A stretch of DNA of 64,000 nucleotides, taken from contig OZ253939.1 of the NCBI GenBank assembly GCA_965267245.1, positions 5,840,962 to 5,904,961 on the forward strand, given 5' to 3'. The DNA is from Cyclobacteriaceae bacterium. Its GTDB lineage: Bacteria; Bacteroidota; Bacteroidia; Cytophagales; Cyclobacteriaceae. Below the pieces are notes generated by a model, which saw only the letters and a program-made list of their open reading frames with translations, did not search any database and was not told the DNA's origin. Both the position numbers and the translations under genes were made by a program. Shown here piece by piece: positions 1-64,000 of the stretch (its first letter is position 1; every line of letters begins with the position of its first letter).

Positions 1-405
1 TACATCAGCGCTTAATAATTTTCCAGCAACAAAGTGATACCTTAATACAAGGCCAATTACGCCACTAGAAATGTCGCTTAAATCAGAAACTCCTAATGAA
101 GCTCTCAGTCTATCAAAGGCAGCATTATTAGGAGCAAATACTGTGTAGTCAGCAGTTCCTTCAATATATCCTTTGAGCTCAGCATCAGCATTTACAAATG
201 TTGTGAATTCTGATAGGTCTGAATCTGCTGCAAGAATCTCAGCAATAGTCATTGTTGGATCCGTTCCATCATCTACCATATCATCAGTTGTTCCATCATC
301 TGTAGGATCTGGCTCATCATCACCACAGCTGGAGATGAATACTAGGCCCGCAAGTGCAAAAAAGATTGCGAGCATTCTTAAGTTGAATAAGCTTGAAACT
401 TTCAT
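1..405 (-). CDS. FAS1 (fasciclin) domain lipoprotein; the C-terminal part lies outside the window
   Basis: Absent from the ORF track because it runs off the window. Reverse complement from the ATG at 403-405 reads MKVSSLFNLRMLAIFFALAGLVFISSCGDDEPD (signal peptide plus lipobox Cys), then DYTVFAPNNAAFDRL and LRYHFVAGK, which are FAS1 signatures. The listed + ORF 173-436 is its antisense shadow. Confidence 0.75.
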   Translation of the reverse strand, partial: MKVSSLFNLRMLAIFFALAGLVFISSCGDDEPDPTDDGTTDDMVDDGTDPTMTIAEILAADSDLSEFTTFVNADAELKGYIEGTADYTVFAPNNAAFDRLRASLGVSDLSDISSGVIGLVLRYHFVAGKLLSADV

Positions 406-633
406 AAATTTTTCTTCAGATTTTTGGTTTAGTTAAAAAATAACGCTTTAAGATTAATATTGTTTTCAATAATTGAACTGATTTGGGTTCAATCCATTCG
501 TTATGCATGCATAACAATTTTTAAAAAAAGTGAAATTTTAGCAGAATTAAAAGTCTTTATAGAGAAATAAGTTACTGTTTCTTCTGGTATTCCACCTTTT
601 ACTAATTTAATATTTTTCTATTTATATAGGTGT

Positions 634-666
634 AAAAAAGTAAAAGCTTCCTTTTTGGAAGCTTTT
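634..666 (-). terminator. Intrinsic terminator downstream of tRNA-Arg
   Basis: 10-bp perfect stem AAAAGCTTCC/GGAAGCTTTT (642-651 and 657-666) with a 5-nt loop, followed on the minus strand by ACTTTTTT. Confidence 0.5.
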
Positions 667-703
667 ATTAGTATCAAATTGATATAATTTCAATAAGTGT
701 ATG

Positions 704-777
704 TGCGTCCGGAAGGATTCGAACCCTCAACCCCCAGAGCCGAAATCTGGTATTCTATCCAGTTGAACTACGGACGC
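704..777 (-). tRNA. tRNA-Arg (anticodon UCG)
   Basis: The 74-nt reverse complement GCGUCCG-UA-GUUC-AACUGGAUA-GAAU-A-CCAGA-UUUCGGC-UCUGG-GGGUU-GAGGG-UUCGAAU-CCUUC-CGGACGC-A folds by hand into a full cloverleaf. The acceptor stem is a perfect 7 bp and the T-loop is UUCGAAU. CCA is not encoded. Confidence 0.85.
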
Positions 778-814
778 AGGATTAAAAATCAGGATGCAAA
801 TATAATGCGATCCA

Positions 815-849
815 TAAAAAAAGAGATACTTCCGTCAAGTATCTCTTTT
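815..849 (-). terminator. Intrinsic terminator of sucC
   Basis: 13-bp perfect stem (819-831 and 837-849) with loop CCGTC. On the minus strand it ends in a 7-U run, about 20 nt after the sucC stop. Confidence 0.65.
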
Positions 850-869
850 AACTGTTATATATTTTCTTG

Positions 870-2081
870 TTAAGAAAGTACTTCTTTCACTTTTGAGGCT
901 GCATCTTTCAATAAAATAGCGGATGAAACTTTCAATCCTGATTCTTCTATGATCTTAGCACCTTCCTCGGCGTTCGTACCTTGTAACCTCACTATAATTG
1001 GCACTTTAATTTCACCAATGTTTTTGTAGGCTTCTACTACTCCATTGGCAACTCTATCACATCTAACGATTCCACCAAAAATATTGATAAGAATGGCTTT
1101 CACGTTAGGGTCCTGCAGGATAATTCTAAATCCAGCCTCTACAGTTTTTGCATTTGCTCCACCTCCCACATCCAGGAAGTTAGCAGGTTCACCACCAGAT
1201 AGTTTGATGATATCCATGGTGGCCATTGCTAGTCCGGCACCATTAACCATACAACCTACATTCCCATCAAGCTTCACATAATTCAAACCTGATTTGCCAG
1301 CTTCAACTTCCAATGGATCCTCTTCCGTAAGGTCTCTCATTTCTGCAAGGTCCTTATGCCTGAAAAGTGCATTATCGTCAAGGTTTACTTTGGCGTCAAC
1401 GGCTAAAATCTTATCATCAGATGTTTTTAGTACCGGATTGATTTCAAACATTGATGAGTCTGTAGCTTCATAAGCACTATACAGTGCATAAATGAACTTA
1501 ACCATCTCTTTAAAGGCATTGCCAGTCAGGCCAAGGCCGAATGCTACCTTTCTAGCTTGAAATCCCTGTAGGCCTACTGCAGGATCAATCCATTCCTTCA
1601 CTATTTTTTCAGGAGTGTTTTCTGCAACTTCTTCAATGTCCATACCTCCCTCAGTAGAAGCCATTATTACATTACAACCTTTGGCTCTATCTAATAGGAT
1701 ACTCAGGTAATATTCTTTAGGGTCTGATTTCCCAGGATAATAAACATCCTGAGCAATCAATACCTTATTGACAGTCTTTCCATCAGGGCCGGTTTGGTGA
1801 GTAACTAACGTTCCACCTAAAATATTTTCTGCTTTAGGGGCTACTTCATCCAGGCTTTTAGCCAGCACAACTCCATTTGAGCCCGTTTGCTGAACTTTCC
1901 CTTTCCCTCTTCCACCAGCGTGGATTTGAGCTTTGATCACATACCAATCTGTACCCGTTTCAGCGTGTAGTTGCTTTGCAGCTTCTACCGCTTTTTCAGG
2001 GTTGTCTGCTACGATTCCTTCCTGGATCTTAACTCCGTAGCTTTTTAATATTTCCTTTGCCTGATATTCGTGAATATTCAT
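870..2081 (-). CDS. sucC: Succinate--CoA ligase (ADP-forming) beta subunit
   Basis: 403 aa. It starts [17 protein letters not shown] and continues with the ATP-grasp region, [13 protein letters not shown], and a C-terminal CoA-ligase domain ([10 protein letters not shown]). This is the textbook SucC pattern. Confidence 0.97.
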
Positions 2082-2250
2082 TGATGGGGTAGTTTTTTGT
2101 TTGCGAAACTAGTTGATCCGGCTTGTTTAAGCAAGATAAATCATTGACGATTGTCGCAATTCCTCATTTTTCTTAGTTGTATCCTAATCCTCCAAAGTAA
2201 AACAGCATTTAACTGCAACATCTGATTATATTTGTCGCCAAATAAAGGTT

Positions 2251-2904
2251 ATGCTTTCAGTCAATAGGGTGGTTAAATCCTTCGGTCATGTAGAAGTACT
2301 TAAGGGGATTGATCTCAAAATCGAAAAAGGGGAAGTGGTAAGTATCGTCGGTGCTTCTGGTGCCGGGAAAAGTACATTGTTACATATTATGGGGACTTTG
2401 GATTCTCCTGATTCTGGTAGCATCTCTCTAGATGGCATTGATGTTTTTAATCTTAGTAATCAAGCATTGGCCAACTTTCGAAATGAAAAGATGGGCTTTG
2501 TTTTTCAGTTTCATAACCTATTACCTGAATTTACAGCGATTGAAAATATTAGTATTCCAGCCTACATTGGTAAAAAAGACCAGGCTGTCACACACGAAAA
2601 GGCAAAATCTCTACTGCGAACACTTGGCCTTGAAGGAAGGGAACATCATAAACCTGCAGCACTATCTGGGGGAGAACAACAAAGGGTGGCGGTAGCACGT
2701 GCTTTAATCAATGATCCTGCGATTGTATTTGCGGATGAACCTAGTGGTAACCTGGATTCAAAGAATGCTCAGGAACTTCACAAGTTATTTTTTGAATTGA
2801 AAGAAAAGCTGAACCAGACTTTTGTGGTAGTAACCCACAATAATGAATTGGCTGAAATGGCAGATCGTTCACTGGAGATTGTGGATGGGGTAATTGCTTC
2901 CTGA
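2251..2904 (+). CDS. lolD: ABC transporter ATP-binding protein, LolD/MacB-type
   Basis: Walker [26 protein letters not shown] (LolD-type motif), signature [15 protein letters not shown] and Walker B IVFADEP. Confidence 0.85.
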
Positions 2905-3733
2905 TTTGAGTAGTGGCGTTCGTTATATGATCATAGCGACATTCACCTTTGCATCGATGAATGTCCTGGTAAAATTACTACCTCACATTCCGGCTGTGGA
3001 AATTATCCTGTTTCGTTCCATTGTTTCTTTTGTGGTGAGTTATGGGATGCTCAAGGCACAAAACGTTTCTGTTTGGGGAAATAATAGAACACTACTGATT
3101 CTTCGAGGTACAACAGGTGCAATAGCATTGATAATGTTTTTTAATCTACTTCAAAATGTACCACTGGCCACTGCTTCGACAATAGCCTATATGGCCCCAA
3201 TATTTACATCAATCATTGGTATAATCTTATTGAAGGAAAAGGTCTGGCCACTACAATGGTTGTTTTTCGCCATCGCATTTGGAGGTGTACTAATCATTCA
3301 GGGATTTGATACAAGAATATCGTTTGACTATCTATTGATTGGTGTAGGGTCCACATTTTTTATGGGATTGGCTTATAACCTCATTCGCAAAATGAAAACT
3401 TCTGAACATCCTTTAGTGATCATTTTTTATTTCCCACTGGTAACAATTCCAATTGTAGGTGTGATGAGTGCCTTCAATTGGGTCCAACCACAGGGAATGG
3501 ATTGGGTTTGGCTCATTGGTGTTGGCTTATTGACCCAAATTGCACAATTCTTCATGACAAAATCCTACCAACGAGAAGCTGTATCAAAAGTATCAATCAT
3601 CAATTATACCAGCATTATTTATGCGTTGCTCTTTGGGTTTGTGTTTTTTGATGAGACATTTAACTTCATTACCTATTGTGGAATGGGTTTATCCATAACC
3701 GGAGTGATTTTAAATGTGATATTTAAGAAGTAA
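2894..3733 (+). CDS. EamA/DMT-family membrane transporter
   Basis: 279 aa with about 10 hydrophobic helices in a two-fold EamA arrangement. It overlaps the lolD stop by 11 nt. Confidence 0.75.
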   Translation: MLPDLSSGVRYMIIATFTFASMNVLVKLLPHIPAVEIILFRSIVSFVVSYGMLKAQNVSVWGNNRTLLILRGTTGAIALIMFFNLLQNVPLATASTIAYMAPIFTSIIGIILLKEKVWPLQWLFFAIAFGGVLIIQGFDTRISFDYLLIGVGSTFFMGLAYNLIRKMKTSEHPLVIIFYFPLVTIPIVGVMSAFNWVQPQGMDWVWLIGVGLLTQIAQFFMTKSYQREAVSKVSIINYTSIIYALLFGFVFFDETFNFITYCGMGLSITGVILNVIFKK

Positions 3734-6700
3734 TTACTTAATGACCCGAATGACTTTACTCCAATCCAAATGATTGAATTTGATCATGTAGTATCCATCT
3801 GGTAACTCATCCAACACTTTTAAAAACTCGTCCACTGTTGATTTAGGCTTAGTGTCAATGGCAGTACCATTTGTAGTCAGAATGCTTATGTTGAGATCTT
3901 CAAAACTGATTCCAGATAAATGGATTTTTGTGTTTTCATTTAGAGGTATTGGATAAATCAAAACATCCCTTTCCAGATTTCCATTGAAATATACAATAGG
4001 ACTATATTCGAACTTTCCATCATAATCGACTTGTCTAAGCCTATAGTAAGCTGATTGCGTATTGTGATCGATGAAGCTGTAAGTATGTAGATCAGAAGTA
4101 GTTCCATTTCCGGGTACTTTTCCAATAACGTCAAATTTATACCCTTCTCTAGATCGCTGAATTTCAAAATAATCATTATTGATTTCAGATGCAGTGGACC
4201 AGTTCAAATGGGCCGAACCATTATTTTCAGTGACATCAAAATCAATAAGTTCCACTGGTAAAGGATTTTCAACTGCAGAATTTGAAGCAAAAGTGAATGG
4301 ACTAAAGCTTGTCACAGCTGTGGCTGACTCTACAAATCCCGGATCCACGTCACCACTATTAGCTCCATTTCCCTGACTCTCCCATTGTCCACCTGTATAA
4401 TGGGCAACTAATAATTCAGCCGCTGAAGTAATAGCGCTTCCGCTTTGTGTATTCCAGTAAAGTCTTACCTGAGCGGCATCAGTACCTGCTGTTTGCTGAA
4501 CGTCCCAGTATTCCAATTCGCTTACATTATTGAGTGTTCCTGTATTTATATTAGTCACATCAGAATATGCTGCTGTAAAGGCCTGACCCTGAAAAGTAGA
4601 TCCTCCGGTCGCAGTAGGTGTGATTCCAAGACGCTTGTAAGTTGTTCCGCTACCAATTGGGAAATCGTAAAGACCAGTAGTATTCGTTTGCCTGGCAAGT
4701 AAACCATTGATGAAACTATCAGAGGACCCTCCTGAAAGGCCTCCAGTTGCAGTATTTGTAATTGTAACAACATTTGCACCTGTCCCCACAATACCATCTG
4801 TTAAGGTAAGTAAGGTGCTCACAGAAATATTGCTACTTACTGAAATGGCATCAGATCCATCTAAAGTATTGTTAATCGTGAGATTAGGAATCGTCCAGGT
4901 TCCTGATACTGTTTGGTTTGCTGATCCGTCTAGTGTAATTGTCCCAGTTGAGGTTAGTGTGCCTGCAGTATAGGTTAGGTCACCTGCAACAGTCATACTA
5001 TTTGTCCCCATGGCAAAAGTTCCACTGGTGAGTGTAAAAACATCATTTACATCAATGCTGGCAGTGAGGGTTTTTGTACCATCCTGTATCTCAAGGTTTT
5101 GATAGTTACTAGAAGGTACTTTAACATTTGCAGCAGCTGTGGTATTGTAAATGACACTATTTCCAGAAGTACTTGCATTCAATACTCCAGTAGTCAATAT
5201 GTCTCCTCCGATTGTAAGGGTAGAATTTGATGAATTTGTCCAGGTGCTAGTACCGTCACCTCCAGAAATGTCACCTGCCACATCTATTGACCCAGTATTT
5301 GTGACTGTTAACCCATTGTCAATAAACATTGTAATGGTTGAACCAAAGCTGATAACCGCAGAAGATGCTATAGTTTTACCAGCGTTGAAGATATTAATGT
5401 CTCCAGCACTCGCTCCAGAAATAGTTCCCGTTCCATCAATCTCGGCTTGTGGACTTGATAAGGAACTGGTGAGGTCAATTGAACACCCTGAAGAGTTGAA
5501 ATCTATCAAACCGGCAGGACCAACAAATAAATCACCGCTTACTGTTAATGTTCTATTGTTACCGGTAAATCTCAATGTTCCATTCACTATTAAATTCTCG
5601 ATTGATTCATTGGTGTTAATTTCAACTACGTCTCCTGCCAAGATCCTGGCACTTTCACTAGATAAAGGAGTTGCAGCGGATTCCCAGGTAGAGCCTGTAC
5701 CCCAATTCCCAGTACCACCAGAAAGATCTGTATCCAAAATAACATACTTTGTTACGTTTAGTACGGTTGCCGATGAAGCAGAGCAACTTGGAGTGGTTTT
5801 AGTGGCCGTTACGCTTACAGATCCAGCCCCATTGTCGCCCCAATCTACAGTTATTGATGTCAGATCAGCAATAGCACCGGTTGGGTTCGTTTGCCCGTCA
5901 ATTGTACCACCTACAACAGTCCAATTATAAGAGGTATTGGCATCACCGGTTAAGGAGTATGCAATATCAGTTGAATTTTCTGCGACGACAGTTTTTCCAG
6001 ATATACTAGCTGGATCAATTGAGTTAATATTAACATCCAGTGTAACTTCATTAGAGCTGGTACAACCATTTCTTTCAACAACACTTACTGATCCAACCTG
6101 ACCAGTGCTTCCCCAATCCACTGAGATTGAGTTTAAATTGGTTACAAAACCTGTTGGGTTCGTTTGCCCGTCAATTGTACCACCTACGACAGTCCAGTTG
6201 TATTCATTACCACTGTTTAGCGTAGCGGAATAGCTATCATTTGTATCGCTCGTACAAACTTCGGTTGTTCCGGAAATTGATGGATCAGACGGGCCACTAC
6301 AATTTGTGTCATCAGCAAAAGCAAAATGAGCTCCAAATGTGGCTATTGAAGTTCGGAATAATTGATCTCCTGATCGTGCACTATTGCTGCCTTCAGCAGC
6401 CCAGTTTGAACCGGCATTGGCACGGGTAACGATACGGGTTTGGTCTTCTATCGTAAAAGATGAGAAGCCGGTTCCTGTTGCATCTACATTATAGATCTGA
6501 TTCATTCCTGTGAGTGAAATAGTTCCACTTACATCCCAATACCCCTCGTTAAAAGCATTATATAATGTCACGTCATCCGTAATGGGAAAGCCGCTTGATC
6601 CGGGATCAGAACTTACAAATGATACTGATACAGTACCGGCATTGATATTAGATGCCGGACTAAAATCAATGTTGAATGGCCTATGGTTACTTGATGTACC

Positions 6701-8065
6701 GATTGGAAATAAATAGGAGTTAAGATTAGAAACATACTGTGTAAAGGTACCAAGTATTGTTCCTGACGTCCAGCTAAGGGAACCCTCGGCACCTGATCCC
6801 AAAGAAAGCGTATTACCAGAGGTTTGAATATTACCAGAGGTCATGGTTAGTGTACCAGTAACAATAACATCTTCATTCAAATTGAGAGTTCCGGCACTTT
6901 TATTTACTGTCACATTCACGAAATCTGTCGAATTCGTTGTTACTGATTGATCACTTGAACCATTAAATGTTACAGTAGCTATATTTGAAATAGTTGCACT
7001 ATTAGTCCAATTTCCTCCAATGTTTATATTTTGGCTATTAAGATCAAGTGTACCACCATCTATTGTGAGGTTACCATCAAGAGTGAGTGTGGTTGTAGGG
7101 AAAGTTTTTGTTCCTGTTCCGGAGATTACCAGGTTTTCATAAGTTGATGATGAGGGATCTTTGATGGTTTGTGGATCACTTCCATTATATTCCACCGTAT
7201 TTCCACTGTTAGTACTAGCATCCAAAACACCTGTTAATAGCATGGACCCATCTAATTCCACTGAAGCGTTGCTTCCCATTGTAAGTTGTGAAGAACCATT
7301 GCCTCCTACAATATTACCACTCCGGACAATTAGATCACCATTTACTGTAAATAATATGCTATTTGCAATATTTACGCTGTTGACCACTGTAAGGCTAGAT
7401 CCCGATTCAAGCGTTGTTGTCGCATTTATATTGAGAGATTCACCTCCCAGGCTGGCATCTATTGTTCCTGAGCCAGAGAGTGAAATAGGCCCAGTAGACA
7501 AAGTTAAATCATCACCAGTTTTGTTAAGTAAAAGAGTCCCGTTTACTGTAAGCTGACTAGTTACTGTGATGTCTTTGTTGTTATCAGTATCTAGGACGCT
7601 TCCAGCATCAATTGTAAGATCGTCAATTGTATTGTTATTAGCAGTTACGGTATGACCTTTAATAAGAATAGCCCTATCGCTTGTACCCGGTGAGGACCCA
7701 TTTAACCAGGTGGATCCCGTTCCCCAGTTTCCAGTTTGTACACTAATAAATGGGGTAATTGAACCTCCTGAATTTTCTGCAGAAAGAGTAAAGCCGTTAT
7801 AATCAAAAATTCCACCTGCGTTTATTGTAAATGCATCAATTGTTGAGTTGCTTGCAAGAGTTACAGTATGACCAGCTGATATTGTTATATCATCATCACC
7901 GTTATCATCTGGATAATCAGTCCCGGCAACACCCGGACTTGTATTACCCCAGGTGGCTCCATCTTCCCAGCTACCAGATTGTACAGAAGTAAAAGAGGTC
8001 TGCGCCTGTAAAAGGGTACTCAACAGAAAGAAAACAAAAATTAGAGCTAGTTGAAGTGTTTTCAT
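3734..8065 (-). CDS. Large T9SS-secreted surface repeat protein (adhesin-like)
   Basis: 1443 aa with an N-terminal signal peptide (MKTLQLALIFVFFLLSTLLQAQ) and a Thr/Ser/Gly/Asn-rich beta-repeat body. Two PKD-like units contain YNWTVVGGTIDGQTNPTG. The C-terminus is a Por/T9SS sorting domain (VLIYPIPLNENTKIHL...YYMIKF...VIRVIK). Confidence 0.85.
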   Translation of the reverse strand: MKTLQLALIFVFFLLSTLLQAQTSFTSVQSGSWEDGATWGNTSPGVAGTDYPDDNGDDDITISAGHTVTLASNSTIDAFTINAGGIFDYNGFTLSAENSGGSITPFISVQTGNWGTGSTWLNGSSPGTSDRAILIKGHTVTANNNTIDDLTIDAGSVLDTDNNKDITVTSQLTVNGTLLLNKTGDDLTLSTGPISLSGSGTIDASLGGESLNINATTTLESGSSLTVVNSVNIANSILFTVNGDLIVRSGNIVGGNGSSQLTMGSNASVELDGSMLLTGVLDASTNSGNTVEYNGSDPQTIKDPSSSTYENLVISGTGTKTFPTTTLTLDGNLTIDGGTLDLNSQNINIGGNWTNSATISNIATVTFNGSSDQSVTTNSTDFVNVTVNKSAGTLNLNEDVIVTGTLTMTSGNIQTSGNTLSLGSGAEGSLSWTSGTILGTFTQYVSNLNSYLFPIGTSSNHRPFNIDFSPASNINAGTVSVSFVSSDPGSSGFPITDDVTLYNAFNEGYWDVSGTISLTGMNQIYNVDATGTGFSSFTIEDQTRIVTRANAGSNWAAEGSNSARSGDQLFRTSIATFGAHFAFADDTNCSGPSDPSISGTTEVCTSDTNDSYSATLNSGNEYNWTVVGGTIDGQTNPTGFVTNLNSISVDWGSTGQVGSVSVVERNGCTSSNEVTLDVNINSIDPASISGKTVVAENSTDIAYSLTGDANTSYNWTVVGGTIDGQTNPTGAIADLTSITVDWGDNGAGSVSVTATKTTPSCSASSATVLNVTKYVILDTDLSGGTGNWGTGSTWESAATPLSSESARILAGDVVEINTNESIENLIVNGTLRFTGNNRTLTVSGDLFVGPAGLIDFNSSGCSIDLTSSLSSPQAEIDGTGTISGASAGDINIFNAGKTIASSAVISFGSTITMFIDNGLTVTNTGSIDVAGDISGGDGTSTWTNSSNSTLTIGGDILTTGVLNASTSGNSVIYNTTAAANVKVPSSNYQNLEIQDGTKTLTASIDVNDVFTLTSGTFAMGTNSMTVAGDLTYTAGTLTSTGTITLDGSANQTVSGTWTIPNLTINNTLDGSDAISVSSNISVSTLLTLTDGIVGTGANVVTITNTATGGLSGGSSDSFINGLLARQTNTTGLYDFPIGSGTTYKRLGITPTATGGSTFQGQAFTAAYSDVTNINTGTLNNVSELEYWDVQQTAGTDAAQVRLYWNTQSGSAITSAAELLVAHYTGGQWESQGNGANSGDVDPGFVESATAVTSFSPFTFASNSAVENPLPVELIDFDVTENNGSAHLNWSTASEINNDYFEIQRSREGYKFDVIGKVPGNGTTSDLHTYSFIDHNTQSAYYRLRQVDYDGKFEYSPIVYFNGNLERDVLIYPIPLNENTKIHLSGISFEDLNISILTTNGTAIDTKPKSTVDEFLKVLDELPDGYYMIKFNHLDWSKVIRVIK

Positions 8066-8258
8066 ACTATAAAATAGTCAAGTTTTTAGATAAATATCCT
8101 AAATAAACCCGAATTGATAGTTCAAATTCGTTTAAGACATACTATTTCTCGATGAACATGCGAATATTGTTGTTGGTTGAACAATTGGATTATCGCTAAA
8201 TGTCAAATTAAGTCACCATATTTCGGGGTTCCCTCGAGTAACCCCTATTTTTGATAAT

Positions 8259-10679
8259 ATGAAGATTAAACTATTTATACTCGTCTTACTCATAAGTTCA
8301 ACTGTAACCGTCGCTCAGGACATCTCAATTACCTTCCAGGTAAACATGAGCTATCAGATTGATGAGGGGAATTTTGATCCCGAAAATGAATTCGTTGATA
8401 TCGCGGGGACATTCAATAGCTGGGGAGGAACCGTCACGCCTCTAAGTGACGCGGAGAATGACAGCATTTGGGAAGTTACTGTAGATGGTTTCACAGCTGG
8501 AGAAACCATTGAATTCAAATTCCGGTATAATGGAGCATGGGATGACCGTGAAGAATTTCCAGGAACCGGAAATAACAGGGTTCACGAAGTAGCCGCTGAG
8601 GATGAAACGCTTTATTTCTGGTACAATGATGAAGAACCCCCGACTGGTCCGGCTGTTGCAGGATTGGAGGTTTCCTCCCAACAGGTTTTTGTAGGGGGAA
8701 GTGTATCGTTCCTGAGTACATCAAGTGGTTATGTTAAGAATATCAGTTGGTCTTTTGAAGGTGGAGATCCTGTTTCTGCTGAAGACACTGATGAAGTAAC
8801 AGTCTTTTATGATGAGATAGGAGCATATGATGTTCAACTCGTTGTGAGTCATGATTTTTCCAGTGATACATTGACACTGGTAGGCTTCATCACTGTGACA
8901 GAACAGGACACAGAGCAGCTGGCCTGGTGGAATGATGGAGTTTTCTATGAGATTTTTGTGAGGAGTTTTTATGACAGTGATGGAGACGGCATTGGAGATT
9001 TCCAGGGAATTATTGAAAAACTGGATTATCTCAATGACGGAGATCCGGAAACTGATACAGATTTAGGAATAACTGGGATTTGGCTCATGCCAATTCACGA
9101 ATCTCCAAGTTACCATGGCTATGATGTAAATGATTACCGTTCTATCAACCCAGATTATGGAACTATGGCTGATTTTAGGGAGTTCCTGGATGAAGCTCAT
9201 GATAGAGGAATTAAAGTAATAATTGATCTGGTTCTAAACCATACATCAACCGAAATAGACTGGTTTCAGGAGGCTACTGCTTCCGTAGATGCTGATAAAC
9301 GAAACTGGTACCGCTGGAGTGAAACCAAACCTTCGTATTCCGGGCCCTGGGGACAGGAGGTATGGCATAATAGTTCTCATGGGTATTACTACGGATTGTT
9401 TTGGGGAGGAATGCCAGACTTGAATTATGAAGAACCTGAAGTAAAGGCAGAGATGTTTGATATTGCTGAATACTGGCTGGAAGATATTGGAATTGATGGA
9501 TTCAGGTTGGATGCAGTAAAATACATTTACGAAGAGGGAGACAAACTAGAAGACCTTGTGGCCACTCATGATTTCTGGAACGAATTCAATTCTGTAGTAA
9601 AAGCGGCCAATGAGCAATCACTCACAGTAGGAGAGGCCTGGACTAGCACTGAGAAAGTAGTTCCTTATGTTCTTAATGATAGACTGGATTTTTGTTTTGA
9701 TTTTGAATTGCTTGACCACATGGGACAAACTTTTAATAACGAATCAGCCGGTCCACTTAGTTTTCATGTAAATAAAATGTTGAACAGCTATCCTTATTAC
9801 CAGTTTGGTACGTTTCTCACCAATCACGATCAAAACAGGATAATGGACCTGACAGATGAAAATCCAGAAATAATGAAGTTAGTTTCTTCTGTTTATTTGA
9901 CGTTACCAGGAATTCCATTCATTTATTATGGGGAGGAGGTAGGTATGACAGGGGTAAAGCCTGATGAGAATATCAGAAGACCCATGTCCTGGAGTGGAGG
10001 AGCAAATGCTGGATTTTCCACAGTCACACCATGGAATGGCCCGGCAGGTAATTATCAGACATTCAACGTTGAAGATGAGGATAGAGATGAAGGTTCTTTG
10101 CTGAATTGGTACAGGAATTTGGTTAACCTTAGAACCAGTGAACCAGCCCTGGGGAGAGGGAATTACAGGGAAATTGACTTGGAAAACGGACAATTGTACG
10201 CCTATATGAGAGAAGACGGTGACGATCAATTCTTAATGGTGATCAACACCGGTGAATCAGAAATCAATTTCACATTGAACAACACAATTTTAGAAACAGC
10301 TGAAGACGAAGACTTTTTCATCGATTTACTACATGATGAGGGGTATGAGATTGTGGCTGGTGCTGTAGATTTTGAAATTCCAGGGTATACTTCAATGTTA
10401 TTAAAAGCTGGAACAGTGATTCCTACAGGAGCTCAGTATCAGATCACAACCAATGTGTCAATTTACCCTAATCCATCACAAGGATTTTTTCAATTAAAAG
10501 TTAACCAATCTGAATACAAGCAGTATAGTATTCTGGATGGGATGGGAAGAGCTATCAGGACAGGAGAGATTTATTCCGGTTTGGCTAAAATTGATTTGAA
10601 AGCTGTTTCCAGGGGAGTGTATATTGTGCAAGTGAGTTCAGGTGAATCCACAATATCTAAACGATTGGTATTAAAATAA
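8259..10679 (+). CDS. Secreted GH13 alpha-amylase-family glycosidase with N-terminal binding module, PKD-like domain and T9SS C-terminal domain
   Basis: GH13 regions I-IV are all visible: DLVLNHTS, GFRLDAVKY, VGEAW and FLTNHDQNR. There is a signal peptide, and the C-terminus VSIYPNPSQGFFQLKV...GVYIVQV...RLVLK is a T9SS sorting domain. Confidence 0.9.
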   Translation: MKIKLFILVLLISSTVTVAQDISITFQVNMSYQIDEGNFDPENEFVDIAGTFNSWGGTVTPLSDAENDSIWEVTVDGFTAGETIEFKFRYNGAWDDREEFPGTGNNRVHEVAAEDETLYFWYNDEEPPTGPAVAGLEVSSQQVFVGGSVSFLSTSSGYVKNISWSFEGGDPVSAEDTDEVTVFYDEIGAYDVQLVVSHDFSSDTLTLVGFITVTEQDTEQLAWWNDGVFYEIFVRSFYDSDGDGIGDFQGIIEKLDYLNDGDPETDTDLGITGIWLMPIHESPSYHGYDVNDYRSINPDYGTMADFREFLDEAHDRGIKVIIDLVLNHTSTEIDWFQEATASVDADKRNWYRWSETKPSYSGPWGQEVWHNSSHGYYYGLFWGGMPDLNYEEPEVKAEMFDIAEYWLEDIGIDGFRLDAVKYIYEEGDKLEDLVATHDFWNEFNSVVKAANEQSLTVGEAWTSTEKVVPYVLNDRLDFCFDFELLDHMGQTFNNESAGPLSFHVNKMLNSYPYYQFGTFLTNHDQNRIMDLTDENPEIMKLVSSVYLTLPGIPFIYYGEEVGMTGVKPDENIRRPMSWSGGANAGFSTVTPWNGPAGNYQTFNVEDEDRDEGSLLNWYRNLVNLRTSEPALGRGNYREIDLENGQLYAYMREDGDDQFLMVINTGESEINFTLNNTILETAEDEDFFIDLLHDEGYEIVAGAVDFEIPGYTSMLLKAGTVIPTGAQYQITTNVSIYPNPSQGFFQLKVNQSEYKQYSILDGMGRAIRTGEIYSGLAKIDLKAVSRGVYIVQVSSGESTISKRLVLK

Positions 10680-10693
10680 AATTGGTACTAAAT

Positions 10694-10725
10694 AAAAAGG
10701 TCTGATTTGACTCAGACCTTTTCTT
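10694..10725. terminator. Bidirectional hairpin terminator between the amylase gene and gap
   Basis: AAAAAGGTCTGA-tttgac-TCAGACCTTTT has A/T runs on both sides and lies between convergent genes. Confidence 0.55.
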
Positions 10726-10747
10726 AAACTAATTCTTTACTGGATAA

Positions 10748-11812
<1,065 letters not shown>

Positions 11813-11879
11813 TTATGTGCTAAAGTATCATTAACAATAGGGCTCTAAAGATTTTTTTTAATTTTTTTTAGGGTGACTT

Positions 11880-11909
11880 TTGCTTTTTAAAATGATGCGG
11901 ATATCTTTG
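11880..11909 (+). promoter_or_regulatory. Candidate Bacteroidota sigma-A promoter for tRNA-Glu
   Basis: TTG (11880-11882), a 19-nt spacer, then TATCTTTG (11902-11909). This fits the -33 TTG / -7 TAnnTTTG consensus and lies about 50 nt upstream of the tRNA. Confidence 0.35.
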
Positions 11910-11960
11910 CACCACCAAAACGGAAAAGGGGTTTAAAAAACACCAGATTCGTTGTCTATT

Positions 11961-12035
11961 GGTCCCTTCGTCTAGGGGTTAGGACGCCAGGTTTTCATCC
12001 TGGAAACAGGGGTTCGATTCCCCTAGGGACTGCCA
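11961..12035 (+). tRNA. tRNA-Glu (anticodon UUC), CCA encoded
   Basis: GGUCCCU-UC-GUCU-AGGGGUUA-GGAC-G-CCAGG-UUUUCAU-CCUGG-AAAC-AGGGG-UUCGAUU-CCCCU-AGGGACU-G-CCA. The layout matches E. coli tRNA-Glu. The acceptor stem has a G1-U72 wobble, and its last 5 nt lie inside the att core. Confidence 0.9.
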
Positions 12036-13569
12036 AAGGCGAATAAACCAGCTTTTCAAGTGTTGAAGGGCTGGTTTTTTTATTGTTTCCTACTGATAAT
12101 GAGTTAATTAGGACAAAAATCGAATTTATTCTTGGGGTTCGATATTCCTGTTTTTTGTTGTCATACTGTAGACCCTCTGGGAAGACTAAGTTTTGAAGTC
12201 TTCTTTGATCCTGTAATATTGCTTCTTTCCACGTATAGGCCAATTTAGTAGTGAATTTCATGCAGTGAGAAACGAATTTAGAGGGGTTCGATATCTCAAG
12301 TTGTTTCTTCAATTGGTTATTCATCTGGCTTATGTTTAATTGGGTTATTTCTTTGTGTTTTTTATATGTAATGGAATCAATCTCTCCATTTATAAATTTT
12401 TCCTCAATTCGATTTAGAAATGAAGTTTTCTCAGAAAGCTGTTTTTTAATCAATGTTCGTGATTCCAGTGCATCTTTTTGCATGTTACTGAACACATATT
12501 CCGCTTCCTTTTTAAAAAGAGCTACATCATTCGGATCAATACAAAGCGATGAGAGTAACTCATAGAAACTTTCATGAAGCTTCAATCCAGAAATTGAGGA
12601 TGTGCAACTGCATCTATAGTACACAGGCTGACTTTTCTTTATTCGATATGATCCATCTGATTTCTGTTTCCTTTTCACAACGTAAGCCGTGTAGAGGTTT
12701 CCGCAATTGGGGCATGACAGGAATTGTTTAAGTGGAAATAGGTTTTCTTGTTTACCCTGTTTTTTGTTGCCTGATAGTACTTCTTGAACAAGGTGCCATG
12801 TATGACTATCTACAACGGCAGTGTGCTTGCCTGGAGCCGTCTCGGAACCAAGCAGCTTATGTGATATAATTCCTTTGTAAAAGGTATTTCTAAGTACTTT
12901 ACTAAGTGCCTTAAATGTTATATTCACTCCCCTTACATTTAAAAAGACTTGTGCCTCTTTAATAGTGTATTCACTATGTGCTATTTTATGAAAAGCTTGG
13001 CCAATAAGATCTCCTTCTTTGTTAACTGATACAATGCCTGTGTTTTTATCCTTCCAGTAACCACGTGGTAGCCTGCCACCACACCAATTACCATTTTTTA
13101 GTGATTGGGTCATGCCTCGTTTTACTTTGATTGCTCTCCACTTGTTATCTACTGCCGGTAGGGAAATGTAGTTGGCTCTCATGAAAAGTGACTCAGGTAC
13201 TTCATAGTTTAATAGCTGGTCAATCGCTTGTAGTTCAATTTCCCACTCATCCAACTGAGATATACTAACATAAGCTTGTACATCATTCCTACTAAACCGA
13301 GAGTAGTCTATTATCAACACATAAGAAATAGATTCATACACAGACCGTAAATAATTCATTAATTCAGTCCATCCAGGCCTTTTAAAATCCTTTGCGGAAT
13401 GATCATCCTTGAACTCATGATCTATTATTATGCCCATTTGCTTGCAGAAAAACCTCATTTGTTCCTTTTGAGAATCTATGCTGTATTTCTGTCTGTATGC
13501 ATCATCTGTTGATTTTCGATAATAGCAAACGGCTCTTTTGTTTTTAAAGGTTGATTGATCTAGGTACAT
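11995..13569 (-). CDS. Large serine recombinase (integrase of element 1)
   Basis: Resolvase-type N-terminus AVCYYRKSTDD...SIDSQ (catalytic Ser), a recombinase domain, and a zinc ribbon CPNCGN...YYRCSC. The last 15 or so codons cross the att core and end inside tRNA-Glu. Confidence 0.9.
   Translation of the reverse strand: MYLDQSTFKNKRAVCYYRKSTDDAYRQKYSIDSQKEQMRFFCKQMGIIIDHEFKDDHSAKDFKRPGWTELMNYLRSVYESISYVLIIDYSRFSRNDVQAYVSISQLDEWEIELQAIDQLLNYEVPESLFMRANYISLPAVDNKWRAIKVKRGMTQSLKNGNWCGGRLPRGYWKDKNTGIVSVNKEGDLIGQAFHKIAHSEYTIKEAQVFLNVRGVNITFKALSKVLRNTFYKGIISHKLLGSETAPGKHTAVVDSHTWHLVQEVLSGNKKQGKQENLFPLKQFLSCPNCGNLYTAYVVKRKQKSDGSYRIKKSQPVYYRCSCTSSISGLKLHESFYELLSSLCIDPNDVALFKKEAEYVFSNMQKDALESRTLIKKQLSEKTSFLNRIEEKFINGEIDSITYKKHKEITQLNISQMNNQLKKQLEISNPSKFVSHCMKFTTKLAYTWKEAILQDQRRLQNLVFPEGLQYDNKKQEYRTPRINSIFVLINSLSVGNNKKTSPSTLEKLVYSPLAVPRGIEPLFPG
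12027..12038. repeat. att core copy 1 (GGACTGCCAAAG): junction of tRNA-Glu and element 1
   Basis: Exact 12-mer repeated at 51509-51520. It covers tRNA positions 68-76 plus AAG. Confidence 0.6.
12046..12083 (+). terminator. Element-borne intrinsic terminator for tRNA-Glu
   Basis: 12-bp stem AACCAGCTTTTC/GAAGGGCTGGTT (two G-U pairs) with a 7-nt loop, followed by TTTTTTTATT. It lies on the strand opposite the recombinase coding sequence, and there is no other + strand gene here. Confidence 0.65.
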
Positions 13570-13574
13570 AAATT

Positions 13575-13817
13575 TTAATATTTAATTTTCCAAGTAACCT
13601 GATTTGTATACCTGCTAGTTTGAATTAAACTCCAAGGAAACCAATCTAATATACGCTTTGAAACTGAACATTTATCGACAATATTTCCACTTTTATCAAC
13701 CGCAAATAGGGTATAATCCAATATTGAAGAATGAATTATTTTGGTCAATATGATCGAGTCTTTGCCATATATTTCAATGAAATTTAGTACTTCAGGCTTT
13801 GTACTTAATCCACCCAT
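13575..13817 (-). CDS. Hypothetical small protein next to the integrase (positional candidate for a directionality factor)
   Basis: 80-aa ORF packed between neighbouring genes. No recognisable motif. Confidence 0.4.
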   Translation of the reverse strand: MGGLSTKPEVLNFIEIYGKDSIILTKIIHSSILDYTLFAVDKSGNIVDKCSVSKRILDWFPWSLIQTSRYTNQVTWKIKY

Positions 13818-14278
13818 ATCTTAATTTTTGTTTCAGGGTTTCCAAAAACGATTTCCATTTCGCCTTCACTATAGTTTATCGCAGAAACATTTTGTCCAAT
13901 TACTTGATAATTAACTTTTAACCCTTCCCAATTGATATTCCCTGCAATATTGGGAATATCTTTTTTATGAGCCATGGAATTAAAGTCTACGTAATTCACC
14001 TTTTTTTTTGGTGAAAATGCTTCAGGAGTTATGTTTGGATGATAAGAAAACTCATGAAGATGTCTAAGAGGTTGAACTCCATACTTCCAATAGACTTTAA
14101 TTCTAATAAACCTGTCTTCAGTTTCAAGCAATTGTACTAGGTATTCTAAATTAGGCAAAGGAGTTTCCTTAAAGACAATTTTTTCTGAATTAGCCCAAAC
14201 CTCAAGAAACAAAGTCCTTCCTTTCTCTTGCTGAGCCTCAATGAAACTAATTGCTTCTTGTAGACTTCTATGCATCAT
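13805..14278 (-). CDS. Hypothetical protein; its N-terminal domain is paralogous to 36593-37417
   Basis: RSLQEAISFIEAQQEKGRTLFLEVW...FIRIKVYWKYGVQPLRHLHEFSYH aligns with LQDAIQFIDQQQSEKERDIFLDVW...FVRIRVYWKYGSQPFRHLQEFSFH. Confidence 0.6.
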   Translation of the reverse strand: MMHRSLQEAISFIEAQQEKGRTLFLEVWANSEKIVFKETPLPNLEYLVQLLETEDRFIRIKVYWKYGVQPLRHLHEFSYHPNITPEAFSPKKKVNYVDFNSMAHKKDIPNIAGNINWEGLKVNYQVIGQNVSAINYSEGEMEIVFGNPETKIKIWVD

Positions 14279-14383
14279 CCCCTTTTAGATTTGTCCTGCA
14301 ATCTTATAAAATCATTGTACAGAATTTCTGCTAATTTTCGAAACGCTTTCCTTTTTTCAACATCATTCATGCTAAGTTTTGGT

Positions 14384-15058
14384 TTATGTGTGGTTCTTTG
14401 ATTTGCATATTCCCTTGTGAGCGTTTAGGCTTTTCATGGAATGAAATACCTCCTGGCAATGAGGGCATGTATGCTGGTGTACTAGTTGCTCAATCTTCTT
14501 ATACTTCTGCTCAAGGCTGGTCAAGTTATGCTTAAGACTGCTCAACTCATGCTTTTTGGTGCTTATCGCTTGCTCAATGTTGGTCAATAGCTGCTCCCCT
14601 TTGGTGATTCGATGTAGTTCTTTAAATAAGTGTGCAAAGCCATAATCCATAGAGGAAAGCATGATGCAACAAAACCACCGAAATTGAGTGTCCTGGATAC
14701 TCTTACCTTCCCAGGGCTTCCAAAAGAAGTAATTTATTATGAACGCAAAAAGAACAAGTAATAATTTCGACCAGTGAATCTCTTTACCTTTTATGTTAAT
14801 TGGAGCCATTTTACTGCTATTTACCATAAATATCAGTGTGGTGCTTACGGCTACAATTGCGATTAATACTGAAGCCAGATATCTACTGTTTGCATTTTTA
14901 ATCATAGTTAATGATTCTGCAAAAAGACTCTGTACTTCGTAGTATCTATATCCCATAAAAGCAAAAAACACTGGTAGCAGAAAGGCCAGACTAACTAAAA
15001 AGTCTGATATTCTTTCTGCTATTTTGTCCAATGAAAATTCGTCTATCTTTAATTTCAC
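14384..15058 (-). CDS. Multi-pass membrane protein with C-terminal coiled coil and a C2HC zinc-finger-like motif
   Basis: About 4 hydrophobic helices, then a coiled coil, then CPHCQEVFHSMKSLNAHKGIC. The stop overlaps the start of... actually its start overlaps the stop of the upstream GH108 gene by 4 nt, a holin-like position. Confidence 0.55.
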   Translation of the reverse strand: MKLKIDEFSLDKIAERISDFLVSLAFLLPVFFAFMGYRYYEVQSLFAESLTMIKNANSRYLASVLIAIVAVSTTLIFMVNSSKMAPINIKGKEIHWSKLLLVLFAFIINYFFWKPWEGKSIQDTQFRWFCCIMLSSMDYGFAHLFKELHRITKGEQLLTNIEQAISTKKHELSSLKHNLTSLEQKYKKIEQLVHQHTCPHCQEVFHSMKSLNAHKGICKSKNHT

Positions 15059-15570
15059 CTGTTGTGTGAGATTTGGACACGATCAAACCAACCGATATAC
15101 TTTTCAAAAACTTCTTTTTTCTCCATTAGGGATATATAATGGTATCCCTGAAGAATGTTCATTACCTTAAGAAGAAGCTTTTTTAATTTACAGGCATTGT
15201 ACGCATTAAGTGTTATAGTGCCTATTGAGCCATCAACTGTAATGTTGTCATAATCTATTTGATTCTTGTTACAGAGATTCAGAGCTTGCTGGAATATCTC
15301 TGAACCCTTTCTAATTCCAACATTTACAGAAGTGTCAAATAATTCTATTGCAATATCTTCCTCCAGATCCTCGCAAAATAGTTTAGTCCAAAAATCCCTG
15401 TGATAAATACTTTGTGCATCAGCAAGGGTGATATTTTTGATGTCAATTTTAGGGTAGGATCTTTTACTTATTCCAAACTTTGTTTCCCCTCCTGGATCAT
15501 CTGGATCATTCACATAGCCACCTTCATGGCCGATTGTTAGCTTAAATGCTTTTTTGAATTTTTCAGTCAT
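15055..15570 (-). CDS. GH108-family muramidase (endolysin-type) with PG_binding_3-like C-terminal part
   Basis: GHEGGYVNDPDDPGGETKFGIS is the GH108 catalytic signature. Confidence 0.85.
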   Translation of the reverse strand: MTEKFKKAFKLTIGHEGGYVNDPDDPGGETKFGISKRSYPKIDIKNITLADAQSIYHRDFWTKLFCEDLEEDIAIELFDTSVNVGIRKGSEIFQQALNLCNKNQIDYDNITVDGSIGTITLNAYNACKLKKLLLKVMNILQGYHYISLMEKKEVFEKYIGWFDRVQISHNR

Positions 15571-15605
15571 TTTTACTTGTAATTTTGGTTTGTTAATAAA
15601 CTGGT

Positions 15606-15971
15606 CTATTTCTGGTAAGTGCCAACTACATCACGTTTGATTCGATCAATTTGCCTTTGTCTTAGCCATCCCAAAGCTTCTTCAAGCTTAGTTATGACTA
15701 GAGATCCCTCTCTGCTTGGAACAAGTGAGTTTTTGTACTTCAAATCATGGATCATCATCGCTAATAGATGTTCATGAAGGGTGCCTCTTTTCTTTTCCAC
15801 TTCTTCTTTACCCAGTTTGGATCCACGGACAAATCTGATTTCTACTGGACGTGGTACCATGTGGATTCGAGTCAAAGCCAAACCTTGTCCATCAATTATT
15901 TCATACTCGGGAAGTCGGTACCTGGTACCTTCCTCAATTACTTCGAATTCTTCTTTAAGATCTAATATCAT
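15606..15971 (-). CDS. Hypothetical phage protein
   Basis: 121-aa ORF with normal composition. The C-terminal LEEALGWLRQRQIDRIKRDVVGT looks like a conserved helical motif, but I cannot name the family. Confidence 0.55.
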   Translation of the reverse strand: MILDLKEEFEVIEEGTRYRLPEYEIIDGQGLALTRIHMVPRPVEIRFVRGSKLGKEEVEKKRGTLHEHLLAMMIHDLKYKNSLVPSREGSLVITKLEEALGWLRQRQIDRIKRDVVGTYQK

Positions 15972-15982
15972 TGATTTATTAT

Positions 15983-16144
15983 TTAGTAATTACTCATTTT
16001 CTTATATGGCCGTGTGGTTTTCTTGTCACAGAAAGAACATTTTACTTCCCTTGATTTCGGACGCTCTTTAGTCTCAAGCTCGTATTTCCTTTCCCTCGCA
16101 TATAGAGGCGAAAGGTCGAAACATTCTTTACACATAAATCGCAT
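15983..16144 (-). CDS. Small zinc-ribbon protein (53 aa)
   Basis: Below the ORF-track cutoff. Hand translation gives MRFMCKECFDLSPLYARERKYELETKERPKSREVKCSFCDKKTTRPYKKMSNY (CxxC...CxxC). Its start overlaps the upstream stop as TAATG. Confidence 0.45.
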   Translation of the reverse strand: MRFMCKECFDLSPLYARERKYELETKERPKSREVKCSFCDKKTTRPYKKMSNY

Positions 16145-16323
16145 TACTGGCATATTATTGATCGGATTACTTGGTTATCAAATAATTTCCAAAACCGTCT
16201 ATTGACGGCAGTGTGCATTCGTCTTTTTAGATCATCATAGATATGTCTACCACAGTGAATGCAGATGCGGTATACTGGATGATATTTGTGATTACAGTAA
16301 GTATCAAGACTTAATATTTTCAT
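16144..16323 (-). CDS. Small Cys/His-rich protein (59 aa)
   Basis: Hand translation gives MKILSLDTYCNHKYHPVYRICIHCGRHIYDDLKRRMHTAVNRRFWKLFDNQVIRSIICQ. Its start lies in a copy of the junction 12-mer CGATCCAAAATG. Confidence 0.4.
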   Translation of the reverse strand: MKILSLDTYCNHKYHPVYRICIHCGRHIYDDLKRRMHTAVNRRFWKLFDNQVIRSIICQ

Positions 16324-16337
16324 TTTGGATCGTTTCG

Positions 16338-17489
16338 TTAAACATTAATTTTCAGCCTACTGGCAATCGCTTTGACTACATCAACAGTCACTGCATTGCC
16401 AAGTAGTTTATACCTTTGTGTCCGGCTAATTTCCTTTATGTCTCCACCATAATCACCGCACTTAGTCCAGTCGTCAGGGAATCCCTGAAGGCGTTCACAT
16501 TCTATTTCTGTCAGCTGCCTAATTCTAACATCATCCTCTGTTTCAATTTGAATAACTGGCTGGCCACTTCCATCTGTTCTACCTCTTGATGGGATAGTTG
16601 GGGATTCACCATTATTCATTTCTCGAAAACCTTTCCCATCTTCATGTGTCCTCCATGTTCCTATTTTGGTTACAACTCCTAATTTGCCTCCTGTATCAAT
16701 AGTGTGAGATTGTTGCTTTGTTACCCGGCCTCTACCAGTGCTATTCTCTACTAAATGATCAAAACGAACACCATCACCTACAGTGGCCAATTCATACCCG
16801 GCTTTAGTGTTACTCGTAACCTTTATATAGTTGTCATCTACTGACATTTTAGCCATTCGTTGATTTAAGGCACTTGCATTTCTATTGGATTGAACTTGAA
16901 TCCTGCTCCCTCTTTTCTTTTCTTCTCTGTATGTTTGATCAACCATGAAATCATCTTCTTTGAAAGGAAATACACCTGGCTCACTTTTTCCTGCAAGATG
17001 TCCGACAAGGTAGATTCTCTCTCTATTTTGGGGTAGAAACCAGTTTGTATTAAGCAGTTGCCATTCAAGTCTATAACCCCCAATGTTGGCAAAGGCAGAG
17101 AGAATTGCCCAAAAGTCTGCGCCATCGTTTGAGGTGAATGCTCCTTTAACATTTTCCCAGATAAAAACACTCGGTCGGCATTCCCTAATGATTCTAATTG
17201 CTTGGAGGATAAGAACACTTCTTTCCCCACCCATTCCAAGTTTCTTTCCTGCCAGGCTAAAGTCTTGGCAAGGGCTTCCGAAAGTGATAATGGTTGGGGT
17301 AAATCCTTTTCCTGAAAAATCGACAACTGATCCGACATATTCTGCTCCTTTAAAATTGTATCTATAATTAGCGATCGCATGTTTATTAATCTCACTGAAA
17401 TAATGGGCCCGAACCTTAACACCAGAATCAATTATTCCTTTTGCAAAGCCTCCAATTCCTGAAAACAACTCCAATAATTCAATTTCCAT
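16338..17489 (-). CDS. DNA (cytosine-5)-methyltransferase, orphan
   Basis: The C5-MTase motifs appear in order: I ELFSGIGGF, IV GSPCQDFS, VI IWENVKG, VIII QNRERIYLVG, X LGNAVTV. No adjacent endonuclease gene. Confidence 0.92.
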   Translation of the reverse strand: MEIELLELFSGIGGFAKGIIDSGVKVRAHYFSEINKHAIANYRYNFKGAEYVGSVVDFSGKGFTPTIITFGSPCQDFSLAGKKLGMGGERSVLILQAIRIIRECRPSVFIWENVKGAFTSNDGADFWAILSAFANIGGYRLEWQLLNTNWFLPQNRERIYLVGHLAGKSEPGVFPFKEDDFMVDQTYREEKKRGSRIQVQSNRNASALNQRMAKMSVDDNYIKVTSNTKAGYELATVGDGVRFDHLVENSTGRGRVTKQQSHTIDTGGKLGVVTKIGTWRTHEDGKGFREMNNGESPTIPSRGRTDGSGQPVIQIETEDDVRIRQLTEIECERLQGFPDDWTKCGDYGGDIKEISRTQRYKLLGNAVTVDVVKAIASRLKINV

Positions 17490-17499
17490 TTCGAATCGA

Positions 17500-17940
17500 T
17501 TAAAAGGGCATGCAATCAGGGCATAGACCCAATTGAATATCTATACTTTCAGTTGATCCACAATTTATTGGTTCATAATTAAATCTGATGACTGCTACAG
17601 GTAAGTTCTTATTTCCGTCAAAGTAGCGGTCAATAAATTCATCTACAGTTTTAACCATACCGCCTTCTCGAACTAACTCATCAGGATGCATCATTTTCAA
17701 CACTTGAAGATATGGTCGTTCCAGGAGGGTTACTTTACCTATTTTCTTTCCTCCATAGGCCATGCATTTATCTACGGCATCATGTGTTAATCTCCCCTCA
17801 TCCCAAGCCTTCTGCCAGCTTTGGAGAGTTCTAGGTTTCCAAGTCCTACGAGTAGTGTCTTTTGTTCCATTAGGAGGCAGATAATCTGCCGTCCATCCGA
17901 ATGATAGTATCATGCTATTGATAGTCTTTTGATTCTTCAA
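17500..17940 (-). CDS. Hypothetical protein (possibly ASCH/PUA-like)
   Basis: 146-aa ORF. The suggestion rests on a loose resemblance only (TTRRTWKPRT...GKKIGKVTLLE). Confidence 0.45.
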   Translation of the reverse strand: MKNQKTINSMILSFGWTADYLPPNGTKDTTRRTWKPRTLQSWQKAWDEGRLTHDAVDKCMAYGGKKIGKVTLLERPYLQVLKMMHPDELVREGGMVKTVDEFIDRYFDGNKNLPVAVIRFNYEPINCGSTESIDIQLGLCPDCMPF

Positions 17941-18361
17941 TTTCTTTTAACCATCCCTCAAAACCTTCCATCCATTCAGCCAGAAACAGGATGAATTTAT
18001 CCATATCCCAATTTCCGTATGTCATTGTACCATACCTATCTGTAGAATACTGTACATACTCATATCTGTAAGATCTTCTGTTGTTAAAGTCCATTTTAAG
18101 GGGTGGTAGTCCTTCCTTCTCAAACTGAATATAAGTTCCCATGTGTTCGTACCGTGGATCTTGGTAGTGTGCGGAATAGGAAACACCTGATTCCTTAAGC
18201 ATATCCAACACTTGAACAAAACCGATTTCAAATTCTTCGATTAGTGTTGCTTGGCTCTCCTTGTATTGTTTATCAAGCTTTTTTTGATATGCCTGATCTG
18301 ATTTTGATTTACTCTCTCTCAGAGCTTGCGCCTTTTCTAGTATTGGGTTCATTCCATTCAT
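17915..18361 (-). CDS. Hypothetical phage protein
   Basis: 148-aa ORF packed in the operon. No motif recognised. Confidence 0.5.
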   Translation of the reverse strand: MNGMNPILEKAQALRESKSKSDQAYQKKLDKQYKESQATLIEEFEIGFVQVLDMLKESGVSYSAHYQDPRYEHMGTYIQFEKEGLPPLKMDFNNRRSYRYEYVQYSTDRYGTMTYGNWDMDKFILFLAEWMEGFEGWLKEIEESKDYQ

Positions 18362-18372
18362 TTTTGATTCGT

Positions 18373-18684
18373 TTAGTCGTTATAGTATTCTCTTGCGTCT
18401 TTTTCACATCGGCACCTTGCACATGTACCTACGTCTGACCTATTTAAAGCCCCACATCTACACTTCCATGTATGATGTTCAGGTTCCTTTGATTCAAATA
18501 TTTTCCAATCACTATTAAATGACTCAGAAGTTCGAAAACTCCAAAATTGATTAGCATTGAAACTATATCCGTTTTCATCTACTATTCTGCCTAATTTCAT
18601 TGTTATGAATTCATCTGAGGTAAAGTGTCGGTGAGTCACTTTTTGTCCGGCCATCATTGCCTCAATTGCTTCCTGTTTAGTCAT
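18373..18684 (-). CDS. DUF2829-like protein (Tad2-type fold candidate) with a C-terminal zinc-ribbon tail
   Basis: From the internal ATG at 18682-18684: MTKQEAIEAMMAGQKVTHRHF...IVDENGY...SDWKIF, resembling the DUF2829 pattern (EAl.al..GkkV.R..W ... dW.i). The tail is CRCGALNRSDVGTCARCRC. The ORF track starts it at 18744. Confidence 0.45.
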   Translation of the reverse strand: MTKQEAIEAMMAGQKVTHRHFTSDEFITMKLGRIVDENGYSFNANQFWSFRTSESFNSDWKIFESKEPEHHTWKCRCGALNRSDVGTCARCRCEKDAREYYND

Positions 18685-18785
18685 TCTATTGATCGTTAAT
18701 TTGGTTGTTTTGAGACTTGTCTTACATTCCAGGATACGCCCCATATACCGGTGCTGACTTGCATGAAATCCAATTTGAAATACTA

Positions 18786-19115
18786 CTATCCATTTCTATC
18801 GGTTTCGGAGACTTCCGCCTCTAGCTTAAATCTGTACCTTTTATTTATCCAGTTTTTAACTTGTGTATCTACTGGCAGTTGATGAACATAAGGCATTTCT
18901 GAATGGCATCTAAACCATTCTTCCCATTCATCCTCATCATCCATATCTGGCTCACTTGAACATTCAGAAGTAATACTGTCAGCCATCCATTGACCATTAT
19001 TATCTTCCACCCACCCCTCAACAGTGTAGGTTAGTTTGCATTTGCAGTAAGGGCAAGCATTATTAAATTCAAATTCCTTATGCTCATCAACTAATTCAAA
19101 TTCTAGTTTGCTCAT
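18786..19115 (-). CDS. Hypothetical acidic Cys-containing protein
   Basis: 109-aa ORF with CPYCKC...C...C.H. Its start lies in the junction 12-mer. Confidence 0.5.
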   Translation of the reverse strand: MSKLEFELVDEHKEFEFNNACPYCKCKLTYTVEGWVEDNNGQWMADSITSECSSEPDMDDEDEWEEWFRCHSEMPYVHQLPVDTQVKNWINKRYRFKLEAEVSETDRNG

Positions 19116-19312
19116 TTTGGATCGATTTTAGACTTGTACCTTTTGATTAATTCACACAGAATCATATCTGTGTCTGTGATCATGGGAGGAACACACATTG
19201 TTAAGCTTTTACCTCCTGTTTTACAAAGCTTGTGTACTTCCTTTTCGGCCAGTTCGATTAACTGTGAATCTGGCATAGCTGCTTGTTTGGCTTCAAATTC
19301 TTCTGTTGTCAT
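19112..19312 (-). CDS. Hypothetical small protein ending in DPK
   Basis: 66-aa ORF with ATGA stop/start overlap at both ends. Confidence 0.5.
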   Translation of the reverse strand: MTTEEFEAKQAAMPDSQLIELAEKEVHKLCKTGGKSLTMCVPPMITDTDMILCELIKRYKSKIDPK

Positions 19313-19557
19313 TTTGGATCGTTTTGATATTCATCCAGTATTGCCCTCAGAGTGCTGTTAGAGTGTAATTCAATGGGATCTATTTCTACAATCTCATTGA
19401 CTAACCTTTCGAGCATATAATTAACCTTAGAAAGTTCTTCTAGTGCAAGTTCAATAATCTCACATCTGGAGTCCTCACCGTATTGTTCCGGTGGAAGCAA
19501 TTGAATTAAGTAGCGCATTGCATCTTCCTTCAAATCATTTAGTTCGTCTGCTTTCAT
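19309..19557 (-). CDS. Hypothetical small acidic protein ending in DPK
   Basis: 82-aa ORF with ATGA overlaps at both ends. Confidence 0.5.
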   Translation of the reverse strand: MKADELNDLKEDAMRYLIQLLPPEQYGEDSRCEIIELALEELSKVNYMLERLVNEIVEIDPIELHSNSTLRAILDEYQNDPK

Positions 19558-19772
19558 TTTGGATCGGTTTTTAATCCTTTCTTAATTAGTTGATCCCAAT
19601 GCTCTTCATGTTCTTCAATATTATGAAACATTGATACCTTGTATTCAATCTTTTTAGTCTTCTTAATCAAACCAAACAGATATTTCTTAAGAACAGTTAG
19701 TTCATAAATTGTCTGATATTCTCCATCTCCAAAGCAATGAACAAACTGGTATTTGTATGAGAGTAAATACAT
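19554..19772 (-). CDS. Hypothetical small protein ending in DPK
   Basis: 72-aa ORF with an ATGA overlap to the downstream gene. Confidence 0.45.
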   Translation of the reverse strand: MYLLSYKYQFVHCFGDGEYQTIYELTVLKKYLFGLIKKTKKIEYKVSMFHNIEEHEEHWDQLIKKGLKTDPK

Positions 19773-19787
19773 AAGTTATTGATCGTA

Positions 19788-20501
19788 TCATGAGGCCATA
19801 GCCCCGTTGTTAAATAAATTCAGTTGTGCCACATGATCATCGAATCTTTTCAGCCCTGCAGCATGATAGTTTTCATCGATCTCGAATAGATCCAGATCAA
19901 AACCAAGATCATGACAGGCAATAGCTATTGACATAGATCCGCCGTGTGTATCAAGTATTTTCATTCCAGGTTTAGCAAATTTGTCAAGTAACCACTTGTA
20001 CAAAATCACTGGTTTCTGAGTAGGGTGAATTCTCTTTTCACATATCTTCTTGTTCCCTTGCTGAATGTGTCCTTCGGTCGCACTCTTACCCTGCATCATT
20101 CCGTTCCACATAAAACGGAACATTCTGGTAGATTCAATTGAGGAAATTGAAGCTATTTCACAGTCGGAGTATGAACTATTAGCATTGCATTTATCCCAAA
20201 TGATCCGGCCAGAACCAGGACTAAACTGGAAATAGTTTATTCCCCATATTATTTGATTTTTAGATACCCTGGTGAGCTCATCAAAGTAGTCCTTCATAGG
20301 AACCGACCAACTATTTTCCAAAGGTTTATAGCTGGTTCTCTTCACACCTTTTGATGAAACCTTTTGACCATAGTACTGCCTTTTCTCGGGTCCTGAGAAA
20401 TAAGGAGGATCAACTATGGCCAAATCATATTGGTTATCCTTCATTTCTGCCATTGCTGGCATACAGTCTCTAAGGTTTATGTTTATTTCAGGGTTACCCA
20501 T
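19788..20501 (-). CDS. DNA N6-adenine/N4-cytosine methyltransferase (DPPY, beta class), orphan
   Basis: Catalytic motif AIVDPPYF near the N-terminus and an AdoMet-binding-like ILDTHGGSMS near the C-terminus. This is the beta-class order. Confidence 0.85.
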   Translation of the reverse strand: MGNPEININLRDCMPAMAEMKDNQYDLAIVDPPYFSGPEKRQYYGQKVSSKGVKRTSYKPLENSWSVPMKDYFDELTRVSKNQIIWGINYFQFSPGSGRIIWDKCNANSSYSDCEIASISSIESTRMFRFMWNGMMQGKSATEGHIQQGNKKICEKRIHPTQKPVILYKWLLDKFAKPGMKILDTHGGSMSIAIACHDLGFDLDLFEIDENYHAAGLKRFDDHVAQLNLFNNGAMAS

Positions 20502-21337
20502 TACCGATCGTTATTTAAACCATAATTAATCTTACATCCCACACACATTGGCTGGAATAAATTGGTTTGCCCCATCATTTCCATATGATGCGATTTTTTG
20601 ATGTTCTCTCCCCATTTCCAGGGGAACTTTTTAAGAACAGCTTTCTCTAATTGGTCAATCCATTTTCCCCACTTTGGAAAGTGAAATGAGGTTTCATTTC
20701 TGTCTCCTTCAGTTTGCATTGTTCCGCACATGCATTCACCTGACCTACAGATTATTTTAGAGACTGGATTTCTCTCAATTTCATTACCTTCCAAATAGTC
20801 AACTGTCTCATGATTATCAAATTCGTTGATAACATTCACCCAAATGTTTGATTTTACATTAGGATCAATTCTATAAGGGGAAGCCATAGTAATTTTTCGA
20901 CGATCTGATTCTAAGCGCCTCGCTCCATTAATGAAAAGGACTGGATAGTTTTTTCTTCTATGTCTAAGATGTGTACCTACTACCCTGCGGAAATGCTCAA
21001 CTTTCAAAATATGATAAGCTATGTTGTGAGCGTCATTGCCCGATCCGATGAAACCTTTTCTAATCACATAATTCACATATGAATCACCGGCATCAGCGAT
21101 TAGAAGTTTATCATTATTTCGATCTACTTCCTTTTTGACAAAATCAAATGTTTCCTGAACACCTGTTCTAGTATGACCGTGAATGACATAATCAAACTTA
21201 ATCCCTAACTCATTGCATACATGGTATGTAGCCATACTATCATCCCCTCCGGAAAACATCAAGACAATAGCCTTCGGCTTGTAATCCTTCACAGCTTTGT
21301 CATATATTTCCTTTGATTGTCTGATTAAATCGTGCAT
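20501..21337 (-). CDS. PP-loop ATP pyrophosphatase / PAPS-reductase-family protein
   Basis: VLMFSGGDDSMATYHV is an SGGxDS PP-loop. There is a Cys-rich C-terminal part (CRSGECMCG...CVGC). It is coupled to the DPPY methylase gene (the two genes share 1 nt, 20501). Confidence 0.78.
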   Translation of the reverse strand: MHDLIRQSKEIYDKAVKDYKPKAIVLMFSGGDDSMATYHVCNELGIKFDYVIHGHTRTGVQETFDFVKKEVDRNNDKLLIADAGDSYVNYVIRKGFIGSGNDAHNIAYHILKVEHFRRVVGTHLRHRRKNYPVLFINGARRLESDRRKITMASPYRIDPNVKSNIWVNVINEFDNHETVDYLEGNEIERNPVSKIICRSGECMCGTMQTEGDRNETSFHFPKWGKWIDQLEKAVLKKFPWKWGENIKKSHHMEMMGQTNLFQPMCVGCKINYGLNNDR

Positions 21338-21441
21338 TTCGTTATCGATTCAATTTTGAAATAATGTTTTTTACTGCATTTCGGCAGGCCGTGAAAAAAT
21401 ATCCGGTCGACATCAACAATTAATTGTATACCTTCTTCCAT

Positions 21442-21849
21442 TTACTCACTCAGTTTATCTACCCAAAACATTATAGCACTAACCCATGCAGTTGCTGATA
21501 ACAGCATTAAAAAGCCCATCAACAACCATAACCGAGTATTAGTTAATAGGCCATAGGTGGGTTCATCCTCGAATGGAATCCTTTCGCCTTCCTGATTCTC
21601 TAAACATGATTTGATATTATTCTTCGCAATTGACCTGGCTTTCTTCCATAGCCGAACAATGCCTTTAGATTCAAAAAGTGACTCGCTTTTACTAAAGATC
21701 AAATTGGTTAACCAGTCATCTTTTGGTGTAATGACAATACTATTTTTTTGAGCCTTGTGCTTCCATATCTGTATGACTAATGATCTATATTGGCGATGAA
21801 TTATATAATGCCAACCACCTTCAATCGCCTGTCTTTCTTCGTGTTTCAT
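21442..21849 (-). CDS. Hypothetical protein with a C-terminal TM anchor
   Basis: 135-aa ORF. The C-terminal LWLLMGFLMLLSATAWVSAIMFWV is a TM helix. ATGA overlap with the upstream metalloprotease gene. Confidence 0.5.
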   Translation of the reverse strand: MKHEERQAIEGGWHYIIHRQYRSLVIQIWKHKAQKNSIVITPKDDWLTNLIFSKSESLFESKGIVRLWKKARSIAKNNIKSCLENQEGERIPFEDEPTYGLLTNTRLWLLMGFLMLLSATAWVSAIMFWVDKLSE

Positions 21850-22613
21850 AAAAGGTTAGGGGTTGAGGATTGATAAAAAGACGCATTTGAGGTACACCAC
21901 CCTTTATTCACACTATACATGAAATCGAATGCTGCTGGATCTGTGTTCTTAAGATGTGCTGGTGAGGAATAGAAATATCTGGCAATCTCTGCAAAGTATT
22001 CTGTGTGATCAGATACTACATAACTATCATACTTCCATAGGTCATTGTTTTTAGCAGCCTGGTACAGATCCCATAAGCCACTGGAAACAGAGAATTGAGC
22101 AAAATGCAGATAAAGGTGGTCCCATCCGTGCATTAATTCATGGATGATAACTTTCTCCGTAGGATATCCATTAGCGTGAACTAACGATTTCTTTGGGGTA
22201 CGATCTACTACATAATGCTGGCCAGCGACGAGATTGTTATTATGTCGCTGTGATAAATAAATAGTAGCTACTTCCTGAAGGCTATCGTGTAATGCAGGTG
22301 GTAGTACAAATAGCAGTGTTTCTAAAGTGGCAGTTAACGTGTCTATATAGCTTTGCCTAAAGCTGTGACCGCCATTGAAAAGTATAGACCATCCTAATAC
22401 TTCAGTATATAGAAGCTTGGTGGTATCATTGTCTATAATGCCTCTGATAGGAGATCCGGAAAAGTACTCTGTGAAAACCGTTTCATAATCATACTGAAGG
22501 TTTACTAGTGGATCTTCTTCATTTGTAATGCTAATGTGTACTGGCTCTATCTGTTCAAACTCACAGGAAAAGAATACCAGACAAGATGTGATAATTAATG
22601 CCATTAGTTTCAT
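21846..22613 (-). CDS. Secreted/lipoprotein zinc metallopeptidase (HExxH gluzincin, ATLF-like pattern)
   Basis: Signal peptide with Cys (MKLMALIITSCLVFFSCE), HELMHGWDH, and 30-odd residues later TEYFAEIARYF, a probable Glu third ligand as in HExxH...E-FAE proteases. Confidence 0.65.
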   Translation of the reverse strand: MKLMALIITSCLVFFSCEFEQIEPVHISITNEEDPLVNLQYDYETVFTEYFSGSPIRGIIDNDTTKLLYTEVLGWSILFNGGHSFRQSYIDTLTATLETLLFVLPPALHDSLQEVATIYLSQRHNNNLVAGQHYVVDRTPKKSLVHANGYPTEKVIIHELMHGWDHLYLHFAQFSVSSGLWDLYQAAKNNDLWKYDSYVVSDHTEYFAEIARYFYSSPAHLKNTDPAAFDFMYSVNKGWCTSNASFYQSSTPNLL

Positions 22614-22755
22614 GTTTCATTCATTTAGTGGTTTGTAAATTTTCTAAGCTAAAAGCGCAATTAACGTGCCTAAAAAGGCATGGTGTGTGGTTTTTCTAAG
22701 ATTCCCCGTACCCTTTAGGTACGGGGAAAATTTCCAATTTTAACCAACCTAAACT

Positions 22756-23070
22756 TTAGATCTTCTCTAACTGGAATCCCTCCGCTTCCAGTTTTGACTG
22801 TAATTCTTCTATTAACTGTCCTTTCCATTTAGAGTAGGAGGGAGTATGCACGTAAACAATGTAAATGCCCTTATGCTCAGTGCGCACACGCACCACTTGA
22901 TTGTTTTTATAGAAATGAAACAAGGTAGTATTGCCCATGTGGTACGTGGATGCATTCGTAATTCCTTCCATAGTAGTAATTTGTGAATGAGAAAGGGTAG
23001 GGGGATGGTGAGTCCCCCTGTGAGATAGAGAGTGGTGCCGCTCCTGTCCCCCAATTAGTGTGTGGTACAT
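22756..23070 (-). CDS. Hypothetical protein (true start may be the Met at 22971)
   Basis: The His-rich first 33 codons overlap a copy of the start-associated motif. From MEGITNAS onward the composition looks protein-like. Confidence 0.4.
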   Translation of the reverse strand: MYHTLIGGQERHHSLSHRGTHHPPTLSHSQITTMEGITNASTYHMGNTTLFHFYKNNQVVRVRTEHKGIYIVYVHTPSYSKWKGQLIEELQSKLEAEGFQLEKI

Positions 23071-23113
23071 AATCTTTTAGGTTTTAGTTAAAAAAAGTTT
23101 TACAAAAACGAAA

Positions 23114-23383
23114 TCAGCCAGCTTTGATTTTCTGTAACTCACTTTCCTGTAGGTTCAGAAGCTTGCTAAAATCTCTGTTGTAAGCTATTCCTTGCTTGAT
23201 TCCTTCGTTGAGTTCCAGACTTAAGTCCTTCAATAATTGCCCAAGTCTGGCCATTACTACCTTATCATGTTTTGCTAGGTCCTGCATTTCCTGGCTAATA
23301 GATGCAATAAGATTCGCATGCTTGAACATTTTATTGGTGTGATTCTCTACCAACTGATTTAGCCTGGTCCTGGGATCGTTCAT
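23114..23383 (-). CDS. Hypothetical helical protein
   Basis: 89-aa ORF with ATGA overlap to the cro-like gene. Confidence 0.5.
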   Translation of the reverse strand: MNDPRTRLNQLVENHTNKMFKHANLIASISQEMQDLAKHDKVVMARLGQLLKDLSLELNEGIKQGIAYNRDFSKLLNLQESELQKIKAG

Positions 23384-23607
23384 GATTGTGGTACTTTTAC
23401 CAAATCATCTATACTACAGCCAAACGCATCTGCAAACACTTGAAGAATATTAGCCTTAACCTGAGACAGTTCATCTATTTCCTTACTCAGGTATAAGTAG
23501 AAGCTACTTTTACTAAGCCCTGTTTTATTAGGGAAATCTACCAACTTCAGTTGATTCCTTTGCTCTTTACCAAGCTGCTCATACCGTTCTAATAAAGGTG
23601 GTTTCAT
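23380..23607 (-). CDS. XRE-family HTH protein (Cro-like, lytic side of the switch)
   Basis: TGLSKSSFYLYLSKEI...FADAFGCSIDDLV is an HTH_3-like pattern. It is divergent from the CI-like gene. Confidence 0.7.
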   Translation of the reverse strand: MKPPLLERYEQLGKEQRNQLKLVDFPNKTGLSKSSFYLYLSKEIDELSQVKANILQVFADAFGCSIDDLVKVPQS

Positions 23608-23787
23608 TCAAGTGTGTGGTTTTGACTTTCGATTAAAAATTTGGTGTTTGAAAAAGGAAAACCGCCTCATGACTCAGGCTGGCATCTAAGGAAATATTTC
23701 CACCGGAAATCCAAACAATTCCAGGGAGGTTCTGATATATAAGAACTTTAGCCATGATATTTTAATTTTCTTGTGTTCACTGAAAAT

Positions 23788-23823
23788 TCCAATTATATTG
23801 GACTAAATTCCAGTGATATTGGA
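23788..23823. promoter_or_regulatory. Two operator palindromes in the immunity intergenic region
   Basis: TCCAATtatATTGGA (23788-23802, perfect) and TCCAGTgatATTGGA (23809-23823), 21 bp centre to centre, between the divergent HTH genes. Confidence 0.55.
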
Positions 23824-23897
23824 CAATTATCGTAACTGATAATTATAAAAACAAATTATTATAAAAACAAATTATTAGAGAAATAAATTTTTTCTAG

Positions 23898-24308
23898 TTG
23901 GAGAATTATATCCATTTATTAAGCCAGTCAATAAGGGAAAAAAGACAGGCAAAAGGGCTAACTAAAACAGAATTAGGACTACAGCTGGGGTATACGGCAA
24001 GTAGTATTGTTACTGAGTGGGAGAAAGGAAATAAGGTACCTACGACTGATGCGTTAGTAAAAATGTCAAATTTATTCGGGTGTTCTGTGGATGAGCTAAT
24101 ATTTGGCTCCCAAAGTCGATACGTAGAAGCCGACAGAGATGAGATTGATGAGTGGAAGAATAAGTATTTAAAATCTCTAGAGGAACTCAATGAACTTCAG
24201 AAGAAGCACACCAAGCTAGTAGAAGACATGAAAGAATCGCTGAAAATCCGTGATAAGGAAAAGAGTGGTTTGCTAGAGGATCTTAGGAAATTTGTAAAGG
24301 GTAAATAA
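23898..24308 (+). CDS. XRE-family HTH repressor (CI-like) with a C-terminal coiled coil
   Basis: KGLTKTELGLQLGYTASSIVTEWEKGNKVPTTDALVKMSNLFGCSVDELI is a classic HTH_3 pattern. The start is TTG at 23898, with no in-frame ATG before the HTH. Confidence 0.72.
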   Translation: MENYIHLLSQSIREKRQAKGLTKTELGLQLGYTASSIVTEWEKGNKVPTTDALVKMSNLFGCSVDELIFGSQSRYVEADRDEIDEWKNKYLKSLEELNELQKKHTKLVEDMKESLKIRDKEKSGLLEDLRKFVKGK

Positions 24309-24590
24309 ATGAGCAACCCTTCAGTCATCTACAACACTACTACCAAGGAGCTAGGAGATGAGCTTATCAAAATTTACAAGTCTGGAAACTATCAGGAATT
24401 TTTGGACAAGGTGAACTCCTTAAACGATTACACCTTATTTGACCTGGCCAACAGATATGCATATGATCAATATGGAATAAATCCCACTGGCCGTATGCAA
24501 AAAGAAACTGAGAGTTTCACCCTTTGGAATAATTTAAACCAGGTTATTAGAGAACTTCAAAAATCAGACAAGGGCAATTATTTGTTATAA
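24309..24590 (+). CDS. Hypothetical protein co-transcribed with the repressor
   Basis: 93-aa ORF starting in TAAATG right at the repressor stop. Confidence 0.5.
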   Translation: MSNPSVIYNTTTKELGDELIKIYKSGNYQEFLDKVNSLNDYTLFDLANRYAYDQYGINPTGRMQKETESFTLWNNLNQVIRELQKSDKGNYLL

Positions 24591-24644
24591 CCCAGTGCTA
24601 TTGCAATTGCCTCTATTAGGAGAGGTAGTTCACGCAATTTTAAT

Positions 24645-25055
24645 TTATGTTGCAAAATCTGGCAGCTTAACACCCTGAGCAAGAATAGTTTTTTTTACAT
24701 GCTGCTTATACCTAGTTAAACTTTCATTGAATTTAAGCATTGCAAAATATTCAAATCCATTCCTGTCTTTCGCAAATCCCTGATATCTGCAATCACTGCT
24801 ATTGCGATATAATATCTCAAATCCTTTATAAATTTTGGATTTTTTACCATGATTCTGTTCCAGGAATTCAAACACAGCCGTGTGAGATTCATCTATTGAC
24901 TTGCCATGAACTTGAAGAGCGTACCCTCTTATTAAGTGCGTTGCAGCATAAAAAACCACCGTACATTTCCAGTCATTATAAATTTTAGGGAATTTATCTT
25001 CTAATAGGGATAAGAAGTCTTCGTTATGCGCACATTGGTTAAGATGCTTGCTCAT
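24645..25055 (-). CDS. HEPN-like protein (candidate toxin/effector)
   Basis: 136 aa, all-helical in appearance. FYAATHLIRGYALQVHG contains an Rx6H string in a HEPN-like context. This is a by-eye call only. Confidence 0.4.
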   Translation of the reverse strand: MSKHLNQCAHNEDFLSLLEDKFPKIYNDWKCTVVFYAATHLIRGYALQVHGKSIDESHTAVFEFLEQNHGKKSKIYKGFEILYRNSSDCRYQGFAKDRNGFEYFAMLKFNESLTRYKQHVKKTILAQGVKLPDFAT

Positions 25056-25572
25056 CCTTGGTAAGGTTTACTAAATTGTAATCGTTCACCAAACCAATTG
25101 CGTCTTCCTCTATGTAGTGGAATATAATTGGATGAGTTTGAGCAATACTGTATACTTCATATTGCTCTAACAAATCATAAAATCTATCACGTGTCTCCAG
25201 GGAATCATCCTTCAAAACAAAAAATACGTGAGTAGCATTGCCATCCTTTGAGTATGCCATTTGCGTCAATAATTCTCGCTTCTTTCTCCCAAAAGTTTCA
25301 ATTAGTTGAAATTTAAGGCTATCGATAGATTTGTTAATACTTTCATTTGTACTAGAAACCGTTTTTATAGGGTTACTAACAGATTCCTTCAAAAACTTAG
25401 TGAAGTCGTGTTCAGCACCAACATCTTGAAGGCTCAAGGCATCATTGACATCATTAGTCAATTCCTGCAATAGACCATCTAATGCCATTAGCAAACCAGT
25501 AATTTGTAAGTCACTAGGGCTATCTTTAGATATGATATCTTGAGATTTGTTGACGTTTTTTACACTTGACAT
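25039..25572 (-). CDS. Hypothetical protein, upstream partner of the HEPN-like gene
   Basis: 177-aa ORF that overlaps the downstream gene by 17 nt. No clear motif. Confidence 0.5.
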   Translation of the reverse strand: MSSVKNVNKSQDIISKDSPSDLQITGLLMALDGLLQELTNDVNDALSLQDVGAEHDFTKFLKESVSNPIKTVSSTNESINKSIDSLKFQLIETFGRKKRELLTQMAYSKDGNATHVFFVLKDDSLETRDRFYDLLEQYEVYSIAQTHPIIFHYIEEDAIGLVNDYNLVNLTKDEQAS

Positions 25573-25699
25573 TTTGAAAAACGGGTTATACTAGGCAAAA
25601 AGTGATTGTTTCGGATCGATTATACTTACTAAAACAACATTAAAGTCAATTTAGTTTATGATAAAAGTACTAACTAAGTAAAGTTACTTCCAAACATTT

Positions 25700-25714
25700 T
25701 CCAATGAAATTGGA
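25700..25714. promoter_or_regulatory. Operator palindrome upstream of the 25572-24645 operon
   Basis: TCCAATgaaATTGGA is a perfect palindrome with the same half-sites as the immunity operators. It lies 128 nt upstream of the ATG at 25572. Confidence 0.45.
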
Positions 25715-25775
25715 CTTTTCGTAAGTGAACGGGAATCATATAAAATTGTTGTGAATGCGGTCATCCTACGTAATT

Positions 25776-26063
25776 CTACTTTAGTTTCTGAAGTAAATGA
25801 TTTATTGTTGTCTTTGAATATCCTGATGAAACAAGTCGCTCTTCAAATTCATTAATACACCCACAAATAGCAGACTTCTGTTTTGTTTGAAGCAATGAAT
25901 CAGGATAATTAACCTCTTGAATAACCCCTTCAAAACGTGATTCCCATTGCGGATCATATTCTAATCTCAATTTTATAACTTTCCCAATTAAGGCCTTTTC
26001 ATCATGAGTGAAAACAATCAGTTTGGGCATATTTCTAATTTTGAGGCCGGTACTATTTTCCAA
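25776..26063 (-). CDS. Hypothetical protein (start possibly the Met at 26030)
   Basis: 95-aa ORF, last gene of the lipopeptide/TPR operon. Confidence 0.5.
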   Translation of the reverse strand: MENSTGLKIRNMPKLIVFTHDEKALIGKVIKLRLEYDPQWESRFEGVIQEVNYPDSLLQTKQKSAICGCINEFEERLVSSGYSKTTINHLLQKLK

Positions 26064-26242
26064 AAAGCTTTGTCATTATTCCTGGACCATGAAGGCCTTT
26101 TGTGTTTTGTAGATAAGACGTATTTCTCCTCAAATTCCGGGCAATAGCTACGTGCAGGAACAATAACCACCCAACCGGTCAAAGTTTTCCCAGACATCTC
26201 ATCATACCAGGTACATTTTGTTTCTAATGGAATTTTATTCAT
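26018..26242 (-). CDS. Hypothetical small protein
   Basis: 74-aa ORF that overlaps the TPR gene stop by 8 nt. Confidence 0.5.
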   Translation of the reverse strand: MNKIPLETKCTWYDEMSGKTLTGWVVIVPARSYCPEFEEKYVLSTKHKRPSWSRNNDKAFWKIVPASKLEICPN

Positions 26243-27449
26243 TCTGTTTCAATGATCTAATCATTCTATTTCTCACCCGTACAAATCTGATAATTGATCT
26301 AAATAGAAGGTACAATATAATTAATAACCCAATACCTACTCCTAGAAGGACAATATTCTGGTTTTCAATGATGTCATTCAGTTGATGAGTTTCCTGCTCC
26401 TGTTTGTAAACCAGAGCAATGTTAGCAGCTTGCGCCATAAACAGTAGTTCACGGGAAGTATTAGCAAAGGCCTCAAGTTCAGATTCGTACTTTTCTATGT
26501 AGGCAGTTCTGTTAATATCATCATTTAATGCATGATAGTTACGGTGCATCAGCTTATAAAGATCTAATGTATGGTTATCCTTATCCACGTGATCAAAAAG
26601 ATCTTTTGCGTTGCTGTATGCAATAGCCGCTTCCTCGTACTTACCTAAATGATGGAGGCATGTGCCCAGATCCTTATAGGAAATAAATTTTTCAGTACCT
26701 GTTTTTATTTCCAGCGCTTTATTGAGGTTTTCTACAGCTTTCTCATAGTCTTCTTCCATCATGTAGCTATGAGCGATATTGTGCCATGCTTTTCCTGCGT
26801 ATTTCTCATATTTAGGGACACTAGTCTGATTGATAATTTCAAAAAAGTACTCTTCTCTAGCCTCTGCATAGAGGCCAGTTTCTACAAGTATAAAGCCTAG
26901 TTTATTGTAAATTTTAGCTTGTCTGGTAAGTTGCTCTTCATCCTTTGCCAGGGCTAGTGCTTCAAAAAAGATTTTGGAGGCTTTCTCAAGTTGTTCCATG
27001 GCTTTATAGTTATTGCCAATGTTATATAATAGTCCTGGTTTATCTTCATCTACAACATACTGAAGCGCATTATTGTAAAAAGTCTCTGCCAGGTCATAAT
27101 TGTTATGAATTTTGAAAATCCTTCCTAAGCACCAGTACAAACGTGACCTTGCCTGATCATAATAGCTGCCCTCCGGGATAAGTTCGAGCGCTTTAAAATA
27201 GTGCTTTACCGATAATTGATAATTTCGTTTAGTGTTGTAAGCATCAGCAATGAGGAAATGACTAAAATAGGCATTATGATTATCCGAATACTCTTTCAGG
27301 GAGCTTTCAGCATAGAAAATTGCGGAATCAGGAGAATTAAAATGCTGTTTAGCTATTTCGTTGCTCGGACTATTAATAGAGTAATTCTCATTGACAGTGG
27401 AGCAGGCATGGAAAAGAATAACAGTTAATATGAACAGAAAGTAGCGCAT
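26235..27449 (-). CDS. TPR-repeat lipoprotein with a C-terminal TM anchor and a short basic tail
   Basis: Signal plus lipobox MRYFLFILTVILFHAC, multiple TPR units (A..Y...AL), then IVLLGVGIGLLIILYLLF and RSIIRFVRVRNRMIRSLKQNE. It is a paralogue of 58014-59246. Confidence 0.8.
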   Translation of the reverse strand: MRYFLFILTVILFHACSTVNENYSINSPSNEIAKQHFNSPDSAIFYAESSLKEYSDNHNAYFSHFLIADAYNTKRNYQLSVKHYFKALELIPEGSYYDQARSRLYWCLGRIFKIHNNYDLAETFYNNALQYVVDEDKPGLLYNIGNNYKAMEQLEKASKIFFEALALAKDEEQLTRQAKIYNKLGFILVETGLYAEAREEYFFEIINQTSVPKYEKYAGKAWHNIAHSYMMEEDYEKAVENLNKALEIKTGTEKFISYKDLGTCLHHLGKYEEAAIAYSNAKDLFDHVDKDNHTLDLYKLMHRNYHALNDDINRTAYIEKYESELEAFANTSRELLFMAQAANIALVYKQEQETHQLNDIIENQNIVLLGVGIGLLIILYLLFRSIIRFVRVRNRMIRSLKQNE

Positions 27450-27508
27450 GATAAATTGACTTTAAGCGTAATTAGGTGTATTCAATAATAACTAAAAAAA
27501 CCGTGCCA

Positions 27509-27540
27509 TAAAAAAAAATCAGCCTATTAAGTGACTGATT
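27509..27540 (-). terminator. Candidate attenuator/terminator between the lipopeptide gene and the TPR gene
   Basis: On the minus strand AATCAG-tcacttaatagg-CTGATT is followed by TTTTTTTT. Confidence 0.45.
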
Positions 27541-27574
27541 TTCAAATTGATATTAGCAAATGATAATAAAATGA

Positions 27575-27736
27575 TCAATTACAGCAAGGTTTTGGATGTT
27601 CATCATCGTCATCTTCTGAGGCCGGAGTCTCTAGTTGATAGTCTGCTTCTATTTCATCCATAGGATCAGACGTGGAACATGATCCCAGGCTAAATACGAA
27701 CAATGCAACGGTGGAAATTAAGAATAGCTTTTTCAT
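27575..27736 (-). CDS. Small acidic lipoprotein (53 aa) ending in PCCN
   Basis: Below the ORF-track cutoff. Hand translation gives MKKLFLISTVALFVFSLGSCSTSDPMDEIEADYQLETPASEDDDDEHPKPCCN. It is a paralogue of 59374-59541. Confidence 0.6.
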   Translation of the reverse strand: MKKLFLISTVALFVFSLGSCSTSDPMDEIEADYQLETPASEDDDDEHPKPCCN

Positions 27737-27780
27737 GAGTATAAAAATTTAAAAGTTTTGAAAATATTTAATTACTTTAG

Positions 27781-27795
27781 TCCAATAAGATTGGA
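27781..27795. promoter_or_regulatory. Operator palindrome upstream of the lipopeptide/TPR operon
   Basis: TCCAATaagATTGGA is a perfect palindrome 45 nt upstream of the ATG at 27736. Confidence 0.45.
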
Positions 27796-27886
27796 AAAAA
27801 GAAACTTAAGAATACGCCGTTGGATTCATTCATTCATGTTCCAATTGGTGTGTGGTTGGCTTTCGGGTGGTGCCGAAAGCCTTTTT

Positions 27887-28012
27887 TTATGCTTTTAGCT
27901 GCTTTTTCTTCTTATTGTACTCGTACAATTGAATACCCATGTAAACAGAGGTGAGTACTGCTGCGGTAGCAGAAGCGTATAGTGCCGCTTTTTGAAGTTT
28001 TTTATCGTCCAT
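27887..28012 (-). CDS. Possible 41-aa single-TM protein
   Basis: Hand translation gives MDDKKLQKAALYASATAAVLTSVYMGIQLYEYNKKKKQLKA. It is followed by the hairpin GGCTTTCGG/CCGAAAGCC. Confidence 0.3.
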   Translation of the reverse strand: MDDKKLQKAALYASATAAVLTSVYMGIQLYEYNKKKKQLKA

Positions 28013-28030
28013 AATCTACAAATTTTTTTG

Positions 28031-29293
28031 TTAATATGCTCCCCTATTCCACGCACCGGTTAAGGATCTTATCTCACCTGATGCGTTTAGTAATAGTCTT
28101 GAATCGTAATCTTTTAAATTTAATCCAGTTGCCAGGGCAACCGAGCTTGCTCCCAGTGTTAAATCATCATTTGCATAGTCTGTAAAATCAAGGCTACTTA
28201 ACCCAGAAGCTCCCTCAACGAATGTATTATTTTGACTATCCGGAGTTAAACCAGCGTCACTATCAATCTGGCTGCTAAATGTGGTAGTAGCATGCAATAT
28301 GTTGTTGTAGTATTTAACTTTTAGTCTTTCACTTGCTTCAGCTGAAATACCAACATTTGCTATGTCAGTAAATGTATTGTTGAACAATTCAATATTGCAA
28401 TTTGCCCTATTGATTGCATCTATTATGAAAACGCCGTTTATTGGATTAATTACTGTGTTGTTAAAACATCTGATGTCATCACCTGACAAAACAATACCAC
28501 CTCCCTGATCCGTGGCTCCTGAATCTTTGATGAAGTTATTCCAGATATACCCTTTTGATCCTACTCCAATTTGTAATCCACTACTTTGGCCACCACCATT
28601 ATCTCTACCATAGTTTTCAATATTATTGTTGTATACCAAAACTCTATCTTGAAATCCGTTAACCTGGATCCCTTCTCGGTCCGTATCGAAAACAACATTA
28701 TTTGCACATACCGCCTGTCTTAGCCAGTTCCATGCGTACCAAACTACACCGGATTCATAATAAACATGACCGTTGGAAGCTCCCTGATAAATAGCCTCAG
28801 TTCCACATCCGTGAACTCGACAACCCATTACTACACTATATGGATCATATCCAAAAGCGGTATTCCCTCTGGCTTGAGATAAATTATATGTTTGAAAACC
28901 TGTTCGTATCCCTGTATCTCCTACATCTCGCACCTCTACATTGAACACTCGAATGCCATAACAATTAACTGTGGTGTTTATGCCTTGAGTTAGTCCATTG
29001 TGAAGATCTGCGGCTAAACTGCGTGGATTTGAAAGATCGCCGATTATGTCAATGTAGCTGCAATTAGATAAAGACAGAATTGGACTAGCAGCGGCTCCAC
29101 CATTACTCTCCACATTGTTTAAATCAATGATGATAGGGTTAGCAGCTGTTCCATGATATCCTAAAATGCCTTTTACACTATGAATACCCGATTCATAGCG
29201 AATGATGTCTCCAGGTTGAACGTTTCCCAGGTCATTGATTCCAAGTTCTCCGTCGTGATATGTATCTGATGTAAGTGTTGTGAAAACAGCCAT
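28031..29293 (-). CDS. Right-handed parallel beta-helix protein (pectate-lyase-like; candidate polysaccharide depolymerase/spike)
   Basis: Periodic NN.I.N / FNNT repeats (VYNNNIENYG, IWNNFIKDSG, CFNNTVINP, LFNNTFTDI, YYNNILHAT) are typical of beta-helix repeats. Confidence 0.75.
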   Translation of the reverse strand: MAVFTTLTSDTYHDGELGINDLGNVQPGDIIRYESGIHSVKGILGYHGTAANPIIIDLNNVESNGGAAASPILSLSNCSYIDIIGDLSNPRSLAADLHNGLTQGINTTVNCYGIRVFNVEVRDVGDTGIRTGFQTYNLSQARGNTAFGYDPYSVVMGCRVHGCGTEAIYQGASNGHVYYESGVVWYAWNWLRQAVCANNVVFDTDREGIQVNGFQDRVLVYNNNIENYGRDNGGGQSSGLQIGVGSKGYIWNNFIKDSGATDQGGGIVLSGDDIRCFNNTVINPINGVFIIDAINRANCNIELFNNTFTDIANVGISAEASERLKVKYYNNILHATTTFSSQIDSDAGLTPDSQNNTFVEGASGLSSLDFTDYANDDLTLGASSVALATGLNLKDYDSRLLLNASGEIRSLTGAWNRGAY

Positions 29294-29309
29294 ATAATGT
29301 TGTGAATTT

Positions 29310-31331
29310 TTAAGTTGGGACTATTTCTATTTTCAACCAGCTTAATGCATAGTATGCAGGAGTGCCTACGGCAGCCTCACTAAAATCTAATTGTATTAAT
29401 CCGCTTCCGTCAACAGCCACATCTGCCAACAAAATGTTTTGATCCGGATCGCTCAAATCTGCGCCACCCATATCGTTCCAGGAACATGACCATTGATCCG
29501 TTTGCACACCATCCGTTACTTCTCCTCTACATTGATCTTCATTGGTGGCAGATCGATACCCACCACCTTTTATGTTGAATATCTTACTTGCCCAATCCGT
29601 GTAACCAGACACATCTATAATGATAGTTTCAGGATTTACAGAATAAAAACAGTCTCTAGTTGCTGCTGCTGGAATTGTAGTTACTCCATCGGTAATACTA
29701 CCGTTATATCCCTGACTTGTACTGTCATATGTTCCGTCCCATGCGGTATCTATCTCCATGTCAATTCCAGTTCCACTGCCATCACTGAATGCAGCTAAGT
29801 CACTGATTACTGTCCCGGGACTGTTATCAAGGTTGTCTATATTATTCCAGTTTCCGGATGCATGAGAATACTGTGATCCGAAATCGATAAATATTTCTTC
29901 TTCAGGATCGTTTTGAGTTGATAAACCATCTCCTGAAGCAATGTTACTTGTATAGTTACCTGCAGCGTGAACGAAATGCGCATATTTAGTTTGTCCAGGA
30001 GAGAGAAGACCTGTGAAATTAAATGTAATAGTTCCTGAAGCTGAAATTTCGGTACTATCAGCTAATGAGCCTACTGAAGTACCTGTTTCATCTTCCCCAT
30101 TCATGATTTCAGTTTCGTCAGGAGCAGTAATTGAATCCGTCAATACAACATATACCGTCCCAATGTCCTGGTTGATATCAACACTTGCAATTGCTGAATC
30201 ACCGCCTGATGCGGTATCAATAGGATTACTTAATGTAGCGGCAGTACTGTAATTGACAATGATATCAAAATACACATCCTCATAACCTGAGTGTGTACTA
30301 AATCCAACAGCTCTAATTACAAAAGTATCTCGTCCCTCAGTAGATGGAGAGCCATTTGCTGTCAAAACTCCGGTAGATGAATTAAGGCTCAACCAACTTG
30401 GAAGCCCCCAGCTTGAGAATTCTACATTTGAACCGGGACTATTGGTAAAACTTGGAGTCAATGTGGTAGCGGCCGTACTCACTTCGAATACCTGGTCGCT
30501 GTTACTATAGGTAAATCCTTCAATTGGTATAGCATTGAGTTCCAATACCACTCCATCACCATCCAGATCCGTAAAGGCAGCATCTGAAGCGCTCGTTCTT
30601 AATCCATTTAGAAATCCGGTAATACTTATCCTGGCATCTTCATTTACAGTATGTGCAGCACTAAAATCTATTAACAGTTGATCTACTTCGGAATCAGACA
30701 ATCCTGTATTGTGAAATGTGTAGAAGAAATCACCGGAGATGGTTTGGTAATCTTGGTCAGTAACACTACAATTACCTCCATCCAGGTAAAACAAGTCAAA
30801 GCTGTGATTGGAAAATAAGACACCCAGATCACCTGTAAGAGCAGTGTTTCCTACTTGTTCACCAAGATTTAACTCTACAAGGCTGCTTATATTGATAGAT
30901 GAAATAGCCCCTGAAATAATACCACCAAGGTTAAAGAAGCTTTGGAGGCTTTGAAAGTTGTTGATATTAGATGTGCTAATAGTAAGATCCGGAGAGAAGT
31001 CATCCTCTTTAGTAACTGATATGATGATACCGGTCAACCCTGAATGGTTCCCAATGGCAATAGCCGCATCTTCATTATCAAAAGTCTGACTGACTTTAGT
31101 AGGAGTTGCTGATAATGCTACCTGTTCAGTATCTAAACTTTTCCATTGAACAGTTTTGGTCCCTGAGCCAGTAAGCCACATTTCGATTGTTCCCGAGAAG
31201 CCGGAAGCTGTGGCCAGGTTCTGTAAAACAACTTCTGCTGAAATTTCCTCTGTTATGTACTTTGATACATTTGCCAGGTCTACACCATCCAGCTTTGCAA
31301 TGTTATCGGTATTTACGGTAGTTACTTTCAT
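29310..31331 (-). CDS. Fibre/receptor-binding-like protein with an Ig-like (He_PIG-type) domain
   Basis: 673 aa, Ser/Thr/Gly/Asp-rich. GLPSWLSLNSSTGVLTANGSPSTEGRDTFVIRAVG matches the putative Ig-domain pattern. ATGA-coupled to the upstream gene. Confidence 0.55.
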   Translation of the reverse strand: MKVTTVNTDNIAKLDGVDLANVSKYITEEISAEVVLQNLATASGFSGTIEMWLTGSGTKTVQWKSLDTEQVALSATPTKVSQTFDNEDAAIAIGNHSGLTGIIISVTKEDDFSPDLTISTSNINNFQSLQSFFNLGGIISGAISSINISSLVELNLGEQVGNTALTGDLGVLFSNHSFDLFYLDGGNCSVTDQDYQTISGDFFYTFHNTGLSDSEVDQLLIDFSAAHTVNEDARISITGFLNGLRTSASDAAFTDLDGDGVVLELNAIPIEGFTYSNSDQVFEVSTAATTLTPSFTNSPGSNVEFSSWGLPSWLSLNSSTGVLTANGSPSTEGRDTFVIRAVGFSTHSGYEDVYFDIIVNYSTAATLSNPIDTASGGDSAIASVDINQDIGTVYVVLTDSITAPDETEIMNGEDETGTSVGSLADSTEISASGTITFNFTGLLSPGQTKYAHFVHAAGNYTSNIASGDGLSTQNDPEEEIFIDFGSQYSHASGNWNNIDNLDNSPGTVISDLAAFSDGSGTGIDMEIDTAWDGTYDSTSQGYNGSITDGVTTIPAAATRDCFYSVNPETIIIDVSGYTDWASKIFNIKGGGYRSATNEDQCRGEVTDGVQTDQWSCSWNDMGGADLSDPDQNILLADVAVDGSGLIQLDFSEAAVGTPAYYALSWLKIEIVPT

Positions 31332-33532
31332 GCTGCTTCAACTTCTACCTCTGGTTTTGGCCATGTGTAAGTACCCGATCCGTAACGTCCAGTATTGCTG
31401 GCCACAAAGTTTTCGACATTCACAATTGAGTCAACAATGTGTGTCCAGGTTTGCTCACCTCTGAAGTCTCCGGCTTTGGTACTCTCCATTACCAGTATGA
31501 ATCCAATATTTGGGTATTGGTGCATAAAGGATTCCATTTCACTGGCTCTTATTCTGAAGTTGTTTATCAGATCGATGAAAACAAATTTGAATTTACCAGT
31601 ATCCAGGGCTTTTCTCAGTTCATTTAAGCTTCGGAAAGCGTCAAAGAACATACCAGGGTTACCATCCACCTTCATGTCTTTAATTAGCTTTTTGGTGGCC
31701 TGACCTATTCCCTGGTCCGCCAACACATAAAGCACATCACCAAACCCACTTATATAGTCGGCAAACTGAAAGCTGAATGAGGTTTTACCGTTTTTTGGTT
31801 TTCCATAAATGATCAATTTTAAATTGGTACCAGGATCTTGCATGAACTCACCCCATACACCATTAAAGGGCAATGTTTCAAAGTTTGTGTTCATGATATC
31901 GTCAGCGGTTTTGAACCCCATTGATGAATTTGTTTCTGCTTGAGAATCAGTTTCGTCTTGAGTGATTGAGTCGAGAAAGCCCCACCTTTCATTACTTTCT
32001 TCCTCTATGCCATTAAGTGTAGAGGTTTTTTTTGTAGGGGCTTTTTTAGGCCGTTTTACCGTTGGTCTGTCCTTCTTCTTTTTAGAATTTGCAAGCGATC
32101 TTTTGAGATATTTAGGTACTCCTTTGCTATCTGGTTGCAGAATAAAGTCTGCTGCTTCCTGAGCTTTACTGCTCGCTCTAAAAAAGAATTTATTATCCTT
32201 TTTCATGATGGCAAGTAGATTACTTTTCCAATGTTCCAGATATGCAGCACTGTTATTGATTGTATGATAGAGTATTCCGCTCTCACCACAAAGGAAAGTT
32301 GCCCCAAGCTCCGCTATCAATTCTTCAAAGGCATAATTTTTAGTTTTCATTCCTCCTGGCTTAAGACGGTCTAACCGTTTTTTATGTCCAGTACTGTGTA
32401 TGTACTCATGAAAAAGTGTACAGTAGTATTTTGGCAAACTTTCAAAAGATTCAGGCACAGGCATATTGACCTCATCCAATCCAGGTATATAGAATGCTTC
32501 AGGTTTTTTATGAGAAAATTTTGGTTTCGGAGTAGGGTAGGAGCGAATAATATTTTCAGCGGCCTCTATCTTTTCAGTCTGTTTCTTCTTCGGTTTCTTT
32601 TTAAGTTTAAAATCGATACCCTCAATATCCTCACCATTAAAAACCTTGTAGTAGCGCAATACCGGAAACTCGTCAAGGTTTTCGCACACATTAATTCCGT
32701 TTTCTGTTACCGGACCTTTAGCACATTGTGCAAAATACTTGAAGTACTGTTTGTCAGTTATTCTTTTTCCATCGAGTTTATAAATCATCTGAAAGTATGT
32801 GACGAAATAGCCTTTGGCACCTTCCTTCACTTTTCCTCCTTTTTGCTTCACCTGGTTGAATGTAAGAAAGTAGGGATTGTCCCACTCTTTTTGTCGCTGA
32901 AAAGGAATTAGAAAGTTTAACAGAAATGAGTTTATACCTCTATAAGGTTTTTTGCTTGCGAAATTTGTGGCTGGTAACCCATAGGATTCCATAGATTTCC
33001 ATGGTTTTCGCCAAACAAGATCTTTACTGTTCTCAATCATGTCTGTTACCATATCTGTAATGATTTGGTAAACATCATCATTAGCGACAGCCCCTAAAGT
33101 GTTCATGGCTGTTTCTTCACAATAGCATTCTATCCCATCAAGTGTTGTTACTCGATTTTTATAAGCAGTTTTACCATCTCGTGATATCTTAAATCCGGAA
33201 GATATAAATGTCTTCTTCTGACTAGTGTTGAGTTTTCTGGAGAATTGAATAGAGGCTTTGTTTGGTGTTATGCTTAGTTTTTTGAACGGGTCTGCAATTG
33301 CTTTATTTATGCATTTTTTAGTTTTAACGCTCAGCTTGATCTTAGCCTGTCCAATCTTATTTTTCCTCATGGCAGAAATAGTCTTATTCAGTTGATCCAA
33401 AACAACCTGATGACAATAACTTTTGACTGGATCTAAAGCGACAAGATTAGACTTTATGCTCTCAATACTGCCAATTTGAACGGTTTTACCATCCAGATTC
33501 CTAATTGTTCTATAGAGTCTATTTTCATCCAT
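31328..33532 (-). CDS. ArdC-like fusion protein: ssDNA-binding N-domain, zincin metalloprotease domain and C-terminal RecA/KaiC-like P-loop ATPase
   Basis: WRKPW...KKPYRGINSFLL...YFLTFNQVKQKGGKVKEG (DUF1738/ArdC-N), HEYIHSTGH...FEELIAELGATFLC (ArdC metalloprotease), a basic linker, Walker A GKPKNGKTS and Walker B FVFIDL. Confidence 0.78.
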   Translation of the reverse strand: MDENRLYRTIRNLDGKTVQIGSIESIKSNLVALDPVKSYCHQVVLDQLNKTISAMRKNKIGQAKIKLSVKTKKCINKAIADPFKKLSITPNKASIQFSRKLNTSQKKTFISSGFKISRDGKTAYKNRVTTLDGIECYCEETAMNTLGAVANDDVYQIITDMVTDMIENSKDLVWRKPWKSMESYGLPATNFASKKPYRGINSFLLNFLIPFQRQKEWDNPYFLTFNQVKQKGGKVKEGAKGYFVTYFQMIYKLDGKRITDKQYFKYFAQCAKGPVTENGINVCENLDEFPVLRYYKVFNGEDIEGIDFKLKKKPKKKQTEKIEAAENIIRSYPTPKPKFSHKKPEAFYIPGLDEVNMPVPESFESLPKYYCTLFHEYIHSTGHKKRLDRLKPGGMKTKNYAFEELIAELGATFLCGESGILYHTINNSAAYLEHWKSNLLAIMKKDNKFFFRASSKAQEAADFILQPDSKGVPKYLKRSLANSKKKKDRPTVKRPKKAPTKKTSTLNGIEEESNERWGFLDSITQDETDSQAETNSSMGFKTADDIMNTNFETLPFNGVWGEFMQDPGTNLKLIIYGKPKNGKTSFSFQFADYISGFGDVLYVLADQGIGQATKKLIKDMKVDGNPGMFFDAFRSLNELRKALDTGKFKFVFIDLINNFRIRASEMESFMHQYPNIGFILVMESTKAGDFRGEQTWTHIVDSIVNVENFVASNTGRYGSGTYTWPKPEVEVEAA

Positions 33533-33561
33533 TTGGGAATTGAGGTTTTATAAGGTTAATT

Positions 33562-33611
33562 AAAAGAGAAAAAGCCCCCGTTTCGGTCAAAAGGGAAAGG
33601 ATGGGGGCTTT
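33562..33611 (-). terminator. Intrinsic terminator ending the lysis/structural transcription unit
   Basis: On the minus strand AAAGCCCCC...GGGGGCTTT is followed by TTCTCTTTT. Confidence 0.55.
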
Positions 33612-33631
33612 GGTAAACGGCACCAACACGC

Positions 33632-33793
33632 CTACTTTTTTTTCCTGCTACTACTTTTCTTCTTTTTGCTTGTAGAACTCTTTCGCTTGCCGCCACCAAG
33701 TGTTGGCAGTTTAGCATTTTTGAGAATAGTCTTACCACCTACATATCCTATAAGTGCGCCTACTCCAAATTTTATTAAACTCTTGTCATCCAT
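33632..33793 (-). CDS. Small membrane-associated basic protein (53 aa)
   Basis: Hand translation gives MDDKSLIKFGVGALIGYVGGKTILKNAKLPTLGGGKRKSSTSKKKKSSSRKKK. I prefer it to the overlapping track ORF 33556-33738 because it abuts the upstream stop and ends before the terminator. Confidence 0.45.
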   Translation of the reverse strand: MDDKSLIKFGVGALIGYVGGKTILKNAKLPTLGGGKRKSSTSKKKKSSSRKKK

Positions 33794-33794
33794 T

Positions 33795-34157
33795 TTAGTC
33801 TGTATTTTGATTGTTGAACTTACTTGTTAAGTCTTTGATTTCGCCTTTCATTTCAGAGATGCCAGTTGTTATTGCGGCCTCAAGACGCTCAATAGTTTCT
33901 TTCAAAAATTGTTGATTGAGTATGTCTTTCTCAGTGTTCAATTTTATTTGTGCCGAATTATTGTCAATCATTTGCCTGTGATCTTTTAGTTCCTGGTTGT
34001 GTTCCTTCAGTGTTTCTTTTAAGCCGTTAATACTCATTGTTAGAAATATTCCTATAACTGAAACTAAACCTGATATTATCAAAAGAATTATCTGGAATAG
34101 TTGCGGATCAATTAATGTGGGCTTCTTTGCAACTTGGAGCAATAATGTTTCAATCAT
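33795..34157 (-). CDS. Single-TM protein with coiled coil (holin/spanin-like position)
   Basis: LFQIILLIISGLVSVIGIFLTM is a TM helix, followed by a coiled coil. Confidence 0.5.
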   Translation of the reverse strand: MIETLLLQVAKKPTLIDPQLFQIILLIISGLVSVIGIFLTMSINGLKETLKEHNQELKDHRQMIDNNSAQIKLNTEKDILNQQFLKETIERLEAAITTGISEMKGEIKDLTSKFNNQNTD

Positions 34158-34166
34158 TGTGCGTAA

Positions 34167-34634
34167 TTATGTTTTTAGTGATTCATTCTTACTCGTTCCA
34201 TAATAATAGCTGAATAGACTAGTCACAACCACTCCTTCAACCATTCCAATCAAATGGATGAATATCTCTCTTTCTGCTACCTCAGGAATCCAAATAATAG
34301 CATAGACAATCACTCCATAACTAGCCAGGCCGACCAAACCAGTTAGAACCATCATCCAATCTATCTTTCGGATTTTACTTACTTCTACCTCTCTCCACCT
34401 GGCATTTTTCTTATCGTCTACTTCCAAAGCCATCACTTCCAATTCATATTCATGGACAAGCTTTAAAGATTCAGCTTTTTGTTCCGGAGTAAGATCCGGA
34501 TCATCTGAAATTAACTTGGTTAAGATCTTTACGGGAGGGAAAAAGTCATCCACTACGTCTACTATAGCAGGTGCTGCACCTACTAAAAATTTACCAATTT
34601 TGGTGTCCTTAAATTTTTTTTTGTCCTTTTTCAT
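34167..34634 (-). CDS. Membrane protein (holin-like position directly downstream of the muramidase gene)
   Basis: Two C-terminal hydrophobic helices (MMVLTGLVGLASYGVIVYAIIWI, LIGMVEGVVVTSLFSYYY). ATGA overlap with the GH108 gene. Confidence 0.5.
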   Translation of the reverse strand: MKKDKKKFKDTKIGKFLVGAAPAIVDVVDDFFPPVKILTKLISDDPDLTPEQKAESLKLVHEYELEVMALEVDDKKNARWREVEVSKIRKIDWMMVLTGLVGLASYGVIVYAIIWIPEVAEREIFIHLIGMVEGVVVTSLFSYYYGTSKNESLKT

Positions 34635-35287
34635 GCTGCATTTAAATAATCCAAGACCTGTTTTCTTGCCTTTTTGTTAAATGAAATATATAAACCAGCT
34701 GCCCCCACAAGTGAAAGGCCAACGAGAGCATAATTTGTACCTTTCAAGTCTGGGAATTGATTTGTTCTCCTCAACCAACCAGGTAGGTACTTACTGTGTA
34801 CAATTCCCCTTCTCACACGGTCCAGATGATAGTTAATGCGAGCTTGTTTGTATCGCATATATAGCTTTACTGGATTTACTTTATTAATTGCTGCGATAGT
34901 TTGTGACCCAATGTGATTATCTACCGAAACTCGTTGACCTAATGTATTTACAACCTCCTGAATTGTGGCAACTGCTTTTGCTGCCAGTATGAAGAAATCA
35001 AAGTAAATGTTAGCAACATTCTGGTTGTTGATTTCACCGGCACGGCTTTTTATCCATCTCTGCCTGTAGAACTCTTTCACGAAGGGTTCCATGCCAGGAA
35101 TTTGCTGGTTGTTACTCAATGGGCCCTTTACATATTTATAATTATCAACATGAGGCCATCCGCTCCAATTCGGATGAATGGCTCTTGCGACTCCTGCATA
35201 GGTTTCCCCACCAAGATCATCAGGGTCATTGGCATAGTAGCCCTCGTGCTTTCTTACAATTCGATATGCTGGATCAAAATTGCTCAC
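34631..35287 (-). CDS. GH108-family muramidase with a C-terminal TM anchor
   Basis: KHEGYYANDPDDLGGETYAGV is the GH108 signature. The C-terminal YALVGLSLVGAAGLYISF is a TM helix. Confidence 0.85.
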   Translation of the reverse strand: MSNFDPAYRIVRKHEGYYANDPDDLGGETYAGVARAIHPNWSGWPHVDNYKYVKGPLSNNQQIPGMEPFVKEFYRQRWIKSRAGEINNQNVANIYFDFFILAAKAVATIQEVVNTLGQRVSVDNHIGSQTIAAINKVNPVKLYMRYKQARINYHLDRVRRGIVHSKYLPGWLRRTNQFPDLKGTNYALVGLSLVGAAGLYISFNKKARKQVLDYLNAA

Positions 35288-35302
35288 CTGTTGGATTTTC
35301 TT

Positions 35303-36001
35303 TTAGATCATTCGACCGAAAGCGCCGTTTGGAATTATTCCTCTTTGTCGAGCAGGTATTTTACTCGCTATTCGCTTTAACCCTGAAGAAGTTCCTACAA
35401 TCCTCTTAAATTCGTCGTAAGTGACAATCGTTTTGGGTATCCCTGCGGCTTTTAGTGCTTTCTCAGTTCCAGGACCAAAAATCCCATCAGCACCACCAGA
35501 AGATCTTATAAAAGCACCGGCAGTACCACCTCTTTTAAGCAAGGCATTTTGCAAATCCTTTACAAACTGGCCTCTGGTTCCTTTTTTGAGAGGAAATCCA
35601 GCTGGGGTCATTTTATTTGCAGTTGTAAAAGTTGTAGATGGAAGACTTGATGTTACCTTACCTGTTAGACTTTTGAATGTTGCTTCGTCGATTGACAAAG
35701 GCCACCTAGCCAAGCTAACAGCCTTATTTGTACCAGGCCCCCAAATACCATCCGCACCTCCAGTATCACGAATGTATTTAGCAATAGTGCCTCCCTTTGA
35801 CAGAAGTACGTTTTGAAGCATTTTAACATTTTCGCCTCTACTACCTTGACTCAATGGAAAAGAGTCTCCTTTAGTGGAGATATCCTCGATTTCAATAGGG
35901 TCAATTGTGGATTTACCCTTTTGCTTGCTTACAACTTTATAAATCAGTACTCCCGTTCCTAGAGCGGCCGCACCTACAATTATTTTACCCTTGGTTTTCA
36001 T
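35303..36001 (-). CDS. Membrane-anchored protein with two PG_binding_1 peptidoglycan-binding domains
   Basis: N-terminal TM, then two copies of G.RG..VK.LQN.LL..GG......GGADGI.GPGT.KA. Confidence 0.8.
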   Translation of the reverse strand: MKTKGKIIVGAAALGTGVLIYKVVSKQKGKSTIDPIEIEDISTKGDSFPLSQGSRGENVKMLQNVLLSKGGTIAKYIRDTGGADGIWGPGTNKAVSLARWPLSIDEATFKSLTGKVTSSLPSTTFTTANKMTPAGFPLKKGTRGQFVKDLQNALLKRGGTAGAFIRSSGGADGIFGPGTEKALKAAGIPKTIVTYDEFKRIVGTSSGLKRIASKIPARQRGIIPNGAFGRMI

Positions 36002-36423
36002 TTTATCAAGTCAAGTTTCTCAAGTTTATTTACTACCACTACTCCTAGTCCCAAAACCGCCAAACCTCCTGCTACAGGTAGTATCCAGTTAAGGTTTCTA
36101 CTAATGTTTGCAACGCTTCCGGTAACATTAATGGCAGTATCTGCCACATTGGTGAATATTGCTGAAAGAAAGCTCCTGATATCAATACCGTTTTTTAAAA
36201 AGTATTCAACAAAATCAGTATTGTACCTACACCAATTAAGTGCATGATCCCATGGACCTTGTTTTTCCCATGCTGTCAGCCAAATTTCCTTTGCTTTACT
36301 TAATCCGTATTTTTCCTTTAGCCTCATATGCCAAATGGTCCATTCAGCACAACCCCAATAGTCATCCCAACCCCATTCGTCATAGTTAGGTGTGCTTTCT
36401 GCTGTGATCATGCTTGTTTCCAT
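35998..36423 (-). CDS. Trp-rich protein with a C-terminal TM anchor
   Basis: 141-aa ORF with WGWDDYWGCAEWTIWHM. The C-terminal ILPVAGGLAVLGLGVVVV is a TM helix. Confidence 0.5.
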   Translation of the reverse strand: METSMITAESTPNYDEWGWDDYWGCAEWTIWHMRLKEKYGLSKAKEIWLTAWEKQGPWDHALNWCRYNTDFVEYFLKNGIDIRSFLSAIFTNVADTAINVTGSVANISRNLNWILPVAGGLAVLGLGVVVVNKLEKLDLIK

Positions 36424-36426
36424 CGC

Positions 36427-36624
36427 TTATATGAATTTTTTAGCCATTTGTAATTTTTTGTCAATACCAGGCTTTTTACTTGCCTGTGCCAACCATTGCA
36501 AATCTTTTAGTTGCAATGTGCTTAGTTGCTCCAAAGCATGTACTTTTTGCTTTGCTTCATTGTCACTATTAGCGGTCACCTTAATTGTGCTGCTAACTTG
36601 TTTTTCGAAGTTGAGTGGTGCCAT
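36427..36624 (-). CDS. Hypothetical small protein
   Basis: 65-aa ORF that overlaps the upstream gene end by 32 nt. Confidence 0.35.
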   Translation of the reverse strand: MAPLNFEKQVSSTIKVTANSDNEAKQKVHALEQLSTLQLKDLQWLAQASKKPGIDKKLQMAKKFI

Positions 36625-37417
36625 CTTCTTTCTTTAGTTTTAGTTTATCAATTAGTTCTATTAAAAATTCAGGATTCGAATTGAATCGCTGAATAATCCA
36701 GTATACAGCCTCACCAAAGTTTTGCTGAATATCATCAGCTTGGCTGGATACCCATGCAGCAATTTTTGATGCTGTTTCAGTATATGCTCCACCTTCTATT
36801 GATTGTGGTTGTGGTTGGAGTAGATTGGCCAAAGAAGGTCCTATTACTTCAATCGCTTTCTCCGCTACTCCTGGATTGTTCTCAAAGAAACCATTGAGGC
36901 CTTTAGGGGTGTCTACTTCATCATTGAGTTTATCGATGATGGTGTCTTTCTTGATAATTTCCCTTTCAAGCTTTTCTTTTTCTTCTCTAAGATGCTCTAC
37001 TTTATCCTCCATTTTTTGGAGTCGAGATTTAGTCTCCTTAAGTGCTTCAGTTCGTTCCTCCAAAATCCAGCTTAAAGGATTATTGGGGTCTGTTCTTGAT
37101 GTTGGTGCTTTGTACTCTCTTGGTTCTGGTTCGATGTTTCCCAATGTTGCATTTGGAATTGCTTCAATTTCTGAAGCTGGGTTTAAGTGGAAGGAAAATT
37201 CCTGCAAATGTCTGAAAGGTTGTGAACCGTACTTCCAGTATACTCTAATTCGGACAAAGCCACTTTTGTCGCTTAGAACACTTTCAAGATCATCAAGATC
37301 CTCGTACTGCTCCTTATTAGATATTTTTCTAGCATCTACCCATACATCAAGGAAAATATCCCTTTCCTTTTCACTTTGTTGCTGATCGATAAATTGAATG
37401 GCGTCTTGTAGTGTCAT
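36593..37417 (-). CDS. Coiled-coil protein (scaffold-like?); its N-domain is paralogous to 13805-14278
   Basis: 274 aa with a central heptad-rich KETKSRLQKMEDKVEHLREEKEKLEREIIKKD. Confidence 0.55.
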   Translation of the reverse strand: MTLQDAIQFIDQQQSEKERDIFLDVWVDARKISNKEQYEDLDDLESVLSDKSGFVRIRVYWKYGSQPFRHLQEFSFHLNPASEIEAIPNATLGNIEPEPREYKAPTSRTDPNNPLSWILEERTEALKETKSRLQKMEDKVEHLREEKEKLEREIIKKDTIIDKLNDEVDTPKGLNGFFENNPGVAEKAIEVIGPSLANLLQPQPQSIEGGAYTETASKIAAWVSSQADDIQQNFGEAVYWIIQRFNSNPEFLIELIDKLKLKKEDGTTQLRKTS

Positions 37418-37429
37418 AATTTGGTGCGT

Positions 37430-37876
37430 TTAGTCTAGTACTACATATGATGGTGATGGATTGAAATAAATTACATCGGCAGTTAAAGCATATCCAACAA
37501 TCCTTACAACAGCATCAGTTGTTCCAGTAGGAGCGGTATCTGTTATTTCCCCTGCTGTTTCTGACACATATATGATAGATCCAGGAGTCCAGTCCCATGA
37601 TTCGTCTTTTATTAGGTTTCCTGGCAATGCGACCCTCATTTTATTTCCATCACTTCCATTTTCCAAAGCCACTGCCAGCAAGGAAGTGCTTGAGGCCTCA
37701 ACACTCGCATCGGCCACTAACCATTCTCCATCAGTTCCCAGATACAATAATTGCATGGAACTTATCGATGCTCCACCGTTAAGAGAGGATGTTAAAGGTC
37801 CTCCTTTTGCAGAATGATCTCTTCTTGGTAAGGAGAGATTTCGAGGGATACTATTTCCTTTCCTGACTAGAGTCAT
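37430..37876 (-). CDS. Putative virion protein (beta-rich, decoration/fibre-like pattern)
   Basis: 148-aa ORF. The GYALTADVIYFNPSPSYVVLD ending and the alternating pattern suggest a beta-sandwich. There is no firm family assignment. Confidence 0.45.
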   Translation of the reverse strand: MTLVRKGNSIPRNLSLPRRDHSAKGGPLTSSLNGGASISSMQLLYLGTDGEWLVADASVEASSTSLLAVALENGSDGNKMRVALPGNLIKDESWDWTPGSIIYVSETAGEITDTAPTGTTDAVVRIVGYALTADVIYFNPSPSYVVLD

Positions 37877-38212
37877 TTATTCTTCTTCTTCCACCAGTTT
37901 ATTAATAATCACTCTCGCAGAGCCGGATTGAACATTTTGTGAGCTATCAGCAAAATGAATGAACCATTCAGTGTTTAATGGAGCATTTATATCACCAGTC
38001 CATTGAATCCCTTCTTCTGTAGCTTCGATTGGCAAAGAGTATGTCTTGTCTTTATCCATTTCAACGTACAGTATACTGGTGCTCTCATTTTCAATAGTTA
38101 CACCAACAACATTTCTTAACTCAAGTTTTGTGAGTTCATTTGCTGCCCCGGTATTCAGAAGCATACTCACTAATACTTTCGTTGATTTATTCATTTTAAG
38201 AGTCTTTTTCAA
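37877..38212 (-). CDS. Hypothetical structural-module protein
   Basis: 111-aa ORF directly abutting its neighbours. Confidence 0.45.
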   Translation of the reverse strand: MKKTLKMNKSTKVLVSMLLNTGAANELTKLELRNVVGVTIENESTSILYVEMDKDKTYSLPIEATEEGIQWTGDINAPLNTEWFIHFADSSQNVQSGSARVIINKLVEEEE

Positions 38213-38963
38213 TTCTTGCGTGAAATAGTAATTGGTAATCTGACCCAGAAACAGCGCTAGTAGTTTTTTTCATGATTGTAAGTCCCTGGCCTTTAATTAT
38301 CTTAAAATCAACATTCAAGAACTTCTTGTTGGGTTCAACAGCATTGTTTTCAAGTAATTCGTGACCTGCAAGATCTAATATCCTTCCATTGGTATCCTTT
38401 AGTCCTATATATCTGGCTCCACTTAGGCCTCCAGAATCAAACTCATAAACCCATAGTCCTGTACATCTATCATACTCAGAGTCAAGTTCGAAAGGAAACT
38501 CATAAGTGTTTGCAGCAGATCCATCTGGGATGGTGCATAACTTTTTCTGATACTTAACTCTTGATTTTTTTTCAATTGGGATATCATCTTTTATCAAGAG
38601 AGCATCAAAAACTACCTTAAACTCTGAGGATGTTACACCAGGTGTTTCGGTTCTCAGTTTTAAATTTTGACCTGATTTTATTGGAAAATTAACATCAAGA
38701 AATTTTTCATTTGGGCCGCTGTATGATGATGTAAACAGATTATAATTAACAAAATCTAAAATAACACCATCGTTATCCTTGAGTCCATAGGATCTTAGAT
38801 TCGATAACCCTCCTGATGAAATAACTTGAGCTCTTAAACCAATACACCTGTCATAGTTGGTGTCAAGTTCAAAATCGTCTTCATGTATCCCTGCGGGCTG
38901 TCCACTTGCAACAACAAGAACTCCTGATTTGACCTTTATATTTCTATCTAGTAAACTGTTCAT
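38196..38963 (-). CDS. Protein built from two tandem homologous domains of about 97 aa (capsid candidate)
   Basis: Residues 31-126 and 158-254 align: FELDTNYDRCIGL...SGGLS...GLKDNDGVILD...PNEKFLDVNFPIKSGQNL versus FELDSEYDRCTGL...SGGLS...GLKDTNGRILD...PNKKFLNVDFKIIKGQGL. Confidence 0.6.
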   Translation of the reverse strand: MNSLLDRNIKVKSGVLVVASGQPAGIHEDDFELDTNYDRCIGLRAQVISSGGLSNLRSYGLKDNDGVILDFVNYNLFTSSYSGPNEKFLDVNFPIKSGQNLKLRTETPGVTSSEFKVVFDALLIKDDIPIEKKSRVKYQKKLCTIPDGSAANTYEFPFELDSEYDRCTGLWVYEFDSGGLSGARYIGLKDTNGRILDLAGHELLENNAVEPNKKFLNVDFKIIKGQGLTIMKKTTSAVSGSDYQLLFHARIEKDS

Positions 38964-39063
38964 TTTTGATAGGTATTAAAACATTGGAGGAAACATAACA
39001 GGGGAAATCCTTTGAAAAAGGAACTCCCCTTTTTTCTGTGTTAGGGTAAAAAGGGGAATGAGC

Positions 39064-39681
39064 TTAGTCCAGTCTGGTTTTCCACCCAATTAAGGCCACC
39101 TCAAGGTGAACAGCAGTATTTGCGCTTATTACAGTTTCCCCTGCGGCAAATTTGATTTCCCAGGTAAATGGAACATCTGCTCGAAGCAACCTTAACTGCT
39201 TCAACTGATAAGTGTCATCCTTTCCTGCGGCATTGTTCGAATCAGCCTGTGAGGTAGCTTCAAATATCTCCAATTCAAGCAATGGTCTGTCATTTTGAGA
39301 AATGATCAGTTTACCATTAGCCAAAGCAGCAGGGAAATTGGATCTTTTGCTGCTGTAGTTTGCTGTATGAGCAGGGTCTGTGGTGGAATCACTTCCAACT
39401 ACTCCAATTTTCACCCCAGAAATCACCATATGCTCATACTTAGGTAATTTTGAGTTGTTGAAGTTTCTAATTCCCTGCTCCTCTGTGTCGCCACCTAGAA
39501 ACAATTCCTGGATACCTGCCAGACCAATGATATTCTTACGCACATAAAGCGTATGGTCGTCAAGTCTCAAGGCATCTTTCTCAAGAGCAACTTTTGTGTC
39601 CTCATCTAGCCTAGCGAAGATTTTGTCTTTGGCAAGAAAGTCAAATACTCTGTTCTCGCCGTACATGATTTGTGAATTCAT
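39064..39681 (-). CDS. Putative major structural protein (205 aa)
   Basis: Beta-rich ORF preceded by the start-associated motif and followed by hairpins in the 100-nt gap. This is the position and size expected for an abundant virion protein. The call is an inference. Confidence 0.5.
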   Translation of the reverse strand: MNSQIMYGENRVFDFLAKDKIFARLDEDTKVALEKDALRLDDHTLYVRKNIIGLAGIQELFLGGDTEEQGIRNFNNSKLPKYEHMVISGVKIGVVGSDSTTDPAHTANYSSKRSNFPAALANGKLIISQNDRPLLELEIFEATSQADSNNAAGKDDTYQLKQLRLLRADVPFTWEIKFAAGETVISANTAVHLEVALIGWKTRLD

Positions 39682-39748
39682 TTTGTTCTAAATTTTTCGT
39701 TTTGAGAAATAATTTTTTGGTGTTTTTTATTGATGTGTGGTTTGGCTT

Positions 39749-40234
39749 TTAGGTCAAACTATTAGAAAGAATTGCGCTTTCTTCAAAGTCTCCTCCCTCG
39801 CCAGCCAGTTGCTGTGAAAGAAGGGGGTTGCCCATTCCAGCGAGACTATTTTCAAATGAGTCTCCAGAAGGCAGCATTTCGAAATCGTCAAATTCGCCCA
39901 TCATAGCGGCCTCTTCCATATCAGCCATTGATAAGCCATTTACGGTGACTACTGCGTCATTACCAGGTAGCAAGGACTCTATTTCGGCCAATACTCCTGT
40001 GAACCTTTTTTCAGGTTTAAATACCAGTTTTTTTACTGCGCTCAGTGCGCCAAAACCGGCCATTACTGCACCGGCAGGTTTTGCCCAGTCCGGTCCAAAG
40101 TACCACGCAGCACCGCCTGCTACCAAGGAAACCCCTGGACCAATTAAGCCTGGAATCTTGTTTTCTGCGGCTTGTGCTGCCAAGAGGCCTGCTCCGCTGG
40201 AGCCAACCTCAATAAGTGCATTTTCAATTTTCAT
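39749..40234 (-). CDS. Gly/Ala-rich membrane protein with an acidic tail
   Basis: GSSGAGLLAAQAA...GVSLVAGGAAWYFG...GAVMAGFGALSAV is followed by a D/E-rich C-terminus. Confidence 0.5.
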   Translation of the reverse strand: MKIENALIEVGSSGAGLLAAQAAENKIPGLIGPGVSLVAGGAAWYFGPDWAKPAGAVMAGFGALSAVKKLVFKPEKRFTGVLAEIESLLPGNDAVVTVNGLSMADMEEAAMMGEFDDFEMLPSGDSFENSLAGMGNPLLSQQLAGEGGDFEESAILSNSLT

Positions 40235-40248
40235 AAAACATTCAATTT

Positions 40249-43200
40249 TTAAATTACGATAGTCGTATTCTTCGATTTTTTTGATTTAGTTTTTTTCCTT
40301 TTTGGGCCATTCATAGGAGCCGGTGACGGGTTAGGTCTAACTGGAGCTGGTTGGTGATAAACAGGCTGTGTACTTCCTTTCTTGCTGCTTACAGCATAGA
40401 TTAAACCACCTACTGCAACAACACCTATTCCCGCCATTATCAATTCTTTTTGAGTAAGTCCACCAATTTCTAGTTGCTTAACAGATTGGCTACTGATTAC
40501 TTCCGGTTGTAAGACTTTAGCATCCTGGATATCTGAATTTGTGGCAGCTGGTATTGCTTTCTGTGGTGGAGTAGGAAGGGTATTGTTCATTACTTCCCTT
40601 GTTATGTTTTCCTTTACAACTGGAGGTGCAGGAACTGTTACTGATAATTTTGTAAGATGTGGTTTTCCTGCTTGGTCCGCGTACTTATTTGCATAATTTG
40701 CGTATGTGTTTGCTCGAATTGCATCATTCTTGGCCTTGTACATATCATACTTTTGCTTGTATGAATTATAGCGACTTAACGCAAGGCTAGATGCTGAAGA
40801 ACTGCTTGAGCTAGTTTTCTTTGTGACTGAACTAGTTATTTTATTAACTGCTTTATTCAGAAGCGGTTTATCCTTGGTTAGATCACTCAGTTTATTTCCT
40901 ACCGCTTTAACCAGGTTATTTTTTGTGTCTTCCTTGTCATTGCCAATGTTTTGAACAATCCCGTTAACTATTGGATTTTCACTTAAGCCTTTCAGAAGGT
41001 CTACAATTTTCACTATAAATGGAGCGGCCGCAGCGGTTGCTGCTGCTGCTGTTGCTGGTTCTCCCATACCTACTAGGTATTCAGCTTCCTCTATCCCTCT
41101 CAGTGCGGTTCTTGCACGTGAAGCAATTGGAATATTAATTGAAGACGTTTTACTTGTAGTTGGTCTAACATAGGAAGAAGTTTTCTTTGAAGGAGTTGGT
41201 TTTTTTGAACTCGTGGTTTGAGGTGGTCTTCCTCCAGTAACAATCGGTCTGCTGGTAGCTCCAATTACAGACTTTAAGTTTGCATCCAGCTTTGGTTGAC
41301 CGGCCCTATCAGCGTATTGATTTGCAAGTGAGGCATATCTATTAGCCGCTGTATAACTTTTGGCGTTTTTGTATGTAATATATCGTGACTTATAGTTGTT
41401 GTAGGATTTAAGTGCCGCCTCTCTGTCTCTACTGGAAACGGTAGAAGAGGAAGTTGTACTGGAGGTAGTTCGTGGACCTTTAGTCAATGATCTTGGATCT
41501 GTTACAGTAGTTATTAGAGGTAGCTTTGGTTGCCCTGCTTTTTCTGCATATCTATTTGCGTACTCTACATACCTGTTTGCAAGAGTCTTATTTCCTTTAA
41601 TTTCATATGTTTTGGCTGAGGCTTTGTATCTAGTGTAAAGTTTTAATGCATTTGGGTCTACCTTTTGAGCGGCCTTAGCTTTCATTTTAGCGATCTCTGC
41701 CGGATCTTTTGAGCCCGAATTACCAGGATTGAAAATTGTTCTGGTTGGAATTGGGCTAGTATTAGAAGAAGTTGTAGTTGACAATTTAGGTTGACCTGCT
41801 AAAGCTGCATACTTATTGGCAGCATTGACAGCTGCTATAAATTGACTTCTAAGTCTTCCATTACCTCTATACTTATCAGCTAAATCCTTGTACTTTTTGT
41901 ACTGAGCCAAATATTGTTGCTGCTTAGGATCATTTCTTTTAATCGAAGATGCAGATCCCCTGGAAGTGTTGTAAGAAACATTCCTGATTTGATCCGTTGA
42001 TTTTACTTTTGGAACATTTGACTTTGAAGAAGATGGTGGATTCATTACATACTTGAAATCAATGAACCAGCTTTTATCTCCGATTACCTTTTTCGCTCCG
42101 TCTGAAACTGCTTCCGCAAATTTCTTTGGATCTCCACCTATGGTTTTAAAAATCTTCTCGACCTTATCATAGCTGTCCTTTCTTTTTTTCCAATCATTCA
42201 GATCTATTTTTGCATTTTGTGCCTGTTGTTGTGAATATCGACCAGGCCAAATAGCAGCAGCTTTCTTTTTACCCAGGACTCGAAACCACACTTTAATTCC
42301 TTCCCTGGCTAGTAAAGTAGCGGGAAAGACTTTTTTAACCCCTTGAGCAACCTTACCAGCTACTTTCTTAACGCCATTAAATACTTTTTTGAAAATACCA
42401 TCTCCACCTAGACCTAAACTGCCAAATTCTTCGTCAACGATGAGAAGAGCTATAACATATTCCCTTTTATCAGGATCATCCCAGGATTCAATCAAGAGAT
42501 CAACTTTTGAAATGAAATCTTCAGGAGATTCACCATTAGGAACTTGCTCAACTCCATTAATGATGTTGGCTCGTAATTCTACCCAACCATTTTTTGTGTC
42601 TAAGGCATATTCAGTGATACCTTGCATTGTACCACAGTCACAGGTAATTCCATTCATGGCAGTAATATTTTTAGGGTTTACAATCACCTCATCATAGTAT
42701 TTTGGGAGATTGTTTTTGGGATATTCAAAGTCAAATTTGTCAAGTACGGGATCAATCACATAGTAATTGTCTCTGGTTGATAAGTTTGCTCCATCGCTTT
42801 TTGGAACAACTATGTAAACATGGCTATAATCTCCAGTGGCACTTTTACTAATCTTTCGTATAGAAAAAGGAATACCGAAGTTGTAGAGTATTGCGCCTGT
42901 CAGGAAAGCCATATCATCACAATCAATTCCGCTTTTTCTGAGAGCGTAGCTTGCAGAAACACCCTTTACCTGTTCTCGGTTTTTAGGATCCTGCTTATAT
43001 TGGAAATTGTTGTATATGTGATTGAAGATATTTCTAGCAAAAATCTCTCGATTTGCTGAATATAGTTTTTTTGCAATTTTGGCTGCTTCTTTGTGATCCT
43101 GCTGGATTTTCTCAACCATCAAGTTAAGCGTATCATAGCTCGTGCCAAGAGTTATTGTAGTTTCTTTGGGTTTTCTGGACGGGTAGTAACTATCAAATTG

Positions 43201-43290
43201 GTTTCCAGTGTTAATTTCTCTCGCACCAGAAGCAACTACACCGAGACCATTCATATAGGTTATTGGATATCGTGATAATACTCTGGTCAT
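40249..43290 (-). CDS. 1013-aa protein: N-terminal transglutaminase-like cysteine protease core, four Tyr/Lys-rich repeats of about 50 aa, and a C-terminal TM anchor
   Basis: GIDCDDMAFLTGAILYNFGIPFSIRKI...YSHVYIVV...YYVIDPV gives a Cys-His-Asp triad pattern. The repeats end in AGQPKL or AGKPHL. The TM helix is IMAGIGVVAVGGLIYAV, followed by a Pro-rich basic tail. Confidence 0.7.
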   Translation of the reverse strand: MTRVLSRYPITYMNGLGVVASGAREINTGNQFDSYYPSRKPKETTITLGTSYDTLNLMVEKIQQDHKEAAKIAKKLYSANREIFARNIFNHIYNNFQYKQDPKNREQVKGVSASYALRKSGIDCDDMAFLTGAILYNFGIPFSIRKISKSATGDYSHVYIVVPKSDGANLSTRDNYYVIDPVLDKFDFEYPKNNLPKYYDEVIVNPKNITAMNGITCDCGTMQGITEYALDTKNGWVELRANIINGVEQVPNGESPEDFISKVDLLIESWDDPDKREYVIALLIVDEEFGSLGLGGDGIFKKVFNGVKKVAGKVAQGVKKVFPATLLAREGIKVWFRVLGKKKAAAIWPGRYSQQQAQNAKIDLNDWKKRKDSYDKVEKIFKTIGGDPKKFAEAVSDGAKKVIGDKSWFIDFKYVMNPPSSSKSNVPKVKSTDQIRNVSYNTSRGSASSIKRNDPKQQQYLAQYKKYKDLADKYRGNGRLRSQFIAAVNAANKYAALAGQPKLSTTTSSNTSPIPTRTIFNPGNSGSKDPAEIAKMKAKAAQKVDPNALKLYTRYKASAKTYEIKGNKTLANRYVEYANRYAEKAGQPKLPLITTVTDPRSLTKGPRTTSSTTSSSTVSSRDREAALKSYNNYKSRYITYKNAKSYTAANRYASLANQYADRAGQPKLDANLKSVIGATSRPIVTGGRPPQTTSSKKPTPSKKTSSYVRPTTSKTSSINIPIASRARTALRGIEEAEYLVGMGEPATAAAATAAAAPFIVKIVDLLKGLSENPIVNGIVQNIGNDKEDTKNNLVKAVGNKLSDLTKDKPLLNKAVNKITSSVTKKTSSSSSSASSLALSRYNSYKQKYDMYKAKNDAIRANTYANYANKYADQAGKPHLTKLSVTVPAPPVVKENITREVMNNTLPTPPQKAIPAATNSDIQDAKVLQPEVISSQSVKQLEIGGLTQKELIMAGIGVVAVGGLIYAVSSKKGSTQPVYHQPAPVRPNPSPAPMNGPKRKKTKSKKSKNTTIVI

Positions 43291-43763
43291 TTTTGTTTAA
43301 TCAGATTAATATCAGTCTCACTCATAACCTGCTGACCTTTACTTGTAATCCATGCTTTCACCCTAATCAAAGGGTTCGCGCTCACCAGTGAAAGGAATGA
43401 AGTTGCTATGTTCATCAAACCTACCGAGAGTGGAATATCAAATTTTGTGGTTTGCCTTGCTGGAAATGTTACTCCCAGGGTTGGTTGACTATTTCCAATT
43501 TCCGATTCTACTTCTTGATTATTTTCAACTGTTACCCTGTAGATTTTGACAACCAGATTATCAATAGGTAAAGTGATATCAGTATTATTTACGTACTCTG
43601 CAACCAGAGTAAAATTTGCATTGGGAAGGTGGATTTTTAGGTTCTTTACACTGACTATCCGGAAGGTATTAATTTCCGCTAATTGCAATGCCTGACGTAT
43701 TTTGTTGCCGAAAAGAGTGTAGGCAATGGCGCCTAACCCACCAAGAATCAAAAGATTTTTCAT
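43287..43763 (-). CDS. N-terminally anchored beta-sandwich protein (LEA_2/NDR1-like pattern)
   Basis: MKNLLILGGLGAIAYTLF is a TM helix, followed by a strand-rich domain of about 130 aa. Confidence 0.45.
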   Translation of the reverse strand: MKNLLILGGLGAIAYTLFGNKIRQALQLAEINTFRIVSVKNLKIHLPNANFTLVAEYVNNTDITLPIDNLVVKIYRVTVENNQEVESEIGNSQPTLGVTFPARQTTKFDIPLSVGLMNIATSFLSLVSANPLIRVKAWITSKGQQVMSETDINLIKQK

Positions 43764-43912
43764 ACTGAATACCTTGAATCAATTAATTCAATGATACGTG
43801 ATCAGTATATATGAAAATTTAGAAACTTTCTGTTACTAATTATATTTGACAATATTTATCAGTATTCTTTAGTTTTAGATTGCTTTTTAAACCACACACT
43901 AAAGCGTACACC

Positions 43913-44104
43913 ATGAGTAAAATTGTTAAGTATCCTGGAGTTAAGGATAATGCCACCAGAGAAACCATTGCTTCTGAGATGAGTATAAGTCAAGTCACAT
44001 TAAGAGAAATGTTACGGGATATTGGTGTTCCTGATAGGAAGCATCTTTCCCCTTTAAGTATTAAGAAATTTAGGATAGCTTACATAGATGGACCAGAAGA
44101 ATAG
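43913..44104 (+). CDS. Small HTH-like protein
   Basis: MSKIVKYPG...TRETIASEMSISQVTLREMLRDIGV. The start was set at the ATG at 43913, 13 nt after a + strand copy of AACCACACAC. Confidence 0.5.
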   Translation: MSKIVKYPGVKDNATRETIASEMSISQVTLREMLRDIGVPDRKHLSPLSIKKFRIAYIDGPEE

Positions 44105-44339
44105 TAGATGCCCGACTTGTGGAGAAAAAGCACATGATTTTGCTCGTGAAGAAGCTCTCGATTGTGTCCCTCCAAGAAATGTATTACAATTTGGTAATTA
44201 CTTGATTGATCGTGATTACAGAGAAGCTTTGTATGAGGAATTTCCTTTTTATACAACTGAAGAGGTTGTTGGCTCTTATCTAGGACATAATCCTAATTTT
44301 CCAAGTCAAATTGAGTGGAAAGAAGACCAACAACCTTAA
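44088..44339 (+). CDS. Hypothetical protein
   Basis: 83-aa ORF that overlaps the upstream gene by 17 nt. Confidence 0.4.
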   Translation: MDQKNSRCPTCGEKAHDFAREEALDCVPPRNVLQFGNYLIDRDYREALYEEFPFYTTEEVVGSYLGHNPNFPSQIEWKEDQQP

Positions 44340-44346
44340 AAATAAT

Positions 44347-45150
44347 TTATTGCTCAAACCTACTTTTCTTATAGGTTTTCATAAAATACCTCTCAATAGG
44401 TGAATACTTACTGCCATCAAAACTGACAAATGCATCATTGCCATTGATGTTAAGAAATTTGCAGTTTTTCACACTCTGTTGCACTTCCTTCACATTAGCC
44501 GCATTAGACAATTGCGCTAATCTATTCGGGTTTTTGGGGTCAACTGTAATTTGTTGATTCTCTGAAAACTTTTCACTTAGATTAAGATAATAGCTATTGA
44601 TATTGATCTCATCTGGCACATTTTTGAAAAGATCTTCAAAATCATTCGTGTGATATGGTTGTGGAGTGTGTGTTTCAAAATTTAATGGGGAAAATACTCC
44701 AATGTCAGCTAGTGCATTCATTGTATTCAATAATTTCTCAGCAAACTTTGAATATGACATAACAAAGTCACCGTATACAATTGGCTTCTTTATTCTGTTG
44801 TAGCTTGAAATTAACTCATCAAAGTACTTAGGTTTTTCCTTTGCAGGTTCATACTCTCGAAGCAGGATAAAGTCATCAGAGAACTTGGTGAAAATACCCT
44901 GGTATCCTTTTCCGGTTAGATGCCTGATTCCTACTTTTATTTTGTTGATCATGTTGTGATCCTTGCCTAATTCTTGAAGGTCATTCATGCGGATAAAACA
45001 GACTCCCTGTATCCATTCAGGTTTTTTTGGACCTAGAATGATTACATCCTTTAAACCTTTATAGTATCGATCAATTCCTCTGAGTGTATACCTGAGTTCC
45101 TTGTACTCATTTTTAGGGTCTTCAGCTAATGGAATTATAATTGGGTACAT
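44347..45150 (-). CDS. Stealth-like (capsule hexose-1-phosphate transferase family) protein
   Basis: KELRYTLRGIDRY resembles the Stealth CR2 motif ELRYSLRS. 267 aa. Moderate by-eye call. Confidence 0.5.
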   Translation of the reverse strand: MYPIIIPLAEDPKNEYKELRYTLRGIDRYYKGLKDVIILGPKKPEWIQGVCFIRMNDLQELGKDHNMINKIKVGIRHLTGKGYQGIFTKFSDDFILLREYEPAKEKPKYFDELISSYNRIKKPIVYGDFVMSYSKFAEKLLNTMNALADIGVFSPLNFETHTPQPYHTNDFEDLFKNVPDEININSYYLNLSEKFSENQQITVDPKNPNRLAQLSNAANVKEVQQSVKNCKFLNINGNDAFVSFDGSKYSPIERYFMKTYKKSRFEQ

Positions 45151-45773
45151 ATTTCCTGGAATTTAGATGGTGGAATAACATTGATTGTTTCTTTGTACCA
45201 GGAAAAAGATTCCTCGTAATTTACTTCTAAGAATTTAGTATTAATGATGTTTTCAAAAACAGCAATTCCATAATCATCATCAATAACATATTGATCCTGA
45301 AAGTAAATTTTGTGGTGTTCCCCAATTATGTTGGTGATACAGGCAATAGCCTTCCATACGTCTCCTGTCCATTCACTGGATTCTCTGGGAACACGTTGCA
45401 TTATTTCTGTTTTAGGCAGAGCATCATGCATGACAATTGTTCCATTGTAACCTCTTAATGCTTGTAGTGAATACAAAAAATCAATGAGAGCTTGTTCCCA
45501 ATGGTGAAGGCCATCAATGAAAATAAGATCAAATTGTCTAACATCATGATTGAACTTGGAATTAAGAGTTTTTCTAAAATATTCATTACTGGTTAGTTGA
45601 AAAAAAACTCCATCGTATTCAGATCCTTCGAAATTGCTTTCTGGATCTACTCCTACTTTCTTAGCGCATTTTATCTTGTTAAAATTGTTATGCGGATTTT
45701 GCACTCCAATTTCTAAATAGGATTCATACTTGTGCTTTTCAATTAAAGCATTTAAAACTTCAGTGTGATTCAT
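45135..45773 (-). CDS. Class I SAM-dependent methyltransferase
   Basis: YLEIGVQN (motif I-like) and FDLIFIDGLHHWEQ are typical of the Methyltransf_24 / O-MTase group. Confidence 0.7.
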   Translation of the reverse strand: MNHTEVLNALIEKHKYESYLEIGVQNPHNNFNKIKCAKKVGVDPESNFEGSEYDGVFFQLTSNEYFRKTLNSKFNHDVRQFDLIFIDGLHHWEQALIDFLYSLQALRGYNGTIVMHDALPKTEIMQRVPRESSEWTGDVWKAIACITNIIGEHHKIYFQDQYVIDDDYGIAVFENIINTKFLEVNYEESFSWYKETINVIPPSKFQEICTQL

Positions 45774-45783
45774 TGGTGTGTGG

Positions 45784-46335
45784 TTATTTTAAGTGAGAAA
45801 TGTCAGTTATATCAGTGTCTAACCTATAAAAGTGAATTGCCAATAATGCTTTCATCAGCCGTACTGGTTTTTGTAATCTGTGTATACCCCAGGCAAATCG
45901 ATTATCTACCGAGAGACATCCGATCCCTTCTTCAAAAGGGTTTTCTTTCCATGTTTCCTTACTAAAAATCATGTGAAATCCACTTATTTCATTTGGTATA
46001 TCAATAATTTCTAGTGATTCGCCATACTTCAATATTTGCTCGTTTTGCTTAATATTCCAGTATTTTAAACTGTCTTTGTCCTGGTGAACGCCTCCTTCAT
46101 ACTTCTGATTGGCATTCTTGGTACGACTTGCGTATGATGTAAATAAACCTGTGTCTGGATACTTTTGGATATAGCGCTTCATTATCTCCATTTGTGGTAT
46201 CTCAGTTTTTGTCCACATTACATCATAGTCCTGAACAGATATCCAGCAATCATCCGGCATATACTGTATAGCCTCGTTGTAAGCTCTCCCTAAATCTTTC
46301 TCAAAGCTGAAGGGAGTAAGAAAAAACAATTTCAT
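45784..46335 (-). CDS. Glycosyltransferase-like protein (GT-A type)
   Basis: TPFSFEKDLGRAYNEAIQYMPDDCWISVQDYDVMW resembles the nucleotide-sugar-binding/DxD region of small GT2-like enzymes. Confidence 0.5.
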   Translation of the reverse strand: MKLFFLTPFSFEKDLGRAYNEAIQYMPDDCWISVQDYDVMWTKTEIPQMEIMKRYIQKYPDTGLFTSYASRTKNANQKYEGGVHQDKDSLKYWNIKQNEQILKYGESLEIIDIPNEISGFHMIFSKETWKENPFEEGIGCLSVDNRFAWGIHRLQKPVRLMKALLAIHFYRLDTDITDISHLK

Positions 46336-46336
46336 T

Positions 46337-47023
46337 TTAGTAAGTAGTTTTAATTCTATGTGGGATTTTGGCGAATGTGCCTTCTACTATCTTGTCCCAT
46401 TCAATAGTGTTTACTGAATTCCAGTCAATGCCTAATTCCCATATTGTCTTAGAAAAACTGATTTGATCTCGGTGTGAAAACTGTAGGAGGTTGTTGTACC
46501 AGATAGGGCCAAAGTTTTTCCAGTTCTCTGAATTAAAGTCACGAATCATAAAACCAGCTGCTATCAAACCAAAATTTTTTGGGATTTTGAGACGTTCGTA
46601 TTCCATGAACTGTGCTTTGAGTTTGTCTTTAGGGGCTTTTGAAGATTTTATGCAGGTTTCTATTTCCTCAAATACACAATTTCTCCAGGGATGGGACATT
46701 GCAACCAGAAGGTTTATATCGGGTGCAAATTTTTCAAACAATGATTCTGTAGACTTTAATTGAAAAAAGTTAGCATCATGATACATGACTTTTTCAAAAC
46801 TCTTTAACTCTTCATGGCCCTCAATTTTGAGCTTTCGTTGAACCATCAGCTTTTCAAATTGAGTCATTCCAGAGGTATCAATCTCTATTTTACTCCAAGG
46901 TTTTGGGATAGATTCTGCTGAGTCAGTAAAAGCCAGGTATTCAATGTCTTTATCTATGAATTGAGGAACTGGAATACTGTCGTAATTCCTCGTCATAACC
47001 GTATATATTGCCTTTTTCATCAT
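46337..47023 (-). CDS. DUF616-type glycosyltransferase
   Basis: AIYTVMTRNYDSIPVP...YLAFTDS matches the DUF616 N-terminal pattern (IYT..fG.YD ... cFTD). Confidence 0.55.
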   Translation of the reverse strand: MMKKAIYTVMTRNYDSIPVPQFIDKDIEYLAFTDSAESIPKPWSKIEIDTSGMTQFEKLMVQRKLKIEGHEELKSFEKVMYHDANFFQLKSTESLFEKFAPDINLLVAMSHPWRNCVFEEIETCIKSSKAPKDKLKAQFMEYERLKIPKNFGLIAAGFMIRDFNSENWKNFGPIWYNNLLQFSHRDQISFSKTIWELGIDWNSVNTIEWDKIVEGTFAKIPHRIKTTY

Positions 47024-47047
47024 TCTTTAGTTTTTTGTGGTGTGTGG

Positions 47048-47716
47048 TTAAGCGTTTTGTAATCTGTCCAGGATACGGGAGTGGTACGATCTATTCCTTA
47101 CACCACAGTATGGTTCCCATAAGCTTCCTGCATCAATAAGTGTAGAATTGGGAAATTCCTTTGATAGCTCATGAATTAAGACTTCTGCCATCATACTACA
47201 TGAGAAGTATCCGACATTATGTTTCTTAAGCTGTTGTCTTGACTCGTTTCTAATTCTCTCGTAGAAAAGCCAGCAGTTGGTAGGAGGAATAGAAACTATT
47301 GGTTTCCTCAATCCCATTTTCTTGAAATGACCTGGACCAACAAAGAAGCAATCCTGATCTTTCAGAACATCCCAGATGGGAAGTAGCTTATCTTGTATAC
47401 TAGCATGGTGTAGAATGTCAGCATTACACCATTCAATATTAGGCCACCGATCTTTGAAGTTTGGATATTGCTTTAACCCAAAATTTTGAATCCCTATAAA
47501 GCATGTTTGCTTTTTGTTTTGCTCGTCAAGAACTTTGATCAGCTGCTCGCTCAGGTTAACAAAGTATGTGTGATTGTCACAGTTGGATCCGCTATTAGGT
47601 TTAAGGATGCAGCGCATTTCACCGTCTCCGAACCGGATAAATTTAAATGCCTCATTTATGCTCATCATTTCGAGCATTGTTTGAAAATCGAATTCTCTAA
47701 ACTTGTTCATCATCAT
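47048..47716 (-). CDS. GT-D (DUF1792)-type glycosyltransferase
   Basis: FIRFGDGEMRCIL matches the DUF1792 hallmark RFGDGE. Confidence 0.55.
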   Translation of the reverse strand: MMMNKFREFDFQTMLEMMSINEAFKFIRFGDGEMRCILKPNSGSNCDNHTYFVNLSEQLIKVLDEQNKKQTCFIGIQNFGLKQYPNFKDRWPNIEWCNADILHHASIQDKLLPIWDVLKDQDCFFVGPGHFKKMGLRKPIVSIPPTNCWLFYERIRNESRQQLKKHNVGYFSCSMMAEVLIHELSKEFPNSTLIDAGSLWEPYCGVRNRSYHSRILDRLQNA

Positions 47717-47900
47717 TTATAGTTTTCATTGATACATATGTTACTTCATATACTTTACCGACTATGCATTTATCCTCATTATCGTCGAGCCATTTACGAG
47801 CCTGCTCTTGAGAATCAAATCCATGGTTTAGTAATATTCTTCTGTAATACTTTTCTCCGGACACACGGTAGTTTGTCCAAACAGCCCAGGTCCAGTTCAT
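47697..47900 (-). CDS. Hypothetical small protein
   Basis: 67-aa ORF, the first gene after the iteron region. Confidence 0.4.
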   Translation of the reverse strand: MNWTWAVWTNYRVSGEKYYRRILLNHGFDSQEQARKWLDDNEDKCIVGKVYEVTYVSMKTINDDEQV

Positions 47901-47940
47901 ATTTTTTTGTTTTTAGTCTTTCCAAAAGCAAAAATCCAAG

Positions 47941-48097
47941 CCCAACTAGCCCAACTAGCCCAACTATTTATTGTAATCCCAACTAATATTTTATATAGCC
48001 CAACTAATATATTAGAATACCCAACTATTGAAATGTATGTATATATCTGATATTCAACTAGATAGTTTAAATAGTTAGGTAAGTTGGGATAGTTGGG
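47941..48097. repeat. Iteron field / candidate replication origin of element 1
   Basis: CCCAACTA occurs at 47941, 47950, 47959, 47978, 47999 and 48020, with a degenerate copy at 48053. An AT-rich spacer (aaatgtatgtatatatctgatatt) follows, then inverted copies at 48081-48088 and 48090-48097. The field starts immediately after the primase-helicase stop. Confidence 0.65.
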
Positions 48098-48101
48098 GTT
48101 G

Positions 48102-51100
48102 TTAAAATGGTAAATCATCGTTATCACTATCGTTTGAGGGTGATGGAGGAACAATTTCGGGTTCAGAAGTAGGTGGATAGGTGGAATTCTTAGCAGCATT
48201 TAAGTTAATTCCCAACTCAGAGGACTTGAAGATGAATGCTCCATACTTTTTTCCTCCAATGGATTCTGAATCAACTCTACCAACATAATATCCCCTACTT
48301 TTCACATAGCTTGTAAGTGAGGTGAAGTTGATTGGGTTATCTCCCTCAGTCTTTTTTTCCTTCGCATATAGTTTCTGTACCTCAGTTAACCTTAAGAACA
48401 GAAGTTCAGTTGGTTCCATCAGATCCAGGTAACCATCACTGGTTTCAGGGGAATTAACTCTTACTTTATTTTTAGTTTGAATTTTGAAGTGAAGTTCATT
48501 CCTGATTTTTCCTGCATCAAACAGGTTTTGAACGGTCATCCAGAAGTCACGAAGAATATCTGATTGAGAAATTGTATCTGTTAATTCTATAATTTCATTT
48601 TCTGCCCAGGTTTTAAAATCCTCATGACTCCAGGGAAACTGAAATTCAGTATCAAAAATTTTGTTCATTGCGACTAAGGCACAATAATTCCTCAATACAC
48701 GTTCATCATACTGCTTCTTTCTGGATCTGATGTTAGCAGAAATTATTTTAAAAGATTCAATAAAAGCAGATAAGTAATTTTTTTCGACATGACCTCTTGA
48801 TGGAAGTAATTCGGTTAACACTCCACCAAGTCCCTTTTTCTCCAATGTCTTTAATTCCTGGTAAGCTTTTATTTTTTCTTCAGTACGTTCATTGTTACTT
48901 GCAAAAACACTTACAATTGACCTGGAAACAACTGAATTATCATCTTTTGTACTCAGATATTGACCCTGAAGAATCATCGTGCAGTTTACCTTTTGTGTAT
49001 TACTTCGTGTTTTTGTTCCGCCTCTTCCTAACCTTTCCCTTCCTTCACCATCAAAAGCAGTCTTAATTGCCTGAAATCTCTCTTCTTTGACAGAGTTGTC
49101 ATCAAACTCATTGAAGATCATAGGGCAGTTCTTGTATCTTTCGAGAGAGGCGGCAAAAGCTGCATCTGTACCACTCGGAAGTGAGAAGGGTTGGAGTTCC
49201 TTAAAGAAGACAGCTGCTACACTTTCGGCAAATTTAGATTTACCAGATCCTTTTGGACCATAGCCATATAAATGAGGACAATTGTTATCTACTTTGAATA
49301 CAATGTCCCTGAAAAGACTTATTAACACATACGAAACAGCAGCATACGCATGTCTGCCATACACAGTCTGCATTCGAGCAGCCCAATTGTTAAAATCAAT
49401 AGGAGGATTACTGTATGTCAAGTACCTATCTTTTTCATGTAAATCGTTATCCTGGCGAACGTCTTTAAATATTTTACTGCTAGCAGGAGAGAAGTAATGT
49501 TTATTCTCGACCTCAACTAATCCAGCTTCATTGTAATTAATAATTCCCTGGTCTATGACATACACGCAATTGTAGTAAGCAAAGAATCCTTCATTTTGCC
49601 AACCGAGGTTTTTTAATTCCCATCCTTTTGGGAATTCATACATTTGGTCCATTATTATCTTATCGAGATCCTGTTTAGACCCATTGAAATAATATGCCCC
49701 TCTCGCAAAGAGATGATTTCGGAATTTTTCGGTAGATATTAATGAATCACTTGGAACCTCAATAATTTCTCCCTCATCGTAGATTCCATTTTCAAGTTTA
49801 ATGATCCTGCTATTATCTTCAGGATCAAACTTGTGTAGTATAGGAGTGAAGATGAAATTGGAAACTTTGTAGAAACCTGAATAATCTTTTTTTAGAATGT
49901 AATAACCTGTTTGATCACCATCTACCTTACCAAAGTATTGTTTATGATTGATCTCTTCCAGGTCAGCTTCCTCTGGTAAATCATCATCACCTTCAAACTT
50001 GTATGATTTATACTTGCTAGCTATTCGACGTTGTGTCTGCTTCTCCTTTAACTTTTCTTCTCTAGTTTTAAGTGACTTAGCCCGTAGTTTCAGTTCCTTT
50101 TGAATCTGAGTTCTGTAGTCCTCCTGGATCTCTGTGTCGGGAATTAACATTATTAACGATACTATTTGATCCATGGCATCCGCACGATCATATGCATCAG
50201 TACATTTATCGTAGATCTGTTTAGCCAGGTAAACAATAGCATCTTTTGAATTATCAATAATCCATTCAGCAATGTTTTCACCTACTTCTTGGCATAACTC
50301 GTCTGGATCTTGATTTTTTGGTAGAGGACAGACTTTTACATTCAACCCGTATTTAGATAGTACTTCTGTATCCTTTCTAACAGCTTTCATCCCAGCGGCA
50401 TCACCATCACGCATTAAGTATATGGTTCTTGCGTACTTATTGAGCAGCTTGGCCTGTGAATCTGTTAATGCCGTCCCCATGCTACAAACCGTATTTGATA
50501 ATGCGTTGGAATGCATGCTGATAACATCAGTATAACCTTCAACTAGAATAGCAGATCTCTCAAGTATTTTCTCTCCTTTATGTTTTACACCATTTACAAT
50601 TGAGCGCTTTGCCTGGTTTAAACCATATAGAACATGACGTTTGTTGAATAGTAAGCTTTCTTTTGAGTTAAGATACTTTGGTACCTGATCTTTTTTAAAT
50701 GCTCTGCCAGAAAATGCAACCAGCAGACCATTATGATCATAAATTGGAAAAATTATTCTATCCTGGAAAAAATCATAATAGTTTCCGTTTTTGGTACTAA
50801 GTAGTCCGCATTCAACACAATCGAGGGCTATTCCTTTTTCTCGGGCAAGATCGTAGATGAACTTATTGTCATCGGCAGCTAGTCCTAATCCCCATTCACT
50901 AATAATTTCCTTATCAAAACGATTGATTTGATCCCAGTACTCTTTTGATGAATTAGGTTCATCAGAATCCATTACCTTCAGAAGCGTTTCACTGTATTTA
51001 TTTAAAGCCGCTCTGTGTAGTGTGCTGAAATAGTGTGATTTTTCTGCTTTGGACTTTTCTTCAGGTGTCAGATCCTCTTCTTCAATTTCAATATTATATT

Positions 51101-51365
51101 TTTTGGCCAGGTACCTAAGAGCCTCTGGATAATTTAATTTTTCATGCTCAATCAAAAACGTAACTACGTCCCCACCTTTTCCGCTACTGAAGCATTTAAA
51201 TATCTGTTTGCTAGGTACAACATAGAAAGAAGCAGTCTTCTCATTTGTCCAGGGACTTTTTGCACTGTAGCTATTTCCCGACTTTTTTAATTCAACGAAA
51301 TCAGATACTACATCTGTTATTTCTGACTCTCGATATATTTTATCAATAATATGTGGTGCAATCAT
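48102..51365 (-). CDS. Primase-helicase (DnaG-like ZBD remnant, TOPRIM, C-terminal D5/P4-type SF3 helicase)
   Basis: NEKTASFYVV...FKCFSSGKGGDVVTFL (DnaG zinc-binding-domain layout with ligands replaced), TOPRIM ILVEGYTDVISMH...DGDAAG, and Walker A GYGPKGSGKSKF. Confidence 0.88.
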   Translation of the reverse strand: MIAPHIIDKIYRESEITDVVSDFVELKKSGNSYSAKSPWTNEKTASFYVVPSKQIFKCFSSGKGGDVVTFLIEHEKLNYPEALRYLAKKYNIEIEEEDLTPEEKSKAEKSHYFSTLHRAALNKYSETLLKVMDSDEPNSSKEYWDQINRFDKEIISEWGLGLAADDNKFIYDLAREKGIALDCVECGLLSTKNGNYYDFFQDRIIFPIYDHNGLLVAFSGRAFKKDQVPKYLNSKESLLFNKRHVLYGLNQAKRSIVNGVKHKGEKILERSAILVEGYTDVISMHSNALSNTVCSMGTALTDSQAKLLNKYARTIYLMRDGDAAGMKAVRKDTEVLSKYGLNVKVCPLPKNQDPDELCQEVGENIAEWIIDNSKDAIVYLAKQIYDKCTDAYDRADAMDQIVSLIMLIPDTEIQEDYRTQIQKELKLRAKSLKTREEKLKEKQTQRRIASKYKSYKFEGDDDLPEEADLEEINHKQYFGKVDGDQTGYYILKKDYSGFYKVSNFIFTPILHKFDPEDNSRIIKLENGIYDEGEIIEVPSDSLISTEKFRNHLFARGAYYFNGSKQDLDKIIMDQMYEFPKGWELKNLGWQNEGFFAYYNCVYVIDQGIINYNEAGLVEVENKHYFSPASSKIFKDVRQDNDLHEKDRYLTYSNPPIDFNNWAARMQTVYGRHAYAAVSYVLISLFRDIVFKVDNNCPHLYGYGPKGSGKSKFAESVAAVFFKELQPFSLPSGTDAAFAASLERYKNCPMIFNEFDDNSVKEERFQAIKTAFDGEGRERLGRGGTKTRSNTQKVNCTMILQGQYLSTKDDNSVVSRSIVSVFASNNERTEEKIKAYQELKTLEKKGLGGVLTELLPSRGHVEKNYLSAFIESFKIISANIRSRKKQYDERVLRNYCALVAMNKIFDTEFQFPWSHEDFKTWAENEIIELTDTISQSDILRDFWMTVQNLFDAGKIRNELHFKIQTKNKVRVNSPETSDGYLDLMEPTELLFLRLTEVQKLYAKEKKTEGDNPINFTSLTSYVKSRGYYVGRVDSESIGGKKYGAFIFKSSELGINLNAAKNSTYPPTSEPEIVPPSPSNDSDNDDLPF

Positions 51366-51501
51366 CTAAATTATCTCATTCAAAATCCTCAAAAAAATGG
51401 TGTGTGGTGGTTTAAATAAGGTTTCTTATGAGTAATTGAAGAGATCTTCTTCCTTTTCTAATTTGATAAAATCTTCAATATAAATGGGGTTCGATTTGTG
51501 G

Positions 51502-53022
51502 TCAGTACGGACTGCCAAAGACTAACAAGCCACCACTTTCGGTGGCTTTTTTACTTATATGGCGTGTATAGGCCAATATTGGGTTTATTTGATGGGTTCG
51601 ATATTGGCTATTTTTCTTATCGTAAGTAAATCCCTGTGGAAACACTATTTTCTGAATGACTTGTCTATGTGAAAACGTGGCTGATTGCCATAGATCAGCT
51701 ATTTCTGAGGTAAATCTGATAGCGTAATTGACGAACTTTGATGGGTTTGATTTTTTTATTCTGATAGTCTCCAGTTCCTTCTCAATTTCTACTCTTTCAC
51801 TCATCAGATTTGACTGATGGGAAGTATAAGTTTCTTCCCCTAATCCGGAGTATATAAATTTATCTTCTAATACTTTCAATTTGGAATTGATCTTACCAAT
51901 CTGCTGCCTCAGGATTGAAGCCCTCTTTATGTCTTCTGTTGCTAACCTGGTGAATGTTTCTGATAATATTGATTCAAATGCAGGTACCAGTTCAATATCC
52001 AGTGAAAGCTCGTTTAGCAATTCCAAAAATCCGGCATGAGCTTTATTTGCGGAAATATTCTCTTTGCAGCCTTTACCATTGCACTTGTAATATGCGATAG
52101 GGTTCTTCTTAATGTAATACTTATCCTGGTCCCAGATAGATTGCTTCTTCTTCACAAAGTATCCTGTCAATGGTCTATTACATTTTGAGCACTCCAATGA
52201 TCTCTTTAGAGGGAATGAATCTTCTGTGTCTACAATATTTATGGACTCATTCCCAGAAAGAATCTCCTGTACCTTTAGAAATAATTCATTACTTACAATT
52301 GCTGGGTGAGTTCCTTTTACCGGTTTATCTATCATGGAAGTGGCTACCCATCCTGCATAAATTGGGTTTCTCAATCTTTTGGACCATGTCTGTACACTGT
52401 CCTTTATTCCCAGTGTGCTCATTTTGTTCCTGATGTCAGTAATGCCATTGCGCATAGATGCCATTTTAAAGGCTCGTTCAATATGGTAGCCTTCTGGTGT
52501 GATAGACACCTTGCCAGTGTTTTTATCTTTTAGGTAACCAATAGGGAAGGGGAAGATCCAAATTCCCTGGTTTAGTTTTGATTTCATTCCAGCTGTAACT
52601 ACCAATGATCTGCGATCATTATCTACTTCTGGCATAGCCAGGTAAAAAGCCAGCATCATCTTCTGCTCAGGTATTGAAGGATCTATAGGTTGTTCAATAG
52701 CCTGAACCTGTATTCCGAGTTTGCGGAGGGTTTTGATCATGTGGAATGATTCTTCCATGTTACGGCTGAATCTATCCCACCGGTGTACTAATAGAGTGTC
52801 TATCTGCTTACTGTATTTTTTACAGTAAGCTAACAGCCTAGTAAACTCAGGGCGCTTAAACGTTTTTGCACTATAATCTTCCTGAAATAGTCTATCTATT
52901 GTAATCCTGTTTATATCACAATATTGCCTAAGTCTAGTCTCCTGATGTGGTAGACTTGTGCCTCTTTCAGCTTGATCATCTGTGCTTACGCGTGTGTATA
53001 GTATGGCCCTGGTTAATCTCAT
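51502..53022 (-). CDS. Large serine recombinase (integrase of element 2)
   Basis: From the ATG at 53020-53022: MRLTRAILYTRVSTDDQ (catalytic Ser), a recombinase domain and a zinc ribbon CSKCNR...YYKCNGKGC. The last 6 codons cross the att core. Confidence 0.9.
   Translation of the reverse strand: MRLTRAILYTRVSTDDQAERGTSLPHQETRLRQYCDINRITIDRLFQEDYSAKTFKRPEFTRLLAYCKKYSKQIDTLLVHRWDRFSRNMEESFHMIKTLRKLGIQVQAIEQPIDPSIPEQKMMLAFYLAMPEVDNDRRSLVVTAGMKSKLNQGIWIFPFPIGYLKDKNTGKVSITPEGYHIERAFKMASMRNGITDIRNKMSTLGIKDSVQTWSKRLRNPIYAGWVATSMIDKPVKGTHPAIVSNELFLKVQEILSGNESINIVDTEDSFPLKRSLECSKCNRPLTGYFVKKKQSIWDQDKYYIKKNPIAYYKCNGKGCKENISANKAHAGFLELLNELSLDIELVPAFESILSETFTRLATEDIKRASILRQQIGKINSKLKVLEDKFIYSGLGEETYTSHQSNLMSERVEIEKELETIRIKKSNPSKFVNYAIRFTSEIADLWQSATFSHRQVIQKIVFPQGFTYDKKNSQYRTHQINPILAYTRHISKKATESGGLLVFGSPY
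51509..51520. repeat. att core copy 2 (GGACTGCCAAAG): junction of element 1 and element 2
   Basis: Exact repeat of 12027-12038. It is preceded by GGGGTTCGATT (51486-51496), which matches the tRNA-Glu T-arm. Confidence 0.6.
51527..51552 (+). terminator. Second element-borne + strand terminator directly after the att core
   Basis: AAGCCACC-actttc-GGTGGCTT followed by TTTT. It sits in the same position relative to the core as 12046-12083. Confidence 0.6.
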
Positions 53023-53147
53023 TTTCTCCTTCTTTCTATGATTTGAATAATTATGAATGGTGAAAATAAAATTACTGAAATACCGACTATAATCAACATT
53101 CCCAATATAAGGGCGAATGACACACAATCTAAAACATACTCACTCAT
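53019..53147 (-). CDS. Possible 42-aa TM peptide upstream of the integrase
   Basis: MSEYVLDCVSFALILGMLIIVGISVILFSPFIIIQIIERRRK. ATGA overlap with the integrase start. Confidence 0.35.
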   Translation of the reverse strand: MSEYVLDCVSFALILGMLIIVGISVILFSPFIIIQIIERRRK

Positions 53148-53271
53148 TTTCCTGATCATTAAAATGGTAAAACAATACTTCTGCCAATAGACACAAATCA
53201 TCATACAGGGCTTTGGCCTCATCATATGAGAGGTTCTTTACCTGGGCGATTTGTTCTATAGTTTCCTTCAT
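53140..53271 (-). CDS. Possible 43-aa acidic protein
   Basis: Hand translation gives MKETIEQIAQVKNLSYDEAKALYDDLCLLAEVLFYHFNDQENE. It overlaps the next small ORF by 8 nt. Confidence 0.3.
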   Translation of the reverse strand: MKETIEQIAQVKNLSYDEAKALYDDLCLLAEVLFYHFNDQENE

Positions 53272-53287
53272 TTTAAAAAAAAAAGAA

Positions 53288-53593
53288 ATGTCCCGATTTT
53301 TTAATGCACGGTTTCATGTAACTAATTGACAACCAGCAAATTAACCTTTGTAAAATCGGGACACGATCGGGACAATACTTTTTTAATACGCTGATTAACA
53401 AATACTTACAAGTTGAAAATCGGGACAGAAAATGTCCCGAAATCGGGACAAAATGTGTCCCGATTTTCAAGCGGTAACTACCTGTAAACCAGGTGGATAT
53501 ATTTTCAATGTCCCGATCGTGTCCCGATATTTTTATATTTAATGAATTGATATTCAGGTATTTATCTCTATCGGGACACAAATAAATCGGGAC
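53288..53593. repeat. Iteron field / candidate origin of element 2
   Basis: There are 11 copies of the 8-mer TCGGGACA or its complement TGTCCCGA. Forward copies are at 53355, 53366, 53419, 53442, 53570 and 53586. Reverse copies are at 53288, 53432, 53455, 53508 and 53519. Most are embedded in AAATCGGGACA. Confidence 0.7.
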
Positions 53594-53613
53594 ATTTATG
53601 TTTTTTGTTGTAA

Positions 53614-54999
53614 TCATTGAACTTCAGCTTTAAAAAGTCTCGGGTATTTTGCTAAATTCTGCTTTACAATGCGCTCAGCAGCCTTTTTACGTGCAGCAGG
53701 GGTATTCTTATTTGTAAACTCAATGTCTCCAATTTGCTGATAACTTTTTCCCTGGGTAAAAAGGATGGCTACTCTTACTACTTCTGCTGGAGCAGCTACC
53801 TGTTCCCTGGCTACACTGTGAGTTTCCTGGGCACTGGCAAAGAAGTATTCACCAAGCTTTATGGCACGTTCTACCGTTTCTTTCTGAATAATCTCTTCCT
53901 CCTGAAATGTTTCATTGTTGTATGCTTTATCTGAAATGTGGAGTATGGCTGATAATCTTTGTGTGTAAGCATTAATCTTGCCGTAGATTCCTCCTTGCAA
54001 GTTTCTTTCATATAGCCTTTCCTCACGGTTGATCTTTTGGGCTTTTTCCTTTCTCCATGAATCGAAAATCTTGATTGCTTCTGGAGAAAAAATGCAGGAT
54101 CTAATATGCTCTAAATCATAAATTCCTAATCCAGCATACATACTGTTAATTGCCTTGTGATGGTCCCTCTCTAGTCCTTCAGGCATATCAAAATCAAGAC
54201 TTGGTATGGCAATTCTATCTTCTTCTGGAACTGCAAAAAGAAAGCGAAAAATAAACCCTGTAGTATCCCGGTCATTCTTAAAAAGCTTATGAAGTACCGT
54301 AGGCTGGATAGAACCAAAATTATTTATGAACATCTTTTCCAGGAATGTTTCCTGCTTTCCGGATCTGGTAATCTGGTGACTACTACCGTCCCAACATTTT
54401 AACCAAAACTGTTCTTCATTCCCTTCCTTACGGTTATTTGGATTCATTCCATTTATCCACTCCAGAATTTCATCAGAGAATTTGAGCATTCCCTTAGGAT
54501 TGTCAGGCAGCACCCATCTAATGAGTGTTGGTATTTGAATATCGTTAAATGTTAACTTTCTTAACGGTTGGGATTGCTTATCATGATCACCCATTCCGCT
54601 GGTGAGTACTTCCCATTCAGTGCTGTGGGATTGCTGAATCTGATTGAGTGGTTTAAAAATCTGCTTCATGATGACAGATTTACCTGACGAACTCATACCA
54701 ACCAGGCATGACCATACCGTAAGTGGCATTGATCCCAATTTCTTATTGACAAGCCAATACCCGTTCCCTATGGCTGTAGAATAGGCAGTTAGCATACTAA
54801 GACCAATAAAACTAGTAGGCACGTCGTAATGCTTATGGATTAATTCAATAAACGGTTTAGCTGTAGGGTGGAACACATCCAGTGGAAAGTGTAATTTTTT
54901 CCTTTCTCTTTCCTTTAAAGTTTTTTCAAGGTCTTCTGTAGATACTGTGGGTACTGCATCTTTATTTCTCCAAACGTTGAATGATCTTGCTTCGCTCAT
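53614..54999 (-). CDS. DUF3987-type replication/helicase-loader-like protein
   Basis: PLDVFHPTAKPFIELI...SFIGLSMLTAYSTAIG...VWSCLVGMSSSGKSVIMK fits the DUF3987 layout with a P-loop-like SSGKS. Confidence 0.65.
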   Translation of the reverse strand: MSEARSFNVWRNKDAVPTVSTEDLEKTLKERERKKLHFPLDVFHPTAKPFIELIHKHYDVPTSFIGLSMLTAYSTAIGNGYWLVNKKLGSMPLTVWSCLVGMSSSGKSVIMKQIFKPLNQIQQSHSTEWEVLTSGMGDHDKQSQPLRKLTFNDIQIPTLIRWVLPDNPKGMLKFSDEILEWINGMNPNNRKEGNEEQFWLKCWDGSSHQITRSGKQETFLEKMFINNFGSIQPTVLHKLFKNDRDTTGFIFRFLFAVPEEDRIAIPSLDFDMPEGLERDHHKAINSMYAGLGIYDLEHIRSCIFSPEAIKIFDSWRKEKAQKINREERLYERNLQGGIYGKINAYTQRLSAILHISDKAYNNETFQEEEIIQKETVERAIKLGEYFFASAQETHSVAREQVAAPAEVVRVAILFTQGKSYQQIGDIEFTNKNTPAARKKAAERIVKQNLAKYPRLFKAEVQ

Positions 55000-55706
55000 G
55001 CTGTAATTTTCAACTTTTGGAGATTGGGTAATAGGTCATCTGAAAGACGGGCATCTATCAGAGTTGCTTTTACTATTTCTTCACATCTGGATATGATTAC
55101 CGAGCGGATGGGGTCCAGGTTCTTAGATAGTAATTCTAGTTGTGCAAATAGCCTTGTGATGTGTGCCTGATCTTTGATGTATTTTACTTTTTGAGGTATG
55201 GCATCTTTGAATTCTGCTAGTTCTTCCGAGATGTCTTTCAACTGTTCATCTGAATTGAGGTAGTTTATTATTTGGCTCATTATTAGAAAGCAATCATTGT
55301 TTAGGTCTGTAATGGCTTGATACATTTCCTGTATGATTGATGCGTTTTCAAAATCTGATTTAGAAATGAAACCCTTTCTTATATCGTGAAGCCTGGTTGA
55401 AACTTTTTCCCGAATGTCACACTCTAATAGCATAAGTGCATCATGTATGAGTGTGGCTGAATTGTTAATTGGAAGTGTACATTCACACAGATAATGGGCC
55501 TTAGAAGTTATTGATACTGTTTGTAAAGAGATAGATCTGCCAGAGGCATAAATCTGATGCATCATTTTCCATATCTGATCATGGTCATTCTTAGTAGAGA
55601 AATTTTTAGGGGAAAGAATGCTGGCAACTTTATCAAAGCAGTTGCAGATAAGGCAGGTACCAATTATTTGTTTTTCAAGCTTATATCTATATGTTAGTGA
55701 ATTCAT
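54996..55706 (-). CDS. DnaB N-terminal-domain-like protein
   Basis: LEKQIIGTCLICNCFDKVASILSPKNFSTKNDHDQIWKMMHQIYASGRSISLQTV parallels the DnaB_N pattern (E..vLg.ll.d......l.pedF....h..If.am..l...g..id..tv). Confidence 0.5.
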   Translation of the reverse strand: MNSLTYRYKLEKQIIGTCLICNCFDKVASILSPKNFSTKNDHDQIWKMMHQIYASGRSISLQTVSITSKAHYLCECTLPINNSATLIHDALMLLECDIREKVSTRLHDIRKGFISKSDFENASIIQEMYQAITDLNNDCFLIMSQIINYLNSDEQLKDISEELAEFKDAIPQKVKYIKDQAHITRLFAQLELLSKNLDPIRSVIISRCEEIVKATLIDARLSDDLLPNLQKLKITA

Positions 55707-55911
55707 TTGTTTAATTGAAGTTTGAAAATGTACCCCTGTGGAATATCCAACAGGGGTAATTGCTTTAACTAAAATGTAAAATGAAGGCTTTCAATTTCTT
55801 TAATTTGAAATCAGGATGGCTCACAAAACCTGATTTCTGATTACGGACACTTCTCTTAAAGTGTTAAGGGGTTAAAAGAACGTCTGAACCATTTTACTTT
55901 TATACACTGTC

Positions 55912-56157
55912 TCAACCGAACTCTTTATTCCGTGGTGATATGGACAACTTACCCGTTTTGCTGTCTATGACTATAGGTAGCTGACACCAGTTAACCAGCG
56001 GAATGCAGGGTTCTAATTCTTCTTCATAGATAGTACTGTATAGCTTCTCAAGATCCTTGACCAGTATCTTCTGCTTTCGCATGCGCCTGGCTATTGCCAA
56101 GGCTTTTCTAGCGTCTTCCCAGCGTGTGAATACTCTATTTAATCTATTAATGTGCAT
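55912..56157 (-). CDS. Hypothetical protein
   Basis: 81-aa ORF. Confidence 0.4.
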   Translation of the reverse strand: MHINRLNRVFTRWEDARKALAIARRMRKQKILVKDLEKLYSTIYEEELEPCIPLVNWCQLPIVIDSKTGKLSISPRNKEFG

Positions 56158-56354
56158 GTGAATCCTTTCTCTGTTAGTTCTTTGATTACTTCTTCTGTAG
56201 GTTCTCCCATGTACCGGTTATAGCGCATGGGTATTTTCACTACTTCCCCCTGGAAGCTCCACAGGCCGAAGAATGTCTTCTGCTTCTCTCCTTGAATATG
56301 CCATATCTCGCAAAGGAGTATGAAAGGGTTCCCCTGACTGTCGTAATTGCTCAT
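56139..56354 (-). CDS. Hypothetical protein
   Basis: 71-aa ORF with protein-like composition. ATGA overlap with 56351-56779. Confidence 0.45.
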   Translation of the reverse strand: MSNYDSQGNPFILLCEIWHIQGEKQKTFFGLWSFQGEVVKIPMRYNRYMGEPTEEVIKELTEKGFTCTLID

Positions 56355-56779
56355 ACTCTGATCGTGGTTTGAATACCGCCTTCCTGCCCATTTTGGCGTA
56401 CCTCTTTCTTTCCTCTTCTTGTCTGGCTGGGCTTAGATCCGAATAAAGGATGACTGTTTCCATATTTTAAATATTTAAAGCAAATGCAATAGATTTTGGT
56501 ATCATTAGTAACTGGCTCTATGGTGTACTTGCTGGCTAGCTCAGCAATGAGTACTTCACGTGAATACCCGGTGACAATAGTGGCCAGGGACTTTGAGATA
56601 TCCCTGACCTTAAGATTGCGCCGCTCGATAATTTTAGCGTGTCCCAGGAATGCACCGTGTAGGTATATATCATAGCCGTGATCCACTTCATACTTTTCTG
56701 GTAGACGAATGTCTACATGCATGAAGCTGGAGCAATACAGCCTGTTATTATCATTTCCGGTGAAGTGGAGTGATTTCAT
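56351..56779 (-). CDS. Hypothetical protein (C-terminal 35 or so codons doubtful)
   Basis: 142-aa ORF. Its tail overlaps the alternative-frame ORF 56218-56463. Confidence 0.45.
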   Translation of the reverse strand: MKSLHFTGNDNNRLYCSSFMHVDIRLPEKYEVDHGYDIYLHGAFLGHAKIIERRNLKVRDISKSLATIVTGYSREVLIAELASKYTIEPVTNDTKIYCICFKYLKYGNSHPLFGSKPSQTRRGKKEVRQNGQEGGIQTTIRV

Positions 56780-57219
56780 TCTGCCGGTCTTAGTCTTCTG
56801 AATCCTAAAACCCTGCCTTTATCATAACCAGTGATGCATACCTTGTTTGCCTGGTTTCCTCCCAGTATGTTTATGTGACGGCCGTCTTCATCATAGTTGA
56901 TGAAAATACCCACATGTCCCTTCCAGCTACTGGGTGAGCTTCTCCAGAGCACTACTATATCTCCAGGGATAGGACGGTCTGTTTCTCTGCCTACCTGCAG
57001 CCATGACCGGGCATTGAGCTCTCCGGATCTTTCTGCACACTGCTGCTGAGCTACCCAGTTCATAAATGCACTGCACCAGGCAGTCTCATCATCTTTTACC
57101 CAGCTGTGGCCTATCTCTTTGAAATAGTTTAAGATGGTGGCATTGTGTGCTCCACCTACGGTTTCTTCTACACCGTACTGGGATAGGGCCGTGTTTAGGA
57201 TTTGATCATTCAATATCAT
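56776..57219 (-). CDS. NlpC/P60-CHAP-type cell-wall hydrolase (TIGR02594-like)
   Basis: NATILNYFKEIGHSWVKDDETAWCSAFMNWV (catalytic Cys context) and WKGHVGIF (His). Confidence 0.72.
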   Translation of the reverse strand: MILNDQILNTALSQYGVEETVGGAHNATILNYFKEIGHSWVKDDETAWCSAFMNWVAQQQCAERSGELNARSWLQVGRETDRPIPGDIVVLWRSSPSSWKGHVGIFINYDEDGRHINILGGNQANKVCITGYDKGRVLGFRRLRPAE

Positions 57220-57476
57220 TACTCAACTACAATTAAGTCTTCAATTGACGTACAAAGAATTTGTGATATTTTAACAAGTTCATCCAAGGAAGGTTGTGTG
57301 TTGTTTAGGAGAATATTAGACACTCTTCTTGGGTGACCAACTGAGGCTCTTATCTTTTCTTCAATAGCCTTTCTTGAAGCTAATGGATCATCACTAGAGC
57401 TACTCTGCTTAAAAATAACTTTCAATATGTTATTGCTTTTAAGTGTCTTTGTTGAGTTATTAATAGTTGTTTCCAT
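57219..57476 (-). CDS. HTH protein (Cro-like) of element 2
   Basis: RRVSNILLNNTQPSLDELVKISQILCTSIEDLI is XRE-like. It is divergent from the 57601 gene. Confidence 0.55.
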   Translation of the reverse strand: METTINNSTKTLKSNNILKVIFKQSSSSDDPLASRKAIEEKIRASVGHPRRVSNILLNNTQPSLDELVKISQILCTSIEDLIVVE

Positions 57477-57508
57477 CTTTTAATGTTGTATATAAATTTG
57501 TGTAAACA

Positions 57509-57566
57509 TACAATTAATGAATAATAAATACAATTAACGTACAAAATATATTATTAAATAATTGTA
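57509..57566. promoter_or_regulatory. Candidate operators of the element 2 switch
   Basis: TACAATTA occurs at 57509 and 57529, with an inverted copy TAATTGTA at 57559, in the 109-bp divergent intergenic region. Confidence 0.4.
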
Positions 57567-57600
57567 TATTATTGTAGTTGATTAATTGAACGGTAAGGAA

Positions 57601-58017
57601 ATGCCTAAAACAAAATCCTATGATGATCTTGTAGGGGATGGTCTACAGCTAAGAATTTTATTTGATGAGATTGGAGTAAATCAAAAGAGATTTGCGGAAA
57701 AAATTGGGGTAAGTGGAAACACACTTACTAATTGGATAAATAGTCCAGTAATTAGTACTGATAATCTCATTAAAATTGAAAAAGGCCTAGAAGTAGACAT
57801 CAGTCATAAGTTTACAAAGCTCAAGCAAGCTAAAAATAGACAGGTTCATCCCAATGTCCATTATTCTGCCTCTGGTGAAGAGGTGAAAGAGATTACTCTT
57901 GATGAGTATATTGAGTATCAAAGTCTAAAGAAGGAAGTTGAGCAGCTTAAGTACATCGTAAAGATGCAGGAGCAGTTTATTGCTGTAGTAAAACAGCAAT
58001 ACAATATTGAGGATTAA
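57601..58017 (+). CDS. XRE-family HTH repressor (CI-like) of element 2
   Basis: NQKRFAEKIGVSGNTLTNWINS is an HTH, followed by a C-terminal coiled coil as in 23898-24308. The start was set at the ATG at 57601 (the track uses TTG at 57586). Confidence 0.68.
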   Translation: MPKTKSYDDLVGDGLQLRILFDEIGVNQKRFAEKIGVSGNTLTNWINSPVISTDNLIKIEKGLEVDISHKFTKLKQAKNRQVHPNVHYSASGEEVKEITLDEYIEYQSLKKEVEQLKYIVKMQEQFIAVVKQQYNIED

Positions 58018-59246
58018 TTTAGGTATTGATTTACTTTTGGCACATGCCTATAGGCTTCTTTTACAGCTGCCACCTTTCGTTTCTCCCTCATACCATTGAT
58101 ATACACAAATAGTATACCGATTAAAGCAAGGCTAAAAACTATAAGCCCACTCCACTGGATGATTTTCTCATTTCTCATTTCCCTGATCTGTAACTCATAG
58201 TAGTTTCTGATTAAACTATCTATGGCTGCTGCCTGGCTTTCACTGCTTAAGGTTTCTCTATACTGATTATAAATCTTGTTTTCTTCCTGGTGTCTGATAT
58301 CATATTCATCTCTGAGATCAGCAAGCTTCATATCCCGAAATAGTATTTCCATTTTATGAAAGAGTTCTACAGACGCATAATCACGAGGCACATTATCGTA
58401 CAGTGATTCTGCCAATAAGTAATACTTATAGGATGAATCATACCGGTTTGTGCTATGGTAAGCTTCTCCCAGGTCCATGTAAGTGATGAACTTGTCTGAT
58501 TCCTTTTCTTTTATGGATAACGATTGTTTATAAAAATCAATGGCACTATCCGGAAGGTTTTGTTTGTATAAACCAAATCCAATATTGTGATAAGCTCTAC
58601 CTGCGTATCTGTTGTACTCCGGGTTATCTATTGCATTAATGATTTCGAAAAGGTACTCCCTGGCTTCATTGTATTTACCTGCTCTATTTAAAGCTATCCC
58701 AATCCAATTATATGCTTTGGCCTGTTTATTTACCTGGTTGTTTTCTTTAGCAGCATCAAGTCCTTCCAAGTACTTTTGTACCGCCTCATCTTCTCTACTG
58801 CTGGCCAGATAAACATTCCCCAGGTTAATAAGTATAGATGCTTTCTGATCATCTGATGCATAGTCTAGCGCAATCTGGTTTAGTTTTTCAGCTTCATCCC
58901 AATTCTGGGCCAATTTATTAAGCCTGGCAAGATTCTTATACAAACTAGATATGACAGGATGATACTTTTCCTCTTTTGGAATGTGATTTATGGACTCCAG
59001 GTAATGGAACACAGCTTTATCATACTGTGACTTTCTGGTAAATGCATAGGCCAATAGCTGGTGGCTGTAATAAAGGTTATCCGGATCAGTGTATGACTTT
59101 AAACTCTCTGTTGCGTAATAAATGGAACTATCAGGTAATTTATATGAGTCCTGGGCCTTCTGATTCAATAATGAATATTCAGGATTGGAAGTGTCCCTAC
59201 ATCCGTAGAGAAGTAAGATTGCGAATACGACCGACCAGACGCGCAT
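58014..59246 (-). CDS. TPR-repeat lipoprotein with a C-terminal TM anchor (paralogue of 26235-27449)
   Basis: From the ATG at 59244-59246: MRVWSVVFAILLLYGC (lipobox), TPR units, IIQWSGLIVFSLALIGILFVYI (TM) and a basic tail. Colinear similarity to the element 1 protein, for example LPDSSIYYATESLKSY versus SPDSAIFYAESSLKEY. Confidence 0.8.
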   Translation of the reverse strand: MRVWSVVFAILLLYGCRDTSNPEYSLLNQKAQDSYKLPDSSIYYATESLKSYTDPDNLYYSHQLLAYAFTRKSQYDKAVFHYLESINHIPKEEKYHPVISSLYKNLARLNKLAQNWDEAEKLNQIALDYASDDQKASILINLGNVYLASSREDEAVQKYLEGLDAAKENNQVNKQAKAYNWIGIALNRAGKYNEAREYLFEIINAIDNPEYNRYAGRAYHNIGFGLYKQNLPDSAIDFYKQSLSIKEKESDKFITYMDLGEAYHSTNRYDSSYKYYLLAESLYDNVPRDYASVELFHKMEILFRDMKLADLRDEYDIRHQEENKIYNQYRETLSSESQAAAIDSLIRNYYELQIREMRNEKIIQWSGLIVFSLALIGILFVYINGMREKRKVAAVKEAYRHVPKVNQYLN

Positions 59247-59373
59247 ATTGATGTGATTAATAGGGTTTTTGTAAAGAGTTAACAAGTATAATACAAACCA
59301 TATACAAAAACAAACCACCATGAATCACAACTCATTGAAACATAGCGGTTTTATTATCATATGCTAATACCAA

Positions 59374-59541
59374 TTAATTACAACATGGCTGGGGTGGATC
59401 TTCGTCATCATCACCATCATCGCCCGCAGGTTGTTCTATAATTAATGAATTTTCTATCTCATCATACTCAGTATCCGGAGTGCATGATGCGAAAAAGAAT
59501 GAAGTAAAAAATACTGCTAGTAATACTCTTAAGATTTTCAT
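59374..59541 (-). CDS. Small acidic lipoprotein (55 aa) ending in PCCN
   Basis: Hand translation gives MKILRVLLAVFFTSFFFASCTPDTEYDEIENSLIIEQPAGDDGDDDEDPPQPCCN. It lies 127 nt upstream of the TPR gene, matching the 125-nt spacing in element 1. Confidence 0.6.
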   Translation of the reverse strand: MKILRVLLAVFFTSFFFASCTPDTEYDEIENSLIIEQPAGDDGDDDEDPPQPCCN

Positions 59542-59695
59542 AATCAATAATTTTAGTTGAGAATCAATGAGTTGACAATATAATCAATCGTATCTCTCGT
59601 TGCATGGGACAACACTAGTAATTAGCCGTTGTGTGGGAAAATTGTTTGTTAATGAGCGGGAATGTTTATAAGTTGGGTTAGTTATCAACAATCTA

Positions 59696-60448
59696 ATGCG
59701 CAGATACATATACTCAATTCTTCAACCCTCTGGTAAGGGTAAGGATATCAGCTACTACTTTGATATTTTTTTAATGATATTGATAATCCTCAGCGTTATT
59801 GATATCATCCTTGAGTCTGAGAAATTTTTGAGAGATCAGTTCCATCAAATATTCCGAGCTTTTGAGATTTTTAGTGTGACAATATTCACAATTGAATACA
59901 TATTAAGGCTGTGGACAATAGTAGAAAGCAAAAAATACCATAAACCACTGAAAGGAAGATTGAAGTGGTTCTTTTCTCCTATGGCATTAGTGGATTTATT
60001 GGCAATCATGCCATTTTATTTGCCATTTGTTGGGATCGATTTGAGGTTTTTAAGAGCTCTTCGACTGTTTAGGATATTCAGGATATTGAAAATGGCCAGG
60101 TATTCGAATGCATTTGACCTTATCAGGAATGTATTGAAGGAGAAAAAAGAAGAATTACTAGTTACCATGGCCTTCATCATGATAATACTGGTGATAGTCT
60201 CTACTATGATGTATTATGTAGAAAGGGATGTGCAACCAGATGTATTTTCAAGTATATCTGATGCTATCTGGTGGGGAGTGGTAACCCTTACTACTGTGGG
60301 ATACGGTGATGCATATCCTGTAACGGGATTAGGAAAATTGCTAGGTGGATGTATCACATTATTGGGAATAGGATTAATTGCTTTGCCTTCTGGAATAATT
60401 GCTTCTGGGTATACTGAGCAGATAATGAGAATGAAAAATAAGAATTAA
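59696..60448 (+). CDS. Voltage-gated-type 6-TM potassium channel
   Basis: S4-like RFLRALRLFRIFRILKMAR (Arg every third residue) and the selectivity filter TLTTVGYGD. Confidence 0.88.
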   Translation: MRRYIYSILQPSGKGKDISYYFDIFLMILIILSVIDIILESEKFLRDQFHQIFRAFEIFSVTIFTIEYILRLWTIVESKKYHKPLKGRLKWFFSPMALVDLLAIMPFYLPFVGIDLRFLRALRLFRIFRILKMARYSNAFDLIRNVLKEKKEELLVTMAFIMIILVIVSTMMYYVERDVQPDVFSSISDAIWWGVVTLTTVGYGDAYPVTGLGKLLGGCITLLGIGLIALPSGIIASGYTEQIMRMKNKN

Positions 60449-60909
60449 TGAAAAACATGAGAAACCAATTTAATGATTTTGAAGTGTATAAGCTTTACCT
60501 GGATTGGGATAGAAGTAAGCTAGATAATACAAAAAAAGTCTTTTCTTCAAACGTGACAAGAATAGAGATAATTCTTGGGTTAATGTTTGTTTTATCAGTC
60601 ACATCAATAAGGGAAATAGACAATAAAAACTGGTTCCAAATTTTCGGTATAGTATTGTCTTTTGTTTCTCCTATATGGCTAATGATTGATAATTTAATTC
60701 ACCAGAATGGAGCCATGAAGGAGTTTATAGAAGGTTCTGAGGCTCTTGATATAGAATTAAATCCAAATAATCACAAGAAAGGAGTTACAATTCCTCCATT
60801 AGATTTTAATGGATATGACATTCTTCAAAAAGTTAGAAAAAGGAATACGGTTTTTATGTGTATTCAAGTGTTTTGTGCAGCTCTTGGATTAATCTTAATA
60901 ATCATCTAG
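60448..60909 (+). CDS. Three-TM membrane protein co-transcribed with the channel
   Basis: 153-aa ORF whose start overlaps the channel stop (TAATG). It has three hydrophobic helices. Confidence 0.5.
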   Translation: MKNMRNQFNDFEVYKLYLDWDRSKLDNTKKVFSSNVTRIEIILGLMFVLSVTSIREIDNKNWFQIFGIVLSFVSPIWLMIDNLIHQNGAMKEFIEGSEALDIELNPNNHKKGVTIPPLDFNGYDILQKVRKRNTVFMCIQVFCAALGLILIII

Positions 60910-60924
60910 GTGTTAATATCTAAT

Positions 60925-63303
60925 TCATACCTTATAAGCTGTCCCTTTCTGGTTTTCCAAACCTCTATCGGTAATTTCAAAACTTAGTTTGCTCAGGATG
61001 ATCGTGGCATCCCTATTCTGTATTTTCTTGGATGCTATTACTTTTTCGATCTCCAGGTTATCAAAACTAGATTCAAATTTTAGGAGTCGGGTATTTTTAA
61101 GTTTTGCATTAACTACCTCATGTTCTGCATCCTGGATATTTTCACTCTGGAAATTTCTCAGGGCATATCCTGGTAGCTTAGTGGATTCTGCATTGTAATT
61201 ATGTGGAGCTGCTAAATAGTATGTGTAATCATTGTTTGCCTGGTTAGTGTCTGGTTGCAATCCATGATAGTATGCAATTTTAGGCTCGTGTTTTTCAGAA
61301 ACTATAGGTGTGTAGTATACAGATGTAACTCTGATCAGAATAGTTTTGACTGTTACGTCTGCCAAATATGCCTCATCCAAGTAGATTTCTCGTTGATTTT
61401 CTAAGTGAAAGCCTATCCATTTATTTGGATACTGCATTGCATCTGATTCTTCATTTAGCTCAGGGACCAAAAAAACAGACATAGATGAATCCAAGAGCCC
61501 AGAAAACTCATCAAACTCAATCTTCACTTTAAATGCACCATAAATATCAGATCCCCCGGATGAAGACACCGTAAACTTTGTAAGTGTACGGATTTCATAC
61601 CTATCAAACTTGACTGGCTGTAACTTATTCAGAATTAATTCACGTATGTCATCTATTTTGGAGTATTTAAACTTCTGGTAGGGCTGTGTATAATACTGTA
61701 GCAACAATGAGCCATTATTAGAATCCGCTGTGGCAGACCCTGAGCCATTTGAAATAGTCTCCCCATCTATGAATGCACCATCAGAAAAAACTTCTAAGGT
61801 ACTGCCATCTATTCCAAATATTTCTGCTTTACTATTACTTTCTTCACCCACTAAAACAAGATGGACAGAACCTATCGTCCCGGATGCGCCTCCATCCGTA
61901 GTGAATGCTTCTCCTTCCTTAAAATTGTATCTATTTGCCTCGTGTCTAAACAATATACATACACCTGCACTATAGGATGAAACATAACCTTTGGCACCAC
62001 TTTCGTCACCTGTAAGAATGTCTGCAGTGGTAATGGATCCACTTACTCCAGTAAGTATTAGATGAGGTAAGATTTCACCGGAAGTACTGCTTATATCTAT
62101 TTCGGAAGGATTGGTTTTTTGAACCTGGTAATAGGCGTTATCCCTTAATAAAAAAACATAATCACCAATTTCTGGGCTTACTATGTTTGCTGTTGCATCA
62201 TTCAGATCATCAAACTCACCTTTATAAGTTCCCTGTAATTCTTCCTCTACATCATCAAATAGTTCATCATCCAGGTTCCATATGAGTTTAAGTTCTTTTA
62301 CATCTATCCTGCTGCCTCCTTCAAACCTGAAATTACTACCTATTTCAAGAGAAGTCTTATTCAGTAGTCTGTTTATACTGTTGATTGATAGTGTTTGGTT
62401 AACAGGATCAATACTGATATCACTGCATGTGACTTTAGCATAGTCACTCACGAGCTCATAAAATGTAAGTCCCTCTGGCATGAAATAAGCCACATCAATT
62501 TTATTGGAAATGTGACTAAAATTATATTCTCTGGTAGAATACGCTCTGGCTAGTCTTCTGCTTTTTCTTCCGGATCCGCCACCAGAACCTCTGTACCTTC
62601 TAGGTGTGTATGCAGAATTGGAATTTGAATTGTTAGCAAACGCTTCCCTGGGTCTGGTTCTTGTAAAAATATTTGGGATGAATTTATCTGGAATAATAAT
62701 GAGCTGTTTGAACCTGTTAGCAGCAGAACTGTAATTGTCAATCAGCTTATATCCAAATTGCTCACAGCAAATCTTGATCAAATATTGAATCCCAAAGCAT
62801 GGGCAAATATTTCCACCTTTATCATTTACATAAAATGGTATATCATCTTTGATTTGCATCCTGGGAAATACCATTTCTGGGTAATTCTCATTATTCCAAT
62901 CTGCGGTGAACTCATCAAATGTGCCATCAATGATGTCTAATTGTTTCGTGATCACCTGAGTGAGATCAAAATCTTTTGATTTATATAATTCCGAATTTAT
63001 GACACTAAATGAGCCAATGAAATATTCATCGTCTATATCATCAAGATTGAAAACACCACTTCTCCATATCATGCCATCAATAGAAATGAAGAACCCGTCA
63101 TACTCTTTAAGCTGGTTTTTAGGATTTGAAGGATCATGAGCGAAACCGAACAGTGATTCATTTCCTTCAATTGGAATTTTGAATTGCCACGTGTATTCGT
63201 TGTTTATTAGTTCAAAATCCAAAAAATCATGCTCTACCTCATAATTTATCACTGACTTTTGAGGTAGCGAAATATCTGTACTGTATCTACGCAATCCTAT
63301 CAT
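60925..63303 (-). CDS. Large structural-type protein of element 2 (fibre/baseplate-like)
   Basis: 792-aa ORF that is beta-rich and has a Gly/Arg-rich internal segment RRYRGSGGGSGRKSRRLARAY. No family recognised. The call rests on position and size. Confidence 0.45.
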   Translation of the reverse strand: MIGLRRYSTDISLPQKSVINYEVEHDFLDFELINNEYTWQFKIPIEGNESLFGFAHDPSNPKNQLKEYDGFFISIDGMIWRSGVFNLDDIDDEYFIGSFSVINSELYKSKDFDLTQVITKQLDIIDGTFDEFTADWNNENYPEMVFPRMQIKDDIPFYVNDKGGNICPCFGIQYLIKICCEQFGYKLIDNYSSAANRFKQLIIIPDKFIPNIFTRTRPREAFANNSNSNSAYTPRRYRGSGGGSGRKSRRLARAYSTREYNFSHISNKIDVAYFMPEGLTFYELVSDYAKVTCSDISIDPVNQTLSINSINRLLNKTSLEIGSNFRFEGGSRIDVKELKLIWNLDDELFDDVEEELQGTYKGEFDDLNDATANIVSPEIGDYVFLLRDNAYYQVQKTNPSEIDISSTSGEILPHLILTGVSGSITTADILTGDESGAKGYVSSYSAGVCILFRHEANRYNFKEGEAFTTDGGASGTIGSVHLVLVGEESNSKAEIFGIDGSTLEVFSDGAFIDGETISNGSGSATADSNNGSLLLQYYTQPYQKFKYSKIDDIRELILNKLQPVKFDRYEIRTLTKFTVSSSGGSDIYGAFKVKIEFDEFSGLLDSSMSVFLVPELNEESDAMQYPNKWIGFHLENQREIYLDEAYLADVTVKTILIRVTSVYYTPIVSEKHEPKIAYYHGLQPDTNQANNDYTYYLAAPHNYNAESTKLPGYALRNFQSENIQDAEHEVVNAKLKNTRLLKFESSFDNLEIEKVIASKKIQNRDATIILSKLSFEITDRGLENQKGTAYKV

Positions 63304-64000
63304 GACACCCGGTTTAAAGTTCGGTTATCATAGTTGTATCGGTATTGGAAACTTAAATTTTTAATATTGCTCCATTCTGATGGCAGTGAAGATGATTTGG
63401 TTATTAATCGGACCGGAACGGGTATATTCACACCATCTTTGACCACAATTTTGTGTACTACATTATGGTGGATCATGTCCTTCAGTGCCAGAATCTCTTT
63501 TTTCGGTTTGTTTCCGGTGAAAACCTCGTATATATCCCTGCTTATTTGGTTATTTACCTCAAACTCAGCCTCGCTATAAGAGTATCCTACATGAAGATTT
63601 TTTCTATGAACAACTTCTTCTGATTCGAAAATATTCTGTTCATCTCCTTCGCATACCAGGTAATCTAACCCACCCATACTATTCTTATAATAAAATATGT
63701 AATTTCTGCTGGATTTATCTGAAACAATAATGTATTCCAATACAGTAATTACAGGATCTTCTTCTACCCACACCTCAATTTTTCTAATAGTCTTTAGAGG
63801 GTCTAGTGTTTGCAGTGAGCTTAATCTTACCGGTGTAAGGTATGTTACACCCAGCTGATATTCTGAAATATCAGTAGTTTGCGTGGTGCTGGTATCATCA
63901 GTGTAGGTCACTTTTACTTTTAATTCGGTAACCTCAGAATCTAATCTTTGGAAATGGAGTAAATCCACTGGAAGGCTCTCCGGATATTCTCTTTTAAGTG
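63300..64000 (-). CDS. Structural-module protein, N-terminus outside the window
   Basis: The frame stays open upstream of the track's GTG at 63968 (...LKREYPESLPVDLLHF), so the gene probably starts beyond 64000. ATGA overlap with the downstream gene. Confidence 0.45.
   Translation of the reverse strand, partial: LKREYPESLPVDLLHFQRLDSEVTELKVKVTYTDDTSTTQTTDISEYQLGVTYLTPVRLSSLQTLDPLKTIRKIEVWVEEDPVITVLEYIIVSDKSSRNYIFYYKNSMGGLDYLVCEGDEQNIFESEEVVHRKNLHVGYSYSEAEFEVNNQISRDIYEVFTGNKPKKEILALKDMIHHNVVHKIVVKDGVNIPVPVRLITKSSSLPSEWSNIKNLSFQYRYNYDNRTLNRVS

Follow-up and report, generated by a model that had tools for sequence, protein, structure and literature searches.

Large serine integrases such as those of Listeria A118/LI, phiC31, Bxb1, TP901-1 and SPbeta share a domain order that runs from a resolvase catalytic domain through a recombinase domain to a zinc ribbon with four cysteines, into which a long coiled coil is inserted. 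They act on short, roughly symmetric att sites, whose distal motif is nearer to the centre by 5 bp in attB than in attP. Recombination by these enzymes proceeds through a 2-bp staggered cut and runs in one direction only, except where a directionality factor is available. According to reviews, insertion by site-specific serine recombinases takes place inside protein genes, which are disrupted as a result. The literature that we searched assigns the targeting of tRNA genes to tyrosine integrases only: tRNA is not mentioned anywhere in a large survey of serine integrases, and two papers on the tRNA islands of Riemerella concern tyrosine integrases. The tRNA and tmRNA islands of tyrosine integrases (Williams, 2002; Islander) are inserted at the 3′ end of the RNA gene, supply a replacement 3′ end and occur in tandem arrays, with an int gene that adjoins the tRNA gene in convergent orientation.

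The window analyzed here is a stretch of 64,000 nucleotides from a Cyclobacteriaceae bacterium (GCA_965267245.1, OZ253939.1:5840962–5904961). It probably holds two different temperate elements, E1 and E2, arranged in tandem at the 3′ end of tRNA-Glu(UUC), each inserted by its own large serine integrase directed at tRNA/tmRNA genes; for this reading, including the mechanism proposed below, we estimate a probability of about 0.82. The locus resembles the tyrosine-integrase islands in all of the above properties, but the enzyme family is unrelated and the identity block is only 12 bp. Its integrases appear to have the domain order, and have the type of att site, of the phage large serine integrases; unlike in those systems, however, the 3′ end of a tRNA/tmRNA gene is targeted and rebuilt, attP lies inside the int reading frame, and extra copies of a motif are present inside int.

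The target gene tRNA-Glu(UUC) (11961–12035, plus strand) is called as an intact gene by ARAGORN (anticodon ttc) and has the same GAPDH–tRNA-Glu synteny as in a related bacterium (locus L018), whose GAPDH beside tRNA-Glu is 74% identical to that of the window. A preliminary description of this DNA had reported a 12-bp core at the tRNA 3′ end that recurs downstream. This core, GGACTGCCAAAG, comprises the end of the acceptor stem, the discriminator base, CCA and AAG, and occurs exactly twice in the window, at 12027–12038 and 51509–51520 on the plus strand. Similarity around the two copies reaches 27 nt with 81% identity (12024–12050 versus 51506–51532; repeat family D5). The second copy is a tRNA 3′-end fragment with no tRNA body attached, and lies outside any tRNA gene because ARAGORN calls none there. 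The region 12027–64000 might instead be a single composite island with two recombinase genes, the repeat being a chance match or an internal scar, and the shortness of the repeat (12 bp) and the position of the far end of E2 beyond the window would be compatible with this. However, only 0.2 matches to the core with at most one mismatch are expected by chance in the window, each copy coincides exactly with the 3′ end of an integrase gene, and relatives exist in which the ends of E1 are joined (L014) or an E2-type element stands alone at the tRNA gene (L018), so that a composite island is highly improbable.

In the arrangement of two tandem elements, attL of E1 (12009–12051) consists of a B arm provided by the T arm and acceptor stem of the tRNA, the predicted crossover, and a P′ arm. 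The T-arm box GGGGTTCGATT occupies positions 9–19 from the predicted centre, and positions 19–22 are symmetric, with GGTT on the left and AACC on the right. Judged from symmetry alone, crossover would occur at or next to GG at 12027–12028. In the proposed mechanism, the P′ arm would provide a fresh tRNA 3′ end together with a terminator and so keep the tRNA gene intact. From about 12028 onward the 3′ end of tRNA-Glu is supplied by E1; the element-borne 3′ fragments correspond to the two cores. The E1-supplied terminator (12045–12084, plus strand) has a hairpin and T-run at 12045–12077 (−20.3 kcal/mol, z −4.8), and when read antisense it encodes KKTSPSTLEKLVYS in the linker of the E1 integrase. 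A hairpin and T-run also follow the second core, at the left end of E2 (51527–51554, plus strand; −13.5 kcal/mol and z −5.2 for 51527–51548). Both hairpins, and the replacement of the tRNA 3′ end and terminator, had been proposed in the preliminary description, and the same design recurs in nine homologue loci.

The two integrase genes lie on the minus strand and read across the cores, as had been described. Int1, the integrase of E1 in its prophage (attL) form (11995–13569, 524 aa), ends with SPLAVPRGIEPLFPG and a stop codon inside the tRNA gene, and Int2, the integrase of E2 (51502–53022, 506 aa, starting MRLTRAILY), ends with VFGSPY, 5 nt beyond the core. An identical copy of Int2 is on record from a 6.53-Mb contig (P0121). 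The earlier view of the two proteins as homologous but diverged large serine recombinases agrees with an identity of 35% over about 490 aa (E 2e-93) and with matches of both to the Resolvase (PF00239; E 4e-16 for Int1, 1e-28 for Int2) and Recombinase (PF07508; E 5.6e-5 and 1.4e-9, respectively, both above the Pfam cut-off) domains; the Pfam matches of both proteins are confined to serine-recombinase families, and phage-integrase families of tyrosine recombinases gave no match to either. Arg18 and Ser20 are invariant in an alignment of 26 sequences, as are the four cysteines Cys286, Cys289, Cys320 and Cys322; this first alignment proved too heterogeneous for use in finding loci. For the zinc-ribbon family PF13408, Int1 scores 19.2 bits against a cut-off of 25.3 and Int2 gives no match. 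An AlphaFold2 model of a homologue (P0011) predicts strands followed by long helices at residues 338–441. Matches in the PDB cover the catalytic domain only, integrases in deposited phage genomes are at most about 25% identical, and no close relatives of Int1 or Int2 were found in viral contigs.

Association with tRNA genes extends through the protein family. Of 22 homologue loci that could be evaluated, 18 have a tRNA or tmRNA gene in antisense orientation at the 3′ end of int (Glu, four; Phe, three; Met, Arg-cct, Arg-tct and tmRNA, two each; Leu, His and Lys, one each), so that the tRNA targets span seven amino-acid types, and in 15 of these 18 loci the int frame enters the RNA gene by 6–131 nt. 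Two loci of identical sequence (L005 and L037) have a tRNA-like 3′ half after int with no gene call by ARAGORN or Rfam, and were left unclassified. At the protein level, a hydrophobic-Glu-Pro motif is present within the last 45 aa in 146 of 233 homologous proteins, compared with 0–22 for most internal 45-aa windows. Int1 and Int2 belong to a large Bacteroidota clade (more than 2,000 protein clusters) that is specialized on the 3′ ends of tRNA/tmRNA genes. No published description of such a clade was found in the literature searched, a scope that does not extend to the later TIGER papers. The arrangement had been singled out as unusual, which holds against this literature but not within the protein family, where it is the norm; the finding is therefore broader than the first reading.

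E1 is a prophage of 39.5 kb (12028–51509; body 12039–51508) with nearly all genes on the minus strand. These include genes for an endolysin (15055–15570), a methyltransferase (16338–17489), a 1013-aa protein with internal repeats (40249–43290), and a primase-type replication protein with N-terminal DnaG primase domains detected by Pfam (48102–51365, minus strand), which, in the excised circle, would come next after int. The right end of E1 forms attR, which is at the same time the left junction of E2 (51486–51533), and is made up of the E1 P arm with a T-arm box at positions 14–24, the crossover, and the E2 left end.

The joined form of an E1 relative is found on a 40.8-kb metagenomic contig (L014), in which int, running across the junction, is followed by a 114-aa gene and by a 1056-aa primase, to which the E1 primase is 46% identical along its entire length. 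This relative supports the suggestion, made in the preliminary description, that E1 may be excisable as a unit. The same attP layout, consisting of an antisense terminator, the tRNA 3′ end, a spacer, the T-arm box and the tail, is seen in L015, L016, L017, L019 and L009, and the spacer of L014 is 1 nt longer than the others. A strict DNA pattern for attP gave no match in metagenomes; its single match among viral contigs (L020) is doubtful, lying at the end of a contig in what is not clearly an int gene.

In six of seven attP sites, TCGAA (or TCTAA) begins 23 nt from the tRNA 3′ end, compared with 18 nt in the tRNA. Measured from the predicted crossover, the conserved T-arm box GGTTCGA is thus displaced outward by exactly 5 bp in attP relative to the tRNA, a shift that is seen for left half-sites only; the P′ arm has a partial match to the box (GGTT and a few bases). 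It agrees with the published 5-bp shift of the zinc-ribbon-domain motif between the attP and attB sites of serine integrases (PMC3783163). Alternatively, the P-arm box could be a mere remnant of the tRNA, of the kind found in the attP sites of tyrosine integrases, rather than a serine-integrase motif: tRNA fragments are usual in elements with tRNA-gene targets, and GGGGTTCGATT is identical in the tRNA and the P arm. This origin is unlikely, as a displacement of exactly 5 bp recurs in six of seven independent attP sites, the DNA between box and core is unlike that of the tRNA, and the spacing (14–24 versus 9–19) fits the solved Listeria integrase system. In addition, the box of L014–L017, TCTAACCCC, is impossible as a tRNA T loop, in which C56 is invariant by the standard rule. 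In the mechanism that we prefer, the zinc-ribbon domain would read the near-universal T-arm box as the distal half-site motif, at positions 9–19 in the tRNA (attB) and 14–24 in attP, with crossover at or next to the GG. We infer both this domain-to-motif assignment and the order in which E1 and E2 arrived.

The location of attP inside the int reading frame, which is common to E1 and the attP-form homologues, has consequences for the enzyme itself. Joining 12039 to 51508 gives an Int1 that continues through SPLAVRTDHKSNPIYIEDFIKLEKEEDLFNYS to a stop codon at 51426–51428, exactly as in the hand translation of the preliminary description, and that ends with IEDFIKLEKEEDLFNYS; the segment coding for this tail, RTDHKSNPIYIEDFIKLEKEEDLFNYS, lies at 51426–51508 on the minus strand. 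Because attP is within the int frame, the excised form carries a conserved C-terminal (Y/F/V)IED(F/I)(I/L) that is replaced by antisense-tRNA codons on integration. In an AlphaFold2 model of the attP-form homologue P0011, a low-confidence linker (residues 487–514) precedes a terminal helix (516–534). The enzyme made from the circle would accordingly possess an att-encoded, disordered linker followed by a conserved C-terminal helix with this motif, and in the enzyme made from the prophage the helix would be swapped for a few antisense-tRNA codons.

The junction-dependent C-terminus that had been proposed is therefore real, but whether the change has meaning is a separate matter. The tails may be no more than meaningless read-through to the first stop codon, the enzyme being the same in both states, and we regard this as a real possibility, somewhat short of an even chance. 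The similarity of Int1 and Int2 ends about 30 aa (Int1) and about 15 aa (Int2) before their stop codons, the prophage-form tails simply follow the sequence of the tRNA at which the element inserted, disorder is predicted for the linker, and the tail of Int2 consists of only a few residues in either integrated state. Read-through does not, however, readily account for the retention of (Y/F/V)IED(F/I)(I/L) with purely synonymous changes in the I-E-D codons across five phages, for the looser acidic-hydrophobic tails in the distant attP forms P0122, P0124, P0137 and L009, or for the frame that stays open for 27–41 codons past the core in all six attP forms at a stop probability of about 0.07 per codon. 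As judged from these codon comparisons, the excised-form tail is conserved at the protein level, and its exchange may have a functional effect.

The nearest parallels for such an exchange are found outside the serine integrases. Myxococcus phage Mx8 (intP/intX) and SSV1-type archaeal systems have tyrosine recombinases with a tRNA-gene target and an attP inside the integrase gene, and integration rewrites the integrase frame in Mx8, exchanging a large C-terminal part, or splits it in SSV1. The attP-within-int design that they share with E1 is a resemblance in working and not in membership, since the enzyme family differs; moreover, only about 27 residues are exchanged here, compared with the large part in Mx8, and they follow a disordered linker. 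In the integration-dependent immunity of mycobacteriophages, attP reportedly lies inside the repressor gene, a tyrosine integrase acts on it, and a degradation tag is removed. A C-terminus is likewise changed by integration in E1, but it belongs to the integrase and no degradation tag is evident.

Further copies of the T-arm box are found inside both int genes. In int1, copy 1 (GGGGTTCGAT; 12134–12143, plus strand) falls on the codons Y-R-T-P, whose Arg codon is CGA in all 15 homologue loci, and copy 2 (12283–12292, plus strand) falls on S-N-P. In int2, GGGTTCGATA (51594–51603, plus strand) falls on Y-R-T-H, and a weaker copy, GGGTTTGAT, is present at 51743–51751. Helical phasing of the copies, which are spaced by 125, 130 and 149 bp, was considered and dropped as over-reading. 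The extra copies are kept by selection on the DNA itself and could be accessory binding sites. Large serine integrases are regarded as needing only short, simple sites and a separate directionality factor, and to our knowledge neither a state-dependent C-terminus nor in-int motif copies are known for them. A more tentative suggestion, which we consider rather doubtful, is that the recombination state writes the enzyme, with a conserved C-terminal helix in the circle and none in the prophage, and that this and the in-int copies as accessory sites amount to an inbuilt means of controlling the direction of the reaction or the expression of int.

E2 is a prophage-like element of which the part at 51521–64000 is visible and which runs past the end of the window. 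It carries genes for a DUF3987 helicase (53614–54999), a DnaB-N-like protein (54996–55706), a lysozyme-like protein (56776–57219), a repressor-like protein (57586–58017, plus strand), a TPR protein (58014–59321) and an ion channel that is cargo-like in appearance (59696–60448, plus strand), and a 792-aa ORF (60925–63303). In the related bacterium mentioned above, an Int2-type element lies alone, directly at tRNA-Glu (L018), and its integrase is 41% identical to Int2 and ends with FGSP; collinearity of E2 with this element extends over more than 18 kb. In L018/L039, sequences at 14479 and 15283 that look like a core copy or an E2 P arm lack a tRNA 3′ end and are part of a duplication of about 800 bp.

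Alternatively, E2 could be a small PICI- or P4-like phage satellite, with E1 as its helper and an att site common to both, a possibility suggested by the tandem position of E2 with a prophage and by its own integrase, repressor and DUF3987 helicase/primase-type gene. We consider it improbable: a satellite would be small (about 10–15 kb) and lack virion structural or lysis genes, but E2 is already longer than 12.5 kb with no right end in view, and it has a lysozyme-like gene. In addition, E2 and a relative of more than 18 kb (L039) are collinear; in L039, a 606-aa ORF homologous to the 792-aa ORF occupies the same relative place (E 5e-24) and further large ORFs (502–625 aa) lie more than 18 kb from int. 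As a second temperate element, E2 confirms the tandem stacking of the preliminary description for its left junction only, its far end being beyond the window. No third core copy or E2 P arm was found within the window, and none of the former is expected there, because E2 extends beyond it; the right junction of E2 is expected to consist of a GGGTTCGA-type box, about 14 nt, and then GGACTGCC. Serine integrases canonically do not act on attL or attR, which speaks against the entry of a second element into an occupied site.

The clade to which Int1 and Int2 belong would do the job of tyrosine integrases, the targeting of tRNA genes, with a different chemistry, and its spread across tRNA species appears to have come about through recognition of a box that is common to nearly all tRNAs. 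This makes testable the long-standing question of why tRNA genes are favoured as integration sites. Compact enzymes with a partly universal target motif may also be of use for genome engineering. Finally, the rewritten C-terminus and the boxes inside int point to a layer of control that is undescribed for large serine integrases.

The tRNA-Glu(ttc) gene called by ARAGORN on the + strand (11961–12035) carries at its 3′ end a 12-bp core, GGACTGCCAAAG, which occurs exactly twice in the window, at 12027–12038 and 51509–51520, as claimed in the preliminary description (0.2 chance matches expected at ≤1 mismatch). Resemblance around the two cores extends over 27 nt with 81% identity (repeat family D5). 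At each core lies a minus-strand large serine recombinase gene. Int1 (11995–13569; 524 aa) has the C-terminus ...SPLAVPRGIEPLFPG within the tRNA, and Int2 (51502–53022; 506 aa) ends in ...VFGSPY just beyond the second core, so that both ORFs cross the core as had been proposed. The two proteins are homologous but diverged, sharing Resolvase and Recombinase domains and 35% identity across ~490 aa; the likeness is lost 30 aa (Int1) and 15 aa (Int2) ahead of the stops, and the frames through the core differ. Beyond each core, the + strand carries a strong hairpin and then a T-run. In silico joining of the ends of the first element, E1 (12028–51509), leads to a stop codon at 51426–51428 and gives the same Int1 tail that had been translated by hand for the excised circle. 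The preliminary observation is thus confirmed, and its interpretation as two elements stacked at one tRNA site is supported.

The spacing of the two cores is 39,482 bp. E1 encodes an endolysin, a DNA methyltransferase, an anti-restriction/ATPase protein, a 1087-aa primase-type replication protein with DnaG primase domains at the N-terminus, and a 1013-aa ORF with internal repeats. The Int1 homologue P0009, encoded on the 40.8-kb contig L014, has 45% identity to Int1 and is followed, in the same orientation, by a 114-aa gene and a 1056-aa primase that is 46% identical to the E1 primase over its full length. This gene order is the product of joining 12039 to 51508, which indicates that relatives of E1 exist in the attP (joined, excised) form. 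Comparative gene order supports E1 as a probable excisable prophage. Within E1, CATTTTGGATCG has four exact copies (16321–16332, 19113–19124, 19310–19321 and 19555–19566; 0.5 expected), each overlapping the start codon of a minus-strand gene (on that strand, ...CGATCCAAAATG), which suggests a leader or start-site signal common to a group of E1 genes. The 1013-aa ORF (40249–43290) contains four diverged 38-nt units within 40655–41820 at a spacing of 234–633 nt, which indicates an internally repetitive protein, possibly tape-measure-like; comparison of this ORF with PHROGs gave no match.

The second element, E2 (from 51521), is a different element that runs past the window end. It encodes Int2, a DUF3987 helicase, DnaB-N-like and lysozyme-like proteins and a TPR protein; a repressor-like gene lies on the other strand. 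In a related bacterium (L018; GAPDH 74% identical), an element lies directly at the same GAPDH–tRNA-Glu locus; its integrase has 41% identity to Int2 and ends in ...FGSP*, the ending predicted for Int2 without E1. The order of this element (L018/L039) is like that of E2 (large ORFs, TPR gene, opposite-strand small gene, small genes, DUF3987, int), and its 606-aa ORF is homologous to the E2 792-aa ORF at 60925–63303 (E 5e-24). E2 is unlikely to be a small satellite, since this collinear relative has no right end within >18 kb from int, which implies that E2 fills the rest of the window. The lack of a third core copy within the 64-kb window is therefore to be expected and does not argue against stacking.

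Two apparent cargo genes, one for an ion-transport channel (Pfam Ion_trans, E 8e-30) and the other a 153-aa ORF (59696–60909, + strand), lie on the opposite strand of E2 between the TPR/repressor module and the 792-aa ORF. In L039, a ~800-bp tandem duplication at 14479 and 15283 (L018 5731 and 6535) contains two DnaJ-domain genes, with a loose P-arm resemblance but no tRNA 3′ end in each copy. A TPR protein of ~425–435 aa beside a small opposite-strand gene is seen in E2 (58014–59321), L014 (397–2073) and L039 (6585–8299), the small gene being repressor- or HTH-like where scored (E2, L014); the two genes together are a candidate shared module for lysogeny control. A 404-aa E1 protein (26235–27449) and the E2 TPR protein belong to the same PHROG family, phrog_5208.

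The attB of a serine integrase spans both sides of the crossover and is hence destroyed by the first insertion. The second arrival could have entered only through the tRNA arm combined with the P′ arm of the resident element, or through the resident P arm combined with the native B′ arm. E1 and E2 have similar P′ arms (GCGAATAAACCA and ACTAACAAGCCA, respectively), both mimicking the tRNA end and then a terminator, and this likeness may permit re-use of the site.

Because attP lies inside int, the reading frame passes successively through terminator, P′ arm and core, and the sequence of the resulting linker (...NKKTS...LVYSP...) is dictated by the functions of these DNA elements. In the excised form, the frame continues via the P arm (read S-N-P) into (Y/F/V)IED(F/I)(I/L). 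The codons for I, E and D in five phages show synonymous differences only (ATT/ATA, GAA/GAG, GAT/GAC), and the frame past the core stays open for 27–41 codons in all six attP forms examined, at a stop probability of ~0.07 per codon. Together these features argue that the excised-form tail is a real, selected protein feature, which integration would remove, in line with the junction-dependent C-terminus proposed earlier. Looser versions of the acidic-hydrophobic motif are found in distant attP forms (P0122, P0124, P0137 and L009). For the attP-form homologue P0011, AlphaFold2 predicts a confident fold to ~residue 488, a segment (487–514) with pLDDT <50 and a terminal helix (516–534) with pLDDT 55–71. 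The chances that the two forms of Int differ functionally seem about even, and a role of the tail in setting recombination direction is doubtful.

Targeting of RNA genes extends well beyond this locus. In the alignment, many Int1 homologues end in ...RGIEPLFPG, ...GLEPTTL, ...GFEPRT or similar, sequences that result from translating the tRNA T arm in antisense. Hydrophobic-Glu-Pro occurs within the last 45 aa of 146 of 233 homologues, compared with 0–22 in internal 45-aa windows (one exception, 77, lies over a conserved internal site). An antisense tRNA or tmRNA gene is present at the int 3′ end in 18 of the 22 evaluable loci, drawn from genomes, metagenomes and L018; the targets are Glu (4), Phe (3), Met (2), Leu (1), Arg-cct (2), Arg-tct (2), His (1), Lys (1) and tmRNA (2, one confirmed by Rfam). 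The int frame enters the RNA gene by 6–131 nt in 15 of these 18 loci, and the antisense terminator hairpin of the element directly follows the tRNA 3′ end in all cases examined. The members at a tmRNA 3′ end (L022 4532–4936 and L007 7523–7830) have the int frame 77–131 nt inside. At L005 7480–7602 (identical in L037), int is followed by a tRNA-like 3′ half (TGGAGAATATCGGAGTCGAACCGACGACC...) for which neither ARAGORN nor Rfam gives a gene call; an unusual tRNA is one possible reading, an attP site with a long tRNA-like arm another.

Named sources of homologues are Bacteroidota without exception, and Int2 matches >2,000 protein clusters at E<1e-30; deposited phage genomes yielded no integrase above ~25% identity, and PDB matches are limited to the catalytic domain. 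These integrases thus appear to form a large Bacteroidota serine-integrase clade that specialises in tRNA and tmRNA targets and has attP within the int frame, so that the use of a tRNA site by serine recombinases, noted as unusual at this locus, is broader than first proposed. The nearest parallels to an attP within the integrase gene come from Mx8 (intP/intX) and SSV1, both of which use tyrosine recombinases. According to a review of integrative mobilizable elements, tyrosine integrases use gene ends, including tRNA genes, whereas site-specific serine recombinases disrupt genes (PMC5704250), and the word tRNA is absent from a large survey of serine integrases (Durrant et al., PMC10083194). 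A description of this clade was not found in full-text literature; an earlier listing in the TIGER database is possible.

The T-arm box (GGTTCGA-type) recurs inside the integrase genes. GGGGTTCGAT has four copies in the window, all on the + strand (0.03 expected by chance), at 12009 (tRNA), 12134 and 12283 (inside int1) and 51486 (P arm). Box copies within integrase genes are located at 12134–12143, 12283–12292, 51594–51603 and 51743–51751, and also in loci L001–L037. The internal int1 copies encode Y-R-T-P and S-N-P in differing frames. All 15 homologue loci with Arg at the Y/F/C-R-T site, some as low as 25% in protein identity, encode it by CGA after a codon with a final T, giving TCGAAC(C/T). 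Overall, CGA is used for just 15% of the Arg residues encoded by these genes, and for 1/33, 7/33 and 7/29 at three invariant catalytic-domain Arg positions. In four phages (L014–L017), the S-N-P site, a Y-L-T-P site and the P arm all read TCTAACCCC instead, a joint G to T change that leaves the residue unchanged at one site and replaces Arg with Leu at another; these phages may share it by descent. The pattern reflects selection on the DNA, and the internal copies may be accessory integrase-binding sites or int-regulating sites. To our knowledge, large serine integrases have no known accessory sites.

Seven attP-form sites (E1, reconstructed; L014–L017; the Int2-like L019; and the distant L009) share a common plan, which in the int direction consists of an A-run and hairpin (antisense terminator), GGTTTATTCGC in Int1-like sites, the tRNA 3′ end (TGG, one base, AGTCC in tRNA-Glu-type sites), a 14-nt spacer, TC(G/T)AACC(CC) and a tail. 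The distance from the tRNA 3′ end to the start of TCGAA/TCTAA is 23 nt in six of the seven (24 nt in L014); in a tRNA, TCGAA starts at 18 nt. For a Listeria integrase, the zinc-ribbon-domain motif lies at positions 16–24 in attP and 11–19 in attB, a shift of 5 bp (Rutherford et al., PMC3783163). When the crossover is set at GG 12027–12028, the 11-nt box GGGGTTCGATT occupies positions 9–19 in the tRNA and 14–24 in the E1 P arm, and the left GGTT and right AACC are symmetric at positions 19–22. This GG is the left edge of the identity block, which fits a crossover there; the rest of the identity would be required only for rebuilding the tRNA end. From this geometry we infer that the T-arm box is recognized by the family. 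Its integrases would read the near-universal tRNA box G52/G53-T54-T55-C56-R57-A58, which would explain their spread across many tRNA species.

What the first reader, a model, noticed from the sequence alone, without database searches (positions are those of the whole stretch)
26235..27857. Unannotated 53-aa acidic lipoprotein ending in PCCN, paired with a TPR protein bearing both a lipobox and a C-terminal TM anchor (element 1 copy)
The small ORF 27575-27736 is below the ORF-track cutoff. It encodes a lipoprotein signal (LGSC) and a 34-aa mature peptide, CSTSDPMDEIEADYQLETPASEDDDDEHPKPCCN. After a hairpin plus T-run (27509-27540), and 125 nt downstream, comes a 404-aa TPR protein. Its TPR domain would face the periplasm, tethered by both an N-terminal lipid and a C-terminal TM helix, with a 20-aa basic cytoplasmic tail. 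The same pair, with the same spacing and the same DEIE and PxPCCN features, recurs in element 2. The operon is preceded by an immunity-type operator (27781-27795) and a copy of AACCACACACCA (27848-27857, read on the minus strand). A small exported peptide paired with a TPR receptor in a temperate phage recalls peptide-signalling modules such as arbitrium (AimP/AimR) and other RRNPP systems. Here, however, the architecture is extracytoplasmic and unlike any I know.
Basis: partly seen in the sequence, partly recalled or inferred. Interest (0 to 1): 0.75.

Follow-up and report, generated by a model that had tools for sequence, protein, structure and literature searches.

The report
Repressor-wired lipopeptide plus periplasmic TPR pair
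Two neighbouring integrated mobile elements each carry a rare, conserved gene pair (a tiny, very acidic lipoprotein and a membrane-anchored periplasmic TPR protein) whose promoter bears the element's own repressor-binding site; it looks like an uncharacterised envelope device, probably for exclusion, not a proven peptide-signalling system.

Summary
Both pairs exist: 27575-27736 with 26235-27449, and 59374-59541 with 58014-59246. The spacing, DEIE/PxPCCN features and hairpin plus T-run are as described. The small ORF is a conserved gene. I found 14 relatives. All have a lipobox and a 33-52-residue polyanionic mature part (net -9 to -14). In 10 of 11 informative loci a TPR-TM gene follows about 75-150 nt downstream, or overlaps.

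PCCN is not the family signature. Most relatives end in a Pro-rich tail plus GG(N), and only the two window copies have CC.

The new result is regulatory. In three elements with different operator sequences (window 1, window 2, L003), the operator upstream of the small ORF matches the operators at the element's own XRE repressor/cro region. In six of eight loci the TPR gene converges on and overlaps that repressor gene.

The TPR protein is a peptide-binding-type superhelix on a helical stalk plus TM. It has no output domain. Nothing related turned up in phage, plasmid, IMG/VR or defence libraries. No virion genes were recognised, so "temperate phage" is unproven.

Best reading (about 0.35): a repressor-controlled envelope exclusion or lytic-conversion module. 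Arbitrium-like signalling is not excluded but fails the RRNPP membership tests.

The parts
27575..27736 (-). Small prolipoprotein gene, pair 1. 53 aa, lipobox LGSC, 34-aa mature peptide with net charge -11, ending in PKPCCN.
   Evidence: Homologues. pN/pS of the mature part against L003 is 0.42.
27551..27568 (.). Palindrome TTATCATTTGCTAATA directly after the stop codon. A similar palindrome sits in the same place in W2, L003, L004, L008 and L010. Its role is unknown.
27514..27543 (-). Intrinsic terminator (11-bp stem plus T9) between the small ORF and the TPR gene.
   Evidence: An equivalent hairpin plus T-run is present in 8 of 10 loci that have an intergenic spacer.
26235..27449 (-). TPR-TM protein, pair 1 (404 aa). 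Signal/lipobox Cys16, TPR superhelix at about residues 28-307, a continuous helix 311-402 containing the TM at about 365-383, then a basic tail.
27781..27795 (.). Operator palindrome TCCAATAAGATTGGA, centred 52 nt upstream of the small-ORF ATG.
23788..23823 (.). Two tandem copies of the same operator, 21 bp apart, in the divergent region between the XRE repressor gene and cro-side genes of element 1.
25700..25714 (.). Third perfect operator copy, upstream of the cargo genes at 24645-25572.
23898..24308 (+). XRE-family HTH repressor-like gene of element 1 (136 aa, HTH plus C-terminal coiled coil). 41% identical to the HTH that converges on the TPR gene in L003.
27846..27881 (-). AACCACACACCA motif next to a G+C-rich hairpin downstream of the 41-aa ORF. 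The arrangement is conserved in L003. On the + strand, the hairpin with its T-run is a canonical terminator.
27887..28012 (-). 41-aa single-TM ORF immediately upstream. Conserved in the same place in L003 but absent from pair 2.
59374..59541 (-). Small prolipoprotein gene, pair 2. 55 aa, lipobox FASC, ending in PQPCCN.
59312..59351 (-). Hairpin (11-bp stem) followed by GTTTTTG, between small ORF 2 and TPR 2.
58014..59246 (-). TPR-TM protein, pair 2 (410 aa from the Met at 59246; lipobox LYGC).
57586..58017 (+). XRE-type HTH gene of element 2 (143 aa). It converges on TPR 2 and the 3' ends overlap by 4 nt. It is divergent from an 85-aa cro-like ORF at 57219-57476.
59548..59561 (-). Operator-like site CTCAACTAAAATTA, 7-20 nt upstream of the small-ORF 2 ATG. 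It matches sites at 57222-57235 and 57569-57582, which flank the cro/HTH region of element 2.

Best explanation
This is a conserved envelope cassette wired into the repressor switch of integrative mobile elements of Cytophagia-type Bacteroidota.

Gene 1 makes a prolipoprotein. It matures to a roughly 33-40-residue peptide (52 residues in L005). The peptide is probably disordered, polyanionic and lipid-anchored. Its conserved features are [DE]E[IVM][ED], a DDDD run, and a Pro-rich tail ending GG(N), which is CCN here. Gene 1 has its own promoter and a strong intrinsic terminator, so the peptide is expected to be made in excess.

Gene 2 follows by read-through or from a second promoter. It makes a periplasmic TPR superhelix of about 8 repeats, of the type that binds extended peptides. 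A roughly 55-residue helical stalk and a C-terminal TM helix hold it on the inner membrane. Most members also have an N-terminal lipid.

Shown:
- The pairing of the two genes.
- The topology signals.
- The fold.
- The terminator.
- The gene-1 promoter region carries the same operator as the element's own XRE-repressor/cro region, in three elements with different operator sequences.
- The operon converges on, and usually overlaps, the repressor gene.

Inferred:
- The repressor keeps the cassette off in the resident state. The operator overlaps a -33-like TTG in pair 1 and lies 7-20 nt from the ATG in pair 2.
- The cassette fires when repressor is absent, that is on entry into a new cell or on induction.
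- The lipopeptide docks in the TPR groove.
- The complex alters the envelope to block further DNA or phage entry. This would be exclusion or 'lytic conversion', in the manner of small phage and plasmid lipoproteins such as T5 Llp, Cor or TrbK.
- Convergent transcription helps to silence the repressor gene.
For: Pairing. The small acidic lipoprotein is followed by the TPR-TM gene in W1, W2, L002, L003, L004, L005, L006, L010, L011 and L014. Chromosomal TPR histidine kinases lack such a neighbour.

Family. There are 14 peptides, all with a lipobox and net charge -9 to -14. The mature part is under purifying selection.

Structure. The AF2 model has pLDDT 84.8. It shows a TPR superhelix followed by one long helix that contains the TM. 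The best PDB matches are consensus TPR and the LGN/Pins peptide-binding TPR.

Operators co-vary with the immunity region:
- W1: TCCAAT-N3-ATTGGA, three perfect copies plus one near-perfect, 0.00 expected.
- L003: TGTCTAA-N5-TTAGACA at 2920, with a 21-bp-spaced tandem pair next to its HTH gene.
- W2: CTCAACTA[CA]AATTA at three sites.

Other evidence:
- A terminator follows gene 1 in 8 of 10 loci.
- The convergent HTH gene overlaps the TPR 3' end by 4-30 nt in W2, L001, L002, L004, L005 and L006.
- In W2 and L011 the pair sits at the edge of the insertion, next to host genes.
- Small lipoproteins made by phages to jam receptors are an established mechanism (PMC9586334).
Against: - There is no sequence similarity to any known exclusion, defence or lysis protein in Pfam, NCBIfam, PHROGs or PADLOC.
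- Peptide-TPR binding is untested. The TPR domain is itself acidic to neutral (net -15 to +1), so there is no global charge complementarity.
- Whether the operator represses or activates is inferred from position only.
- If the cassette is repressed in the resident state, classical lysogen-type superinfection exclusion is excluded. Only early or induction-time exclusion remains.
- The distant L005/L006 subfamily sits beside SiaC-like and histidine-kinase genes, not obviously in a mobile element. The cassette may therefore have a more general envelope role.
- One peptide homologue (L008) has no TPR start within 278 nt downstream.
Confidence: 0.35

Rival explanations
1. Extracytoplasmic peptide-TPR sensing feeds back on the element's switch. 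The lipopeptide would be surface-exposed or OMV-borne through its acidic N-terminus. It would report the presence of kin elements to the periplasmic TPR receptor. The receptor would then change repressor activity, for example by membrane sequestration through its cytoplasmic amphipathic tail.
For: - A small exported peptide gene lies next to a peptide-binding-type TPR.
- Linkage to the repressor gene persists across 23-50% TPR identity.
- The operators are shared with the switch.
- Acidic residues at +2 to +6 after the lipid Cys resemble the Bacteroidota lipoprotein export signals SDDDD/SDDFE (PMC5080379).
- LES-dependent OMV sorting is reported in PMC10319031 (abstract only).
- Both divergent copies in this one genome share CCN, whereas other genomes have GG(N). 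This could reflect host- or strain-specific tuning.
Against: - The TPR protein has no output domain. Its tail is 20-38 aa and poorly conserved.
- The peptide is lipid-anchored and shows no sign of a processed short signal.
- The RRNPP defining features are not met.
- The LES match is weak, with only 1-3 acidic residues in +2 to +6.
Confidence: 0.15
2. A general envelope-maintenance or stress cassette with a dedicated local XRE regulator, which mobile elements have merely picked up. Its function would be unrelated to exclusion or to element biology. An example would be scaffolding of a periplasmic process, as the TPR lipoproteins NlpI, LpoA and PilW do.
For: - The L005/L006 trio is in non-mobile-looking surroundings (SiaC family, TPR-PD40-OmpA, TPR-HK).
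- L001 sits next to LodA- and halogenase-like genes.
- There are weak profile hits to PilW, YbgF and PorW TPR lipoproteins.
- Outside the family, the nearest relatives are TPR domains of Bacteroidota membrane sensors.
Against: - The family is extremely rare, at about 10-15 members among billions of proteins. It is patchy, and present twice in one genome inside two integrase-bearing insertions.
- In W2 the HTH is the only repressor candidate of an 8-kb element.
- In W1 and L003 the same operator also sits at the cro-side promoter.
Confidence: 0.2
3. A lysis or release device. An inner-membrane-anchored periplasmic helical protein plus a small outer-membrane lipoprotein would act like a two-component spanin. 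With lipid at one end and a TM at the other it could act like a unimolecular spanin. Alternatively the lipopeptide could act like a colicin-release lipoprotein.
For: - The topology logic fits: a lipobox plus C-terminal TM on the TPR protein in 8 of 10 members, and a small lipoprotein partner.
- Expression is probably tied to derepression.
- Both elements carry peptidoglycan hydrolase-like genes: GH108 at 15055-15570 and 34631-35287, and TIGR02594 at 56776-57219.
Against: - The pair is not in a lysis cassette, and no holin was seen next to it.
- The gene order (lipoprotein first, separated by a terminator) and the TM position (C-terminal) are the reverse of Rz/Rz1.
- A rigid TPR superhelix is unlike spanin coiled coils.
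- Two family members lack the N-terminal lipid.
- No virion genes were recognised, so there is no evident need for lysis.
Confidence: 0.08
4. The small ORF is a chance ORF or only an RNA or regulatory leader for the TPR gene.
For: The ORF is very short. Nucleotide conservation around its 3' end and terminator is high between W1 and L003.
Against: - There are 14 homologues that keep the frame, the lipobox Cys and the acidic motifs at 30-50% identity.
- pN/pS is 0.42 in the mature part.
- Public pipelines call the gene independently.
Confidence: 0.02

Closest known systems
RRNPP peptide systems of Firmicutes and their phages and plasmids (AimR/AimP arbitrium, Rap/Phr, PrgX/cCF10)
   Same: A small exported-peptide gene lies adjacent to a TPR protein gene, beside a lysogeny or transfer switch on a mobile element. 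As in prgQ/prgX, convergent transcription is involved.
   Different: RRNPP receptors are cytoplasmic and carry or control an output (HTH or target binding). Their peptides are processed to 5-10 residues and re-imported (definition as in PMC10075063, abstract). Here the TPR is periplasmic and membrane-anchored with no output domain. The peptide is a 33-40-aa lipoprotein, and the host is Gram-negative Bacteroidota.
Small phage and plasmid exclusion lipoproteins (T5 Llp, Cor of T1/phi80, TrbK of RP4)
   Same: They are tiny lipoproteins encoded by a mobile element. Llp is made early after entry and acts in the periplasm on envelope proteins to block further entry (PMC9586334).
   Different: There is no sequence similarity. 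Those proteins are folded and act alone on a receptor. Here the peptide is polyanionic, probably disordered and has an obligate TPR-TM partner. No target is known.
Spanins (lambda Rz/Rz1; T1 gp11 unimolecular spanin)
   Same: An inner-membrane-anchored helical periplasmic protein is paired with a small lipoprotein. The lipid-plus-TM double anchor matches the u-spanin topology.
   Different: The TM is at the opposite end from Rz. The fold is TPR rather than coiled coil (or beta for gp11). The pair is not in a lysis cassette. The lipoprotein gene comes first, behind its own terminator.
Periplasmic-TPR membrane sensors of Bacteroidota (TPR sensor histidine kinases such as FimS, adenylate cyclases, SpoIIE phosphatases)
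   Same: Same layout for the N-terminal part: signal sequence, TPR array, TM. These are the nearest relatives outside the family by profile search (E 1e-36 to 1e-9).
   Different: Similarity is at a generic TPR level (about 25% identity). Those proteins have cytoplasmic output domains and no small-lipoprotein neighbour.
Morons and immunity-region accessory genes of temperate phages (lambda rexAB, sieB and similar)
   Same: Accessory genes next to the repressor gene, forming a unit with its own terminator at the edge of the element.
   Different: Those are typically co-expressed with the repressor. Here the promoter carries an operator placed as if for repression, and the operon converges on the repressor gene.

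Membership tests
Bacterial lipoprotein (signal peptidase II substrate): small ORF | Basic n-region, hydrophobic h-region, lipobox [LVI][ASTVI][GAS]C | tested here: met
   LGSC, FASC, LAGC, TSC, SSC, TGC, ASC, TAC, YAC, VSC and similar in 14 of 14 family members. Judged by inspection only. No lipoprotein predictor was available.
RRNPP (arbitrium-type) system | Receptor is a cytoplasmic TPR protein | tested here: not met
   The TPR protein has an N-terminal signal/lipobox and a C-terminal TM followed by a basic tail, so the TPR domain is extracytoplasmic.
RRNPP (arbitrium-type) system | Receptor carries or directly controls an output (HTH domain, or binding of a regulator) | tested here: not met
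   Pfam and NCBIfam detect only TPR repeats. The tail after the TM is 20-38 aa and poorly conserved.
RRNPP (arbitrium-type) system | Propeptide is secreted, processed to a short peptide and re-imported by Opp | not testable with these tools
   The signal is of lipoprotein type. No internal processing motif is evident.
RRNPP (arbitrium-type) system | Small peptide gene adjacent to the receptor gene on a mobile element | tested here: met
   10 of 11 informative loci.
Two-component spanin (Rz/Rz1) | i-spanin with N-terminal TM and periplasmic coiled coils; o-spanin lipoprotein gene embedded in or after it; located in a lysis cassette | tested here: not met
   The TM is C-terminal and the fold is TPR. 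The lipoprotein gene is upstream, behind a terminator. No adjacent holin or endolysin cassette was seen.
Unimolecular spanin (T1 gp11 type) | A single protein with an N-terminal OM lipoprotein signal and a C-terminal TM | tested here: inconclusive
   The Cys after the signal and the C-terminal TM are present in 8 of 10 family members. Two (L011, L014) have no Cys. Size and fold are unlike gp11; that comparison rests on my own knowledge.
Llp/Cor superinfection-exclusion lipoproteins | Sequence or fold similarity; gene next to the receptor-binding protein gene; intramolecular disulfide | tested here: not met
   There are no Pfam, PHROGs or NCBIfam hits beyond the signal peptide. No RBP gene was identified. 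Only the window copies have Cys residues.
Bacteroidota surface lipoproteins with a lipoprotein export signal (LES) | Polar or basic residue followed by at least 2-4 acidic residues at +2 to +6 (C-X-K-(D/E)2-X; SDDDD; SDDFE) | tested here: inconclusive
   Family members have 1-3 D/E in +2 to +6 (for example STSDP, TPDTE, IADEE, EDASD). The region is acidic but does not match the consensus.
TPR sensor histidine kinases (FimS-like) | Periplasmic TPR plus TM plus HisKA/HATPase | tested here: not met
   There is no kinase domain. NCBIfam FimS hit E 9e-8, 30.8 bits against a cutoff of 600.
Known anti-phage defence systems (PADLOC) | Match to a defence-system protein model | tested here: not met
   Only generic TPR and HTH hits.

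The most novel reading that the evidence does not exclude
The cassette is an extracytoplasmic peptide-receptor decision system of Gram-negative mobile elements. A lipid-anchored polyanionic peptide would be exported to the surface or into OMVs. The periplasmic TPR of the same or a neighbouring cell would read it. The TPR would then tune the adjacent XRE repressor, by membrane sequestration or through convergent transcription. This would be a functional analogue of arbitrium built from entirely different parts. The strain-specific C-terminal tail (CCN versus GGN) would act as the specificity determinant.
Probability: 0.12. Interest if true: 0.85.

Novelty: new variant of a known kind. Interest (0 to 1): 0.55.

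Why it matters
Lysogeny and immunity modules of Bacteroidota mobile elements are poorly characterised, and I know of no envelope exclusion device described for Cytophagia-type elements.

This cassette gives a compact, testable unit: a repressor, three operators, a lipopeptide and a TPR anchor. Its wiring is supported by operator co-variation across three elements with different operator sequences.

If it is an exclusion device, it would be a new protein family for that function, one that needs a TPR partner. If it senses the peptide, it would be the first extracytoplasmic counterpart of phage peptide communication in Gram-negative bacteria.

Against this, the family is very rare and narrowly distributed, and no phenotype is known.

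Tried and rejected
- Relatives in viral data. Two protein-pattern scans and two degenerate DNA scans of IMG/VR found nothing. tblastn of TPR1 against 50,697 phage genomes and 72,556 plasmids found nothing.
- Known defence systems. PADLOC gave only generic TPR/HTH hits.
- Family assignment of the peptides. There were no Pfam hits. NCBIfam hits (PG1828 lipoprotein, LsoB) cover only the signal peptide and fall below cutoff.
- Charge complementarity between peptide and TPR. Rejected as evidence, because the TPR domains have net charge -15 to +1.
- A disulfide between the peptide CC and the TPR. Rejected, because TPR2 has no Cys other than the lipobox Cys.
- CCN as a conserved motif. Rejected, because the closest relative has GGN and most others end in GG(N).
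- Recent gene conversion between the two CCN tails. No support, because the codons and flanks differ.
- A specific evolutionary link to TPR histidine kinases. Similarity is only generic, about 25%, and they have no lipoprotein neighbour.
- Peptide-TPR complex modelling.
- Known RNA families in 23000-28200. Nothing significant; the rteR hit scores 26 bits, E 0.69.
- Virion genes. Pfam and PHROGs on about 60 ORFs gave no capsid, portal, terminase or tail proteins. The only weak hits were 'phage cement' and a transglutaminase-like domain shared with Salisaeta phage SSIP-1 gp34.
Full report
**1. The observation**

The features, in order, are:
- A 53-codon ORF at 27736-27575, MKKLFLISTVALFVFSLGSC/STSDPMDEIEADYQLETPASEDDDDEHPKPCCN.
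- An 11-bp hairpin followed by T9 at 27543-27514.
- A 404-codon ORF at 27449-26235, 125 nt after the stop codon.

Pfam sees only TPR repeats in the large ORF (TPR_1 5e-22, TPR_12 5e-19).

A six-frame scan for peptides ending in CC plus up to three residues before a stop found one other ...PCCN peptide. It is at 59541-59374. A TPR gene follows 127 nt later, with its real start at the Met at 59246. The two TPR proteins are 37% identical (E 3e-59) and the two peptides 42%.

Both peptides are present as called proteins in NCBI/ENA (P0002, P0001). They are therefore not unannotated in the public record.

**2. The mini-ORF is a real, conserved gene, and it is tied to the TPR gene**

Word-indexed searches found only a handful of TPR relatives. 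The family is rare. Beyond the seed members and the window's own protein, hits drop to E 1e-36 and worse. Those weaker hits are TPR domains of Bacteroidota membrane sensors: histidine kinases, cyclases, SpoIIE and GGDEF proteins.

Every relative whose upstream DNA is available has a small lipoprotein gene in front. This holds for L002, L003, L004 and L005 and L006.

An exhaustive HMMER search of 1.84 billion representatives, using the two-peptide profile, returned eight further peptides. Where their contigs are long enough, a TPR-family gene follows 75-150 nt downstream (L010, L011, L012 and L014). The single exception is L008, where no TPR start is seen in 278 nt.

Two chromosomal TPR histidine kinases, the only ones examined, have no such neighbour.

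All 14 peptides share these features:
- A lipobox.
- A mature part of 33-52 residues with net charge -9 to -14.
- An [DE]E[IVM][ED] motif in nearly all.
- An acidic run in all.
- In most, a Pro-rich tail.

Between window pair 1 and L003, the mature part has pN/pS = 0.42. The signal peptide is nearly free to vary (0.86).

**3. PCCN is not the family signature**

The closest relative is L003, whose TPR is 50% identical. It has ...HPRPGGN where the window copy has ...HPKPCCN. The other tails are GGGTGGN, PGQPGQN, PPGSSGS, KPGGNS, PNNGG, PPQTGG, TSTGGN, TPSGG and TQSGG. The distant L005/L006 subfamily lacks the tail altogether.

Only the two window copies, 42% identical to each other, carry CC. 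TPR2 has no cysteine apart from its lipobox Cys, so a peptide-TPR disulfide is not a conserved feature. Why both copies in one genome share CC is unexplained. The codons differ (TGC TGT versus TGT TGT), so recent gene conversion is not evident.

**4. The TPR protein**

The AF2 model has mean pLDDT 84.8. It shows 15 helices, between residues 28 and 307, that form a TPR superhelix. A single helix then runs from 311 to 402 and contains the hydrophobic segment at about 365-383.

Foldseek places the model with consensus TPR arrays and with the LGN/Pins TPR domain, which binds extended peptides in its inner groove. Rap proteins appear only at ranks 42 and 48.

The N-terminal signal plus the basic residues after the TM put the TPR domain in the periplasm. 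This is inferred from the positive-inside rule. The Cys after the signal is kept in 8 of 10 members. L011 and L014 have ordinary signal peptides. The double anchor is therefore common but not obligatory.

The cytoplasmic tail is 20-38 aa and poorly conserved. The TPR domains are acidic to neutral overall.

**5. Regulatory wiring (new)**

The palindrome TCCAAT-N3-ATTGGA has three perfect copies in 64 kb, against 0.00 expected:
- One lies 52 nt upstream of the small-ORF ATG, measured from its centre.
- One lies upstream of the cargo genes at 25572.
- One lies at 23788. It has a one-mismatch partner 21 bp away, in the divergent region between the 136-aa XRE HTH gene (23898-24308) and cro-side ORFs.

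In L003 the HTH is only 41% identical and the operator sequence is different: TGTCTAA-N5-TTAGACA. The layout is nevertheless the same. One perfect copy lies 57 nt upstream of the small-ORF ATG (67 nt from its centre), and a 21-bp-spaced pair lies next to the HTH gene.

In element 2 a third motif, CTCAACTA[CA]AATTA, is found 7-20 nt upstream of small ORF 2. It also occurs twice around the cro/HTH region.

The operator upstream of the lipoprotein gene therefore co-varies with the immunity operators in three elements of different specificity. I take this as strong evidence that the element's repressor controls the cassette. From operator position I infer repression, but this is not shown.

A hairpin plus T-run follows the small ORF in 8 of 10 loci. 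The peptide mRNA is therefore largely monocistronic.

The TPR gene converges on the HTH gene, and the 3' ends overlap by 4-30 nt in W2, L001, L002, L004, L005 and L006. L003 has an 80-nt gap. In window element 1, four cargo genes are inserted between them.

**6. What the elements are**

The window holds two large serine recombinases, at 11995-13569 and 51502-53127, 35% identical.

Element 2 spans about 51.5-59.6 kb in the window and is only about 8 kb long. It consists of:
- an integrase;
- a DUF3987 protein;
- a DnaB-N-like protein;
- a TIGR02594 lysozyme-like protein;
- a cro-like gene;
- the HTH gene;
- the TPR gene;
- the lipopeptide gene.

A host-like ion-channel gene follows.

Element 1 carries:
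- an ArdC-like polyvalent protein, syntenic with L003;
- DNA methylases;
- two GH108 lysozymes;
- a DnaG-type primase.

No capsid, portal, terminase or tail gene was recognised by Pfam or PHROGs among the ORFs scanned. The TPR has no relative in phage or plasmid collections, nor in IMG/VR by the pattern scans used. 'Integrative mobile element with a cI/cro-type switch' is what is shown. 'Temperate phage' is not.

In L011 the pair abuts housekeeping genes. L005/L006 sit beside SiaC-like and sensor genes.

**7. Mechanism**

The best-supported reading is a repressor-controlled envelope cassette. A burst of polyanionic lipopeptide and a smaller amount of inner-membrane-anchored TPR would be made when repressor is absent.

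I commit, at about 0.35, to an exclusion or lytic-conversion role. The argument is by analogy with small element-encoded lipoproteins that jam envelope receptors or entry (T5 Llp; PMC9586334). In this reading the TPR is the peptide's docking partner, and convergent transcription reinforces the switch.

Rivals are as follows:
- A general envelope cassette with a local regulator (0.2).
- Extracytoplasmic peptide sensing that feeds back on the repressor (0.15).
- A spanin- or release-like function (0.08).
- A non-coding artefact (0.02).

**8. Comparison with known systems**

RRNPP membership fails on receptor location and on output domain. Spanin membership fails on TM polarity, fold and genomic context. 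There is no similarity to Llp or Cor. PADLOC gives no match. The LES match is inconclusive.

The cassette is an undescribed family. It fits best as a new variant of mobile-element envelope accessory modules.

Noticed in passing
window 22681-22692, 27846-27857, 45774-45785, 47038-47049 (perfect); 39731-39742, 43890-43901, 51398-51409 (one mismatch); L003 2849-2860: AACCACACACCA recurs 7 times against 0.29 expected. Nearly all copies are on the gene strand in intergenic spots of element 1, 0-110 nt upstream of start codons; the copy at 45774 abuts the ATG. In W1 and L003 it follows a hairpin whose stem changed compensatorily while the loop CACCAC is kept. On the + strand that hairpin (27858-27881) plus its T-run is a canonical terminator. 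A short + strand RNA carrying UGGUGUGUGGUU, antisense to all these sites, is therefore conceivable. The Rfam rteR hit there is not significant (26 bits, E 0.69).
   Followed up: partly
window 27551-27568 and 59352-59369; L003 about 3168-3186; L004 about 325-342; L008; L010: A palindrome of the type TTATCA-N3-TGATAA, built from Fur-box-like hexamers, sits directly after the small-ORF stop codon in six loci whose immunity operators differ. It may be a site for a conserved factor or an RNA hairpin. Its role is unexplained.
   Followed up: partly
window 11961-12035 (+) and 11995-13569 (-): A tRNA-Glu gene overlaps the 3' end of the first large serine recombinase gene. This is probably the attachment site and the left boundary of element 1.
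   Followed up: no
window 24645-26242 (-), operator at 25700-25714: Four small genes of unknown function are inserted between TPR1 and its repressor gene. In most other loci those two genes overlap. The lower two of the four are preceded by a perfect copy of the immunity operator, which suggests cargo under repressor control.
   Followed up: no
window 51502-59600: Element 2 is a compact, roughly 8-kb integrative element: a serine recombinase, DUF3987, a DnaB-N-like protein, a TIGR02594 lysozyme-like protein, cro/HTH, and the TPR-lipopeptide pair. No relaxase or virion genes were recognised. It could be a satellite or mobilisable island. It is inserted next to the DnaG-type primase gene at the end of element 1.
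   Followed up: partly
window 31328-33532 (-); L003 452-2677: An ArdC-N plus zincin (MPTase-PolyVal) plus AAA_24 polyvalent protein is 56% identical between the window and L003 and lies upstream of the cassette. In the window, two extra genes (673 aa with an Ig-like domain; 420 aa) are inserted between it and the cassette.
   Followed up: no
window 15606-15971 (-): A weak, sub-threshold Pfam hit to the Acb2/Tad1 hairpin domain (E 2e-4). This could be an anti-defence sponge.
   Followed up: no
window 40249-43290 (-): The transglutaminase-like domain of a 1013-aa protein is 28.7% identical over 115 aa to gp34 of the tailless Salisaeta icosahedral phage 1. This is the only link to any sequenced phage that I found.
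   Followed up: no
L005 2879-4771; L006 2603-5483: The distant subfamily of the cassette lies beside a TPR-HisKA-HATPase kinase (L005), and beside a SiaC-family phosphoprotein plus a TPR-PD40-OmpA protein (L006). These contexts do not look mobile.
   Followed up: no

Follow-up and report, generated by a model that had tools for sequence, protein, structure and literature searches.

A provirus in the genome of a Cyclobacteriaceae bacterium, here termed Element 1, is very likely an intact temperate virus of the Bacteroidota and, based on its gene content and predicted protein folds, would form a tail-less icosahedral jelly-roll capsid of the PRD1-adenovirus lineage around an internal membrane, with the Salisaeta phage SSIP-1 as its probable closest characterised relative. 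A sequence-only reading of the same DNA had proposed a tail-less, membrane-rich virion from absent genes alone. That proposal is now supported by positive evidence: a protein with a double jelly-roll (DJR) fold beside a single jelly-roll-like protein in a conserved module, and matches to SSIP-1 that include two virion proteins.

Within the window (the whole 64,000-nucleotide stretch of contig OZ253939.1 that was analysed), Element 1 occupies positions ~12,009-51,496 and is inserted in tRNA-Glu, the 3' part of which derives from the element based on sequence and alignment. An 11-nt core (GGGGTTCGATT) is present twice, at 12009-12019 and 51486-51496, and the core-to-core span of 39,477 bp agrees with the 39.5 kb estimated previously. 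A partial tRNA copy marks where Element 1 ends on the right and meets Element 2, a related element in tandem that extends beyond the window edge and has an integrase 35% identical to that of Element 1. The features at the boundaries and outside the virion block are as follows:

11961-12035, plus strand: tRNA-Glu (UUC), the integration target (ARAGORN and Rfam)
11995-13569, minus strand: large serine recombinase (integrase) of Element 1 (Pfam Resolvase, Recombinase and Zn_ribbon_recom)
15055-15570, minus strand: GH108 and PG_binding_3 muramidase, a soluble candidate endolysin (Pfam; phmmer to SSIP-1 ORF31, E 2e-22)
17500-17940, minus strand: 146-aa homologue of SSIP-1 ORF6 (phmmer E 2e-26; tblastn 45% identity)
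23898-24308, plus strand: HTH_3 repressor (Pfam HTH_3, E 1.3e-10)
44347-47716, minus strand: cluster of glycosyltransferase-like and methyltransferase genes (Pfam/PHROGs), kept in the related locus L010
48102-51365, minus strand: 1087-aa DnaG-type primase with a C-terminal P-loop (helicase-like) domain (Pfam/PHROGs, Walker A scan)
51486-51520, plus strand: partial 3' tRNA-Glu copy, with the core at 51486-51496
51502-53127, minus strand: serine integrase of Element 2 (Pfam/PHROGs)

The repressor, divergently oriented and the sole sizeable plus-strand gene, is a candidate lysogeny switch, and the DnaG-type primase is the replication gene of the element. Short repeats found away from the primase region in a repeat scan fall at gene starts. 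Element 1 also carries C5 and N6/N4 methylases (Pfam/PHROGs), and the integrase, candidate immunity switch, methylases, primase-helicase and pair of GH108 muramidases named in the sequence-only reading were all recovered.

The virion block is one long minus-strand operon running from 43763 to 28031, with its ORFs, all on the minus strand, where they had been placed before. In order of transcription it encodes:

43287-43763, minus strand: 158-aa protein, first gene of the block, with an N-terminal hydrophobic segment (hydropathy) and 50% identical orthologues
40249-43290, minus strand: 1013-aa protein with an N-terminal transglutaminase-like cysteine-protease domain, four internal repeats, a C-terminal TM helix and a basic tail
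39749-40234, minus strand: 161-aa Gly/Ala-rich, moderately hydrophobic protein with a conserved position (sequence, synteny, hydropathy)
39064-39681, minus strand: 205-aa single jelly-roll-like protein (predicted model, Foldseek, synteny)
38196-38963, minus strand: 255-aa DJR-fold protein with two homologous halves of ~125 aa (self-alignment, AlphaFold2, Foldseek)
37430-37876, minus strand: 148-aa protein with weak cement/decoration-type similarity (Pfam Phage_cement_2, E 1.8e-4; phrog_4368, E 2.6e-9)
36593-37417, minus strand: 274-aa coiled-coil protein, with matches to coiled-coil families only, kept in L008 and L010
35998-36423, minus strand: 141-aa protein, C-terminal TM helix; orthologues at 58-70% identity in L008 and L010
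35303-36001, minus strand: 232-aa protein with an N-terminal TM helix and peptidoglycan-binding domains (PG_binding_1; Pfam/PHROGs, hydropathy)
34631-35287, minus strand: GH108 and PG_binding_3 muramidase with a C-terminal hydrophobic anchor (Pfam/PHROGs, hydropathy), a candidate virion-membrane lytic enzyme
33632-34634, minus strand: three small proteins of 53, 120 and 155 aa (sequence, hydropathy), with orthologues in L010
31328-33532, minus strand: 734-aa polyvalent protein with ArdC_N, a zincin metallopeptidase (MPTase-PolyVal) and a C-terminal RadA/RecA-like ATPase (residues ~545-706)
29310-31331, minus strand: 673-aa Ig-domain protein (Pfam He_PIG; synteny), a candidate fibre or receptor-binding protein
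28031-29293, minus strand: 420-aa beta-helix protein (repeats in sequence; L010 orthologue with Pfam Beta_helix), a candidate spike or depolymerase

These assignments agree with the peptidoglycan-binding, beta-helix spike-like and fibre-like proteins recognised earlier. Based on Kyte-Doolittle hydropathy (17-residue window, value of at least 1.6), strong hydrophobic segments are present in seven ORFs of the block (43287, 40249, 35998, 35303, 34631, 34167 and 33795), which are consistent with a putative internal lipid membrane; of the nine TM proteins listed in the sequence-only reading, these seven held, while 39749 and 33632 were weaker. Amongst the small proteins, one strong TM helix and a coiled coil occur in that of 120 aa, two TM helices in that of 155 aa and a basic tail in that of 53 aa. 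The 274-aa coiled-coil protein is, we infer, a candidate scaffold or size-determining protein. In L010, the 148-aa gene is followed directly by the fibre (673-aa Ig) and beta-helix genes, and the 148-aa protein may therefore anchor a vertex spike.

A search for jelly-roll capsid folds with AlphaFold and Foldseek, applied to two ORFs, returned a DJR fold for the 255-aa protein and a single jelly-roll-like fold for its 205-aa neighbour. The 255-aa protein consists of a domain duplicated in tandem, with halves that are 39% identical (E 4e-29), and its AlphaFold2 model (pLDDT 85.3, pTM 0.83) has 8+8 strands, in agreement with the two vertical jelly rolls of Bamfordvirae major capsid proteins. In the PDB, the best matches to this model were DJR capsid proteins (probability 1.0), including those of SGIV (E 2.5e-6), PM2 (P2, E 6e-5), PBCV-1 (Vp54) and PR772/PRD1 (P3, TM up to 0.55), with no single-barrel capsid protein amongst the best 50. 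The best match in BFVD was the 256-aa viral protein I1ZBI0 (TM 0.62, E 1.2e-9), which has the length of SSIP-1 gp47 and may correspond to it, followed by the capsid proteins of Wip1, GC1 and STIV and those of giant viruses. Cellular DJR-fold enzymes (arabinofuranosidase 8ic8, PNGase F and PHM) score similarly against the model, such that a capsid role depends on context; with the fold predicted and the role suggested by that context, the 255-aa protein is a candidate major capsid protein. The ~125-aa capsid-domain family to which it belongs has 67 members, of which 54 are single-domain and 13 fused, and this predominance of single-domain forms counts against the main reading. Amongst close relatives the DJR protein is 31-33% identical, compared to 63-66% for the 205-aa protein, an unusual pattern for a major capsid protein.

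The predicted 205-aa model is a beta-sandwich (pLDDT 79, pTM 0.79). It weakly resembles jelly-roll proteins with capsid, cement or penton roles from KHP40, SPV1, HCIV-1, SH1, P23-77 and FLiP (E 8e-4 to 1e-2), and the gene adjoins the DJR-family gene in every case. The 205-aa protein is a candidate penton or second capsomer protein. A different capsomer for the same kind of virus, less likely than not, would follow the two-capsid-protein scheme of vertical single barrels seen in P23-77 and SH1: the 205-aa protein would be one capsid protein and the 255-aa protein a covalently fused dimer of the small capsid protein, so that a pseudo-hexamer would consist of two subunits of each rather than three DJR subunits. 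In the literature, SSIP-1 is placed amongst viruses whose two capsid protein species are single beta-barrels (P23-77, SH1), and P23-77 VP16 is described as a homodimer within the capsomer. The single 126-aa domain found beside a 186-aa homologue in L002-L004, the greater conservation of the 205-aa family relative to its partner, and the matches of the 205-aa model to the HCIV-1, SH1, SPV1 and P23-77 capsid proteins also favour such an arrangement. However, the 255-aa model matches trimer-forming DJR capsid proteins and, amongst its best 50 PDB matches, no single-barrel ones. The 205-aa model matches its counterparts weakly, at E 8e-4 at best, and one of them is a penton protein (FLiP 8a06).

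Element 1 was compared with 13 related metagenomic and genomic loci, and the module holding the DJR and 205-aa genes recurs in every one of them. The order of a large transglutaminase-domain protein, a protein of ~150 aa, the 205-aa homologue and the DJR-family protein is kept in L001-L011 and L013, and orthologues in L008 and L010 match the Element 1 genes in length, which thus look intact. Pattern scans with Element 1 query proteins found no relatives in the IMG/VR viral-contig collection, suggesting that standard virus-detection pipelines may miss the group.

The sequence-only reading had held that the size and gene set match none of the described families, a view that overlooked SSIP-1. 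Of the known relatives of Element 1, this unclassified isolate is the nearest in genome size, in gene order and in the lineage of its host. Experiments have characterised SSIP-1 as an icosahedral phage that lacks a tail and has an internal membrane; its genome measures 43.8 kb, compared to 39.5 kb for Element 1, and its host Salisaeta is a Bacteroidetes-related bacterium. Element 1 possesses homologues of two SSIP-1 virion proteins, gp34 (matched by the transglutaminase-like N-terminal domain of the 1013-aa protein, E 7e-14) and gp40 (a RecA/KaiC-like ATPase matched by the ATPase domain of the polyvalent protein, E 4e-9), as well as of ORF6 (E 2e-26) and the GH108 enzyme ORF31 (E 2e-22). The gene order runs in parallel, with a giant SSIP-1 virion protein followed by proteins of ~240, 210, 210, 256 and 130 aa (gp43, 2319 aa, then gp44, gp45, gp46, gp47, 256 aa, and gp48; all structural). 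Both have an integrase gene and a polyvalent-type protein, in SSIP-1 the virion protein gp43 with methyltransferase and ParB_N domains. Despite these likenesses, only four of the 57 SSIP-1 proteins match Element 1 by sequence, and those of the capsid module lack a significant match. Profile comparisons of the module gave a weak hhalign alignment of the 205-aa family with gp45 and gp46 (E 0.0018, probability 15%) and no signal between the DJR family and gp47, the two halves of which align weakly in register (E 0.014). SSIP-1 has a tyrosine rather than a serine integrase and a free-standing ATPase of 320 aa, which in Element 1 is fused behind ArdC and the zincin peptidase, and it is a halophile virus described as lytic, whereas Element 1 is integrated in a host with a G+C content of ~38%. 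No described relatives of SSIP-1, an orphan since 2012, were found in the literature searched.

An FtsK/HerA-type ATPase is a hallmark of most DJR viruses. The A32-like packaging ATPase of this type that was looked for on the suggestion of the sequence-only reading was not found in Element 1 by Walker A or profile searches, leaving the RadA-like domain of the polyvalent protein as the sole candidate. That domain had been called RecA-like, which was borne out by a RadA match (E 1.2e-11) along with matches to AAA_24 and RadA/RecA; no FtsK/HerA-type chain occurred amongst its PDB matches. Its SSIP-1 homologue gp40 has been predicted in the literature to be the packaging ATPase. Relatives of the domain in other Bacteroidota phage genomes are annotated as an ATPase, a helicase or a RadA-like protease. 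As previously reported from the sequence, P-loops in Element 1 are confined to the primase-helicase and the C-terminus of 31328-33532, apart from one spurious Walker A match in a 136-aa ORF.

Two readings that would deny Element 1 a tail-less virion were considered. Large terminases are usually readily detected, yet Pfam, PHROGs or both, run on 48 Element 1 ORFs including all those of at least 200 aa, found no terminase, portal, HK97 capsid, tail tube or sheath, or tape measure, in line with the absence of tailed-phage hallmarks noted before. That Element 1 is nonetheless tailed, with terminase, portal, capsid and tail genes too divergent for profile searches to recognise, is highly improbable. 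The Caudoviricetes test was at the profile level across the 48 ORFs, and most ORFs of the virion block have no Pfam/PHROGs match. The only matches to structural categories are marginal, of the 120-aa TM protein to a minor-tail family (E 6.5e-3) and of the 148-aa protein at 37430-37876 to head-decoration/cement families (E 2e-4 to 2.5e-3), and large proteins of the relatives L001 and L013 contain MuF_C domains. Against this, every ORF of at least 400 aa is otherwise assigned (integrase, TPR protein, beta-helix, Ig fibre, ArdC-ATPase, transglutaminase-repeat protein and primase), the folds obtained for the two ORFs modelled were DJR and single jelly-roll, and the element has homologues in common with a tail-less phage.

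Improbable as well, though less so, is a non-autonomous integrative mobile element, satellite or decayed prophage in which the DJR-fold protein would be a cellular-type carbohydrate-active or binding protein and the membrane proteins would have another role. The scores of the cellular DJR enzymes and the lack of IMG/VR relatives are compatible with this, as are the glycosyltransferases, methylases and ArdC anti-restriction domain, features that conjugative elements often carry. However, Pfam found no relaxase, coupling protein (VirD4), VirB4-type ATPase or other conjugation gene in the Element 1 ORFs scanned, and there were no P-loop ORFs beyond the primase and the RadA-like domain. The conserved order and ORF lengths of the module across relatives, the annotation of gp34 and gp40 as virion structural proteins, and the presence of two lysis-type muramidases also argue for a virus.

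Amongst established groups, Element 1 resembles the Corticoviridae (PM2) and Tectiviridae (PRD1, Bam35), DJR phages with a membrane, in its DJR-fold candidate capsid protein (255 aa, compared to 269 aa for PM2 P2), the adjacent single jelly-roll candidate, the many small membrane proteins, the virion-type lytic enzyme and the absence of tail genes. It differs from both families in a genome 2.5 to 4 times larger, the absence of an FtsK/HerA packaging ATPase and jelly rolls that are clearly alike in sequence, and it has a DnaG-type primase-helicase in place of the protein-primed PolB of the Tectiviridae or the rolling-circle Rep of PM2. Sphaerolipoviridae-type viruses (P23-77, SH1, HCIV-1) likewise have adjacent small and larger capsid-type genes, capsid folds weakly matched by the 205-aa protein and some temperate members, but the 255-aa model resembles DJR proteins with barrels side by side, not the VP17 type with two stacked barrels, the ATPase is of another type and sequence similarity is absent. 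The Finnlakeviridae (FLiP and PhiCjT23, DJR phages of Flavobacterium) likewise infect Bacteroidota, have a DJR capsid protein that sequence comparison fails to reveal and an internal membrane (in Element 1, both predicted) and lack a recognisable packaging ATPase, but have ssDNA genomes of ~9 kb with a rolling-circle Rep, compared to a 39.5-kb dsDNA provirus with a primase-helicase.

For a tail-less virus of this kind, the DJR protein would, after induction, form pseudo-hexameric capsomers on a vesicle studded with small membrane proteins. Pentons, or a further capsomer subunit, would come from the 205-aa protein, vertex spikes from the 148-aa, 673-aa Ig and 420-aa beta-helix proteins, and a scaffold or ruler from the 274-aa coiled-coil protein. 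Two proteins, the membrane-anchored 1013-aa protease-like one and the ArdC-zincin polyvalent one, would be packaged and delivered with the DNA, blunting host restriction, and the RadA-like domain of the latter may join in packaging, the weakest step of this scheme. The anchored GH108 enzyme would open peptidoglycan at entry, while the soluble enzyme at 15055-15570 would serve lysis.

Genomes of the prokaryotic DJR viruses known so far are mostly 7-20 kb. Together with its relatives, Element 1 would make up a group of temperate SSIP-1-like viruses of ~40 kb in ordinary Bacteroidota, with a bearing on the question of how a large genome enters the capsid when the canonical ATPase is missing. A family with both single and fused forms, including a fused form with halves still 39% identical, bears on the origin of DJR capsid proteins. 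It is conceivable, though we hold it only tentatively, that the ~125-aa family records the conversion of a single to a double jelly-roll by tandem duplication and fusion, apparently recent and perhaps repeated, in one virus lineage, within a ~40-kb group that packages its DNA without an FtsK/HerA motor, possibly by means of a virion-borne RadA-like ATPase. In that case, new DJR capsid proteins can evolve inside viruses, and need not stem only from a single origin in deep time or from the capture of a cellular DJR enzyme.

Element 1 is best described as a temperate jelly-roll-capsid virus of Bacteroidota resembling SSIP-1, a tail-less, internal-membrane, T=49 icosahedral Salisaeta phage with a circular 43.8-kb genome. 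The tail-less, membrane-rich virus proposed in the sequence-only reading is supported, with evidence from structure models and sequence comparisons that is now positive and no longer a matter of absence alone; the shape of the particle, its lipids, and the make-up of its capsomers are predicted.

The element is integrated at a tRNA-Glu gene with its serine integrase adjoining, and is delimited by the following features:

11,961-12,035, tRNA-Glu gene
12,009-12,019, T-arm core of the tRNA-Glu, GGGGTTCGATT
11,995-13,569, minus strand, large serine recombinase of Element 1, its 3' end abutting this core copy
51,486-51,496, second copy of the core, after which comes a degenerate copy of the 3' end of the tRNA
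51,502-53,127, minus strand, large serine recombinase of Element 2, its 3' end abutting the second core copy

The two core copies thus give Element 1 a length of 39,477 bp, matching the 39.5 kb estimated earlier, and, since each junction combines a core copy with a recombinase, two related elements occupy a single tRNA as a tandem pair. Identity between their recombinases is 35%. Element 2 (51,502-64,000 in the window) extends past the window edge, with its structural genes beyond; its TPR protein is 37% identical to the Element 1 counterpart and its replication module differs, with DUF3987 and DnaB_N domains. Host genes flanking the elements carry the Por_Secre_tail sorting domain (type IX secretion system), which we read as pointing to a Bacteroidota host. 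All sizeable genes within 11,995-51,365 are on the minus strand, except for a short divergent pair at 23,898-24,590, and a divergent HTH_3 repressor is present in Element 1. Two short repeats occur at gene starts: CATTTTGGATCG (16,317-16,345, 19,095-19,128, 19,292-19,325, and 19,543-19,570) spans the start codon of several genes on the minus strand and resembles a shared promoter or translation-start context, not iterons, and TGGTGTGTGGTT (22,681-22,700, 45,774-45,793, and 51,398-51,416), located just upstream (in the minus-strand sense) of three gene-block starts, including that of the primase, may serve as a promoter or operator.

At the profile level, the lack of tailed-phage hallmark genes noted previously was borne out, with no family match to a terminase, portal, HK97 capsid, tail tube/sheath, or tape measure among 48 Element 1 ORFs (all ORFs ≥200 aa included) scanned with Pfam, PHROGs, or both. 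The sole structural-category matches were marginal, to a minor-tail family for a 120-aa transmembrane (TM) protein (E = 6.5e-3) and to head-decoration/cement families for a 148-aa protein (37,430-37,876). All seven ORFs of ≥400 aa were otherwise assigned, as the integrase, a TPR protein, a 420-aa protein (based on Pfam Beta_helix in its orthologue in L010, a closely related locus), a 673-aa Ig-domain protein, a 734-aa protein with ArdC_N, zincin, and ATPase domains (31,328-33,532), a 1013-aa protein with a transglutaminase-like N-domain (40,249-43,290), and a DnaG-type primase with a C-terminal P-loop (primase-helicase); two large proteins of the element have domains typical of polyvalent proteins. 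Walker A motifs were limited, as had been counted, to the primase and the 734-aa protein, bar one spurious match in a 136-aa ORF, and the earlier tally of membrane proteins in the 33,632-43,763 block was essentially right, if slightly generous, with strong hydrophobic segments in seven ORFs and weaker ones in two more. A conjugative element, suggested by the small membrane proteins, lytic enzyme, and ArdC domain, was rejected, as Element 1 lacks a relaxase, VirB4, VirD4, and any P-loop beyond those above.

Several other features of these genes were observed. The 1013-aa protein has four ~40-aa repeats ending ANRYA..AN.YA..AGQPKL (40,655-41,820) and, at its C-terminus, a TM helix (951-967) followed by a Lys-rich tail. 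A 157-aa ORF close to the integrase (13,805-14,278) resembles, over its first 83 residues and at 50% identity, the N-terminal part of the 274-aa coiled-coil protein encoded in the virion block (36,593-37,417), a duplication of this N-domain inside a single element. Upstream of the virion operon (44,347-47,716), genes for methyltransferases and glycosyltransferase-like proteins (TOD1/MUCI70, GT-D) are clustered; the cluster is kept in L010 (1-5,105), there adjoining a sugar epimerase gene, and may have a role in modifying the virion or its DNA.

Two ORFs were modelled to look for jelly-roll folds, as the sequence-only reading had proposed with AlphaFold and Foldseek, and the 255-aa protein encoded at 38,196-38,963 (minus strand) is the candidate major capsid protein. 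An internal repeat is visible on reading its translation, the halves sharing 39% identity over 119 residues (BLASTP E = 4e-29). Based on an alignment of 13 two-domain sequences, AlphaFold2 returned a confident all-beta model with eight strands per half (pLDDT 85.3, pTM 0.83), for which double jelly-roll (DJR) major capsid proteins rank first in a Foldseek search of the PDB, including the Singapore grouper iridovirus capsid protein (E = 2.5e-6), PR772 and PRD1 P3 (TM score up to 0.55), PBCV-1 Vp54 (among the top matches), and PM2 P2 (E = 6e-5). Ranked in between are arabinofuranosidase 8ic8, PNGase F, PHM, and SID1, which belong to the recognised cellular DJR proteins. Among the predicted viral structures of BFVD, the best match is the 256-aa I1ZBI0 (TM score 0.62 both ways; E = 1.2e-9), followed by the Wip1, GC1, and STIV capsid proteins and then those of giant viruses. 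The DJR fold predicted by the model is solid, and from context we infer a capsid role.

The second ORF lies upstream of the DJR gene (39,064-39,681, minus strand; 205 aa), and its homologues adjoin every DJR-family member examined. Its model (pLDDT 79, pTM 0.79) has N-terminal helices followed by a beta-sandwich and produced weak Foldseek matches (best E = 8e-4), many of them to jelly-roll capsid, cement, or penton proteins, including KHP40 cement, SPV1 (TM score 0.48/0.54), HCIV-1, SH1, P23-77 VP17, and the FLiP penton. In each of 13 related loci, from an ENA contig with Bacteroidota-type neighbours, Logan assemblies, one NCBI assembly, and one JGI metagenome, the genes follow the same order as far as the contig extends:

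1, large protein that has an N-terminal transglutaminase-like domain and, in many cases, polyvalent-protein domains (PBECR1 or MuF_C)
2, ~150-aa protein
3, homologue of the 205-aa protein
4, single- or double-domain DJR-family protein
5 onward, small proteins and peptidoglycan hydrolases

L008 and L010, the two closest relatives, run collinear to the window wherever they cover it (31-70% identity) and have matching ORF lengths, so from these comparisons the genes of the window look intact.

Four Element 1 proteins have sequence matches in SSIP-1:

1013-aa protein N-domain, to gp34 (virion protein, Transglut_core), E = 7e-14
734-aa protein ATPase domain, to gp40 (virion protein), E = 4e-9
ORF at 17,500-17,940, to ORF6, E = 2e-26
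GH108 at 15,055-15,570, to ORF31, E = 2e-22

Further, the order of 1013-, 161-, 205-, 255-, 111-, and 148-aa proteins in the window parallels the SSIP-1 structural block of gp43 (2319 aa, with methyltransferase and ParB_N domains), gp44 (241 aa), gp45 (210 aa), gp46 (211 aa), gp47 (256 aa), and gp48 (132 aa). The DJR-family profile gave no signal against gp47, which has the same length as I1ZBI0; a weak in-register alignment of the gp47 halves (36,043-36,813 of SSIP-1; E = 0.014) hints at an internal duplication there too. A match of the 205-aa family profile to gp45 and gp46 (E = 0.0018, probability 15%) is suggestive at most. SSIP-1 itself encodes a tyrosine integrase, ORF13 (7,231-8,694; Pfam Phage_integrase, E = 2e-12), and no described relatives of SSIP-1 were found in the literature searched.

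The FtsK/HerA (A32-like) packaging ATPase sought on the earlier suggestion was absent from Element 1. The sole candidate, the C-terminal domain of the 734-aa polyvalent protein, matches AAA_24 and, as a profile, RadA (E = 1.2e-11) and RecA, and as a RadA-like domain is ruled out as an A32-like enzyme at the family level. SSIP-1 gp40, the packaging ATPase of that phage as predicted in the literature, likewise matches AAA_25, KaiC, and RadA. Relatives of the RadA-like domain (31,331-31,945) with 22-28% identity occur in a 636-kb uncultured phage genome and in Bacteroides phage p00, Winogradskyella phage Peternella_1, and Elizabethkingia phage TCUEAP3, the latter three annotated as ATPase, helicase, or RadA-like protease; given these relatives in other Bacteroidota phages, a packaging role is not secure. 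Element 1 also departs from a standard DJR virus in its serine integrase, DnaG-type primase-helicase, ~40-kb size, and the faster divergence of the DJR protein than of its 205-aa neighbour (31-33% versus 63-66% identity to L008 and L010).

One long operon encodes the jelly-roll proteins, small membrane proteins, a membrane-anchored GH108, peptidoglycan-binding proteins, the Ig fibre, and the beta-helix protein. A tail-less capsid would be assembled on a membrane vesicle, with vertex spikes formed by the 148-aa, Ig, and beta-helix proteins, encoded side by side in L010. The ArdC-zincin and transglutaminase-like proteins would be delivered together with the DNA, the anchored muramidase would aid entry, and the soluble muramidase would cause lysis; DNA packaging is the least certain step. 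The evidence also allows a P23-77/SH1-type capsomer, with the 205-aa protein and the small domain as two capsid proteins and the 255-aa protein as a fused small-capsid-protein dimer. Loci with a single-domain member have only one copy, adjoining a 186-aa homologue of the 205-aa protein, which permits this design, and it agrees with the literature description of SSIP-1. L010 has two tandem DJR-fold paralogues (251 and 250 aa; 10,720-12,224 of L010, which is from NCBI assembly GCA_041628655.1) in place of the one in the window.

Word-indexed searches with the 255-aa DJR-fold protein returned one (the protein itself) and four proteins only, and pattern scans of GTDB representative genomes, IMG/VR, and JGI metagenomes found no relatives; among 50,697 phage records, tblastn gave no match to either the 255-aa or the 205-aa protein, and the DJR-family profile returned only noise against PDB sequences. 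Recovering the family took an exhaustive phmmer run over 1.84 billion representatives, which gave 67 relatives (query counted), comprising 54 single-domain (118-160 aa) and 12 two-domain (242-274 aa) proteins and a 1,487-aa protein with only ~30 query residues aligned. With one extra from the word-indexed search, there are 13 two-domain proteins, each containing two full copies of the single-domain profile. In a crude neighbour-joining tree of 80 domain units, without support values, one group of fused proteins has its N-halves and its C-halves in separate clades, which suggests one old duplication. The halves of other fused proteins, including the one in the window, sit among single-domain proteins, a scatter that suggests at least three fusion events. 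The capsid-domain family is of evolutionary interest in its own right.
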